A stretch of DNA of 36,799 nt from Planctomycetales bacterium (GTDB lineage Bacteria > Omnitrophota > Gorgyraeia > Aquiviventales > Aquiviventaceae): positions 1-36,799 of the forward strand of contig SBAZ01000152.1 in NCBI GenBank assembly GCA_005239935.1, read 5' to 3'. The notes under the pieces are model-generated. The model was not told the DNA's origin, searched no databases, and saw nothing but the letters and a program-made list of their open reading frames with translations. Made by a program: the position numbers and the translations under genes. How positions within the stretch are numbered: the stretch's first letter is position 1; the number at the start of each line of letters is the position of its first letter. This document shows positions 1-36,799 of this stretch, piece after piece.

Positions 1-225
1 AACCTGCCCCAAGCGTTCGCGGGCCGTGCTCGCGGCCTGCTGCAGCCCGACGAAGGCATCATGCACCGGCAGCGGGAGCAGGTCCGGCCGCTGCTGCCAG
101 AGGTAGACACCCACGGCGCCGGTGACCAGGCACCCGATCAGCAGGATGAGGCGGATGCTACCGTGTCCTCGGTGCGCGCCGGGAGGACTCGGCGCGGGGC
201 AGCTCGCCGACGAACTTATAGCCAA
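1..225 (-). CDS. Partial hypothetical membrane-anchored protein, runs off the window start; start codon uncertain
   Basis: Open minus-strand frame reading IRLILLIGCLVTGAVGVYLWQQRPDLLP... (hydrophobic segment) just after the regulator stop. The nearest in-frame start is a TTG at 225. Confidence 0.35.
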   Translation of the reverse strand, partial: MAISSSASCPAPSPPGAHRGHGSIRLILLIGCLVTGAVGVYLWQQRPDLLPLPVHDAFVGLQQAASTARERLGQV

Positions 226-874
226 CGTTCCGAACGGTTTCGAGATAGGTGGCGCCGCGCGTTTCGAGCTTCGAGCGGAGGCGGCGGATGTGCACGTCCA
301 CGGTCCGAGTCCCTCCGTAGTAGTCGTATCCCCATACTTTATCAAGGAGGACCTCGCGCGTGAAGACCTTGCCCGGGTGGGTCGCGAGGAACTTGAGGAG
401 TTCAAATTCCTTGTAGGTCAGATCCGCGGGGACGCCTTTGACGTGGACCTCATAGCGCGCGAAATCAATCACCAGGTCACCGGCGGTGAAGCCGTTCTTG
501 ACCTCGATGCGATGCAGCTTCCACAGCAGGAAGTGGAGCCGTTCGGCCAGCCGCTTGCCGCTCACGGGCAGGGTCAGGTAGTCTTCCAATCCCCAGGCGA
601 AGTCCACCTGCCCCAGCTGCGCGTCCGGCACGAGCAGCACCAGCGGCACCTCGCTGAGTCCGCCCTCGCGACGCAGGGCGTGGCAGAGCTTGGCCGGCTC
701 GGTGCCGCATCGCTCCAGATCGACCACCACGACGTCCGCGGGTCCCAGGGCGGCGTCCTCCCGGAACACCTCCGCCGAGGGCTTTGCCGCGACCGCAAAA
801 CCGCGCTCCATGAGCTCCGCGCGCAAGGGCTTCTTCGCGGCCCAGTCATCGCTGATGAGCAGCACGCGCGTCAT
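158..874 (-). CDS. OmpR-family DNA-binding response regulator, GlnR-like, with an atypical receiver domain
   Basis: C-terminal winged helix DLTYKEFELLKFLATHPGKVFTREVLLDKVWGYDYYGGTRTVDVHIRRLRSKL. The receiver lacks the conserved Lys (DYLTLPV). ATGA overlap with nadE. Confidence 0.9.
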   Translation of the reverse strand: MTRVLLISDDWAAKKPLRAELMERGFAVAAKPSAEVFREDAALGPADVVVVDLERCGTEPAKLCHALRREGGLSEVPLVLLVPDAQLGQVDFAWGLEDYLTLPVSGKRLAERLHFLLWKLHRIEVKNGFTAGDLVIDFARYEVHVKGVPADLTYKEFELLKFLATHPGKVFTREVLLDKVWGYDYYGGTRTVDVHIRRLRSKLETRGATYLETVRNVGYKFVGELPRAESSRRAPRTR

Positions 875-2550
875 GCGGCGACCTGGTAGCGGTTGGTGAT
901 CGGGATGCGTCGATCTTTGCCGAACGCTTTCGGCGTGATCTTGATGCCGGGTGCGGCCTGCCGCCGCTTGTACTCGGCCCGGTCCACCATCCGCACCACG
1001 CGGGTCACCAGGGTTGGCGGGAACCGCCGCAGCGCCAGGATCTCCTGCAGGGACCGGTCGTCCTCCACATAGGCCGTGAGGATGGCGTCCAGCACCGGGT
1101 AGGGTGGCAACGTATCCTGGTCCGTCTGGTTCGGCGCCAGCTCCGCCGAGGGCGCGCGGCGCAGGACGCTGTCGGGGACCGGCCGGCCCGGGCCGCGGCG
1201 GTTGCGGTACCGCGCCAGCTCATAGACGAGCATCTTGGGCACGTCCTTGAGCACCGCAAACCCACCGACCATGTCCCCGTAGAGCGTGCAGTACCCGGTG
1301 GCGATCTCGCTCTTGTTGCCCGTCGTGAGCACCAGCCATCCAAACTTATTCGAGAAGGCCATCGTGATCAAGCCCCGGATGCGGGCTTGCAGGTTTTGCT
1401 CCGTCACATCCTCGCCGCGGCCGGCGAAGCACGGCCGCAGCGTGCCCAGCGCCGCGCGGAAGAGCGGCTCAATCGACACCTCCCGGACTCCCATGCCCAG
1501 CGCCGCCCCCACCGTCTTCGCGTCGCGCTGCGTGGCCGCGGACGAGTACCGAGACGGCATGACCAGGCCCATCACGTGCTCCGACCCCAGCGCATCCGCC
1601 GCGAGGCACGCCGTGAGGGCCGAGTCCACGCCTCCGGAGAGCCCCAGGACGACGGTGGAGAATCCGTTCTTCCGCACATAGTCCCGCAGCCCGAGCACGA
1701 GCGCGCGGTAGATCTCCTCCAGCCGACCCAGCGGCTGGCGGACCGCCGGCCGCAGCCTGGGCCTGGGCTGTGCCGGGCTCCGGAACGCGGACCGCCCGCG
1801 GCCGACCCGGCCGACCTCGTCCGGCTCCAGATCCGCCACGAGCATATCGTCGCGGAACTGGGCCGCCAGCGCCGTCAGCTGCCCGCGGGGATTCAGCAGC
1901 AGGCTCGCCCCGTCGAACACCAGTTCATCCTGACCGCCCACGAGGTTGCAGTGCGCGACCGCCACCCGGTTCGCGCGCGCCTGGCGGGCGAAGACCGCCT
2001 CGCGCGTGTGCAGCTTGCCTGCGTGGTATGGGCTCGCGGAGATGTTGAGGAGCACCTGGGCTCCCTCGGCCGCCAGCCGGCGAGGCGGCTCGTCCAGCCA
2101 GAGGTCTTCGCAGATCGTCATCCCGCACCGCACCCCGCCGGCCTCGAAGATCAGCGGCTGGTCGCCGGGCGTGAAGTAGCGTTTCTCGTCAAAGACCCCA
2201 TAGTTCGGCAGCCTCTGTTTGCGGTACACGGCCGCCACGCGGCCCCCGGTCAGCACCCCGGCAGCATTATAAAGCCGACCGGCCCGGTCGCGGTCCACGA
2301 AGCCCACCACCGCCACGAGTCCTGACGCCGCCCCGGCGAGCCGGCGCAGGACGGCGAGGTTGTCGTCAATAAACCGCGGCTTGAGGAGCAAGTCCTCCGG
2401 CGGATACCCGGTGACCGCCAGTTCAGGCGTCAGCACCACATCCGCCCGCCACGCCTGCGCCGCACGCACGGCCTCCTCCAGGCGCCGCTCGTTGCCCGGC
2501 AGGTCGCCGACTGTGACGTTGCATTGTGCCAGTGCCAGACGCAGGGTCAT
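871..2550 (-). CDS. nadE: Glutamine-dependent NAD+ synthetase
   Basis: Nitrilase-like N-terminal domain (PELAVTGYPPEDL, YRKQRLPNYGVFDEKRYF, ICEDLW) plus synthetase domain (GLSGGVDS, NLQARIR, TGNKSE, PSAEL). Start placed at ATG 2550. Confidence 0.97.
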   Translation of the reverse strand: MTLRLALAQCNVTVGDLPGNERRLEEAVRAAQAWRADVVLTPELAVTGYPPEDLLLKPRFIDDNLAVLRRLAGAASGLVAVVGFVDRDRAGRLYNAAGVLTGGRVAAVYRKQRLPNYGVFDEKRYFTPGDQPLIFEAGGVRCGMTICEDLWLDEPPRRLAAEGAQVLLNISASPYHAGKLHTREAVFARQARANRVAVAHCNLVGGQDELVFDGASLLLNPRGQLTALAAQFRDDMLVADLEPDEVGRVGRGRSAFRSPAQPRPRLRPAVRQPLGRLEEIYRALVLGLRDYVRKNGFSTVVLGLSGGVDSALTACLAADALGSEHVMGLVMPSRYSSAATQRDAKTVGAALGMGVREVSIEPLFRAALGTLRPCFAGRGEDVTEQNLQARIRGLITMAFSNKFGWLVLTTGNKSEIATGYCTLYGDMVGGFAVLKDVPKMLVYELARYRNRRGPGRPVPDSVLRRAPSAELAPNQTDQDTLPPYPVLDAILTAYVEDDRSLQEILALRRFPPTLVTRVVRMVDRAEYKRRQAAPGIKITPKAFGKDRRIPITNRYQVAA

Positions 2551-2574
2551 TGGGGGGCCACACGGTAAGGTGTC

Positions 2575-2644
2575 ATTATAACACGAAGTCCCTCCCGAGG
2601 CTCCTATGGGAGGGACTGAGGAGGCGCGCCGACTATGGTATGCT
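2575..2644. promoter_or_regulatory. Divergent promoter region with a central 10-bp inverted repeat
   Basis: Minus-strand TGt-TATAAT (hexamer 2575-2580) toward nadE and plus-strand TGg-TATGCT (2639-2644) toward the receiver gene. AGTCCCTCCC-N11-GGGAGGGACT lies at 2587-2617. Confidence 0.55.
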
Positions 2645-2657
2645 AGGGGGCGCTCAG

Positions 2658-3056
2658 ATGACTCAGGCCAGCGGAACGCCCGCACGCGTGCTTGTGGTGG
2701 ATGACGAGGTGAAATTCTCCGGCGTCATGCGAGAGTTTCTCCGGGCGCGGGGCTACGAGGTCGCCGTCGCGAATACGAGCCATGACGCCCTCCGCGAGCT
2801 CGAGGCGTTCCGGCCGGAGGTCGTACTCATGGACATCATCATGCCCGGTCTGTCTGGCCTGGAGTTGTTGAAGCTGGTGCGGGAGCGCGCCTTTCCGCCC
2901 CGGGTCATTATGGTCACGGCGACAGACGAGGAACAGGTCGCCCAGCAGGCCATGCAGGACGGCGCCGAGGCCTTCATGGTCAAGCCGGTCAATTTCGAGG
3001 CCCTCGTCCAGGTCATTTCTCGGGTCTACCGCACCCCGCAGCCTCCCGCCGCGTAA
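2658..3056 (+). CDS. Single-domain CheY-like response regulator
   Basis: VLVVDDE, LMDIIMPGLSG, IMVT and VKP receiver motifs; no output domain. Confidence 0.92.
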   Translation: MTQASGTPARVLVVDDEVKFSGVMREFLRARGYEVAVANTSHDALRELEAFRPEVVLMDIIMPGLSGLELLKLVRERAFPPRVIMVTATDEEQVAQQAMQDGAEAFMVKPVNFEALVQVISRVYRTPQPPAA

Positions 3057-3861
3057 GTCCCTCGACAGGATGGCCGCCCGCCGGCGGCGAGCCACCCCCA
3101 GACCGGACCGCGCCACGCCGCACCCGCAGGCGCTCCCGGCCCCACGCCCAGAGGAGCCAGCCGAAGCAGACGACGACCGTCGCGATGGAGAACCACTTCC
3201 CGTATCGCCCGTCCGGGGCCAGCGGCTCCGTGGCCGCATGGAAGGCTTCGCTGTTGGGCAGGACGCCTGCCTCGCTGAACTCGTGAAACGACGCGAGCAG
3301 GATCTGCGCCAGGAAGAGCAGCAGGAAGAGGCTCGTGACCTGGAAGAACAGCTTGAGATTGATCAGGTGGCTGCACCGCACCCACAGGACCGCCAGGGCC
3401 ACGGTCACCAGGAGCCCAAGGCCGACGCCGGCCAGAAACGCGGGGTCGCGGACCTGCACCAGCATGAGCGCGGTCTCGATCCCCTCGCGTGCCACCATCA
3501 GGACGGTGAACACGAAGACCCCCCACGCCGCCCACCAGGGCGAGGGACGCGTGGAGACCTCGGCCAGCTTGGTTTCTGTGTCCCGCTTGAGGTGCCGCGC
3601 GTGCCGCCACATCTGGATGACCAGGGTGGACACAAAGACGACCGCCACGAGACCCAGTATGCCTTCCCAGAGCGGATCAAATCCCCGCTGCGCCAGCCCC
3701 CACCCGAGGCCGCCGCTCAGGACGAGGGAGGCCCCGATGCCCCAGTAGACCGGTGGGAGCAGCTGATGCCGGCCGACTTTCTGGAGATACGCCACGATGA
3801 TTGACACGATGAGGAAGGCTTCGAAGCCTTCCCGCAACACGATCACCAACGCTTGCACCAT
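3013..3861 (-). CDS. FTR1/EfeU-family iron permease
   Basis: Two RExxE motifs (REGFE, REGIE) and multiple TM segments. AAGGAG SD precedes ATG 3861. Confidence 0.93.
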   Translation of the reverse strand: MVQALVIVLREGFEAFLIVSIIVAYLQKVGRHQLLPPVYWGIGASLVLSGGLGWGLAQRGFDPLWEGILGLVAVVFVSTLVIQMWRHARHLKRDTETKLAEVSTRPSPWWAAWGVFVFTVLMVAREGIETALMLVQVRDPAFLAGVGLGLLVTVALAVLWVRCSHLINLKLFFQVTSLFLLLFLAQILLASFHEFSEAGVLPNSEAFHAATEPLAPDGRYGKWFSIATVVVCFGWLLWAWGRERLRVRRGAVRSGGGSPPAGGHPVEGLTRREAAGCGRPEK

Positions 3862-3918
3862 CCGAGCACTCCTTGTCAGGCCATCCGCCGGCACGGCTGA
3901 ACCCGCGCCGCCGGTGGC

Positions 3919-4674
3919 TCAGAATTCGACTTCGAGAATGCTCTTCACCTGCAGGTCGTCCGTGGGCGACGTCAACCCGAACGCCGGGCCGGCCAGCAGC
4001 CGCACGTGCGGCGTGAACGTCACCGCCACACCCGGCAGGAGCTGCTGCTTGTGGTGGCCGGCGAACCATTCCACGTCGTGCGATCCGCCCAGCTCTTCCT
4101 TGTACTCCAGGAAGCCCGTGATCCGCGGCGTGAAGGCGTGGCTGATCCCCGCCGTGTACTCGAACGTCCAGTCGCCATGCGTGTTCAGGTCCTTCTCCGC
4201 GATGAGATTCGTCACCAGGTGCACGGGCCCGACGTGCTTGGCCAGGATGAGCTTGTTCTCCCACGCATCGCTGCGGCGGTCGCGCGGTCCATTCGGCGCC
4301 TTGTACTCGGTGTAGAGCGTCACGTCCACCGGCCACTGCCCGACTTCGGCAAGGCGGTATTTGAGCTCCGCCTTCCACATGTCCCGTTGCCACTCATCGG
4401 CCCGGGCCGCGTCCCACGTGTAGACGTCATAGAGCGCGATTTGCAGGTGGTCCGTGAGACCGTACTCCAGCTCGAGCTGGTGCTTGGAATCGTGCGTGTC
4501 CCCGTTGTCAAGATCCGAGAAGTCATAGTCGTTGTACAACTCGACCTCGACCTCGCCCTGCGTGGTGGTGTAGTAGTCCTGGCTGAAGATGTAATTACGT
4601 AGGTGCGCCTGGGCCGGCGCCGCCGCCAGCACCCACACGACCGCCCCCGCTGCTGCTGCCCGCATCCGGTTCAT
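3919..4674 (-). CDS. Secreted, probably outer-membrane beta-barrel protein in the iron operon
   Basis: Signal peptide ending AQA, alternating beta-strand patterns (ELEYGLTDHLQIALY) and C-terminal Phe (ILEVEF). Confidence 0.75.
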   Translation of the reverse strand: MNRMRAAAAGAVVWVLAAAPAQAHLRNYIFSQDYYTTTQGEVEVELYNDYDFSDLDNGDTHDSKHQLELEYGLTDHLQIALYDVYTWDAARADEWQRDMWKAELKYRLAEVGQWPVDVTLYTEYKAPNGPRDRRSDAWENKLILAKHVGPVHLVTNLIAEKDLNTHGDWTFEYTAGISHAFTPRITGFLEYKEELGGSHDVEWFAGHHKQQLLPGVAVTFTPHVRLLAGPAFGLTSPTDDLQVKSILEVEF

Positions 4675-4888
4675 CAGACCTCCCAGAGACTGGCCGTACT
4701 GCCTCCGGGGAACCGGTCGGACGGCCCTGCTGTGTGAGCTCGGCTTCCGGGACGCCGGTCAGCCGCATCCGTTCGATCCGCTCAATTCGCACCACCTGGC
4801 CCTCGTGGACGACCAGGTGGACCGCGCCGTACTTCAACCCGGCCAGCGCCTGGGCCAGCCGTTGCACGAGGGTGGCGGCGACCATCAC
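4595..4888 (-). CDS. YezD/DUF2292-like small protein with a low-complexity tail overlapping the next gene
   Basis: Core LAQALAGLKYGAVHLVVHEGQVVRIERIERMRL matches the YezD pattern (xxGxVxIxVHDGxVVQIExxEKxR). GTGA overlap with the upstream ORF. Confidence 0.7.
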   Translation of the reverse strand: MMVAATLVQRLAQALAGLKYGAVHLVVHEGQVVRIERIERMRLTGVPEAELTQQGRPTGSPEAVRPVSGRSDEPDAGSSSGGGRVGAGGGAGPGAPT

Positions 4889-5079
4889 TCGCCCCGCACG
4901 CATTGGTGCGCCCGCTTGCCGCAGTTGCACGCCGCGCACAGCGCGTCCGGCTCGGTGCCGGCGGGCATGAGACAGTTGCAGTGCACGCACAGGTGCTCGA
5001 GGGCGGCAAAGCGGGCTTCCGGGGCGGCGGTGGCGCAGCCGGCCGCCAGCAGCGCACCGAGCAGCCACCGCGGCATCAC
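4885..5079 (-). CDS. Small Cys/His-rich putative lipoprotein
   Basis: Lipobox LLAAGC, then CxxCxC twice and HxC. Coupled by GTGA overlaps to fur and to the yezD-like gene. Confidence 0.7.
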   Translation of the reverse strand: MMPRWLLGALLAAGCATAAPEARFAALEHLCVHCNCLMPAGTEPDALCAACNCGKRAHQCVRGE

Positions 5080-5558
5080 GCCACCACCTGTTCAACGTGC
5101 AGCTTCGGAGGCAGCCGCCGGCGCGTCTTGGGCTCGAGCCGCCGGCAGTTCGCGCACACGCCGTACAGTTTGTGGGTGTGGGAGCGAAGCTGATACCCGA
5201 AGCGTTGGACGACTTCCTCCTGCAGCGCCTCCCAGCGCGGTTCCTGGAACTCAATGATTTCCCCGCAGTGGATGCACATCAGGTGGTCATGGTGCGGCTT
5301 GCCGAAGGTGACCTCGTAGTTCGGCGGGCCATACAGGAAATCGTGCTTTTCCACCAGCCCGGCCTCGGAGAGCAGCCCGAGCGTCCGGTAGACGCTGGCG
5401 CGCGAGATACCGGGGTTGGCGGCCTGCACGCTGTGCACGAGCTGCTCGGCCGTGAAGTGGAGGAAGGTCAGGGCCTGCCGCAACACGAGATCGCGCTGCG
5501 GCGTCATCAGAATGCCGCGCTCCTTCAGGACCTGTTTGGCTCGCAGATAGCGGTTCAT
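5076..5558 (-). CDS. fur: Fur-family transcriptional regulator
   Basis: TPQR, HFTAEQL, ISRASVYRTL, HHDHLMCIHCG and CANC motifs. Confidence 0.95.
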   Translation of the reverse strand: MNRYLRAKQVLKERGILMTPQRDLVLRQALTFLHFTAEQLVHSVQAANPGISRASVYRTLGLLSEAGLVEKHDFLYGPPNYEVTFGKPHHDHLMCIHCGEIIEFQEPRWEALQEEVVQRFGYQLRSHTHKLYGVCANCRRLEPKTRRRLPPKLHVEQVVA

Positions 5559-5562
5559 GGGG

Positions 5563-5611
5563 TGCGACTGGGTCTCAGGTGCGACATGGTCTCACCTGAG
5601 ACTGAGTCTCA
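5563..5611. promoter_or_regulatory. Three tandem Fur-box-like 7-1-7 sites with a 17-bp period
   Basis: TGCGACTGGGTCTCA (5563-5577), TGCGACATGGTCTCA (5580-5594) and the perfect palindrome TGAGACTGAGTCTCA (5597-5611), directly upstream of fur. Confidence 0.75.
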
Positions 5612-5625
5612 TACAATAGGATGTA

Positions 5626-5654
5626 ATAATAGGATTTTACGATACTCGTGTCAA
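5626..5654 (-). promoter_or_regulatory. Sigma70-type promoter of the fur operon
   Basis: TTGACA (5654-5649), 17-nt spacer, TATTAT (5631-5626), in an AT-rich patch. Confidence 0.8.
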
Positions 5655-5703
5655 GGCAGAAAAATCACTGAGACGTAGCGGCCTCAGCGGGGGATGCTGC
5701 GGA

Positions 5704-5928
5704 CTACTCGGGGACGGCTTCGACGCCGGCGATCTCGGGGACTTCGGCGCGGATGGCGCGCTCGATGCCCATCTTGAGGGTCATCATGGAGGAGGGGCAG
5801 CCGGCGCAGCTGCCCACCAGGCGCAGCTTCACCATCCCGTCCACCACGTCGATGAGTTCGATGTCACCCCCGTCCATCTGGACGGCCGGGCGGATGCGCT
5901 CGATGACTCTGGTCACACGGTCCTTCAT
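5704..5928 (-). CDS. NifU/Nfu-family Fe-S carrier (single domain)
   Basis: IRPAVQMDGGDIEL...LVGSCAGCPSSMMTLKMGIE; AGGAGG SD. Confidence 0.95.
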   Translation of the reverse strand: MKDRVTRVIERIRPAVQMDGGDIELIDVVDGMVKLRLVGSCAGCPSSMMTLKMGIERAIRAEVPEIAGVEAVPE

Positions 5929-5972
5929 GGAGTCCTCCTAAACCTCAGGTTACCACGCAGCTGGACGGGGAG

Positions 5973-6863
5973 TCAACCGCGTCCGGCGCGCGTGCCCAGC
6001 GCGGCGGCTACGGTGCGGCCGATCGCGGCCGGGCTCTCGATGACGGTCACCCCGGCCGCCTTCAGGGTCGCCATCTTTTCCGCGGCCGTGCCCTTCCCGC
6101 CTGCGATGATCGCTCCGGCATGCCCCATGCGTTTTTCCTTGGGGGCCAGGCGCCCGGCGACAAACGCGAACACCGGCTTGCGGATGCCGGCTTTTTTGAT
6201 GAGGGCAGCGGCTTCCTCTTCTTCTGTCCCGCCGATTTCGCCAATGAGCACGATGGCGTCGGTCTGGGGGTCTGTCTCGAGCAGCGGCAGCAGGTCCGTG
6301 AAGCTGGAACCCAATACCGGGTCGCCGCCGATGCCGATGCAGGTCGACTGTCCCAGCCCGGCTTGGGTCAACTGGTACACGGCATCATAGGTGAGGGTGC
6401 CGCTGCGGGAGAGCACCGCCACCCGGCCCGGCGCGTGGATGTAGCCGGGCATGATCCCCACCTTGCAGACCCCTGGGGTAATGAGGCCTGGGCAGTTCGG
6501 TCCGATGAGCCGGGAGGCACTCCCCTGCAGCCGCCGGCGGATGCGCACCATGTCGAGCGTCGGGATGCCCTCCGTGATTGTGACGACGAGTCGGAGGCCG
6601 GCGTCCAACGCCTCGACCATGGCGTCGTACGCGAACCGGGCCGGCACAAAGATGACGGTGGCGGTAGCACCGGTGGCCTTCACCGCGTCTCGCACCGCGT
6701 TGAAGACCGGTACCCTGTGCACCTGCTGGCCGGCCTTGCCCGGCGTGACACCGCCGACCACCGCCGTGCCGTACTCCAGCATCTTCTCCGTGTGGAAGGC
6801 GCCGGCTTGGCCGGTGATGCCCTGCACGAGCACGCGGGTGTCCTTGCCGACCAGGATGCTCAT
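5973..6863 (-). CDS. sucD: Succinyl-CoA synthetase alpha subunit
   Basis: [33 protein letters not shown] and RMGHAGA (phospho-His). Confidence 0.97.
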
Positions 6864-6967
6864 CCTACCACCTGCCGCACGGCCGCTGACACGGGCTTGC
6901 CACTGGTGCGGCCGAGCGCGCTGCGCTCGGCGTGCCTTCGGCACGCCCCGGCAGGTGGTGGAATCAT
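6860..6967 (-). mobile_element. ATGA-flanked palindromic element E1 with a 35-aa bridging ORF (sucC|sucD)
   Basis: ATGA-TTCCACCACCTGCCG...[56 protein letters not shown]. Mobility is inferred. Confidence 0.75.
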
Positions 6968-8148
6968 CGGGCGAGCTCGACGACCTTCCGGGCGGCCTCT
7001 TCCAGCTCGTCGCAGGTGATGAGGTTCAGCCGCTCGGCCTGCCGGAGCAGGCGACGGCCCTCCTCGACATTCGTGCCCTGCAACCGGACGACGATCGGCA
7101 TCGTGACTTGGAGTCGCTGCGTGGCATTGAGCAGCCCCTGCGCGATCCAGTCGCAGCGCATGATGCCGCCGAAGATGTTCACGAGGATCGCCTTGACCCG
7201 GGCGTCGGCCAGGATGATCTCGAAGGCCTTGGTCACCTGGTCCACGTTGGCCCCGCCGCCGACGTCGAGGAAGTTCGCGGGCTGCCCGCCGCACAGCGTG
7301 ATGATGTCGTTCGTTGCCATGGCCAACCCGGCGCCGTTGACCAGACAGCCAATCGTCCCGCTGAGCCCAACATAGGAAATGCCAATGCGACTTGCCTTGA
7401 GCTCCAGCGGGTGCTCCTGGCTCTCGTCGCGCAGGCCGGCGAGGTCCGGGTGCCTGAAGAGCGCGTTATCGTCGAGGACAACTTTCGCGTCCACCGGCAG
7501 CAGCCGGCCGTCTTCGAGGAGCGACAGGGGATTAATCTCCACGAGCGAGGCGTCCTGCGCCTCGAAAAACCGCCAGAGCCCCTGGGCCATGCGCTGCCCC
7601 TGCTCTGCCTGGGACCCGCTCAGGCCCAGCGTGTCGGTGAGGCGCCGCGCGGCGGCGGGGGTGAGTCCTTCGGTGATCTCCAGCAGCTCCCGATGAATCG
7701 CGCTGGGCTGGGTGGCGGCCACCTCTTCGATGTCGACGCCGCCCTGCCGGCTCGCCAGGACGACGGGGGCGGCCCGGAACCGATCGATGGTGACCGCCAC
7801 ATAGAGCTCTGCGCGGGCCGCCACGCGCTCATCGATGAGCACGGCGGTTACCGGCAGCCCCTCCGGCCCTGTTTGTGTGGTGACGAGCCGCCGGCCCAGC
7901 AGGGCGCGGGCGTGCTCAGCGGCCTGCGCAGCGCTCGTCGCCACCAGGATGCCGCCGGCCTTGCCGCGGCCGCCGGCGTGGAGCTGCGCTTTGACGTTGC
8001 AGACGAACCCCTCACCGCCCCCGCACGCGGCGCGCAGCCGGTCATAGGCGCTGGCGGCCTCTTGGGGGGTCGTGGCGGGCACTCCGCGCTGGATGGGCAC
8101 TCCGGCGGCCTCGAGCAGCTGTTTGGCCTGGTATTCATGGAGCTTCAT
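6964..8148 (-). CDS. sucC: Succinyl-CoA synthetase beta subunit
   Basis: [40 protein letters not shown] and NFLDVGGG. Confidence 0.97.
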
Positions 8149-8164
8149 GAACGACGGCGCCGGG

Positions 8165-9313
8165 TTACCGGCGCTGGTCGAGCGGGACGAACCGCAGGTC
8201 CCGCGGGCCCACGTAGCTGGCCAGCGGGCGGATGAGCCGGTTGTCGGAGGCCTGCTCGAGGATGTTCGCCGACCAGCCGGCCATGCGCGCGCAGGCGAAC
8301 ATCGCCGTGAAGAGCGGCGTCGGGATGTTGAGGTAGTGCAGCAGCGAGGCGGAGTAGAAGTCCACATTGATGTACAACTGCTTGGCCTGCCACACGGCTT
8401 CCTGCAACTTGGTGGAGATGTCGAACCATTTGAGGTCCTGGTGCGCCCGGCCCAATTGCTCGGCCAGCGCCCTGAGATGCTTCGCGCGCGGATCCGCCCC
8501 CTTGTACACACGGTGTCCGAACCCCATGAAGCGCTTGTGGTCCGCCAGGGTCTTCTGCACGTAGCCCACGACGTTGTCCGGCGTGCCGATCTCCTCCAAC
8601 ATCTCCATGGCCTTGCTGTTCGCAGCACCGTGGAGCGGGCCCTTCAGCGTGCCGATGGCGGCGGTGATCGCCGAGTAGTAGTCCGACTTCGTGCCCATCA
8701 CGGTGCGGGCTGCGAAGGTGGAGGCGTTCAGGCCGTGCTCGGCCAGCAGCACGAAATACGCGTCGAGGGCCTGGACCTCGAGGGCGTCCGCCTCCCGGCC
8801 GTGCAGCAGGTACAGGAAGGTCGCGGCTTGGCTCAAGCCGCGCTTCGGCGGCAGGGGCTCCTGCCCCGCCTCGAGCCTGGCGATGGTGGCCACGAGACTG
8901 ACTGTCTTCGCGATGACCCGGACGCTCTGCCGCCGCATGGTGTCCAGCTCGTCCGAATCCCCGTCAGGATCGTGGACGCCGAGGAGCGAGATGGCACTGC
9001 GCAGCCGGGCCATCGAGCTGCTGCGGCGCGGCAGGCTGCGCAGGAACGCCAGGATCTCCGGCTCGAGCGTGCGGTGGGCCTCCAGCTGCGTCGTCCAGTC
9101 GGCCAGCTGGCCGCGCGCGGGAAGGGCGCCGAAGAGCAAGAGGTAGCTGACTTCCTCATACGTCGTGCGGCCGACCAGTTCATCGATGTGGTAGCCCCGG
9201 TAGATCAGCTGACAGTTCTTGCCGTCGACCTCCGAAATCGTCGTTTCGGAGGCGATGACGCCTTCGAGCCCCTTGTGGACTTCCGGCTTGGCTGCGGCCT
9301 CCGGCGCGCTCAT
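8165..9313 (-). CDS. gltA: Citrate synthase (short type I; 2-methylcitrate synthase not excluded)
   Basis: GLEGV, LIYRGY, AEHGLNAST, GPLHGAAN, GFGHRVYK, DPRA and NVDFYS; lies between mdh and sucC. Confidence 0.9.
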   Translation of the reverse strand: MSAPEAAAKPEVHKGLEGVIASETTISEVDGKNCQLIYRGYHIDELVGRTTYEEVSYLLLFGALPARGQLADWTTQLEAHRTLEPEILAFLRSLPRRSSSMARLRSAISLLGVHDPDGDSDELDTMRRQSVRVIAKTVSLVATIARLEAGQEPLPPKRGLSQAATFLYLLHGREADALEVQALDAYFVLLAEHGLNASTFAARTVMGTKSDYYSAITAAIGTLKGPLHGAANSKAMEMLEEIGTPDNVVGYVQKTLADHKRFMGFGHRVYKGADPRAKHLRALAEQLGRAHQDLKWFDISTKLQEAVWQAKQLYINVDFYSASLLHYLNIPTPLFTAMFACARMAGWSANILEQASDNRLIRPLASYVGPRDLRFVPLDQRR

Positions 9314-10257
9314 GAGTCGGTCGGCTGCAGGGCGGCCAGGTGTCGGGTCATCTCGGTGATCTGCTTGGCGGCGGCCACCAGCGCCTCGCGCTCCCCGGTC
9401 GTCAACGTGACCTCCACCACGCGTTCCGCGCCTCCGCGGCCCAGTTGCACCGGGACGCCGAGGCAGACGTCGTCCAACCCATACTCCCCATCGAGCCGGA
9501 CGCAGACCGGCAACACGGCATGCGTGTCCTTCAAGATCGCCGTCGCCATGGTCACGACACTGCTCGCCGGCGCATAGAAGGCGCTGCCTGTCTTGAGCAA
9601 CCGCACCAGTTCGGCCCCGCCGTCGCGCGTGCGCTGGAACAGCTGCTCCAGTTCTGCATCGCTGATCACCGCCGTGACCGCTTTGTCCCCGACCCGGATG
9701 GAGCCGCGCACCGGGACCATGAGATCCCCGTGCGAGCCCAGGACCATCGCCTGCACCTCGGTGGGGGGGACGCGCAGCCGCTGGGCCACGAAGGTTTGCA
9801 GGCGGGCGCTGTCGAGCACCCCCGCCATGCCCAGCACGCGCTGGCGCGGGAAGCGCGTGCGCTGCAGGACCAGGGCCACCATGACATCGAGCGGGTTGGT
9901 CACGACGATGACGACGGCGTCGGCGGCGTCGAGGGCGATGCGGTCGGCGATCGGGCCGACGATCGCTGCGTTGGCCGCCAGGAGGTCCTCGCGCGACATC
10001 CCCGGTTTGCGCGGCAGCCCGGCGGTGACCACCACCAGCCGGCTCCCGCTGAGGGCCCCGAGGTCCGTGGTGCCGGCGAGGTGGCTGCGAAAACCCTCGA
10101 TCGGCGCGGACTGCAGCAGATCCAGCGCCTTGCCCTGGGCCAGCCCGTCGGCAATGTCAATGAGGGTGACGTCGGCGAGCCCTTTGAGGGCGAGCAGATG
10201 CGCCGTGGTGGCGCCGACCTGCCCGGCGCCGACGACGGAGACTTTCGGCAGGGACAT
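9310..10257 (-). CDS. mdh: Malate dehydrogenase (LDH-like)
   Basis: GAGQVG, TAGLPRKPGMSREDLL, VTNPLD, GMAGVLDSAR and LGSHGD. Confidence 0.95.
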   Translation of the reverse strand: MSLPKVSVVGAGQVGATTAHLLALKGLADVTLIDIADGLAQGKALDLLQSAPIEGFRSHLAGTTDLGALSGSRLVVVTAGLPRKPGMSREDLLAANAAIVGPIADRIALDAADAVVIVVTNPLDVMVALVLQRTRFPRQRVLGMAGVLDSARLQTFVAQRLRVPPTEVQAMVLGSHGDLMVPVRGSIRVGDKAVTAVISDAELEQLFQRTRDGGAELVRLLKTGSAFYAPASSVVTMATAILKDTHAVLPVCVRLDGEYGLDDVCLGVPVQLGRGGAERVVEVTLTTGEREALVAAAKQITEMTRHLAALQPTDS

Positions 10258-10293
10258 GCCCGAGGTCAGTGGACGAGGTGACGACTGGTCTGG

Positions 10294-10566
10294 CTACACG
10301 CGGATCCCCAGCACGACGAGTGCCGTGCCTGCCACGACCCACGCCAGCCAGGTCAGCGCGGCGAGCAACCAGCGCGTCCCCAGGGCGAGGCCGGAAAACC
10401 CGCCGACATACCACGCGCGCCAGTCTTCCGTGGGGTTCAGCCGAGCCCCGACGCGCGAGTGCGTGCGCCGCGCGCCGCGGATCCGGCCGGTCGCCACCAG
10501 GCACCCAACCAGGATCGACACGCCGCCGGTCAAGACCGCCACACTCTTGACCACTTCGGGAGTCAT
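10294..10566 (-). CDS. Small hypothetical membrane protein (2-3 TM)
   Basis: 90-aa ORF with hydrophobic segments filling the pfkB-mdh gap; TGc-TACACT upstream. Confidence 0.55.
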   Translation of the reverse strand: MTPEVVKSVAVLTGGVSILVGCLVATGRIRGARRTHSRVGARLNPTEDWRAWYVGGFSGLALGTRWLLAALTWLAWVVAGTALVVLGIRV

Positions 10567-10640
10567 CGCAGACGAGAATCGTCGTGCGGCGTCAGTGTAG
10601 CAAAGGCACGCAACCCGCGCAACGTTTCCTCCCCGACCCC

Positions 10641-11579
10641 CTAGACGATCCGGGTCAGGCGCACCCGGGGACGCAGGCGCTGGACGTCTCCCCGATGGCA
10701 CAGCGTCGTCCCTGGCGTCATGGCGGCGGCAGCCCCGCACGCCACGGCGAGCCGCAGCGCCTCGGGCAGTCCGAGGTCCCGCGCGCACCCTGTCAGGAAG
10801 CCGCCCACGAACGAATCCCCGGCGCCCACCGCCGAGCGCACCCGCACGCGCGGCGGCACGGCCTGCCAGACGGCGCGCGGCACCCCGTGCGCCATGAGCG
10901 CGCCCTGGGCCCCGAGGGACAGGAGCACGACTTCCGGGCCCCGCGCGCGCAGCTGCTGCGCGGCCACCACCGCATCGGTCAGTGAACGGATCCGGCGGCC
11001 CAGCACCTCCTCGGCCTCCTGCCGATTCGGTTTCACCGCCCACGGGCGTGCCTGCAGGGCTTCGCGCAAGGCCCGGCCGGAGGTGTCCACCAGCACCCGC
11101 ACCCGGCGCCGCCGGAGGGTGCTTGTCCAGCGCCGATAGAGCGCGGCCGAGACGCCCTGCGGCAGGCTGCCGCACAGCGCCACGGCCTGCGGCGGCGGCC
11201 GCTGCCGGCACAGCGCGCGCAGCAACGCGCTGAGGGCGGCGGGCGGTACCCGCGGACCTGCCGTGTTGATTTCCGTCAGCGCCTGGGGACGGCGCGTGAT
11301 CAGCTTATAGTTGTTTCGCGTGGCCCCGGCAGCCTCCACGTAGTGGTGCCGCACGCCCATTTGCCGCAGGTGGTGGCGCAGGATGGCGCCGTCGCTGCCG
11401 CCCGCGCAGAGGTAGGCGATCGTGGCGTGGCCCAGCTCATGCGCCACGCGGGACACGTTGAGACCCTTGCCGCCCGGGTACCGGACGAACTGGGTGGCGC
11501 GGTTGAGCGCGCCGAGCCGCAGGGCCGGCAGCTCCACCCATTCGTCCAACGACGGGTTGAGCGTCACCGTCGCGATCAT
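10641..11579 (-). CDS. pfkB: 1-phosphofructokinase-family (PfkB) sugar kinase
   Basis: TVTLNPSLD, PGGKGLNVS, CGSLP, KPNRQE and SAVGAGDSF. Confidence 0.93.
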   Translation of the reverse strand: MIATVTLNPSLDEWVELPALRLGALNRATQFVRYPGGKGLNVSRVAHELGHATIAYLCAGGSDGAILRHHLRQMGVRHHYVEAAGATRNNYKLITRRPQALTEINTAGPRVPPAALSALLRALCRQRPPPQAVALCGSLPQGVSAALYRRWTSTLRRRRVRVLVDTSGRALREALQARPWAVKPNRQEAEEVLGRRIRSLTDAVVAAQQLRARGPEVVLLSLGAQGALMAHGVPRAVWQAVPPRVRVRSAVGAGDSFVGGFLTGCARDLGLPEALRLAVACGAAAAMTPGTTLCHRGDVQRLRPRVRLTRIV

Positions 11580-11722
11580 CCCACCACCTGCCGCGCGCAG
11601 CGGCCACAGGAGATCTCCACCCGGGCCGCTGCGGGCGCGGCGGGTGGGTGAACAGTGAATGCAGAGGCTAACGCGCCGCGCATCCCGCCGGTCGGCGGGA
11701 TGGGCGCAGGTGGTGGGATCAT
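11576..11722 (-). mobile_element. ATGA-flanked palindromic element E2 with a 48-aa bridging ORF (glgA|pfkB)
   Basis: ATGA-TCCCACCACCTGC...GCAGGTGGTGGG-ATGA. ORF MIPPPAPIPPTGG...RCARQVVG*. Confidence 0.75.
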
Positions 11723-13194
11723 GGCGCCACGGCCTGCCGGGTCCGTGCCTGCTCGTACACCCGGGCGTAGGCGCCGGCCGCCTGCGTCCAGGAGAAGTCG
11801 CGGGTCATCCCGTGGTGCATCAGGCGACGCCACCTCGCGGGCCTTGCAAACGCCGCGGTCGCCCGCGCGACTGCGGCCACCAGCGCCACCGGCGTGTAGG
11901 CGTCGAACACGATCCCCGTCGCGGTGCCTGCGTCCAGCGTGGCCGGGGTGAGATCAACGACCGTGTCCGCCAGCCCGCCGACGCGCCGCACGATGGGCAC
12001 CGTCCCATAGCGCATGCTGTACATCTGGTTGAGGCCGCACGGCTCAAAGCGTGAGGGCATCAGGAAGGCATCCGCCCCGGCCTCGATCTGATGCGCCAAC
12101 GCCTCATCGAAGCCGAGGCGCACCGCCACTCGATCCGGATGATGCCGGGCAGCCGCCTGCAACTGCGCCTCGTAGGACGCCGCGCCGCTGCCGAGCACGA
12201 CCAATTGGACCGGCACCGCCATCAGCTCCGCGAGGGCGGCCAGGAGCAGGTCGACGCCCTTCTGCTCGACGAGCCGCTGCACCATCCCGATGAGCAGATC
12301 CGGCCGCTCCGGCAAGCCTAGCTCGTGCTGGAGGGCGCGCTTGCACGCGGCCTTGCCGGCCGGGTCCTCGGCGGCATACCGCGCGGCCAGGTGCGAATCC
12401 GTCGCAGGATTCCAGACGTCGACGTCGATGCCATTCAAGATGCCGGTGAGGTCTTCGGCTCGCCGACGCAGCACGGCGTCCAACCCGCAGCCAAATTCCG
12501 CCGTCTGGATCTCCCGCGCGTAGGTCGGACTCACGGTCGTCAGGCGATCCGCGCTCAGGAGTCCACCTTTCAGGCAGTTCACCTGGCCGCGAAATCCCAC
12601 CCCTCCCTGCCCACGCGCGGCGGAGGGCAGCCCGGTCTGCGCGCCCTGTGCGGCGGGAAAGAGGCCCTGGTAGGCCAGGTTGTGCACGGTCAGGACGGTG
12701 GGCATGCCCTGCCAGGCGGGCATGGATCGAGCCTCGCCCCAGGCCAGATGCGCACAGACCAGGGCTGCGTGCCAGTCGTGCGCGTGCACCACATCCGGAC
12801 GCCAGTCCAGGTGCGGCATCGCGGCCAGTACTGCGCGGCAGAACAGGCTGAACCGGGCCAGGTTGTCCGGATAGTCGGTGCCGCGCGCAGGATCCTGGTA
12901 GAGGCCGTCGCGGTCAAACGCCTCCGGAGCGTCGAGCGCGTGGACGATGACCTCAGTGCCCGGCAGCAGTCCTGACCAGACGCGCACGCGCACGTCCTGC
13001 GCCCCGAACGGCGCCGTGACGACGATTTCCGTGCGGGCGAGCCCCTGGCGCGACAGACTGCGGTACGCCGGCACCAGGACGCGGACGGCATGGCCCTGGG
13101 CCGCCAGGGCCTTGCTCAGGGCCCCGGTGACATCCCCGAGCCCGCCGGTCTTGATCAGCGGGGCGAGTTCAGACGCTACGTGGAGGACGTTCAC
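11719..13194 (-). CDS. glgA: Glycogen synthase (GT5)
   Basis: KTGGLGDV, HAHDWH, TVHNLAYQG and MPSRFEPCGLNQ. Confidence 0.96.
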   Translation of the reverse strand: MNVLHVASELAPLIKTGGLGDVTGALSKALAAQGHAVRVLVPAYRSLSRQGLARTEIVVTAPFGAQDVRVRVWSGLLPGTEVIVHALDAPEAFDRDGLYQDPARGTDYPDNLARFSLFCRAVLAAMPHLDWRPDVVHAHDWHAALVCAHLAWGEARSMPAWQGMPTVLTVHNLAYQGLFPAAQGAQTGLPSAARGQGGVGFRGQVNCLKGGLLSADRLTTVSPTYAREIQTAEFGCGLDAVLRRRAEDLTGILNGIDVDVWNPATDSHLAARYAAEDPAGKAACKRALQHELGLPERPDLLIGMVQRLVEQKGVDLLLAALAELMAVPVQLVVLGSGAASYEAQLQAAARHHPDRVAVRLGFDEALAHQIEAGADAFLMPSRFEPCGLNQMYSMRYGTVPIVRRVGGLADTVVDLTPATLDAGTATGIVFDAYTPVALVAAVARATAAFARPARWRRLMHHGMTRDFSWTQAAGAYARVYEQARTRQAVAP

Positions 13195-13233
13195 GGGAGA
13201 ACGAGCGGCCGTGCGGCGGTGCGGCGGTGCGGC

Positions 13234-14829
13234 TCACGCGCCGGAAGGCGCGTAGACACGGTAGTCCAGGAAGGGGAAACAGTTGTCCGTTGTTTCGAGA
13301 CTTGTCAGCCAGCCATCCTCGAGGCGCTGGGCCTGTAACCCGTCATGGAGACGGTTGAACCGCGCCACATGGTCCTGGATCCGGCGGTACGCGTACCCGG
13401 TGTGGGTGCCGGTCTTCAGGATGAAGGGCCAGTCCGAGGCTTGGGCCAGCAGAAGCTCCCGCGCCATCTGGTTGAGGGTCCGCCGCTGCAGGGCATTGGG
13501 CTGGGGGAACTGCCGGGCCGCGGCGACCATCCGGTCCGCCAGGGTGTGCACGTGGCGGTAGATCCAATCATTGGCGCCGTTGAGCCAGACCTCGCTGTAG
13601 CCGTTGTAGCCCCAGCTGGAGAGGGAGGGCACCAGGCGCTGGTTGACGGGATAGTGGCGGAGGTAGTCGGACGGGGCGATCAACTCGATCGTCTGCTGAT
13701 CGACATGGGCCTTCCGGATGAGAAACTCCAGCCACTCCGGCCCCTCGAACCACCAGTGGCCGAAGAGCTCGGCGTCGTACGGGCTGATGATGATCGGCGC
13801 GCGGTCCATGACGGTCCGCAGGAACCCCACTTGCTGCTCGCGGTTGAAGAGGAAATTGCCGGCATGCGCGGCCGCCTGCTCCAGCGCCCGGTCCGGATCG
13901 TAGGGCTGTTTGTCATCGGTCTTGCCGGTAATCCGGTAGTACTTGATGCCCGTATTCGTGCGCTGGCCGTCGCCGTTGAGGTAGGGCCGCACGTAGTCGT
14001 GGTCGAGGTCGTAGCCGATATCCCGATAGAACTCGCGGTACAGGAAATCGCCGGGGTAGCCTTCCTCCGCGCTCCAGACGCTCTTCGACGACTCGAGGTC
14101 GCGTCCGAACGCCGCGACGCCGCTCGGACAGATGGCCGGCGCATAGACGCCGTACTTCGGCCGCGGCGACCCGAACAGGAGGCCGTGCGCGTCCGTCAGG
14201 AAGTAGCGGATGCCGAATGCCTTGAGGAACGCATCGTGCCCCGGCTGGTAGCCGCACTCCGGCAGCCAGAAGCCCTCCGGGCGCCGCCCGAAGGCGTGCT
14301 CGAAGGCCTGCACCCCAACCGCGATCTGCGCGCGCACCGCCGTCGGATTGATCTCGAGGAGCGGCAGGAACCCGTGCGTCGCGCAGGAGGCAATGGGCTC
14401 CAGGCTGCCCTGCTCCGCCAGGGCGCGAAAGGCGCCGATGAGGTCCTGCCGGTAGCCGTCCGTGTAGCGCTGCCGCGCCGTCGTCAGGCGGTGATGGTAG
14501 AAGTACGCCAGCCGATGGAACGGCGGCTGCCAGCGCGTGCGCTCGATTTCCTTGCCCGCGAGCTCAATGAGCCCGTCGAGGTGCCGCAGGTAGCGCGCCT
14601 GCAGGAGGGGATCGGCCAGCATCGCCAGCAGCGTCGGGGTAAACGACATCGTGATGCGGAACGGAACCCGGTCGTTCACCAGGCGCTCGAACCGCTCGAG
14701 GAGCGGGAGATACGTTTCGGTGATGGCCTCGAAGAGCCACCGCTCCTCGAGGAACGACTCGTGCTCCGGGTGGCGCACGAACGGCAGGTGCGTGTGCAGG
14801 ACGAGCGCGAGGAAACCCTGGCGCGTCAT
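13234..14829 (-). CDS. GH57 1,4-alpha-glucan branching enzyme-like protein (DUF1957 domain)
   Basis: LHTHLPFVRHPE, EAITETYLPL, FWLPECGY, YDAELFGHWWFEG and LAQASDWPF. Confidence 0.93.
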   Translation of the reverse strand: MTRQGFLALVLHTHLPFVRHPEHESFLEERWLFEAITETYLPLLERFERLVNDRVPFRITMSFTPTLLAMLADPLLQARYLRHLDGLIELAGKEIERTRWQPPFHRLAYFYHHRLTTARQRYTDGYRQDLIGAFRALAEQGSLEPIASCATHGFLPLLEINPTAVRAQIAVGVQAFEHAFGRRPEGFWLPECGYQPGHDAFLKAFGIRYFLTDAHGLLFGSPRPKYGVYAPAICPSGVAAFGRDLESSKSVWSAEEGYPGDFLYREFYRDIGYDLDHDYVRPYLNGDGQRTNTGIKYYRITGKTDDKQPYDPDRALEQAAAHAGNFLFNREQQVGFLRTVMDRAPIIISPYDAELFGHWWFEGPEWLEFLIRKAHVDQQTIELIAPSDYLRHYPVNQRLVPSLSSWGYNGYSEVWLNGANDWIYRHVHTLADRMVAAARQFPQPNALQRRTLNQMARELLLAQASDWPFILKTGTHTGYAYRRIQDHVARFNRLHDGLQAQRLEDGWLTSLETTDNCFPFLDYRVYAPSGA

Positions 14830-14975
14830 CCCCCCACCCGCTGATGTCCCGCCCACGGGCGGGACGCGCGGCGGGATACAGCCGCGCGTGTCCAATCCCT
14901 CCGCCCGCCGCGCACGCAACGGCCCCCTCGGCCCTTCACCATGGTGCCGTTGCGGACAGCTGGTGGGGGGATCAT
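14826..14975 (-). mobile_element. ATGA-flanked palindromic element E3 with a 49-aa bridging ORF (DUF4912|GH57)
   Basis: ATGA-TCCCCCCACCAGCTG...CAGCGGGTGGGGGG-ATGA. ORF MIPPPAVRNGTMVKGRGG...AGHQRVGG*, translated by hand. Confidence 0.7.
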
Positions 14976-16240
14976 CCCACAATGCCCTGTGAGGACTCCG
15001 GCGAGGGGGTCGCCGGAGGAGACGTCGGCGGGCGCTCCGGCCTCTCCGCGCGGCGCAGCGTGACCACGGGCGCCAGGGCCCGCGTCTGGCGGCCATCGGG
15101 GGTCGTCACGGTGACCGTAATCGTCTGCGTGCCCTCAGGCAGCGCCAGACGGACATCAAACGTGCCGTCCTTGCGGACGGGGACCGGCTGGTCCTGAATC
15201 GTCACCACGGCTTTCGGGTCGGTCGCGCCGTAGACGATGAGATCGGTATCCAGCCGGAACCAGAGTCCTTTCACGGCCCGGCCCGAGCCGCGCGCCAGGG
15301 CCAGCGATGACCAGCCGCCGGTCAGCGCCTGGCCGAGCCACGCGCCGGGACTGGAGCCCACCCGCAGCGCGCCGAGGGTCGCGCCGAAGAGCGCCTCGAA
15401 GGCCTCATCCGACGCCACCCACTCTTCATCAATGACCGCTGAGGGCCCCGCGCGCGGCGTCGTCACCCGGTTGGAGCGCGCCAGGAGCAGAAAGCGCCCG
15501 CCCGCGGTGAGCAGGCCGATGTCGACCTGAAAGGTGCGGTTGGGGGCGTTGGTGTGGATGTACCAGTTGTTGGCCAGCCCGGAGAGCGGAATATCCATCC
15601 ACTGCCACGAGGGCTCCCCTGGGAAGTCGCGGTCCGTCACATCATGCACCCGCAGGACGGTGCGCAGGCCAGGCACTTCCTCGGGCCGCAGCTGTCCGCG
15701 CGCGGCCCGCTCGGTGTCCTGGCGCAGGTCCCAATAGGCGAAGATCCACCATGGATCGCGCACCATGAGGACCAGCCGGTCCACGTCGTAGCCGGTCGGC
15801 AACAGGGACGGCTCCTGCGGGGACGGGTGCGGGGTCCATGCGGACCCAGCGGTGGTAGCCGTGGGCGGGGCGGCCCGCGTCGGCGTGGGTGTCTCGACGT
15901 CCGGCCTCACAGCTGGCGCCGAGACGATGCGCGACCGGTGACGCCGCTCGACCGCTCGCGGCGGAGCCAGCCGCCGTGCGGCCGTGGTCGGCCGTCTGGC
16001 GGGCCGCTGCACCCGGGCGCGCCGGGGAATGGGCGACGCACCCCGAGGGGCGGCGCTCGGCCGAACCGGACGACGTCGCGAGGCGGCGCGCTGCACGGCG
16101 CGCAGGACGGTCTTGGCGCGGGCGGTCAGACCAGCAACGAGCGGGGAGGGCTTACGGGCCGTGCGCGAGCGCGAGAACGTTCGGCGCCGCGGGCGCGGCG
16201 TCGATGAACTGGAACGCTGGGTTGTGGCCCTGCGTGCCAT
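14972..16240 (-). CDS. DUF4912-domain protein with an Arg-rich disordered N-terminus
   Basis: LVLMVRDPWWIFAYWDL, LRVHDVT, WYI and ARSNRVTTPR, plus C-terminal DLIVYGATDP. This is the usual neighbour of GH57/DUF1957 genes. A TATAAT lies at 16296-16291. Confidence 0.85.
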   Translation of the reverse strand: MARRATTQRSSSSTPRPRRRTFSRSRTARKPSPLVAGLTARAKTVLRAVQRAASRRRPVRPSAAPRGASPIPRRARVQRPARRPTTAARRLAPPRAVERRHRSRIVSAPAVRPDVETPTPTRAAPPTATTAGSAWTPHPSPQEPSLLPTGYDVDRLVLMVRDPWWIFAYWDLRQDTERAARGQLRPEEVPGLRTVLRVHDVTDRDFPGEPSWQWMDIPLSGLANNWYIHTNAPNRTFQVDIGLLTAGGRFLLLARSNRVTTPRAGPSAVIDEEWVASDEAFEALFGATLGALRVGSSPGAWLGQALTGGWSSLALARGSGRAVKGLWFRLDTDLIVYGATDPKAVVTIQDQPVPVRKDGTFDVRLALPEGTQTITVTVTTPDGRQTRALAPVVTLRRAERPERPPTSPPATPSPESSQGIVG

Positions 16241-16338
16241 GAGCGGCTCCTAACCGGCGAGACGTCCCCCTGCGGAATCACGACGCGCCCATTATAGGCC
16301 CGTTTCGTACACGGCGCCAAGCCCAAAACGTCCTCCGC

Positions 16339-17559
16339 TCAGGGCCGCCGCGTGATCAGCGCGTAGAGGGCCTGGCGATGCCTCGAGGAAGTGAGATGCA
16401 GCCCGGCAATCACGAGGTACCCGATCGCCAGCCACACCCGAACCTGCGGCGTCGGGAACACGAACTGCAGCACAAACAGCCCCAGCAGCAGCCAGGCCTC
16501 GCCGAGCCCGAAGGAGAGGTTGGCCAGCACGACAAGCGCCAGCAGCGACTGCCCCGCGGTCAGAAAAATCTCTTCCGCCTGCCGGTCGTCGAGCTGCATC
16601 GCGTGCAGGAAGCCCCCGGAGAGGCAGTAGACCAACGGCAGCAACCCCACGAGGAGCGTCCACTGGTTGACCTTCGAGGAAATGAGGGTCCCCAGCCCGG
16701 CGGTGGGGTTGTGGCGCAGGGCAAAAATGATCGCCAGGATGAACTCCGGCGATTCGGAGGCGAGCGGCGCGAGCCACTGGATGAGGATGAACTCCTCAAT
16801 GCCCAGCCGCCTCGCGTTGTGCAAGAGGCCGTCCGCGAAGGGCTCAGCCGCGATAAAGATCGCGTACGCCGGCAGCAGGAAGAGCGCGACCGTCACCGCC
16901 CGGCGCCAGGGGCGCGGCAGCAAGCCGAGTCGCTCGGCCGGCCCGGCCAGCCCGGGTTCTTCCACGTGCCCGGCGCTGGCCTTGCGGATGTACCAGATGA
17001 ACAAGCCCACGAACACGACGGTGTCCACGAGCGACACCGTGCGCTTGAGCGGCAGGAGGAACGCGTAGACGGTCGCCAGCAGCAGGGTGAAGAGCTCGAG
17101 GCGCTGGGCCGGCTGCACCTGGATCGTCCGGCGGCGGGAGCGGAGCCAGTAGGCCAGCAGTACGGTGGACCAGCCCATCCCGATGAGGAGCCGGTTCGCG
17201 CCGGTCATGTTGGCCATGGCGAAGGCGGTGTAGGCCGGCTCCCGGGCAGCCTTCCAGGCCAGGTACATATCCACCGCGTACTCCGGCAGGACGGCAACGA
17301 GGGCGAGAAAGGCCAGCGCGAGGGCTTGGGAGATTTCGAGCTGGGCGAGTTCGGCGGCCCACGAGAGCAGTGCGGCCGCCCCCAAGATGGCCAGTCCTGG
17401 CAGGAGCGTGGCGGCGACCGGGCCCAGGGACAAGCGCAGCACGGCATGGAGCCCGATCCACTGGAAGCACAGCCCGAGGGCCGCGAGCAGCAGCGCGTAG
17501 TCGCGCGCGAGGGCCAACCGGGATGTGCGCGCCGGACTCGGCGGCGGGGCGGAGGTCAC
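16339..17559 (-). CDS. CaCA-family Na+(H+)/Ca2+ antiporter (start uncertain)
   Basis: Alpha repeats AVLPEYAV...ANMTGANRLL and ASESPEF...ISSKVNQWTLL; about 11 TM segments. Confidence 0.85.
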   Translation of the reverse strand: MTSAPPPSPARTSRLALARDYALLLAALGLCFQWIGLHAVLRLSLGPVAATLLPGLAILGAAALLSWAAELAQLEISQALALAFLALVAVLPEYAVDMYLAWKAAREPAYTAFAMANMTGANRLLIGMGWSTVLLAYWLRSRRRTIQVQPAQRLELFTLLLATVYAFLLPLKRTVSLVDTVVFVGLFIWYIRKASAGHVEEPGLAGPAERLGLLPRPWRRAVTVALFLLPAYAIFIAAEPFADGLLHNARRLGIEEFILIQWLAPLASESPEFILAIIFALRHNPTAGLGTLISSKVNQWTLLVGLLPLVYCLSGGFLHAMQLDDRQAEEIFLTAGQSLLALVVLANLSFGLGEAWLLLGLFVLQFVFPTPQVRVWLAIGYLVIAGLHLTSSRHRQALYALITRRP

Positions 17560-17578
17560 GGCGCGGGGCGCGTGAGGG

Positions 17579-17821
17579 TCAGCCGCTGACGACGTCGCCG
17601 ACGACCGGCTCAACCTTCACGCCCTTCTTCTCGAGAAACGCGATCGCGTGCTTCAGGCTCTCCTCCGGACCTTCCAGCTCAAGCGTGACTTCCCCGACGC
17701 TCTCAGTCACCTTGGCCCGTCGGATATTCGGGATGACGTCATGCTCCTTGGCCATCATGTAGATGACCGGCTCCTTGATCAGGTGCTGCGGGAAGATCAA
17801 CGTGACCTGCTTGCGCGCCAT
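17579..17821 (-). CDS. Stand-alone NIL-domain protein
   Basis: LIFPQHLIKEPVIY...PNIRRAKV...GEVTLELEG; GGAGG SD. Confidence 0.85.
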   Translation of the reverse strand: MARKQVTLIFPQHLIKEPVIYMMAKEHDVIPNIRRAKVTESVGEVTLELEGPEESLKHAIAFLEKKGVKVEPVVGDVVSG

Positions 17822-17831
17822 GACCCCTCCG

Positions 17832-18110
17832 TCAGTTCCCACCGGCAATGGCCGGAATGATGGACACTTCGTCGCCGTCCTTGATCGCCGTCTGGTCGCC
17901 CTGGAGGAACCGGATGTCCTCCTCGTTCACAAACACGTTCACGAACCGGCGCAGCTGCCCCTGCTGGTCGCAGATGCGCTCCTTGACGCCGGGGTGGCGC
18001 CGTTCCAGATCTCCGAGCACTTCACTGACCGTCTTGCCCTCGCACGCGACCTCGGCCCGCCCCTCCGTCAACTTCTGGAGCGGGGTCGGAATCCGCACGG
18101 TGACCGCCAT
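17832..18110 (-). CDS. MoaD/CysO-type ubiquitin-like sulfur carrier ending GG-N
   Basis: VRIPTPL, LRRFVNVFVNEEDIRF and IIPAIAGGN*. Confidence 0.93.
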   Translation of the reverse strand: MAVTVRIPTPLQKLTEGRAEVACEGKTVSEVLGDLERRHPGVKERICDQQGQLRRFVNVFVNEEDIRFLQGDQTAIKDGDEVSIIPAIAGGN

Positions 18111-18127
18111 AGGACCTCCTTTACGAC

Positions 18128-18239
18128 GGGGACAGGCCCCCTGCGGGGCCCAGTCCCCTTCACGGCCAACAACCTCGGCCCGGGGTCAGGCTCCGCGCGT
18201 AAGCTTCCACCGCGTCGCGCGCGGACCCAGACCCCTTCA
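18128..18239. repeat. Pair of REP-like hairpins with GGGGWCAGGC...CCCAGWCCCC-TTCA ends
   Basis: Hairpins at 18128-18158 and 18182-18235, each followed by TTCA. Confidence 0.6.
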
Positions 18240-18254
18240 AGGCCAGGTACTTGA

Positions 18255-19511
18255 CTAGCGCCGACGCGTCGGTTCCCCGGCCAACTGCGCCGCCAGCTCG
18301 CCTTCGAAGGCCGCCAGCGTCGGCTTGATGCGCACCGCCGTTCCGAGGCGGTTGGCCAGAGGTTCCTGCGTCTTGAGCCCGTGACCGGTGATGCACACGA
18401 CGATCGATTCGTCCCGCGGGATGCGTCCCTGTTCGATCAATTTCTTCGCCGCCGCCAGCGTGACCCCGCCGGCGGTCTCGGTGAACACGCCCTCGGTTTC
18501 CGCGAGCAATTTCATCGCCTCGATGATCTCGCCGTCGGTGGCGGCCTCAGCCCAGCCGCCCGAGCCCAGGGCGGCCCGGGTGGCGTAGTAGCCGTCGGCC
18601 GGATTGCCGATGGCCAGGGACTTGGCAAGCGTATTGGGCTTGACCGGCTTCACGATCTCGGAGCGCGCCTGGATCGCAGTGACGATCGGCGCGCACCCGG
18701 CCGCCTGGGCGCAGTAGAGCTTCGTAGAGGCCTCGGGGATGAGCCCGAGCCGCTGTAGTTCCTTGAAGGCCTTGCCGATCTTCGTAATCAGCGAGCCGCC
18801 GGCCGACGGGATCACGACGTGGGCCGGCGCGCGCCAGCCTAATTGTTCCGCGATCTCGAAGCCGTAGGTCTTCGACCCCTCCGCGTAGTAGGGCCGGATG
18901 TTGATGTTCACGAATGCCCACGGGTACTTCGCGCCGATCTCGGCGCAGAGGCGGTTGACCTCGTCGTAGGTCCCCTCGACCGCGACCAGGGTCGGCGAGT
19001 AGACCAGCGAGGCGACCACTTTGCCGGCTTCAAGGTCGGCCGGGATGAAGATGTAGCGCTTGAGTCCGGCCCGCGCACTCAGCGCGGCGACGGCGTTGGC
19101 CAGGTTGCCGGTCGAGGCGCAGGCGACGGTGTCGAACCCAAGCTCCTTGGCCCGCGTGAGCGCAATGGACACCACGCGGTCCTTGAACGACAGCGTCGGG
19201 TGCGAGACCGAATCGTCCTTGATGTAGAGTTCCTCGACCCCCAAGGTGTCGGCCAGGCGCTCGGCACGGAAGAGCGGTGTAAAACCGGCATGGAGCCCGA
19301 CGGTCGGCTCGCCGTCGATCGGGAGGAGTTCCCGATACCGCCACAGGGTCTTGGGGCGTGCGGCGATGGCTTCGCGCGTCAGGGTGCGCCGGATCGCGTC
19401 GTAGTCATAGTCCACTTCGACGCTGCCGAAGCAGTACTCGCAGACAAAAATGACCTCTTTGGGGTAGAGGCGGCCGCACTCGCGGCACTTGAGCCCGATC
19501 ATCGTGCTCAT
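18255..19511 (-). CDS. thrC: Threonine synthase-like PLP enzyme with an N-terminal Zn ribbon
   Basis: CRECG/CEYC, HPTLSFKDR (PLP Lys), CASTGN, EGSKT and ITGHGLKT. The true substrate is uncertain given the sulfur-operon context. Confidence 0.85.
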   Translation of the reverse strand: MSTMIGLKCRECGRLYPKEVIFVCEYCFGSVEVDYDYDAIRRTLTREAIAARPKTLWRYRELLPIDGEPTVGLHAGFTPLFRAERLADTLGVEELYIKDDSVSHPTLSFKDRVVSIALTRAKELGFDTVACASTGNLANAVAALSARAGLKRYIFIPADLEAGKVVASLVYSPTLVAVEGTYDEVNRLCAEIGAKYPWAFVNINIRPYYAEGSKTYGFEIAEQLGWRAPAHVVIPSAGGSLITKIGKAFKELQRLGLIPEASTKLYCAQAAGCAPIVTAIQARSEIVKPVKPNTLAKSLAIGNPADGYYATRAALGSGGWAEAATDGEIIEAMKLLAETEGVFTETAGGVTLAAAKKLIEQGRIPRDESIVVCITGHGLKTQEPLANRLGTAVRIKPTLAAFEGELAAQLAGEPTRRR

Positions 19512-19780
19512 GGGGTCAGGAGGGCCCGCTTGCGGATGAGCAGCCGCACGCCCTGCTTGAGGGACTCGCTCGCCACGATCTCATGACCATCTGCGCGCAG
19601 GCCGAAGGGGATGCTGTTGAGCGCGTCGCCCTCATCCACGTGCAGTTCCAGAATCCGACCCTCCGCCATGTCAGTCAGGCGTTGGCGGGCGGTCCGGAAG
19701 GCCGCGGCGCGCTCCATGCCGCGGACGTCCAGCGACTGGTCGACCTGCAGTTTCTGCGCAGCCAAGTGGTCCGGGATCAT
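19508..19780 (-). CDS. TusA/SirA-like protein lacking cysteine
   Basis: LDVRGM...[17 protein letters not shown]...GHEI...LLIRK TusA fold pattern; ATGA overlaps on both sides. Confidence 0.75.
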
Positions 19781-20718
19781 CCCTCGAAATAGGGTTGAAT
19801 GCTCAAGTACCGCTCGCCGGTATCCGGCAGCACCGTCAGGACGGTCTTGCCCGCCCCGAGCGCGCGCGCCACTTTGAGTGCGGCCCAGCATGCGGCACCC
19901 GAGGAAATACCGACAAACACGCCTTCTTCTTTGGCGAGGCGCGTGGCCGTGGTGTGGGCGTCCTCCTCAGCCACCGGTATGATCTCATCAATGACCTCGC
20001 GGTTCAACACCTGGGGTACGAAGCCGGCCCCGATGCCCTGGATCATGTGCGGCCCGGGCTGGCCGCCGGAGAGCACGGCGGAGTTCTTCGGCTCCACCGC
20101 GACGACCTTGATGTGCGGGTTCCGCTTCTTGAGGACTTCGCCCACACCGGTGATCGTCCCCCCCGTCCCCACACCGGCCACGAACGCATCGAGGTCCCCC
20201 TCGGTGGCCCGGAGGATCTCCTGGGCGGTGGTGCGGCGGTGGACATCTGGGTTGGCCGGGTTGGTAAACTGCTGGGGCATGAAGGCGTTGGGGGTCTGCC
20301 GCGCCATCGCGTCGGCCCGCTTCACGGCCCCGACCATCCCCTCCTTCGCCGGCGTCAGCACCACCTGCGCGCCGTAGCCCTTAAGGATCTGGATCCGCTC
20401 GGCGCTCATCGTCTCCGGCATCGTCAGAATGAGCCGATACCCCTTCACCACGCACACCATGGCCAGCCCAATACCGGTGTTGCCGCTGGTCGGCTCGATG
20501 ACGGTGGCCCCGGGCTTGAGCAGTCCCCGCGTCTCCGCGTCCTCGATCATGGCCAGGCAGATGCGATCCTTGACGCTGCCGCCGGGGTTGAACGACTCGA
20601 GCTTCGCGAGGACGGTCGCCGCCCGCGCGTCAGGCAGGCGTCGCAGCCGGACGATCGGTGTTGAGCCGATGAGGTCCAGCACGTGGTCCGCGATGCGGGT
20701 CCGGGTCAGGTGCGCCAT
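19777..20718 (-). CDS. cysK: Cysteine synthase A
   Basis: [36 protein letters not shown] and PDTGERYLS. Confidence 0.97.
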
Positions 20719-20722
20719 GGGG

Positions 20723-20932
20723 TCAGCGCTCGCGCCTCAGGTCCAGGGTGGCGGAGGTCTCGGCTTCGAGCGCGTAGCCGCGCTCGCGCGCCCAAGCGGT
20801 TAGATCCCGCCGCACGTCCTCGGCGTTGTAGCAAATTCGCAGGGCCTGTCCAGCCGCGAGACGGGCGGCGGCGCGGGCGACCAGTGCGAGGGCCTGCGCG
20901 CAGACCATGTCTCGGACATCCACCGTCGACAC
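20723..20932 (-). CDS. TusA-like sulfur carrier (can also be read from ATG 21094 as an E4 fusion)
   Basis: [12 protein letters not shown]...LAAGQALRI...[11 protein letters not shown]; GTG start directly after the element end. Confidence 0.75.
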
Positions 20933-21094
20933 CCCACCACCTGCTGGTGCCACGCCGCAGGCGTGGCGGGGCCGGGCGCATCCCGGCTGGCTCGGCATGT
21001 GCCGGCCCGGGTGACCCCCGGGTCGGCCGTGCGGTTCGCCACGTGGGGTGTGCGTGTCATGAGTGGGTCGCCCTCCAGCAGGTGGTGGGGTCAT
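20929..21094 (-). mobile_element. Palindromic element E4 (JAMM gene|tusA-like), ORF fused in frame to the downstream gene
   Basis: ATGA-CCCCACCACCTGCTGG...CCAGCAGGTGGTGGG-GTGT; the interior aligns with E5. Confidence 0.75.
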
Positions 21095-21555
21095 GCCCTG
21101 CCACCGGCCGACCGACCCGGCGCGACATCTTCCAGCGTCCAGGGCTCCTCGGTGACCGTGGCCCCGTCAATGTGCCAGGTCCGCAGTTCGGGCGTGAGCG
21201 CCTGCCGCAGCGACACAACGACGTACGCCACCTCCGGCGAAATCGCCAGGGTCACGTCCACGGACGAGGGCCGAGCCTCGGTGGCCGTGTGCGAGTGGTA
21301 GATGCCCACGAGGATCTGATCCCGCTGGCGCATCTGCTTCTCGACCATGAGCTGCTCTTTGGGATCCATGGAATAGCCGATCGGGCTGTCGTCCACGTTG
21401 CGCATGGGGTAGACGGCCATGACCGCCCGCTGGCGTCCTGTCGGCGCGACCCGCATGCCGGCCAAGAGACCGCACGCCTCCTTGGGATACGCGCTGCGGC
21501 AGTGCGCGATGATCTGGTCGTAGGCCACGCGCGGAAGCACCAGCGGACTGTCCAT
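21091..21555 (-). CDS. M67/JAMM (Mec-like) metallopeptidase
   Basis: PKEACGLL...YHSHT..ARPSSVD JAMM motif. Confidence 0.92.
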   Translation of the reverse strand: MDSPLVLPRVAYDQIIAHCRSAYPKEACGLLAGMRVAPTGRQRAVMAVYPMRNVDDSPIGYSMDPKEQLMVEKQMRQRDQILVGIYHSHTATEARPSSVDVTLAISPEVAYVVVSLRQALTPELRTWHIDGATVTEEPWTLEDVAPGRSAGGRA

Positions 21556-22355
21556 CAGCCGACCAGTCCCCAGCGCACTTGCACTTCATACTCCAGCCGC
21601 TTGAAGATCAATCCGTCCACGACAATGCCCACCGCGGCGATCAGCAACATGAGGGCGAGGAGCTGATCCAGTTGCTGCGCTTTCGCCACCTGGCTCAGCC
21701 GCTGCCCCAGGCCGCTCACCGAGGTCAATAACTCGCCGGCCATCAACGCGCGCCACCCAAAAGCCCACGCCAACCGCAATCCGCCCACAATCTTGGGAAC
21801 CGCTGCGGGCACCACGACGAACCAGAAATACCTCGGCCCGCGGGCCCCCATGGTGCGGGCGGCGTGACGGATGATGGGCGGCACCTGGCGAATCCCGGTA
21901 TCGGTCTCCACGATCACGATCCCCGCGGCCCCCAACAGCACGGTGAACACCACCGCCTGCTCGGTCATGCCGAACCACAGGATCGCCAGCGGGACCCACG
22001 CCGCCCCAGGGATGCCGTGCATCGCCACCGCGAGAGAGCCCAGGAGCTGGTCAACCAGCGGCAGCCGGCCCAGCATGATGCCACCCCCGACGCCGAGCAC
22101 CACGACCAGGCTGTACCCGACTGCCATCCGTCGAGCGCTCCCGGCGAGGGCCTGCAGGAACTCCGGATCCCGGAAATCGCGCGACCAGACCGGCGCAATC
22201 TCCGAGAACAAGGACGGCCACGCGGGTGAGCAGAACGCGCCCACCTCCCACACCACGATAAACAGGGCGAACGCCTGCCAGGTGAGAAACGAATACCCCC
22301 TCGGGAAGATGGTGCGAACCAGCCGACGCAGCATGCCGAGAGGCCTCGCGGCCAT
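21555..22355 (-). CDS. NitT/TauT/SsuC-type ABC permease
   Basis: IPGAAWVPLAILWFG, AARTMGA and LRLAWAFGWRALMAGELL. Confidence 0.92.
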   Translation of the reverse strand: MAARPLGMLRRLVRTIFPRGYSFLTWQAFALFIVVWEVGAFCSPAWPSLFSEIAPVWSRDFRDPEFLQALAGSARRMAVGYSLVVVLGVGGGIMLGRLPLVDQLLGSLAVAMHGIPGAAWVPLAILWFGMTEQAVVFTVLLGAAGIVIVETDTGIRQVPPIIRHAARTMGARGPRYFWFVVVPAAVPKIVGGLRLAWAFGWRALMAGELLTSVSGLGQRLSQVAKAQQLDQLLALMLLIAAVGIVVDGLIFKRLEYEVQVRWGLVG

Positions 22356-23195
22356 TTAGATGTGCATGCCCGTGGCCTGGTCGGGAGGCAGGCTGTGCTG
22401 CGCCTCGGGGAAGTGGACCGTCTCTCCGAGCTCTTCCCGGAAGACCTTCTCGACTTCTTCGCCGAGGATGCCGAGAATCGCGTGCTGGTGGGCTTGCAGC
22501 GCGTGGTCCTCGGCGTGCCGTGGGCGCGGCACGGTGATCGCTTGGACGTCGCGGATGCGGCCCGGGCGCGAGGAGATCACATACACGCGGTCCGCCAATC
22601 CCGTGGCCTCGCGTACATTGTGCGTGACAAACAGGATCGTCGGGCGGGCCAGTTCCCAGATTTCCAGCAGTTCGTTCTGCAGCACCGCGCGCGTTTGGGC
22701 ATCCAGTGCCGCGAAGGGCTCGTCCAGCAACAGGATGGACGGCTGCAGCACCAGAGCGCGCGCGATCGCAACGCGCTGCTTCATGCCGCCCGAGAGTTGA
22801 TGCGGGTACGCGTGACTGAACTTCGACAGATGCACCAATTTGATGTACTCGAGTGCCCTCGCACGCCGCGTGATGGCCGGTATGCCGGCCATGCGCAGAC
22901 CGAATTCCACATTGCCGAGGACATTGAGCCAGGGAAACAGGGCCGCGTCTTGGAACACCACGATGCGGCTGGGGTCCGGGCCGTGCACCGGACGGCCTTC
23001 GACCGCCACCTCCCCGCGGTCCGGGCGGTCCAGACCAGCAATCAGGTTGATGATGGTGCTCTTGCCGCACCCGGACGGGCCGAGGAGGCACACGAACTCC
23101 CCCTCGCGGACCGTGAGGTTGATATCGTTCAGCACCTCCACGCGTCCGCCATTCTGTGGGAAGGATTTGAAGACGTGCTTCAGCTCGACGTGCAT
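22356..23195 (-). CDS. NitT/TauT/SsuB-type ABC ATPase
   Basis: GPSGCGKST, LSGGMKQR, LLLDEPF and FVTHN. Confidence 0.95.
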   Translation of the reverse strand: MHVELKHVFKSFPQNGGRVEVLNDINLTVREGEFVCLLGPSGCGKSTIINLIAGLDRPDRGEVAVEGRPVHGPDPSRIVVFQDAALFPWLNVLGNVEFGLRMAGIPAITRRARALEYIKLVHLSKFSHAYPHQLSGGMKQRVAIARALVLQPSILLLDEPFAALDAQTRAVLQNELLEIWELARPTILFVTHNVREATGLADRVYVISSRPGRIRDVQAITVPRPRHAEDHALQAHQHAILGILGEEVEKVFREELGETVHFPEAQHSLPPDQATGMHI

Positions 23196-23261
23196 GGGTG
23201 CGCCGGGACATGTCCGCCCGCTCGAGTCACGCAACGGCGGTCGGGAAACGTCCCGCTGCTC

Positions 23262-24413
23262 CTAGACTTGTGCGGGCTTCCGCATGGCCTCAATGAGGAC
23301 CGCGGCGACCTCGGGTCGCGAGACCTCTGGGGGAGGCGGCGTGCCGGCCTGCAGCAGTTCTCGGACCCTGGTCCCGCTCAGACTCACGTGTTTGTCGGCC
23401 GGATGGGGGCAGGTCTTCGCCGTCACCATCCCGCCGCACACGGTGCAGAACGCGGCATTCTCGAACCGCAGCGGCGTGATGCCGAGCTCTGCCGGGTCGA
23501 AGTCGTCGAAGATGCGCTGCGCATCGTACGTGCCATAGAACTTGCCCACGCCGGCATGGTCGCGGCCGACAATGAAGTGGGTGCACCCGTAATTCTTGCG
23601 GATGAGCGCATGGAACACCGCCTCGCGCGGGCCGCCGTAGCGCATGGAGGCCGGGTTGACCGCCAGCACCACGCGGTCCTTCGGGAAGTAGTGCGCCAGG
23701 AGCGCCTCATAGCTTCTCATGCGCACCGCCGCCGGCACATCATCCCCCTTGGTTTCCCCGATGATGGGATGCAGCAGCATGCCGTCGCAGAGTTCGAGGG
23801 CGCACTTCTGCAGGTACTCATGGGCCCGGTGGATCGGGTTGCGCGTCTGGAACGCCACCACCCGCCGCCAGCCGCGTTCCTCGAAGAGGCGCCGGGTATC
23901 CTTCGGATCCAGGCGGTACGGGAGGAATGTGGCGGGCGTTGGGCGGCTGATCACGCTGATCCGGCCCCCGACAGAGACCTCGCCGGTGGCCTGCAGGCGC
24001 TGGACGGCCGGGTGGCTCGAGTCAGTCGTGCCGAAGACCTGCTGGGCCTCAGCGGTCTTGTCCGGCGTGTACGTCTCAGACACGTGGAGTATTGCGACCA
24101 CGGCGCCGTTTGCCCGCAGCGCCACGTCGCCTTGCAGGGCGGCGGCCTGCGTCTTCGAGACGGCCAGTGTGACGGGAATGGTCCACACGAGCCCGCTGGC
24201 AAGGCGGCGTTCGCCCACGACGCGCTCATAGTCCGCCCGGCCCATAAATCCCTCGAGTGGACTGAAGCCGCCGATGGCGATCATCTCGACATCCGACAGC
24301 CCCCAGGCGTCCAGTTCTATGGCCGGCAGCGACTCCGCCCTGGCCGCGAGGGTGTCTCGTTCGCGTCCCTCGAGGATTCGATTCACCAGCGTCCCGCCGT
24401 GCGGTGCGATCAT
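23262..24413 (-). CDS. sat: Sulfate adenylyltransferase
   Basis: [33 protein letters not shown] and LSGTRVRE. Confidence 0.97.
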
Positions 24414-24450
24414 GCGTCCGACCCCTCTCGCGTCACGTGCCCGTGTGCAC

Positions 24451-24478
24451 AAAACGCCCCGCCGAGCGGCGGGGCGTT
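24451..24478 (-). terminator. Terminator-like hairpin upstream of sat
   Basis: AACGCCCCGCCG-CT-CGGCGGGGCGTT followed by TT on the minus strand. Confidence 0.5.
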
Positions 24479-24481
24479 GCA

Positions 24482-24553
24482 AGTCTCACATATATGACTA
24501 GTGTTGTCAATATCTAAAACGAAACAGCCACATATATCCTACTTATTGACTCT
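24482..24553 (-). promoter_or_regulatory. sat operon promoter with overlapping Rrf2 (IscR/CymR)-like operator candidates
   Basis: TTGACA (24510-24505)-N17-GAGACT (24487-24482). An imperfect palindrome ATATGAC-N7-GTCAATAT covers the -35, and CACATATAT is repeated 42 bp apart. Confidence 0.6.
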
Positions 24554-25931
24554 GACTACTAGAGCCCGCCGGCTCGCCGAGCCGGCCCAGCGACTTGAGC
24601 CAGGCCTTGATGAGCTTCTCCTGCCCCAGGTCGGTCGGCCGGTAGTACACGGTGGACGTCGGGATATAGGCCTGTTCGACGTGGTGCCTGGCGTAGTGGT
24701 GCGCATACTTGTACCCCACGCCCCGGCCCAGCTGCTTGGCGCTTCGGTAACTGGCATCCTTGAGATCTGAGGGGACCTCGAGCGTGCGGCCGGCTTGCAC
24801 ATCGGCGGTCGCCGCCTCCAAGCCCAGGTACGCCGCGTTGGATTTGGGCGCACTGGCCACATAGACCGTAGCCTCGGCCAGCGGGATGCGTCCCTCCGGC
24901 AACCCCACGTATTCGAGGGCGTGCATCGCCGCCGTCGCCACCACGAGTGCTTGCGGATCGGCCATCCCCACGTCCTCGGCCGCGCAGATGACGATCCGGC
25001 GCGCGATGAAGCGCGGATCCTCGCCGGCGTAGAGCATCTTCGCCAGCCAATAGAGTGCCGCGTGCGGATCCGAGCCGCGCATGGACTTGATGAAGGCGCT
25101 GATCGTGTCGTAGTGCGCGTCCCCGGCCTGGTCGTACACGACGGCCTTCTTCTGGATGGACGACTCGACCGCCGCCAGCGTCACCCGCACCACCCCGTCA
25201 GGACCCTTGGCTGTCGTGAGGGCCGCCACCTCCAGCGCGTTCAAGGCCCGTCGTGCGTCGCCGTCGCACACACGGGCCACATGGGCCAGTGCGTCCTCAT
25301 CGACATGTGCGCGCTGCTGCCCCAGGCCGCGCGCCGAGTCCGCCAGTGCCCGGCGCAGGAGGACGATGATGTCCGCCTCGCTGAGCGGCTTGAACTCGCA
25401 GACGATCGAGCGCGAGAGGAGTGCCGGGGCCAGCGCGAAGAAGGGATTGAACGTCGTCGCCCCGATGAGGATGGGGTTGCCCTGCTCGACGTCCGGCATG
25501 AGGACGTCCTGCTGAGCCTTGTTGAAGCGGTGGATCTCGTCGATGAAGAGCAGGGTGCGCTGTCCCTGCAGCCGGGCCCGCTCCGTGGCGCGCCGGAGTG
25601 TGTCGCGCACCTCCGCCACGCCGGCGGCCGTGGCGTTCAGCTGCTCAACGTGGGCGCGCGTGGCGGAGGCGATGAGGTGGGCGAGCGCGGTCTTTCCCGT
25701 CCCGGGTGGGCCGTACAGGATGACGGAGGTGATGCGGTCCGCCTCAATGGCGCGCCGCAGCAGCTGCCCCGGCCCGACGATATGCGCCTGGCCGGCGAAT
25801 TCATCCAGCGTGCGCGGCCGCATCCGGACCGCCAGGGGCTGGGGCACTGAGGCGGCTGGGGTCTCTGGCACCCCAAACAGGTCTGGGCCAGGTCGGGAGA
25901 CGGTACGAGGTACCGAACGGCGTGCGCCCAT
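24543..25931 (-). CDS. rarA: Replication-associated recombination protein A (RarA/MgsA)
   Basis: PLAVRMRP, GPPGTGKT, FIDEIHRFNKAQQD and HYDTISAFIKSMRGSD. Confidence 0.97.
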   Translation of the reverse strand: MGARRSVPRTVSRPGPDLFGVPETPAASVPQPLAVRMRPRTLDEFAGQAHIVGPGQLLRRAIEADRITSVILYGPPGTGKTALAHLIASATRAHVEQLNATAAGVAEVRDTLRRATERARLQGQRTLLFIDEIHRFNKAQQDVLMPDVEQGNPILIGATTFNPFFALAPALLSRSIVCEFKPLSEADIIVLLRRALADSARGLGQQRAHVDEDALAHVARVCDGDARRALNALEVAALTTAKGPDGVVRVTLAAVESSIQKKAVVYDQAGDAHYDTISAFIKSMRGSDPHAALYWLAKMLYAGEDPRFIARRIVICAAEDVGMADPQALVVATAAMHALEYVGLPEGRIPLAEATVYVASAPKSNAAYLGLEAATADVQAGRTLEVPSDLKDASYRSAKQLGRGVGYKYAHHYARHHVEQAYIPTSTVYYRPTDLGQEKLIKAWLKSLGRLGEPAGSSSQSQ

Positions 25932-25959
25932 GAGGGTCCTGGTGGCGGTGAGAGAGAAC

Positions 25960-26129
25960 GAGCCCCACGGCTGCCGTGGACTCGAAGAGGCGTGAACCCC
26001 AACCTCAAGGGGGTACTCGCTCCGGCGTGGGGCGCAATGCCCTGACAGGGGCCCACGCGTCGGAAGCCGAGTTCCCGTCTGACTCGTGTTGGCTCACGTC
26101 ATACGAACCACACGCACAGCGCAGGGCTC
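25960..26129 (-). ncRNA. ssrS: 6S RNA
   Basis: About 170 nt with complementary ends (GAGCCCT...GGGGCTC) and 6S-like internal motifs (TGAGCCAAC, ACGGGAAC, TACCCCCTTG..GGGGTTCA, ACGGCAG). It has its own promoter and lies upstream of rarA. Not confirmed by a covariance search. Confidence 0.8.
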
Positions 26130-26135
26130 AGCGTC

Positions 26136-26164
26136 AGACTAGCACCGGCCCGGTGGGTTGACAA
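26136..26164 (-). promoter_or_regulatory. Sigma70-type promoter of 6S RNA/rarA
   Basis: TTGTCA (26164-26159)-N17-TAGTCT (26141-26136) with a TG extension. Confidence 0.7.
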
Positions 26165-26170
26165 GCAAAT

Positions 26171-26881
26171 TCACCCCGGCGGCGGCTGGCCAATGTCGTG
26201 GATGCCGCATTCCGTCTTGTCCTGTCCGGCCCAACGCCCGGAGCGCGGGTCGTTCGGATCCACGGGGCGCTGGGTGCAGGGCCAGCACCCGATGGACGTG
26301 TAGCCCTGGGCCCACAGCGGATGATAGGGCAGATTGTGCTCGGCCATGTAGGCGTGCACCTGCTTCGCCGTCCACGTGGCCAGCGGGGCGACCTTCGTCA
26401 CGCCGGTCTCGAGGACCTGCACGACGGGGGTCGCCGCGCGCGTCGGCGCCTCGTCGCGGCGCAGACCCGTGATCCAGCACCGCACGCCCCGCAGGGCGCG
26501 TTCCATCGCCTCGACCTTGTACGGGCTGCAGCAAAAATCGGGATGGCCCGGCTGCTGCCCCTCGTGCTCCTTGAGGAACGCGGGCACATCGAGTCGGCTT
26601 TTGACGACCGTGAGGTGCAGCTGGAAGCGCTGGCGCAGGGCTTCCAAGAACTGGTAGGTTTCCGGGAACAGCAGCCCGGTATCCACGGTGCGGACGTTGA
26701 TCGCCGGATCGACCTGGAGCGCCAGATGGATCAGCGCGGCGCTGTCCGTGCCGAAGGAGGTGGTCAGCGTCACGTCCGGGCGGAAGGTCTCCACCGCCCA
26801 GCGGATGATGTCCGTCGGGTGCGCGGCCTCGAAGCGGGCGTTGAGCCGCGTTACCTCATCGGGCGTGGGTGCCGGGCTCAT
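26171..26881 (-). CDS. cysH: PAPS/APS reductase, Fe-S-motif type
   Basis: TSFG, DTGLLFPET, FCC, WITGLRR, GYTSIGCWPCT and RSGRW...KTECGIH. Confidence 0.95.
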   Translation of the reverse strand: MSPAPTPDEVTRLNARFEAAHPTDIIRWAVETFRPDVTLTTSFGTDSAALIHLALQVDPAINVRTVDTGLLFPETYQFLEALRQRFQLHLTVVKSRLDVPAFLKEHEGQQPGHPDFCCSPYKVEAMERALRGVRCWITGLRRDEAPTRAATPVVQVLETGVTKVAPLATWTAKQVHAYMAEHNLPYHPLWAQGYTSIGCWPCTQRPVDPNDPRSGRWAGQDKTECGIHDIGQPPPG

Positions 26882-27446
26882 GGGGGGAGGGCGTCGCCGA
26901 GGCCTTCGGGATCCACGCGTGCTGCTCCAGGTAGCTGAGGATCGCCTGCGCGCTCTCCTCGACGCGCTGCGTGCCGGAATCCACCAGGATGTCCGGATTG
27001 AGCGGCGCCTCGTAGGGGTCGGAGACGCCCGTGAAGTTCTTGAGCTCGCCGGCCAGCGCCTTCTTGTACAGCCCTTTGACGTCGCGCTTGGTCAGTGCTT
27101 CGATGGAGCACTTGACGTACACTTCGATGAAGTGGCCGATCTCCTTCCGGTTGTGGTCGCGCACCTCCCGGTAGGGCGAGATGGCCGCGCTGATCGCCAC
27201 CACCCCGTTGCGCGTGAGCAGCTTGCACACGTAGCCGATGCGCTTAATGTTCGTGTCGCGATCTTCTTTGCTGAAGCCCAGGCCCTTGCTGAGATTCGTG
27301 CGCACCTCATCCCCGTCAAGAATTTCCACCCGGAGCCCGCGGTGGCGCAGCTCGTCGGCGATGCGGGTCGCGAGCGTGGACTTCCCCGCCCCGGAGAGCC
27401 CGGTGAACCAGAGGGTAAACCCTTTGTCGTGCTGGCCGGATGTCAT
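26856..27446 (-). CDS. cysC: Adenylyl-sulfate kinase
   Basis: WFTGLSGAGKST, LDGDEVR, RDVKGLYKKA and FTGVSDPYE. Confidence 0.97.
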   Translation of the reverse strand: MTSGQHDKGFTLWFTGLSGAGKSTLATRIADELRHRGLRVEILDGDEVRTNLSKGLGFSKEDRDTNIKRIGYVCKLLTRNGVVAISAAISPYREVRDHNRKEIGHFIEVYVKCSIEALTKRDVKGLYKKALAGELKNFTGVSDPYEAPLNPDILVDSGTQRVEESAQAILSYLEQHAWIPKASATPSPHEPGTHAR

Positions 27447-27607
27447 CCCACCACCTGCTGATGCCACGCCGTAGGCATGGCGGGACCGGCCACATCATGG
27501 CTGGTAGGGCGCGGGCCGGCCCGGGCGACCCCCCGGTCGGCTTCGCGGAATACTAGGTCTAGGCGACTTGTCGTTGCTGGGTCGCCCCCAGCAGGTGGTG
27601 GGATCAT
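27443..27607 (-). mobile_element. ATGA-flanked palindromic element E5 with a 54-aa ORF, between the probable original SD and cysC
   Basis: CAGGAGtccc-ATGA-TCCCACCACCTGCTG...CAGCAGGTGGTGGG-ATGA. ORF MIPPPAGGDPATTSRLDLVF...[10 protein letters not shown], translated by hand. Confidence 0.75.
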
Positions 27608-27632
27608 GGGACTCCTGTCGCTGCGAGTGATG

Positions 27633-27662
27633 AAAAACCCGGGGTCGAGGGCTCGGCCCCGG
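27633..27662 (-). terminator. Intrinsic terminator-like hairpin between pheT and cysC
   Basis: CCGGGGcCGAG-cc-CTCGaCCCCGG followed by GTTTTT. Confidence 0.55.
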
Positions 27663-27711
27663 CACGCCCACCTCTGCAGTATAGCACAGTGCTCCGTCGG
27701 GCTCTACCGGC

Positions 27712-29748
27712 CTACCGGAGCGTCGCCTGGCAACGCTCGACGAGGGCCTGCCCGATGCGGCGGTGCAGTGTGTCGACTTCTTCAGCCGTGAGGGTTCGCG
27801 CGGGATCGCGGTAGTCCAGGGAGAAGGTCAGGCTGTAGTGTCCGGCGGGAACCTGCTTGCCGGTGTAGCGGTCGATGAGCTTCACATCGGCCGCGAGCGA
27901 GCCTCCGGCCTCCCGGAGCACCCCGACCACCGTGGCATAGGCCACCGAGTTCGCGACCACCACGGACAGGTCGCGTTTCACCGGGGGCAAGGTCGATGGG
28001 GCGTGCGCTTCCACCTCGCGGCGGCGCTGGGCCAGCAGCCGGTCGACGGCCAGCTCCGCATACCAGACGTCGTGTTCGAGATCGAGCGCGTGCGCCGTGC
28101 GCCTGGCGACCAGGCCGGCGACGCCCACCGGGTCTTCCCGCAGACGCAGGACGGCGCCCTGGCCGGATTCTGTCCAGGGCTGATCCGCCGCGGCCGCGGA
28201 CACCGGAGCCCCGCAGAGCCGCTCGGTCAGCGCGCTCAGGAGGCCTTTCAGACGGTAGAAGTCGCTCGCCTGACGGCCCTGCCAGTCCTGCAGCCACCGG
28301 CCGCTGAGCACGATCCCGAGTCGCTGGGGCTGCTCCGGCAGACGCCTGGTGTCCGTGACCCCGCCCAGCTCAAACAGGGCCACGCCGTCCACCCCCCTGG
28401 TGAGATTCTGCCGCACGCTTTGCAGCAGCCCCATGCACAGCGAGGGGCGCAGGATCGCATGGTCCTGGCTGATGGGGTTGGCCAGCCGGACCGCGTCCGC
28501 CAGGGAATAGCCGCAGCGGTCCAGGTCCTGCTCGGAGAGCAGCGCCCAGGTGATCGCCTCCGTCAATCCCAGGCTCGCACACAGACAGCGGAGCGACTGC
28601 AGCCGGTGGTAGTCGCGGGCTCCGCCCTCGGGCACTCCTGGCGGCGTAGCGGGCAGGCGCGACGGAATGCGCTCGTAGCCGATCACGCGCGCCACGTCCT
28701 CATAGAGGTCGGCTTCCTGGCGCAGATCTCGACGGAAGGACGGCACGACCACTGCCAGCCTGGATCCGTCGCCGGCCACGCGGCACCCCAGGCGCGCGAG
28801 GGCCGTCCGGGCATCGGGCGCGCCGAGCCGAGTGCCCAGCCAGCGATTCATGCGGTCCAGGGACAGGCTGATGACCACCGGACGCTCCGCGCGCCGCCCG
28901 ACGGAGGCGACGGCCTGCACCTGTCCGCCTGCCCCCTGCGCGAGCAGCGCGGCGGCCCGGACCGATGCCGCCTCGACCCCGGCCGGATCAATACCGCGCT
29001 CAAACCGATAGGAGGATTCCGTAGTCGCTCCCAGGGCGCGCGCCGTGCGCCGGACAGTCACCGGATCAAACGCGGCGCTCTCGAGCACCACACGCCGGGT
29101 CCCGGCCGTCACCGCGCTGCCTGTCCCTCCCATGACGCCGGCCACCGCCACCGGCACGCGTGCGTCCGCGATCACCAGGATGTCCGCGCTCAAGACCTTG
29201 GCCGTGCCATCCAGCAGCGTGAGGCGCTCGCCGGCCCGAGCGCGTCGCACCAGAATCGTGCTGTCGGCCAGCCGGTCGGCGTCGAAGGCGTGCAGGGGCT
29301 GGCCCAGCTCCAGGAGCACGTAGTTCGTAATGTCGACCACGTTGTTGATGGGGCGGATGCCGCAGGCGAGCAGCCGCTGCTGCATCCAGTCCGGCGAGGG
29401 TTTGATGGTGATCCCGTCGAGCAGCCGTCCGACGTACTGCGTGCAGCCCTGGGGGTCCTCAATCCGAATGACGAGCGCCTGGGTCGGCGCGCGCGCGGCG
29501 GGCCGCCGGGTGGCGGGCGCGGGCGTCTTCAACCGCTGGCCGGTCAGGGCAGCCACTTCCCGGGCGACGCCGACGATCGAGAGCCAGTCCGGCCGGTTCG
29601 GCGTGACCTCGAGATCCAGGACCGGGCCCTGTGGACTGTCGTGAATCCCGATGACTTCGAGCCCGGCCATCGTCAGCCGCTCCGCCAGCACCTTCGGGGC
29701 CAGCCGACTCGGGACGAACTCCTTCAGCCACTCAACAGGAACCCGCAT
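27712..29748 (-). CDS. pheT: Phenylalanyl-tRNA synthetase beta subunit, short form without the B2 OB domain
   Basis: LEVTPNRPD, RPINNVVDITNYV, SYRFERG and a C-terminal anticodon-binding domain (KRDLS...YSLTF); 678 aa. Confidence 0.96.
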   Translation of the reverse strand: MRVPVEWLKEFVPSRLAPKVLAERLTMAGLEVIGIHDSPQGPVLDLEVTPNRPDWLSIVGVAREVAALTGQRLKTPAPATRRPAARAPTQALVIRIEDPQGCTQYVGRLLDGITIKPSPDWMQQRLLACGIRPINNVVDITNYVLLELGQPLHAFDADRLADSTILVRRARAGERLTLLDGTAKVLSADILVIADARVPVAVAGVMGGTGSAVTAGTRRVVLESAAFDPVTVRRTARALGATTESSYRFERGIDPAGVEAASVRAAALLAQGAGGQVQAVASVGRRAERPVVISLSLDRMNRWLGTRLGAPDARTALARLGCRVAGDGSRLAVVVPSFRRDLRQEADLYEDVARVIGYERIPSRLPATPPGVPEGGARDYHRLQSLRCLCASLGLTEAITWALLSEQDLDRCGYSLADAVRLANPISQDHAILRPSLCMGLLQSVRQNLTRGVDGVALFELGGVTDTRRLPEQPQRLGIVLSGRWLQDWQGRQASDFYRLKGLLSALTERLCGAPVSAAAADQPWTESGQGAVLRLREDPVGVAGLVARRTAHALDLEHDVWYAELAVDRLLAQRRREVEAHAPSTLPPVKRDLSVVVANSVAYATVVGVLREAGGSLAADVKLIDRYTGKQVPAGHYSLTFSLDYRDPARTLTAEEVDTLHRRIGQALVERCQATLR

Positions 29749-29757
29749 GCCTGCGCT

Positions 29758-30798
29758 CTAGAATTGCTCGAGAAACCTCACGTCGTTCTCGAAGAACAGC
29801 CGGATATCCTTCACGCCGTGGCGCAGCATGGCGATGCGCTCCACCCCCATGCCGAAGGCAAAGCCCTGCACGCGCTGCCAGTCGTAGCCCACGCCCTTGA
29901 GGACATTCGGATGCACCATGCCGCAGCCCATGATCTCGAGCCACCCCTTCTGGCCGCACGTGGAGCAGCCCGTGCCCCGGCAGACTCGGCAGGCGATGTC
30001 CACCTCGGCCGAGGGCTCGGTGAACGGAAAGAAATGCGGCCGGAATCTCGCCTGGGTGTCCTCGCCGAAGAGGGCGCGGAGGAATTGCTCCAACACCCCC
30101 TTGAGGTCGGCGAACGACGTGCGGTCGTCGACCACCAGCCCCTCGACCTGATGGAACATGAAGCTGTGGCTGGGGTCGAGCGCGTCCGGCCGGAACACCT
30201 TGCCGGGCACTAGAATGCGCAGCGGTGGCTTGCGGCGCTCCATGACGCGGATTTGAACCGGCGAGGTATGGCTGCGCAGGAGCAACCGGCCCTTCGCGGG
30301 CTGCGGCGAGGGCGCCTCGAGGAAGAACGTATCGAAATGCTCCCGCGAGGGGTGGTCGCGCGGGATGTTGAGCCTGTCGAAGTTGTAATATTCGTACTCG
30401 GCCTCCGGCCCCTCGATGATCTCGAAGCCGAGCGGCACGAAGCACGCCAGGATGGCATCCATCGTGCGCGTCACGGGGTGGAGCCGACCCTGGGCGAGTG
30501 CCGTGCCCGGCAGCGTGACATCGAGCGCGGCTCGGGCGGGTGCGGTCGCCAGCGCGGCCTGCTGCTCAGCCAGCCGCGCCTCGAACGCGGTCTTGAGCTG
30601 GTTCGCGCGCTTGCCCACCTCGGCGCGTTGGTCGGCCGGCAGGGCGCCCAGTCCCTTCAGCGCCGCGGCGACCTCGCTCTTGCGGCCCAGAAATTTGATG
30701 CGGACCGCCTCCAGCGCCTGCGCGGTCGTCGCCTGCGCGAGGGCCGCTTGGAATGCGGCTTCCAGTCCGCCGAAGGGCCTCGTCGCCGCGTCGCTCAT
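29758..30798 (-). CDS. pheS: Phenylalanyl-tRNA synthetase alpha subunit
   Basis: LRSHTSPVQIR, FHQVEGL, FPFTEPS, a CxxC..CxxC insert and GFAFGMGVER. Confidence 0.97.
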   Translation of the reverse strand: MSDAATRPFGGLEAAFQAALAQATTAQALEAVRIKFLGRKSEVAAALKGLGALPADQRAEVGKRANQLKTAFEARLAEQQAALATAPARAALDVTLPGTALAQGRLHPVTRTMDAILACFVPLGFEIIEGPEAEYEYYNFDRLNIPRDHPSREHFDTFFLEAPSPQPAKGRLLLRSHTSPVQIRVMERRKPPLRILVPGKVFRPDALDPSHSFMFHQVEGLVVDDRTSFADLKGVLEQFLRALFGEDTQARFRPHFFPFTEPSAEVDIACRVCRGTGCSTCGQKGWLEIMGCGMVHPNVLKGVGYDWQRVQGFAFGMGVERIAMLRHGVKDIRLFFENDVRFLEQF

Positions 30799-32714
30799 GT
30801 CGTGCCCTTCAAGACCCACACCCGGCAGGGGGCGTTGCGCAGCACGTAGTCCACCGTCGTGCCCAGGACCGCGCCAGGGCCCGCGGGCAGCGTGCGCGCG
30901 CCCAGAATGATGAGGTCGGCGTGCTGTTCCCTGGCGGTCTCGACGATCGTCTCGCCGGCGAAGCGCGACTGCTTCACCAGCGCTTCGACCGGCACCTCGT
31001 ACTCCCGCGCGATCGCTTGCGCTTGTTCAGAGATCATATCCGCCGCCGCGAGCTTCTCTGGAAAGAACGTGTCCAGTGGCAGCGAGGGAGGGATTTCAAT
31101 GACGTACAGGCTCGCCAGCTCGGCGCTGTAGTCCTTGGCCACGCGCGCGGCGAACTGCATCACCTCGGTGCGCTGCGCATTGATGCGCGGCACCAGGACC
31201 TTCTTCAACTGCACCTCCTGGTAGCCGGGCAGTTGGAGTTTCTCCACCTGCACGCGCGCGGCCGCCGGCAGCCGCTGGCTGCGGCGGTACCACAGGTACA
31301 CGCCGACCCCCGCGGCCATCCACAGGAACCCCAGGTTGCGGCCGGCCTCCTTTGTCAGAATCACGTCTACCCATACGGCCGCAGTCCCGAGGAGGCCCAA
31401 GATCGCCGTCACCGGGAGCGCCGTGCGGCCGAACCGCAGGTTCCACCCGATGCGGAAGGGCCGCTCCAGATCGGGCTCGCGGATGCGCAGTCCGAGCAGC
31501 GAGAGGTGGGCTAGGGCGAAGGAGAGCATGGCGCCGAAGTTATAGAGCTCCGCGATATGCGTCAGGCGGCGCGCGACCGTCACAATGGCCGCCGCGACCA
31601 GGGTGAAGGCGATGAGCGAGACATAGGGGGTCTTAAAGCGCGGGTGCAGGCGGTAGAACAGCCGTGGGAGCGTGAAGTGTTCGCTCATGGCGAACGTCAG
31701 CCGCGAGGCCCCGATGAGCCCGGCGTTGGCAGCGACAAACAGGATCGCTCCACCGAGCAGCCCAACCCAGGGGACGAGCAGCGTCCCACCCACTGGGAGG
31801 GCGGCGGCGATGCCGGCGAGCGGATTCTCCAGGTAGGGGCCGGACAACTCACGTGGATGCATCGCCGTGAGGGCGATGCTGGAGGTGCCGAAGTACAGCA
31901 CGAAGAGCGTCACCATCGTCGAGAGCATCGCGCGCGGGACCGTGCGGGTGGGACGTCGGGCTTCTCCCGCCAACTGGGCGATCGACTCGATGCCGATGTA
32001 GGCCACCATCGCCATCCCCACGCCTTTCCAGAACTCCGGCCACGTCGGTGACCAGTCCGCACCAGCCACCCCGACATGCATGTGTTCCCACAACTGCCGC
32101 AGGTGGGCCGCGAACTGCGGCGGGTCGAACAGGTTCATGATGACCACGAGCCCGATCAGAATGATGACCAGCTTCGTGGCCACGCCAAACACCGCCAGCA
32201 GCAGCGACACCCGCGTGGACTCCTTGATGCCGATCAAGTTCAACCCGAACAGGAGCGCGAGGATGATCAGGGTGAAGGGCACCGTGCCGATCTCGGTCAG
32301 CGGAGCAAGCCAGGACGTGCGCAGGTAGGGGCCGACCGAGTATGCGGAGATCGCAATCGTCACGACATAATCGAGCAGCAGCGCCCACCCGGCGATGAAC
32401 GAGACCAGGTCGTTGAACGCTCGGCGGGCATAGCTGCACGAACCGCCGGACTCGGGGACGGCCGTGGCCAGCTCGGTGTACGTGAGGACCGTGCACAAGA
32501 AGACCACCCCGGCCAGGGCCAGCGCCAGGGGGGCCGCCCCCAGCGCGTAGAGCGTCGTCACGCCGAGGGCGTAGTAGATCGAGGAGCCGACGTCCCCGTA
32601 CCCGATCGCGAAGAGATGGCGGGCGTTGAGGACGCGATGGAGGCTGCCGCGGTCGACCACCGGCACGCGCGACTCGTCGCGCTCGGAGAAATCGATCGTG
32701 CGGGGGCTGACCAT
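30795..32714 (-). CDS. APC-family amino acid permease fused to a C-terminal universal stress protein domain
   Basis: GYGDVGSSIYYALG, ESGGS and AYIGIESI with about 12 TM segments. C-terminal KKVLVP...ADLIILG...GTTVDYVLRNAPCRV is USP-like. Confidence 0.9.
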   Translation of the reverse strand: MVSPRTIDFSERDESRVPVVDRGSLHRVLNARHLFAIGYGDVGSSIYYALGVTTLYALGAAPLALALAGVVFLCTVLTYTELATAVPESGGSCSYARRAFNDLVSFIAGWALLLDYVVTIAISAYSVGPYLRTSWLAPLTEIGTVPFTLIILALLFGLNLIGIKESTRVSLLLAVFGVATKLVIILIGLVVIMNLFDPPQFAAHLRQLWEHMHVGVAGADWSPTWPEFWKGVGMAMVAYIGIESIAQLAGEARRPTRTVPRAMLSTMVTLFVLYFGTSSIALTAMHPRELSGPYLENPLAGIAAALPVGGTLLVPWVGLLGGAILFVAANAGLIGASRLTFAMSEHFTLPRLFYRLHPRFKTPYVSLIAFTLVAAAIVTVARRLTHIAELYNFGAMLSFALAHLSLLGLRIREPDLERPFRIGWNLRFGRTALPVTAILGLLGTAAVWVDVILTKEAGRNLGFLWMAAGVGVYLWYRRSQRLPAAARVQVEKLQLPGYQEVQLKKVLVPRINAQRTEVMQFAARVAKDYSAELASLYVIEIPPSLPLDTFFPEKLAAADMISEQAQAIAREYEVPVEALVKQSRFAGETIVETAREQHADLIILGARTLPAGPGAVLGTTVDYVLRNAPCRVWVLKGTT

Positions 32715-32766
32715 GCGTCTCCTCGGGCGATGGGAGCCGGGTGGCGCGCTCGCCGCGCGTCCCGGC

Positions 32767-33117
32767 CTATTTGGCGGCGACGCTGGCTACCAGTTGGTCG
32801 AACGCCACTTGGTCCGTGATGGCGAGCTCCGACAGCTGCTTGCGGTCGAGCCGAATGTCCGCCTTGCGGCAGGCCGCGATGAACTGGCTGTACGTCAGGC
32901 CGTGGGCCCGCGCGGCTGCATTGAGCCGCATAATCCACAGACTGCGAAATTCACGCTTCTTCACCTTGCGGTCGCGCGTCCGGTACGCCTTGGCCCGCAG
33001 GACCGTCTCCTTCGCCTTGAGGAGATGCCGCCCGCGCGCGCCGCGGTAGCCCTTCGCCTGCCGCAGCAGCTTCTTGCGCCGCTGCCGCGAGGCCACGGCC
33101 CACTTCACTTTCGCCAT
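32767..33117 (-). CDS. rplT: 50S ribosomal protein L20
   Basis: AKGYRGAR, RDRKVKKREFRSLWIMRLNAAAR and LDRKQLSELA. Confidence 0.97.
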   Translation of the reverse strand: MAKVKWAVASRQRRKKLLRQAKGYRGARGRHLLKAKETVLRAKAYRTRDRKVKKREFRSLWIMRLNAAARAHGLTYSQFIAACRKADIRLDRKQLSELAITDQVAFDQLVASVAAK

Positions 33118-33166
33118 GAGCTGGACTCCTTCTCACCCGGCACGCACCACGGCCGGCGGCGCGCCC

Positions 33167-33358
33167 TCACGAGAGGAACGGCCGCAGGACACGCGCCTGA
33201 GCAGGCGCGAGCGCCCGCTGTCGCCGGAGCTTCCGCATGGTCTTCGCCCGGCGGTGTGCGAGCAGATGCCGCCGGCCCGGACGCCCGGCGACGACCTTGC
33301 CGCGCGCCGTGAGCTTGAACCGACTCGTGATGCCCTTGTGCGTTTTCAACTTTGGCAT
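33167..33358 (-). CDS. rpmI: 50S ribosomal protein L35
   Basis: MPKLKTHKG..SRFKLTARGKV; canonical infC-rpmI-rplT order. Confidence 0.95.
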   Translation of the reverse strand: MPKLKTHKGITSRFKLTARGKVVAGRPGRRHLLAHRRAKTMRKLRRQRALAPAQARVLRPFLS

Positions 33359-33363
33359 GACTC

Positions 33364-34002
33364 TCACCCTGCTGGGGCCGCGCCTGGACGCCCGGCCGGG
33401 CGCGCCGCTTCGCTCGGCGCGGCCTGCGCTGCCGCTTTCTCCTGCGCTTTCTTCGCGCGCTCCTCGGCTTTCACGATCCGCTTGATCTTGTCGCGGTCCG
33501 GCCCGAACACCATCGTCAGAAAGCGGCCTTCCTGCACCGGCGTGCGCTCCACTTTGCTGAAGCCCTTCAGATCCTCGACGAGACGGTCCAACACGCGCCG
33601 CCCCAGTTCGGTGTGCGTCATTTCGCGTCCGCGGTAGACCATCGTGACTTTCGCTTGGTCCCCCCGCATGAGGAACCGTTTGAGCATGCCGAGTTTGACC
33701 TGGTAGTCGTGGGTTTCGATGCGCGGCTTGAACTTGACTTCCTTGAGTTTGGCGACGTGGTGCTTCTTCTTCGCTTCACGCTCGCGACGGGCTTCATCGT
33801 ACCGGAACTTGTTGAAATCCATGATGCGGCAGACCGGCGGGTTCGTCGTGGGCGCGACCTCCACGAGGTCCAGGTTCCGTTCCCGCGCCAGCCGCAGCGC
33901 GTCAGCCGGCGCCATGATGCCCAGCTGCGCACCGTCATCGCCGATCACCCGGACCTGCGCAATGCGGATGCGCTCGTTCACCCGAAGTTGTCTGACGCTC
34001 AC
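33364..34002 (-). CDS. infC: Translation initiation factor IF-3
   Basis: RVNERIR, VRVIG, LDLVEVAP, PPVCRIMD and KEVKFKPRIETHD; GTG start in a GTGA overlap with thrS. Confidence 0.97.
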   Translation of the reverse strand: MSVRQLRVNERIRIAQVRVIGDDGAQLGIMAPADALRLARERNLDLVEVAPTTNPPVCRIMDFNKFRYDEARREREAKKKHHVAKLKEVKFKPRIETHDYQVKLGMLKRFLMRGDQAKVTMVYRGREMTHTELGRRVLDRLVEDLKGFSKVERTPVQEGRFLTMVFGPDRDKIKRIVKAEERAKKAQEKAAAQAAPSEAARPAGRPGAAPAG

Positions 34003-35795
34003 GCGCCCTCCTCCCTGTTGAACGGCTCCACCACTTTGGCGGCCGCGTCCTCCCGCACCCGCGCCACGAACTCCGTCAGCGGCACAGCGCCCAGATCCCC
34101 CTGCCGCCGGTGCCGCACCGCGACCGCCCGCGCCTGCGCTTCCCGACGGCCGAGGACCGCCATGTACGGGACGTGCTGCAGCTGCGCGTCGCGGATCTTC
34201 GCCTGCATCTTCTCATTGCGCGTGTCGATTGACGCGCGCAGTCCGGCTGCGCGCAGCGTCCCAACGACCTCCTGCGCATAGCCGAGGACGTCATCGGCGA
34301 TCGGAATCACCGTGACCTGCACCGGGGCGAGCCACACCGGCAGCGCCCCTGCGTAGTGTTCGAGCAGCACGCCGAAAAACCGCTCGAGGCTGCCTAAGAG
34401 CGCGCGGTGGACCATGATCGTCCGGTGCTCCCGGCCGTCCTCGCCGGCGTACGCCAGATCGAAGCGCTCGGGCAGTGCAAAGTCGCACTGGATCGTCCCG
34501 CACTGCCAGCTGCGCCCGATCGCGTCCTTGATCGTCACATCGATCTTCGGCCCATAGAAGGCTCCTTCCCCCTCATGCACCGCAAAGGCCAGCTGCCGGC
34601 GCGTCATCGCCTCGCGCAGGGCCTGTTCCGCATGGTCCCACGCGGAGGGCTCGCCGATGAACTGTGCCGGCCGCGTCGAGAGCTCCAGCTCGTAGTCGGT
34701 GAAGCCAAAGGTCTTCAAGACGGCAAACTCAAAGTCGAGGACGCGGCCAATCTCGTCGACGAGCTGGTCCTCGCGCAGGAAGAGATGCGCGTCGTCCTGT
34801 GTGAAGCCCCGGACCCGCATGAGGCCGTGGAGGACGCCCGATTTTTCGTTGCGGTACACCGTGCCCAACTCGAAGAGTCGCAGCGGCAGCTCGCGGTAAC
34901 TGCGCGTCTTGCTCCGGTAAATGAGGATGTGCCCCGGGCAGTTCATCGGCTTGATGCCGAATCCCTGCTTCTCCGCCTCAAAGAGGAACATGTAGTCCGC
35001 GTAGTAGTCGAGGTGACCGGATTGCTTCCAGATGTCCGTCCGGTAGATGTGCGGCGTGGCCACGAACTCATAGCCGGCTGCGCGGTGCTCGGCGCGCAGG
35101 TAGTCCTCGATGAGCGAGCGCACCAGGGCGCCCTTCGGGTGATAGAACACCACGCCGGGGCCGGCGAGATCTTCAAAGCTGAAGAGTTCGAGGTCCTTGC
35201 CGAGTTTCCGATGGTCGCGGCGCTTCGCTTCTTCGAGCCGCGTCAGGTACGCCTCAAGCTCCTTGGCCGAGGGAAATGCCGTCCCATAGATGCGCTGCAG
35301 CTGCGGGTTGTGTTCATCGCCCCGCCAGTAGGCGCCGGCGAGGCTCAGGAGCTTGAACGCCTTCACGTCCTTGGTCGTCGGCACGTGCGGTCCTTCGCAG
35401 AGATCCACGAACTCCCCATCGGTGTAGAGCGACACGTCGTCGGCCGCGATCCCCCCGACCAGGTCCACCTTGAACCGCTCGCCCTTGCCCTGAAAGTACT
35501 TGACCGCCTCAGGTTTCTTCATCGTGCTGTGCTCAAACCGGTGCCCCTCGGCGATGATCTTGGTCATCTCGGCCTCGATCCGGCCCAAGTCCTCGTCGGT
35601 GAGCTTCACCGGGATGTCCAGGTCATAGTAGAACCCGTCCTCAATGGGCGGCCCGATGCCGAGCTTGGTGTCCGGGTAGAGCCGCCGCACCGCCTGCGCC
35701 ATGACGTGCGCGGCGCTGTGCCGCAGCGCATACAGCGGATCCGTCTGCTTGCGCTGCCCTTTTTGTCCTGTACGTCCGGTCTGTGTGTGGCCCAT
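33999..35795 (-). CDS. thrS: Threonyl-tRNA synthetase (no N-terminal TGS domain)
   Basis: RHSAAH, DLCEGPH, RDHRKLG, KPMNCPGH, RGFTQDD and HRALLGSLERF. Confidence 0.98.
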   Translation of the reverse strand: MGHTQTGRTGQKGQRKQTDPLYALRHSAAHVMAQAVRRLYPDTKLGIGPPIEDGFYYDLDIPVKLTDEDLGRIEAEMTKIIAEGHRFEHSTMKKPEAVKYFQGKGERFKVDLVGGIAADDVSLYTDGEFVDLCEGPHVPTTKDVKAFKLLSLAGAYWRGDEHNPQLQRIYGTAFPSAKELEAYLTRLEEAKRRDHRKLGKDLELFSFEDLAGPGVVFYHPKGALVRSLIEDYLRAEHRAAGYEFVATPHIYRTDIWKQSGHLDYYADYMFLFEAEKQGFGIKPMNCPGHILIYRSKTRSYRELPLRLFELGTVYRNEKSGVLHGLMRVRGFTQDDAHLFLREDQLVDEIGRVLDFEFAVLKTFGFTDYELELSTRPAQFIGEPSAWDHAEQALREAMTRRQLAFAVHEGEGAFYGPKIDVTIKDAIGRSWQCGTIQCDFALPERFDLAYAGEDGREHRTIMVHRALLGSLERFFGVLLEHYAGALPVWLAPVQVTVIPIADDVLGYAQEVVGTLRAAGLRASIDTRNEKMQAKIRDAQLQHVPYMAVLGRREAQARAVAVRHRRQGDLGAVPLTEFVARVREDAAAKVVEPFNREEGA

Positions 35796-35798
35796 TGG

Positions 35799-36407
35799 TC
35801 ACTTCGAGAGTGTCCTGTGGCGGCGGATGAGCTGCGCGAGTTGCTCATCAAGCCACCGACGAAATTTCACGTTATGAAATTCGAGTGTCGCGACGCCATA
35901 CGCCGATGTTTGTCGAGTCGGCTCACTGCGACTGTCCGTATGACGATAAACGCGCACCTGCCTCGCCGGCAACGCCAGCTTACGTGCCCAATAACGCCGA
36001 GCCCGCCCCAACGGGAAGGGCTGGTTGACGCGAACGTACACTTTGAGCTTGTCTTCCTCAACTCCACCAATCTGCCTGAGGAATTGAGCAAACAACTGGA
36101 GAACCTCTGCGTCAAGGTTGCCGATCTGGACCCTGTCACGCTTCTTGCTCCCTTCGGCCCAATGCAAGGCAAGCGCCGCGGCGGTCAGCTCTTGCTGCGT
36201 GCGTGTCAGGCGCGACGTGATCTGGAATGGATCGCCATCGGGGTGAAGCTTCACGTACGTGCTCTCGCTCCAGGACCGCCTGGCGATGCCATAGCGCTTT
36301 AGCCAATAGAGTACGGTCGCGTGCGTCGTCCCCAACGTGTGAGCAGTTTCGGCCATCGAGAGGTGACGTCCCTGATAGAGTGCGAGCAAGGTGTCCCGTT
36401 CAATCAT
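35799..36407 (-). CDS. Hypothetical HTH + LAGLIDADG-like protein next to tRNA-Val
   Basis: N-terminal HTH (LSMAETAHTLGTTHATVLYWLKRYGI) and ALALHWAEGSK...NLD...F..FL...YW motif. Codon usage looks less GC-biased than the neighbours (by eye). Confidence 0.65.
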   Translation of the reverse strand: MIERDTLLALYQGRHLSMAETAHTLGTTHATVLYWLKRYGIARRSWSESTYVKLHPDGDPFQITSRLTRTQQELTAAALALHWAEGSKKRDRVQIGNLDAEVLQLFAQFLRQIGGVEEDKLKVYVRVNQPFPLGRARRYWARKLALPARQVRVYRHTDSRSEPTRQTSAYGVATLEFHNVKFRRWLDEQLAQLIRRHRTLSK

Positions 36408-36420
36408 TCGAAGGAAAACC

Positions 36421-36494
36421 TGGGCGGTACAGGATTTGAACCTGTGACCTCATGGATGTCGACCATGCGCTCTAACCAGCTGAGCTAACCGCCC
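36421..36494 (-). tRNA. tRNA-Val(GAC)
   Basis: GGGCGGTTAGCTCAG...CATGG-TC-GAC-AT-CCATG...GGTTCAAATCC...CCGCCCA; CCA not encoded. Confidence 0.96.
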
Positions 36495-36531
36495 GCGCAT
36501 CCTTCTTCAAGAATGTCCGCCACGAAAACGG

Positions 36532-36617
36532 TGCCGGGGGTGGGATTCGAACCCACACGCCCCGTGCGGGGCTTGGGATTTTAAGTCCCAATTGTCTGCC
36601 AATTCCAGCACCCCGGC
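36532..36617 (-). tRNA. tRNA-Leu(TAA)
   Basis: GCCGGGGTGCTGGAATTGGCAGAC...TGGGA-CT-TAA-AA-TCCCA, long variable arm and GGTTCGAATCC. Confidence 0.96.
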
Positions 36618-36639
36618 GCGCAGTCTGCCCGAAGAAAAC

Positions 36640-36799
36640 GAGGCGCGGATCGGAATCGAACCGATGTATAAGGGTTTTGTCCCTCGACTCGCTCGCGCCG
36701 GAGAAGGCGAGGCGGCGATCGGAATCGAACCGATGTATAAGGGTTTTGTCCCTCGACTCGCTCGCGCCGGAGAAGGCGAGGCGGCGATCGGAATCGAAC
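36640..36799 (-). repeat. 69-bp tandem repeat (2.3 copies visible, truncated) containing the 3' half of tRNA-Cys
   Basis: Units start at 36640, 36709 and 36778. Each complete unit has CAAAACCCTTATACATCGGTTCGATTCCGAT-acceptor strand-TC plus an identical 29-bp linker. Confidence 0.85.

Follow-up and report, generated by a model that had tools for sequence, protein, structure and literature searches.

The window analysed here (36,799 nucleotides, positions 1 to 36,799 of contig SBAZ01000152.1) belongs to G000, a 1.63-Mb MAG of an uncultured groundwater bacterium of the phylum Omnitrophota. It contains five short palindromic elements, E1 to E5, all of which had been described in an earlier note on this DNA and were confirmed at the positions given there, on the minus strand (Table 1). 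Their neighbours are sucC and sucD, the genes for a starch synthase and a PfkB kinase, a DUF4912 gene and a GH57 gene, the genes for a JAB-domain protein and TusA, and an APS kinase gene. With up to two mismatches the 12-mer CCCACCACCTGC occurs 25 times in the window versus 7.57 ± 2.73 times in shuffled sequence (none of 100 shuffles reached 25), and its six exact matches are the inverted pairs of E2, E4 and E5; the ends of E3 are a degenerate CCCCCC/GGGGGG variant (CCCCCCACC.../...GGTGGGGGG).

Table 1. Elements and adjoining features in the window
Feature	Position	Strand	Description
E1	6863..6963	-	99-nt core plus terminal T and A, between sucC and sucD
E1 mini-ORF	ATG 6967-6965 to TGA 6862-6860	-	ends ...RQVVG*
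E1 left TGA copy	6964..6966	-	sucC stop codon, within ATGA 6967-6964
E1 right TGA copy	6860..6862	-	
sucD	5973..6863	-	downstream of E1, start codon rebuilt by E1
E2	11579..11718	-	138-nt class, between starch synthase (glgA-like) and PfkB kinase genes
E2 flanking TGA copies	11719-11721 and 11576-11578	-	
E3	14829..14971	-	141-nt, same class as E2, sense orientation
E3 flanking TGA copies	14972-14974 and 14826-14828	-	
E4	20932..21090	-	157-nt core of the 156 class
E4 left TGA	21091-21093	-	stop codon of JAB-domain gene
E4 right copy	20929-20931	-	decayed to TGT
E5	27446..27603	-	156-nt class, at start of APS kinase gene (cysC)
E5 flanking TGA copies	27604-27606 and 27443-27445	-	

As the earlier note had stated, E1, E2, E3 and E5 lie between two ATGA sequences, the upstream stop and downstream start codons are placed as it described, and the five unoccupied ATGA overlaps that it named are present in the window, where they read TCAT. 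The start codon of sucD (ATG, 6863-6861) consists of the last A of E1 and the TG of the right TGA copy. E3 is situated between the DUF4912 gene and the GH57 branching enzyme gene. E4 has ATGA on its left and GTGT on its right, its terminal pair is C...G, and a one-nucleotide insertion brings its length off a multiple of three; TusA starts at this element with GTG at 20932. The upstream side of E5 is non-coding and AGGAG precedes its left ATG. Two statements had to be corrected: the elements are not all in the mRNA orientation, E2 being inverted relative to E3 and to the majority of its own class, and their interiors are not mostly unrelated, since E2 and E3 form one class and E4 and E5 another, and a closing stem and three hairpins are common to all.

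The proposal of a multi-copy, MITE-like family at the ATGA translation junction held genome-wide, with about 50 copies: we retained 51 in G000, 50 of them 79-163 bp long. All genomes used here are MAGs, in which repeats are under-assembled, so that element copy numbers are lower bounds. The terminal inverted repeats have the form (T/C)CCCACCACCTGC...GCAGGTGGTGGG(A/G). In the genome-wide tally of flanks that the note had suggested, 40 of the 49 scorable copies lie between NTGA and (A/G)TGA, and the duplicated sequence proved to be TGA (3 bp) rather than ATGA, the adjoining base and its partner at the other end forming the outermost, co-varying pair of the inverted repeat (T..A in 32 of the 40 copies, C..G in six, other pairs in two). 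The right-hand member of this pair ends the element and supplies the A or G with which the downstream start codon begins. Two off-target copies also have co-varying flanks (TGT/TGT and TAA/TAA). A coding-like ORF adjoins downstream in 39 of the 40 copies, which places them exactly at a gene start, and in 32 of the 40 there is a coding-like ORF upstream too, which makes the site a stop/start junction; the genome contains 10,817 ATGA tetramers versus at most 244 unoccupied coding-like ATGA overlaps.

The short copies thus look like MITEs: they are short and multi-copy, they lack a transposase gene (a Pfam domain is found only in one 315-bp copy), they have terminal inverted repeats (a closing stem of 14 pairs, 95.7% paired across 22 copies), and they combine a target-site duplication with empty sites in relatives. 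Those empty ATGA sites emerged from the comparison of orthologous junctions that had been called for. The sucC/sucD junction is empty in L024, L030 and L038, the glgA/pfkB junction in L095, L086 and L104, and the E3 site, at the DUF4912/GH57 junction, in L115 and others. The same junctions are occupied in other genera (L020, L081, L122), and some of these insertions are old and occur at one and the same site in different genera (L020, L122). We saw no transposition event and no polymorphic site, and among the contigs of four runs no joint that exactly skips an element.

Each element is a DNA palindrome scaffold in which a closing stem of 12-16 bp, formed by the terminal inverted repeats, surrounds three hairpins whose stems are conserved and whose loops vary strongly. 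In the scaffold alignment of 35 pairs, 97% of cells are paired, and 12 pairs have changed on both sides versus 3.8 ± 1.4 in shuffles (0 of 500 reached this number) and 1-6 when the partners were slid against one another. The stem pairs comprise 1329 Watson-Crick, 26 G-U and 30 A-C pairs; such strict Watson-Crick pairing, with no excess of G-U, fits DNA palindromes rather than a strand-specific RNA fold. In one class 5 of 22 copies are inverted. Stems are 84-96% identical and loops only 37-44%, and neighbouring copies (the C82 pair and the C46 pair) have one loop in common and not the other, a pattern not accounted for by simple decay of transposed copies. For the unique loops the genome offers no other source: their best non-self matches are 11-17 nt long (E ≥ 0.056).

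The elements have neither a start nor a stop codon of their own; the reading frame opens at the host ATG and closes at the duplicated TGA. Length is divisible by three in 37 of 40 copies. All 37 of these keep the ATG frame open between the left ATG and the right TGA, against 23 of 37 for the +2 frame. The rule is weaker in three other genomes (31 of 47 copies divisible by three), in which a recurrent 79-nt class instead gives an in-frame N-terminal extension. At the right end the downstream gene regains its start codon from the element's last base (A or G) and the TG that follows, and the element supplies an AGGTGG-like purine stretch 5 nt before that codon. We suggest that ribosomes could be handed along from the upstream gene to the element ORF and on to the downstream gene, a translation relay like that of mycobacterial MIRUs, which would keep an insertion nearly harmless to the host and would get any protein encoded by the element, such as the nuclease described next, translated without its own promoter or ribosome-binding site. 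The bias for gene starts may then mostly reflect selection, insertions elsewhere tending to disrupt genes or to leave the nuclease untranslated.

On another contig of G000, the 315-bp copy, with the ends and flanks of the family, encodes a 107-residue GIY-YIG nuclease of the UPF0213/Slx1 type (Pfam GIY-YIG, PF01541, E 5.7e-11, 43 bits against a cut-off of 22.6). By PDB profile search its best relatives are UPF0213 proteins (1zg2, E 1e-14; 1ywl, E 1e-11) and Slx1 (E 2e-7), and a Foldseek search with the predicted model returned 1zg2 first, then Slx1, with the I-TevI catalytic domain a weak match at rank 25. Y19, Y30, G32, R39, R40, H44 and E76 are invariant in 11 of 11 nuclease sequences compared; they include the tyrosines of GIY and YIG and the Arg, His and Glu that we take to be the catalytic residues of a GIY-YIG protein. 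The 107 residues hold a single Pfam domain, the remaining C-terminal part being modelled as one helix (residues 83-98), and residues 1-11 and 101-107 are predicted at pLDDT <50.

Full-length copies of about 0.32 kb, sharing these ends and ATGA/TGA flanks, are present in 11 other genera (12 genomes with G000). In them a GIY-YIG nuclease of 106-131 residues is encoded within the loops of hairpins 1 and 2, whereas the short forms (79-160 bp) have short loops and lack the nuclease. The four-way architecture is preserved in the full-length copies, where 7 pairs of the closing stem and 4 of hairpin 1 have changed in a compensatory way. Their contexts differ, because no flanking ORF matches another in an all-against-all blastp comparison (E ≤ 1e-5). 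Two genera whose sucCD loci share only 74-79% identity carry elements that are 97.2% identical to each other, in flanks that are unrelated. The dN/dS of the nuclease ranges from 0.09 to 0.43 (28 pairs with computable dS), and judged from these values the nucleases are under purifying selection.

The ends of the short copies and of the GIY-YIG element are the same, although GIY-YIG proteins are not established transposases. In G000, G014, G005 and G045 the dominant end variant of the short copies is that of the resident nuclease element. Outside the host family, G111, G112, G214, G240 and G256, in which the nuclease match begins within residues 1-3, all carry the end motif, in 1-28 copies. Nuclease-profile matches are present in 181 of 301 sampled Omnitrophota genomes. 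In G012 a nuclease element is present and has the only end found, and each genome holds one close full-length nuclease match (E ≤ 1e-20) and no more; we count both observations against mobilisation by the nuclease. The search for a partner with the same ends succeeded in part: a GIY-YIG nuclease gene lies between such ends in the same genome, while no classical IS with family ends was seen in G000. The nuclease-bearing copies are probably the autonomous partner of the short copies, a reading that takes both mobility and enzyme activity from sequence.

GIY-YIG nucleases cut DNA, and we know of none that joins strands. The nuclease may recognise and cut the four-way-junction DNA of the scaffold, the TGA target, or both, and such cutting could mobilise full-length and short copies alike, the short forms being MITE-like non-autonomous copies. 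Insertion duplicates TGA, in almost every case that of an (A/G)TGA where a gene starts. Since no GIY-YIG nuclease is known to join strands, integration would presumably need host repair. Taking this mechanism and the mobility of the elements as one joint claim, we think it rather probable that they are a superfamily of mobile elements of very small size, known to date from Omnitrophota alone. More tentatively, and with some doubt on our part, they may constitute a new class of prokaryotic transposable element, whose sole protein is a structure-specific GIY-YIG nuclease of the Slx1/UPF0213 type with its coding sequence threaded through the loops of its own substrate, the four-way-junction scaffold, without start or stop codon, promoter or RBS, and which would live on host translational coupling through the TGA of ATGA junctions.

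The short copies could instead be ordinary MITEs of a conventional transposase (DDE or other) missing from the assemblies. The GIY-YIG gene would then be a mere passenger, for instance a selfish nuclease gene, lodged in one copy's loops. MAGs frequently lack IS copies, G010 (26 ends, genome 73% complete) and G019 have ends and no nuclease match, the nuclease element of G003 bears the minority end variant, and a 3-bp duplication beside inverted repeats, as found here, is typical of cut-and-paste transposases. We nevertheless regard this explanation as unlikely, since G000 contains no end pairs 700-2500 bp apart with element-like flanks, and a passenger would not be expected to stay inside this scaffold and these ends in 11 further genera of the host family and in other classes of the phylum, across 35-64% protein identity, to be under purifying selection, or to have end variants that tend to follow those of the local short copies.

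Somewhat less likely still is homing-like copying, in which the nuclease breaks an empty (A)TGA site and repair copies any resident element by way of ATGA microhomology, template switches producing mosaics. It would account for the bracketing of every copy by the same 3-4-nt sequence, for neighbours that share a single loop module, and for stems that are homogenised while loops are not, and it suits enzymes that are nucleases and not known strand-transferases. Yet 3-4 nt is very little microhomology for repair from a template, the unique loops lack a genomic source, and no observation separates copying from excision and insertion.

That the elements are vertically inherited host regulatory devices, such as structured intercistronic RNAs acting in coupling, mRNA stability or processing, rather than mobile DNA seems improbable. 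Their location within operons at translation junctions, the AGGTGG-like stretch and the old insertions at L020 and L122 would suit such a role, but they are present or absent at orthologous junctions, number about 50 at unrelated genes with duplicated flanks, include inverted copies and pair without a G-U excess. Nor did Rfam, which the note had proposed to search, contain a matching family: at the gathering threshold the window returned only 6S RNA and two tRNAs, and five full-length loci gave only one, chance-level match at E ≤ 0.1. Hardly credible is the idea that the mini-ORFs, open though they are in each of the 37 copies that have intact flanks and a length that is a multiple of three, are genes of a small-protein family (MIPPPA...QVVG) with variable middles, as the conserved termini are merely the translated inverted repeats, the two ends of the nuclease model have pLDDT <50, conservation tracks base-pairing rather than codons, and inverted copies give different peptides.

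The mobile elements that we favour have relatives in lifestyle. MIRUs are units of 40-100 bp, best known as tandem arrays. The available text of two reports describes their insertion at start codons, an ORF coupled at -4 and tetranucleotide direct repeats (PMC12548453, PMC3184786); for this target, with which the earlier note recognised no described family, they are a functional precedent. Judged by that text, the Omnitrophota elements are like MIRUs in inserting at start codons within operons, in an internal ORF that has a 4-nt overlap with the flanking genes (PMC12548453), in direct repeats at filled sites (tetranucleotides in MIRUs) with empty sites in relatives, and in having about 40-50 copies per genome; the phylum is different. 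Unlike MIRUs as described there, they have a nuclease gene within the same ends, and the parts of the two reports available to us name no enzyme that moves MIRUs. They are also single copies with a four-way palindrome scaffold and inverted repeats of 12-16 bp, and we did not class them as MIRUs, which are mycobacterial tandem units, the host here being an Omnitrophota bacterium with no tandem arrays at the elements.

Bacterial MITEs (Correia/NEMIS, ERIC, RUP) and Rickettsia palindromic elements are likewise short and multi-copy with terminal inverted repeats and short target duplications. To our knowledge, known MITEs come from IS elements whose transposases are of the DDE type, and their insertions are not restricted to start codons; the long form here encodes only a GIY-YIG nuclease, and the host ATG is its own start codon. 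According to the accessible part of the review PMC3184786, the ORFs of some repeats are joined in frame to host genes. Free-standing and intron-borne GIY-YIG homing endonuclease genes (T4 Seg proteins, I-TevI) are also selfish nuclease genes between host genes. A homing enzyme has a DNA-binding domain of its own beside the catalytic one, and its gene spreads into the cognate allele through homologous recombination. We did not assign the elements to this group, as the 107 residues leave no separate target-recognition domain beside the one Pfam domain, and the elements differ further in their many unrelated sites, inverted repeats, 3-bp duplication and non-coding derivatives. By profile and fold the closest matches of the nuclease remain UPF0213 (YhbQ-like) and Slx1. 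According to PDB titles, Slx1 recognises and processes branched DNA; unlike the Omnitrophota nuclease it needs Slx4 and has a RING domain. In the literature that we read we found neither UPF0213 nor Slx1 described as part of a mobile element, nor a role for UPF0213 proteins.

We know of start-codon repeats that keep translational coupling only from MIRUs. To such a lifestyle the Omnitrophota elements add a candidate enzyme and a defined DNA scaffold, which makes the mechanism testable at the bench. If a 107-residue GIY-YIG protein does mobilise them, the elements, at about 0.32 kb, would rank with the smallest known autonomous DNA elements and form a transposable-element class outside the known transposase families. 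The reading as a new class with a scaffold-borne nuclease would, if true, suggest a role for the widespread small UPF0213 GIY-YIG genes and a way in which MIRU-like start-codon repeats move. The elements matter for the annotation of these MAGs, in which they give rise to dozens of small spurious ORFs and displace gene-start calls. They also break assemblies, several copies lying at contig ends.

The elements of the window belong to a genome-wide family whose copies share one anatomy and one scaffold, duplicate a TGA, sit on start codons and conserve a reading frame. All five elements of the earlier note, E1 to E5, were confirmed, each on the minus strand, and the ATGA reported on both sides of four of them is present at E1, E2, E3 and E5; at E4 the left flank is ATGA and the right flank GTGT. 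Allowing up to two mismatches, the end motif occurs 25 times in the window versus 7.57 ± 2.73 times in shuffles. A scan for the element ends and their flanks, as the earlier note had suggested, was run on the whole assembly (G000; 1.63 Mb, 156 contigs, 68% G+C, 92% complete), in which the window is contig C41; all genomes compared here are MAGs. Pairing end motifs at 60-420 bp spacing gave 73 candidates, 51 of which were kept as copies, E3 being entered manually. The 22 discarded candidates had three mismatches, or at least two mismatches and no TGA/TCA flank.

Features of the window and the nuclease-bearing copy of the same genome
Feature	Location	Strand	Upstream	Downstream	Basis or remarks
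E1	window 6860-6967	-	sucC	sucD	Pfam
E2	window 11576-11722	-	starch synthase	PfkB kinase	Pfam
E3	window 14826-14975	-	DUF4912	GH57 branching enzyme	Pfam
E4	window 20929-21094	-	JAB-domain protein	TusA	Pfam
E5	window 27443-27607	-	non-coding	APS kinase	Pfam
6S RNA gene	window 25958-26130	-			66.6 bits
tRNA gene	window 36421-36494	-			
tRNA gene	window 36532-36617	-			
Nuclease-bearing copy	G000 C42:997-1311				315-nt core; ends CCCACCACCTGCCGG / CCGGCAGGTGGTGGG; flanks ATGA/GTGA

Beside the two tRNA genes, window positions 36639-36799 are taken up, as far as the contig end, by 2.3 tandem copies of a 69-nt unit (97% matches); the unit includes a tRNA T-arm-like stretch, GGAATCGAACC.

Flanks could be scored in 49 of the 51 copies, and 40 of these have NTGA on the left (ATGA 32, GTGA 4, CTGA 3, TTGA 1) together with [A/G]TGA on the right (ATGA 34, GTGA 6). 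In these 40 copies the base between the left TGA and CCC and the base preceding the right TGA are T/A in 32, C/G in 6 and another combination in 2. Because these terminal bases pair, the element is [T/C]CCC...GGG[A/G] and the duplication TGA; the target-site duplication proposed earlier therefore stands, with three nucleotides in place of ATGA, and the downstream start codon takes its first base from the element. Two off-target copies, at C31:5186 with TGT/TGT and at C6:1471 with TAA/TAA, show a true duplication and not fixed element sequence. The hairpins and the fixed adjacent tetranucleotide had hinted at an IS200/IS605-like or REP/RAYT identity, which we set aside in view of the true inverted repeats at the ends and the co-varying off-target flanks. 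Four DNA runs from one study, two of them probably from the source sample, and no RNA run were listed as containing the region; no mobility event was seen in their contigs, where no joint exactly skipping an element was found. Joints within elements in these contigs (11604>11688 and 20956>21076) are best read as other copies with identical ends.

The core length is divisible by three in 37 of the 40 intact-flank copies versus 3 of the 9 others, a count that overstates independence because copies within a length class share ancestry; the distinct intact-flank lengths are 99, 102, 126, 132, 135, 138, 141, 156 and 315 versus 79, 137 and 152. The frame that begins at the host ATG on the left is open through to the right TGA in all 37, versus 23/37 for the +2 frame, and ribosomes may be relayed through the element. 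The rule holds less well in 60 regions taken from three other genomes, with lengths divisible by three in 12/15 (G014), 9/17 (G010) and 10/15 (G005) intact-flank copies. These genomes have a recurring 76-, 79- or 85-nt class whose length is 1 mod 3, so that the left ATG and the downstream gene share a frame and the gene acquires an N-terminal extension. Start-codon relay, like MITE-like behavior, is already known: the lifestyle described for mycobacterial interspersed repetitive units (MIRUs; PMC12548453) matches that of the present elements. An earlier review (PMC3184786) reports filled MIRU sites with tetranucleotide direct repeats, as well as empty sites.

A coding-like ORF starting at the right [A/G]TG adjoins 39 of the 40 copies, and one ending at the left TGA also precedes 32 of them. 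Non-coding DNA precedes seven of the 40, including E5, and there the element lies on the start codon of the first gene. G000 has 10,817 ATGA tetramers and at most 244 unoccupied coding-like ATGA overlaps, a figure probably inflated by shadow ORFs. Outside the ATGA the flanks have no signal except that positions −7 to −12 are G-rich, which is usual ahead of start codons. From the site counts and the lack of further flank signal we infer that confinement to gene starts would mainly reflect selection rather than targeting. Because the 16S 3′ end for an anti-Shine-Dalgarno check was not found in the G000 MAG, a ribosome-binding role of the element's right end is likewise something that we infer.

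The interiors had been described as mostly unrelated, and this was not borne out: the three main length classes (132 nt, 135-142 nt and 156-157 nt) have one fold, a closing stem with three hairpins, for which no family was found in Rfam. RNAalifold, run on the 22 copies in the 135-142 class, predicted 35 pairs, 12 of them changed on both sides versus 3.8 ± 1.4 in shuffles (0/500) and 1-6 with the partners slid; in the count control for this class 97.0% of cells were paired. Pairing is strictly Watson-Crick, with 26 G-U versus 30 A-C among 1406 stem cells, and since G-U does not exceed A-C the constraint seems to be one of DNA palindromy and not of a strand-specific RNA fold, which we do not claim. 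The short hairpin lies beside the downstream gene in 33 of 38 copies of the main classes; the other five copies, including E2, are inverted.

Identity between copies is 84-96% in paired columns and 37-44% in unpaired ones, and in the 132 class both loops are fixed in length and nearly without common sequence. Two pairs of nearby copies (C82:7745-7876 and C82:11658-11789; C46:7757-7894 and C46:8844-8981) have an identical loop 1 and unrelated loops 2, as if loops were swapped as modules. That the loops serve as guides or were copied from other DNA was rejected: a blastn-short search with 18 loops from the 132-nt class, run on the complete genome, gave best matches of 11-17 nt (E ≥ 0.056), self matches and the shared C82 loop aside. 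Conserved stems with divergent loops could arise by gene conversion between copies, palindrome-templated correction, or template switching while copying.

A conserved GIY-YIG gene is associated with the elements in differing contexts. The relay ORF of the 315-nt copy encodes a 107-residue GIY-YIG domain protein (Pfam E 5.7e-11), and by tblastn-type searches 11 further genera of the family have full-length counterparts (46-61% identity). ATGA and a left repeat stand at the start of 10 of these 11 loci, the left end of one (L048) being degenerate, and most finish with a right repeat and TGA. The ends vary by genome and remain complementary, as in CCCACGCCCTGGCAC/GTGCCAGGGCGTGGG and CCCACCCCCTGCGA/TCGCAGGGGGTGGG. 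Nine aligned full-length elements have the same plan as the short copies: a 16-bp closing stem (99% paired, seven compensatory pairs), hairpin 1 over 106 nt (four compensatory pairs), hairpin 2 over 172 nt and a short third hairpin. The loops of the first two hairpins, and in part the stems, contain the coding sequence. The ORFs flanking the 11 loci gave no mutual match in an all-against-all blastp (E ≤ 1e-5). The elements L049:1501-1824 and L051:66-389, from two genera, differ at nine positions over 324 nt (97.2% identity); no difference is synonymous within the 90 core codons that were compared, and the flanks are unrelated. In their sucCD loci these two genomes have 74-79% identity, and this disparity suggests a recent horizontal transfer.

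The nuclease has dN/dS of 0.09-0.43 (28 pairs with computable dS), and Y19, Y30, G32, R39, R40, H44 and E76, noted as catalytic residues, are invariant. Its AlphaFold model has a mean pLDDT of 74.5, with repeat-encoded residues 1-11 and 101-107 below 50. The nearest solved structures are UPF0213 proteins (1zg2, 1ywl) and Slx1, whose PDB titles refer to branched DNA processing, and by this likeness the four-way scaffold is the putative substrate. A word-index protein search returned seven relatives, none beyond those of the genome searches.

Of 34 other family genomes, 29 have left ends of the form TGA-Y-CCC-M-C-S-M-CCTG; the pattern reversed as a control gave one hit. Among the ends listed, the resident nuclease element carries the dominant variant in G000 (ACCA), G014 (ACCC, 23/27), G005 (ACGC, 16/27) and G045 (ACGC, 8/17). 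The co-occurrence of nuclease and short copies is imperfect: in G003 the nuclease element's variant is found in only 2/12 ends, the 26 ends of G010 are accompanied by no nuclease match, and G012 has a nuclease element and no further end. Across the phylum sample the nuclease profile matches in 180 of 300 other genomes (E ≤ 1e-12; 181/301 with G000), up to eight times per genome. Few matches reach the repeat-encoded N terminus; these are in G111, G112, G214, G240 and G256, genomes of other families and another class, some of them A+T-rich. Around the gene they have ATGA + TCCCA[C/T]CACC...GGTG[A/G]TGGGA + TGA, and this end motif has 1-28 copies in the five genomes and is present in just 25 of the 300. 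More distant small GIY-YIG genes (L205, L206, L209) are flanked by related CCCC(N)CACC.../...GGTG(N)GGGG repeats. Many of the profile-matching small GIY-YIG genes in Omnitrophota carry in-frame stops and so look like decaying selfish genes.

Head-to-tail runs of short copy, nuclease element and short copy were seen at L055:1498-1890 with its flanks and downstream in L202. Each element there starts on the (A/G)TGA rebuilt by the preceding one, so that insertion regenerates its own target.

Empty ATGA sites at orthologous junctions, which the earlier note had anticipated, were found in relatives. The sucC/sucD junction is an empty ATGA overlap in L024, L030 and L038 and is occupied in L020, by an element with E1's unusual TTCC end but a different and longer interior. 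At glgA/pfkB the overlap is empty in L095, L086 and L104 and occupied in L081 by an element with its own genome's ACGC end variant. The E3 site keeps ATGA or TGATG in L115 and others and is occupied in L122 by a degenerate element with E3's GGGGGG variant. The shared sites show that some insertions are old and retained, with interiors turning over. Shortly before pfkB begins in L101 (genome G009), the C terminus of starch synthase, ...GQGVG*, encoded by CCAGGGGGTGGGATGA, is apparently a solo right end fused in frame. The same junctions in many family genomes hold a different palindrome of three to four tandem heptamers, a short spacer and inverted heptamers (sucC/sucD in L016, L021, L025, L027 and L032; glgA/pfkB in L083, L090, L092 and L099). 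Its sequence varies by genome (GGCTCAA or GATTTTG repeats, for example) and it often lies between two ATGA; it looks like a second junction-seeking family.

As to mechanism, the nuclease may cut the scaffold, the target or both, and integration could proceed through host repair, by a filled-in 3-nt staggered break or by microhomology-templated copying. The text returned by full-text literature searches gave no account of a bacterial element with inverted repeats that in its long form codes for a GIY-YIG nuclease alone, and none of this palindrome scaffold or of ATGA-linked palindromic repeats of this kind. If the nuclease does move the elements, they would form a new class.

A second small GIY-YIG gene is found in the same genome (L001:1350-1858, contig C133; Pfam E 3.4e-17), immediately upstream of tRNA-Gln(CTG). 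On its two sides stand perfect direct copies of a 24-nt stretch from the 5′ part of this tRNA, at a distance of 432 nt, and the arrangement looks like an insertion into the tRNA gene with the tRNA rebuilt.

Follow-up and report, generated by a model that had tools for sequence, protein, structure and literature searches.

Within the window, by which we mean the whole stretch of 36,799 nucleotides that was analysed, short palindromic elements lie at the junctions between genes, and most of them are crossed by a mini-ORF that stops on the start codon of the gene downstream. This raises the question of what the elements are and why the frame across them stays open. An earlier note on this DNA had read the mini-ORFs as relays that carry ribosomes over the insertion and keep translational coupling intact. 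The elements form a family of short, palindrome-rich mobile copies of about 80 to 165 bp in an Omnitrophota-type genome from groundwater, and they are MITE-like. Taken as a whole, the account given below is probably correct: mobile elements with terminal inverted repeats sit on ATGA, their frame is kept for a ribosome relay, and, less certainly, a GIY-YIG-bearing form is autonomous.

Anatomy and insertion sites of the elements

The copies are bounded by 13-nt terminal inverted repeats, (T/C)CCCACCACCTGC ... GCAGGTGGTGGG(A/G), and the base pair at the repeat termini covaries, T..A changing to C..G at both ends of a copy where the repeat pairs meet their flanks. A search for ATGATCCCNCCNCCNGC with at most two mismatches gave 9 matches against 0.70 expected, a number reached by none of 100 shuffles. 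The 1.63-Mb assembly contains 53 repeat pairs with an inner length of 79 to 163 nt, and 272 TGA-flanked matches are spread over 22 of 41 related genomes. Two to three GC-rich hairpins lie inside the repeats, with conserved stems and free loops. The flanks, compared for 58 repeat pairs, show a 3-bp target duplication, nearly always TGA; nine copies have other triplets that match on both sides, namely TAA (C6), ACA (C31:5186), AAG (C68), TTA (L046 and L059), CAA (L115), TGG (L121 and L125) and CGA (a nested copy in L128).

The insertion site is ATGA, either as the stop/start overlap of two co-directional genes or as an ATG-A start codon. The upstream gene retains its TGA, the former ATG opens a short ORF across the element, and the last element base (A or G) together with the duplicated TGA rebuilds ATGA or GTGA for the downstream gene. 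ATGA stood on the left in 33 of the 42 TGA-flanked copies of this genome, compared with 27% expected (p = 4e-12; the genome holds 40,453 TGA in total). At least 99 open codons end at the first TGA in 34 of these 42 copies, and at least 95 open codons run from the second start in 39. The insertion sites differ from genus to genus. No target motif beyond ATGA was found at the insertion sites, and no precise excision of copies was seen in the contigs compared.

The copies in the window, E1 to E5, are all read on the minus strand. E1 (6860..6967), whose sequence and translation give a mini-ORF of 108 nt and 35 aa, begins with an ATGA at 6967-6964, followed by the element proper at 6963-6863 (T...A ends, inner 99 nt) and the duplicated TGA at 6862-6860. 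The left TGA (6966-6964) is the stop codon of sucC, the 3' part of which occupies 6964..8199 (minus strand; Pfam), and the ATG there starts the mini-ORF. The right TGA overlaps the ATG (6863-6861) of sucD (5973..6863, minus strand; Pfam), a start codon rebuilt from the last A of the element and the TG of the duplicated TGA. The 18-residue SucD N-terminus that follows E1 is common to 25 relatives, indicating that the ATG downstream of E1 is the real start. The same junction is a plain, empty ATGA overlap in seven relatives (L016, L020, L025, L027, L032, L034 and L035).

E2 (11576..11722; mini-ORF of 147 nt, 48 aa) lies between the genes of a GlgA-like starch synthase and a PfkB kinase (Pfam), with ATGA at 11722-11719, the element at 11718-11579 (inner 138 nt) and TGA at 11578-11576. 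It belongs to family B, in reverse orientation to the other B copies, and its predicted fold (-93.4 kcal/mol) has a closing stem formed by the terminal repeats. E3 (14826..14975; 150 nt, 49 aa) lies between the genes of a DUF4912 protein and a GH57 branching enzyme (Pfam), with ATGA at 14975-14972, the element at 14971-14829 (inner 141 nt) and TGA at 14828-14826; its terminal repeat has diverged (CCCCCCACCAGC / GCGGGTGGGGGG), and the peptide ends in QRVGG*. E5 (27443..27607; 165 nt, 54 aa), a family C copy, precedes an APS kinase gene (Pfam), with ATGA at 27607-27604, the element at 27603-27446 (inner 156 nt) and TGA at 27445-27443. E4 (20929..21094), which shares 81% identity with E5 across 105 nt, belongs to a different length class: after an ATGA at 21094-21091, the element at 21090-20932 has C...G ends (inner 157 nt, total 159 nt), and the right triplet (20931-20929) is TGT, not TGA. 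The E4 frame has no stop and continues into a TusA-like gene (GTG at 20932), giving a single ORF of 123 aa (21094-20723). At the gathering thresholds, Rfam matched only two tRNAs and 6S RNA in the window and none of the elements.

Reading frame across the elements

The earlier note had singled out four ATGA-to-ATGA spans of 108, 147, 150 and 165 nt as free of stops, and the translations bear this out: E1, E2, E3 and E5 all start with ATGAT and end with ATGA, and the only stop of each is its last codon. The note was mistaken in counting E5 as a coupled junction, since only 35 open codons precede this element and its first ATG stands alone as a start codon, 5 nt downstream of an AGGAG. E4, absent from the note's set, breaks the pattern by its length class and by an ORF without a stop. 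The suggestion that an insertion turns one coupled junction into two fits 34 of the 42 TGA-flanked copies, the rest, like E5, being located on stand-alone start codons.

In-phase copies have an element length of 2 modulo 3, and their ORF terminates at the TGA overlapping the rebuilt start. Phase is kept genome-wide by 39 of the 42 TGA-flanked copies here, and by 34 of 40 in 11 other genera; these counts overstate independence because the copies of a family share one length. Interior stops by frame (ORF/other/other) number 0/25/19 in this genome and 1/30/21 in the relatives. A looser listing from 12 genomes has 98 of 144 copies in phase, with 98, 26 and 20 copies in the length classes 2, 0 and 1. 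Taken singly, G014 has 22 of 26 copies in phase and G005 has 13 of 24. The safer figures are the distinct lengths, of which 10 are in phase and 3 out of phase in this genome and 18 and 6 in the relatives (37, 14 and 12 for the classes 2, 0 and 1 in the looser listing), and a flip control, in which 72 of 73 interiors are open as found and 32 of 73 when reversed. Tandem and nested copies jointly restore the frame (L114, L116, L117, L128 and L129). The minority class of length 0 modulo 3, exemplified by E4, instead adds an in-frame N-terminal extension to the downstream gene, and 17 of 20 class-0 copies are open into the downstream ORF.

The rule is a statistical one. Out of phase are 3 of 42 copies here, 6 of 40 in the relatives and, with respect to the relay, 46 of 144 in the looser listing; the exceptions amount to 7-32% by set and include copies with internal stops at good junctions (L118, L119, L120, L122 and L123). 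In this statistical sense, the comparisons of length and stops show that the reading frame has been under selection in most copies. GC at the three codon positions is flat in the mini-ORF interiors (0.74/0.74/0.77), as opposed to 0.71/0.52/0.87 in the flanking genes, and the interior peptides of different elements are unrelated, as had been observed before. The flat profile supports the earlier view that the frame was selected and not a protein. All three expectations of the note, on length modulo 3, on the loss of stops by frame and on the frame as the selected trait, were borne out; the terminal repeats with their target duplication, the rebuilding of the start codon and the GIY-YIG-bearing form go beyond what it had noticed.

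Other explanations of the open frame were weighed against the same data. The window's copies fold very stably (-68 to -99 kcal/mol). Their stems are preserved, with compensatory changes at 12 of the 40 consensus pairs in family B, their loops drift, and the elements are located within operons. All of this would suit host-serving structured intercistronic motifs of the REP/BIME or Correia type, with a role in the stability or processing of mRNA or in the binding of proteins and with the open frame as a side effect. We regard this as improbable. A structural role predicts neither the phased length nor a lack of stops confined to the frame and orientation that translation would use, and the insertion sites vary among genera, with empty sites in relatives. 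Moreover, copies of one family can face either way with respect to transcription (6 of 12 and 3 of 6 flipped), and the folding shows no strand bias (mean energy of -89.2 versus -89.3 kcal/mol; 186 versus 202 G-U pairs), so that the structure is a feature at the DNA level and not proof of an RNA role. Multiplication of a few master copies whose length happened to be divisible by three, with no selection on frame, would agree with the lengths shared within families in this genome (132 nt nine times, 138 nt twelve times and 156 nt six times). However, the predominance of in-phase lengths persists when each length is counted once, family B varies in steps of three (135, 138, 141 and 144), the phase is compensated between tandem or nested copies, and loops that are unrelated among copies nevertheless lack stops only in the frame and orientation in use; such a founder effect is therefore very unlikely. 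Least credible of all is that the mini-ORFs encode functional small proteins. They are open, start with ATG and share their ends (MIPPPA... and ...QVVG), but these ends are simply translated terminal repeats, the interiors bear no relation to one another, one family is read in either orientation, and the codon-position GC is unlike that of the genome's genes.

The relay interpretation, that coupling is kept across the insertion, is thus supported by evidence that is comparative in nature. We propose that ribosomes finishing the upstream gene, or starting at the native ribosome-binding site, would translate across the element and melt the 14-bp stem between its two ends, in which the downstream start would otherwise be hidden. 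They would then terminate atop the rebuilt start and restart there. Insertions would thus be close to neutral, and persistence would be limited to families and copies with the frame intact. As a ribosome-binding motif, the AGGTG of the repeat showed no enrichment (4 of 236 native junctions versus 4 of 236 background windows), compared with 29 versus 6 for GGAGG. Hundreds of independent start-codon insertions that are tolerated when, and largely only when, bridged by an open frame would constitute a natural experiment on translational coupling, and they illustrate how a mobile element can restore the start codon into which it inserts and inhabit the operons of very small genomes of 1-2 Mb. They also call for caution in the annotation of Omnitrophota assemblies, where they can produce spurious small ORFs, N-terminal extensions (as in E4 and the TusA-like gene) and contig breaks.

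A GIY-YIG-bearing form and the possible source of mobility

A 315-nt copy has the same repeats as the short elements and, between them, an in-frame gene for a 107-aa GIY-YIG protein (UPF0213/SLX1-like); this copy and its homologues in six other genera are new. The protein matches Pfam PF01541 with 43 bits (cut-off of 22.6, E = 5.7e-11), and sequence-profile matches in the PDB were UPF0213 1zg2 (5.2e-15), 1ywl (9e-12) and SLX1 7cq2 (4.4e-7). Residues Y19, Y30, G32, R39, R40, H44 and E76 are invariant among six sequences, and by analogy with I-TevI and UvrC, not from a structural alignment, they may include the catalytic residues (the Tyr of GIY and of YIG, Arg, His and Glu). The protein corresponds to a bare catalytic domain with no recognisable DNA-binding domain. 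Exactly 107 aa and a single domain were found for 78 of 120 database homologues. For a UPF0213 relative in a Lachnospiraceae genome (L136), the gene comes with a ribosome-binding site of its own and lacks these repeats.

In four relatives, the pilN/pilO-like junction at which the GIY-YIG copy lies here is an empty ATGA overlap. Full-length homologues lie in frame between ATGA-repeat and repeat-ATGA in the six other genera, at different gene junctions. The repeats bound the ORF codon for codon in seven genera and in about 110 of the 120 database homologues, with compensatory changes: the N- and C-termini covary as reverse complements, MIPRP occurring with QGVG in 25 homologues, MIPTP with QVWG in 3 and MIPSP with QVMG in 2. 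Furthermore, the repeat variant of the GIY-YIG copy is that of the short copies within the same genome (G000, G014 with CCCACCCCCTG, and G005 with CCCACGCCCTG). From these sequence relationships, the 315-nt version is likely the autonomous form of the short copies. Its bridging ORF would be the nuclease itself, with the first and last codons formed by the terminal repeats, and the ORF, which has no visible signals of its own, would be expressed via the same coupling. The nuclease may cut at the base of a hairpin or cruciform formed by the repeats.

A further step, to which we would give somewhat less than an even chance, is that the 107-aa protein is the transposase of an undescribed class of prokaryotic DNA transposon. 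Such a transposon would have no promoter or ribosome-binding site of its own, land on ATGA start codons, be translated via stop/start coupling and use its end codons as terminal inverted repeats; a structure-specific cut of the SLX1 type at the foot of the extruded hairpin would move both the GIY-YIG form and the non-coding derivatives, which would survive only with the relay intact. If the gene does encode the mobilising enzyme, it would add a new catalytic class to the bacterial transposons, with expression wholly parasitic on host translation. The short elements might instead depend for their movement on an unseen transposase encoded at an unlinked site, such as a DDE enzyme, with the GIY-YIG gene as cargo or as a selfish passenger, which would leave the relay reading unchanged. 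Duplications of 3 bp are typical of DDE transposases (IS3- and IS5-type elements), and we know of no GIY-YIG enzyme that makes them. The lack of a recognisable DNA-binding domain also fits this explanation, as does the finding that 8 of the 13 genomes with at least seven copies have no full-length cognate gene (present in 5 of the 13, in assemblies that are 63-93% complete). The genome does contain transposase genes, one DDE_Tnp_1, one rve and three Y1_Tnp. However, no transposase was enclosed by repeat pairs 330-6000 bp apart in the assembly, the DDE element on C138 is bounded by unrelated sequence (GGCTCTGTTGACATCC), and no repeat-flanked transposase was found near the rve or Y1 genes. The codon-for-codon fit of repeats and ORF, with its compensatory changes, and the tracking of repeat variants within genomes also speak against an unlinked enzyme, which we consider the less probable explanation.

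Comparison with known systems

Bacterial MITEs, such as the Correia elements of Neisseria, are short, non-coding and multi-copy, with terminal inverted repeats, a short target duplication and hairpins, and they lie next to or between genes. The present elements share the short length, the many copies, the terminal inverted repeats, the target duplication and the empty sites. Known MITEs, however, are descended from DDE insertion sequences and mostly occupy spacers that are not translated, whereas these elements are placed right on the start codon, keep phase and contain no stops, and their repeats recur around a GIY-YIG gene and no DDE transposase. Rickettsia palindromic elements lie inside genes, become part of the protein and are tolerated by keeping the frame. 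Only the minority length class resembles them (E4 and a 78-87-nt family), as opposed to most copies, which form a separate stop/start-coupled ORF between genes.

With REP/REPIN sequences and their RAYT (Y1) enzymes, and with IS200/IS605, the elements share a hairpin-based structure, the conserved arms and free loops of which suggest selection on the replicating element; as in REPIN/RAYT, one single-copy enzyme gene would serve many short copies. REPIN/RAYT and IS200/IS605 are not known to make a target duplication and have subterminal hairpins, not terminal inverted repeats. In contrast, nine non-TGA copies here have matching 3-bp duplications, and the repeats do not border any of the three Y1_Tnp genes. 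Free-standing GIY-YIG homing endonuclease genes (phage seg genes and I-TevI relatives) are likewise small selfish genes between host genes. Homing enzymes have a DNA-binding domain and long sites, and they spread by repair, with no known terminal repeats or duplications. A homing endonuclease gene was rejected here, given the single 107-aa domain, the presence of repeats and duplication, and insertion sites that share only ATGA. By sequence, the catalytic domain of the GIY-YIG form matches the UPF0213/SLX1 nucleases.

The mycobacterial MIRUs (Supply et al. 1997) are described, in the part of a review that treats them, as dispersed and apparently mobile repeats at start codons, with an ORF coupled to the downstream gene by a 4-nt overlap, which was read as minimising the effect of insertion on expression (PMC12548453). 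In the features given there, the present elements are alike, in that the element ORF overlaps the stop and start of the flanking genes by 4 nt. The coupling idea was proposed for MIRUs in 1997 and has been little tested since; the present elements would make it directly measurable. MIRUs are direct, often tandem units of 46-101 bp, and we know of no terminal inverted repeats, described target duplication or coding autonomous form among them. By these general descriptions, not by sequence, the present elements are set apart from MIRUs as palindromic, with inverted ends, 3-bp duplications, a start codon rebuilt from their own last base and a GIY-YIG version.

Ends, target duplication and insertion sites

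The window corresponds to contig C41 of a 1.63-Mb assembly (156 contigs, 68% G+C, 92% completeness), and five elements on its minus strand have inverted ends in common. The ATGA-to-ATGA spans that an earlier note had reported for E1 (6967-6860, 108 nt), E2 (11722-11576, 147 nt), E3 (14975-14826, 150 nt) and E5 (27607-27443, 165 nt) were exact; each began with ATGAT, ended with ATGA and held a terminal stop as its only one. The predicted mini-ORF peptides began with MIPPPA and ended with (Q/R)V(V/G)G, and the remainder, as that note had also claimed, was unrelated among the four. The downstream ATG is indeed the true gene start, as the SucD N-terminus common to relatives comes after E1. Pfam assigned the genes flanking the elements to SucC/SucD, GlgA-like/PfkB, DUF4912/GH57, JAB/TusA and APS kinase. 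Rfam at gathering thresholds matched nothing at the elements, and elsewhere in the window it identified, all on the minus strand, a 6S RNA (25958-26130, 66.6 bits) and two tRNA genes (36421-36494 and 36532-36617).

A genome search for the two ends returned 58 pairs, or 53 once nested alternatives were removed and E3 was added. Written in the direction of the genes, the flanking sequence is [A]TGA-T/CCCACCACCTGC ... GCAGGTGGTGGG/A-TGA. Most copies have T..A next to the 12-mer and the others C..G; since this base always changes at both ends together, it is part of the inverted repeat. Outside this repeat lies a 3-bp direct repeat, which is TGA in 42 of the 53 pairs; matching triplets on both sides of other copies were TAA, ACA, AAG, TTA (twice), CAA, TGG (twice) and, in a nested copy, CGA. 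The direct repeat is thus a duplication of the target site and does not belong to the element itself. Insertion of the IS200/IS605 type beside a fixed tetranucleotide was rejected, since the triplets on the two flanks vary in concert.

The left flank of the 42 TGA-flanked copies was ATGA in 33, GTGA in five, TTGA in one and CTGA in three. Genome-wide, ATGA accounts for 27% of NTGA tetranucleotides (p = 4e-12 for its excess at the left flanks). At least 99 open codons ended at the first TGA in 34/42 of these copies, and at least 95 followed the second start in 39/42; the remaining copies, E5 included, were on stand-alone start codons, with AGGAG located 5 nt before the first ATG of E5. TGA occurs 40,453 times in the genome, yet insertions were found almost only on start codons. 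A rough ORF and GC3 heuristic put the unoccupied ATGA overlaps of the genome at ~236. No extended target motif beyond ATGA emerged, occupied and unoccupied junctions being alike from -15 to +15.

The sucC-sucD junction was a plain ATGA overlap, an empty site, in seven relative genomes. An element also precedes sucD in one relative (G009, locus L018), where the upstream sequence is not sucC, and it was not counted as a shared insertion. Upon insertion, the upstream gene keeps its stop, the last A (or G) of the element together with the duplicated TGA rebuilds ATGA (or GTGA), and the old ATG opens an ORF across the element. The data show that the element family has terminal inverted repeats, is flanked by a 3-bp duplication, occupies ATGA start codons and rebuilds the start. 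The contigs of four DNA runs from one groundwater study broke at element ends, and no joint excised an element exactly; joints inside elements (e.g., 11604>11688 and 27463>27588) corresponded to other copies on shared ends.

Other repeats were also observed. The sucC-sucD spacer in 11 relatives (L012-L030) contained unrelated hairpins composed of short units in tandem and of the same units inverted, such as GGCTCAA x4 ... CCTTCAG x4 and GATTTTG/CAAAATC runs, and this junction has been repeatedly colonised by different palindromic repeats. In the intergenic region at 18120-18250, a hairpin motif of the type GGGGAC..GGCCC...CCAG.CCCCTTCA occurs twice; the groundwater runs have a contig depth several-fold higher there, together with many alternative joints, and the region is probably another dispersed repeat.

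Length phase and open frames across the elements

The earlier note suggested that selection acts on the frame and not on the protein. The inner length was divisible by three in 39 of the 42 TGA-flanked copies of this genome, with ten distinct lengths in phase (99 to 315) versus three out of phase. The exact-end pattern found 46 more copies in 11 of the 24 genomes from the same bacterial family, whereas the 16 genomes from elsewhere had none; when these 46 were fetched, 40 were TGA-flanked, 34 of them in phase. With their own repeat variants, 22/26 copies were in phase in one relative (G014) and 13/24 in another (G005). A looser pattern gave 272 matches in 22/41 genomes. Among the 150 matches listed, 144 were left after removal of four overlapping alternatives and two with N runs; they comprised 98 in the relay phase (37 distinct lengths), 26 in the fusion phase (14) and 20 in the third phase (12). 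Tandem or nested copies (loci L114, L116, L117, L128 and L129) look like exceptions, and their summed length restores the frame; real exceptions with internal stops occurred at good junctions in L118-L123.

Stops were depleted specifically in the ORF frame. Outside the repeats, the 39 in-phase copies of this genome had 0 stops in that frame and 25 and 19 in the others, and the 34 copies from relatives had 1 versus 30 and 21. The strongest control was to flip the interiors, which keeps everything but orientation: 72/73 interiors were open as found, with 1 stop, compared with 32/73 and 55 stops after flipping. The GC content at codon positions 1/2/3 was 0.74/0.74/0.77 in the mini-ORF interiors versus 0.71/0.52/0.87 in the flanking genes, and element families B and C occurred in both orientations relative to genes. 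These results together indicate that openness in the direction of translation is selected and the protein product is not, in agreement with the claim. Selection on the length phase and on the orientation-specific lack of stops is thus shown.

Ribosomes would read through the element and re-initiate on the ATG that overlaps its stop, and such translation would make insertions nearly neutral. This relay, proposed in the earlier note, is supported by every computational test available, all of them made on sequence. Translated in frame, the left repeat makes every bridging ORF open with Met-Ile/Thr-Pro-Pro-Pro (e.g., window 6967-6950). Proline runs slow ribosomes unless EF-P helps, and this run could pace re-initiation. 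An AGGTGG lies in the right repeat, 5 nt upstream of the rebuilt ATG, and was kept only as a weak possibility for a ribosome-binding site: AGGTG showed no enrichment before native coupled starts (4/236 versus 4/236 in the background), compared with 29 versus 6 for GGAGG. The 16S 3' end is absent from the assembly.

In elements whose length is a multiple of three, the first ATG shares its frame with the rebuilt start, and the element becomes an N-terminal extension. The frame was open through the element in 17/20 fetched copies of such length. E4 (21094-20929) is of this fusion kind, with a 123-aa ORF comprising the element and a TusA-like protein. In a short family of 78-87 nt, the length of element plus duplication is divisible by three (G000:C68:10215-10293 and C155:2116-2194 in this genome; L121, L125, L128, L129 and L149-L168 among the fetched loci). 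Its copies sit inside another element or near gene ends with TGG, AAG or CGA duplications, and they continue the reading frame of the surrounding ORF in a manner close to that of Rickettsia palindromic elements.

Pairing of the element ends gives a closing stem that encloses two or three hairpins, and the window copies folded with -68 to -99 kcal/mol. Within a family the stems were conserved and the loops unrelated, and family B showed compensatory changes at 12/40 consensus pairs. A strand-specific RNA structure was rejected since sense and antisense fold equally well; the palindromes are therefore DNA features, as expected if they serve mobility. In mRNA, they would likely bury the downstream start unless a ribosome passes. 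REPIN populations undergo turnover with selection on stems at each copying round. Such turnover, together with recombination, is enough to explain the hypervariable loops, and no special diversifying mechanism is needed. Two copy pairs (C82:7745-7876/C82:11658-11789 and C46:7757-7894/C46:8844-8981) have one loop in common and a second that is completely different, and in one of the pairs the upstream flank is also common, a pattern suggesting that copies recombine at their conserved stems.

The GIY-YIG coding form

The 315-nt copy at C42:997-1311 has a bridging ORF that encodes a GIY-YIG domain (PF01541, E = 5.7e-11), the nearest solved relatives by sequence being UPF0213 proteins and the structure-specific nuclease SLX1. 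Full-length homologues with 46-61% identity were found in six other genera. Five of the six are arranged as ATGA-repeat ... repeat-ATGA, in frame, from MIPPPA or MIPRPG to QV(G/V)G*; in the sixth (genome G018), the left repeat has no preceding ATGA and the reading frame stops at a TGA within the right repeat. The downstream gene differs for each of the seven coding copies, and four relatives have an ATGA overlap at the junction that the coding copy occupies in this genome. The coding form carries the same repeat variant as the short copies of its genome, namely CCCACCACCTG here, CCCACCCCCTG in G014 and CCCACGCCCTG in G005. A database search gave 458 homologues at E <= 1e-10. Among the 120 listed, 78 were exactly 107 aa, and the termini covaried as reverse complements: MIPPP/QVVG (35), MIPRP/QGVG (25), MIPQP/QVVG (9), MIPTP/QVWG (3) and MIPSP/QVMG (2). 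Source names and record titles pointed to Candidatus Omnitrophica/Omnitrophota. A Lachnospiraceae homologue had no inverted repeats around the gene. Small GIY-YIG genes also lie between other inverted repeats in more distant relatives of the same class (loci L091, L092, L093 and L095). The GIY-YIG gene is thus shown to be integral to the long form and to covary with it.

A classical autonomous element was rejected, since no repeat pair 330-6000 bp apart in the genome encloses a transposase. A DDE copy on contig C138 has ends unrelated to the element repeats, and none of the other transposases in the assembly has these ends. Three Y1_Tnp (IS200/RAYT-type) genes are present in the 1.6-Mb genome (G000:C38:408-737, C51:8855-9184 and C7:1898-2179), none near the elements, and may serve another repeat family. 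With less confidence, we infer that the family is mobilised by the GIY-YIG protein, itself expressed through the same translational coupling. Against this link, the full-length cognate gene was found in only 5/13 copy-rich genomes, whose assemblies are 63-93% complete; database contigs with the gene are mostly short. The chance that a new class of transposon is represented by the coding form is substantial.

At 36629-36799, where the window ends, a 69-nt unit is repeated 2.3 times with 97% identity, adjoining the two tRNA genes and running off the end. The unit contains a stretch similar to a tRNA 3' half and a CCCTCGACTCGCTCGCG motif. At G000:C133:9201-9990, a related CGAGTCGAGGG motif and a partial tRNA duplication precede a different small GIY-YIG gene beside a tRNA, and a locus from a relative (L104) shows the same arrangement. 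These may represent a second type of GIY-YIG element that targets tRNA genes.

Comparison with known systems

In the titles and abstracts of the open literature searched, GIY-YIG genes were not linked to bacterial MITEs, to terminal repeats and duplications, or to Omnitrophota repeats. According to a 2025 review (PMC12548453, citing Supply et al. 1997), MIRUs are apparently mobile repeats that insert at start codons; an ORF inside them is thereby coupled to the gene through a 4-nt overlap, an arrangement that likely minimises the effect on expression. The relay idea therefore has a precedent. Unlike MIRUs as described there, the elements reported here have a palindromic anatomy with terminal repeats and a target duplication, the start codon is rebuilt by the element's own last base, and they include a GIY-YIG-bearing form, with statistical evidence spanning 22 genomes. 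We classify the system as a MITE-like element that carries a MIRU-like relay.
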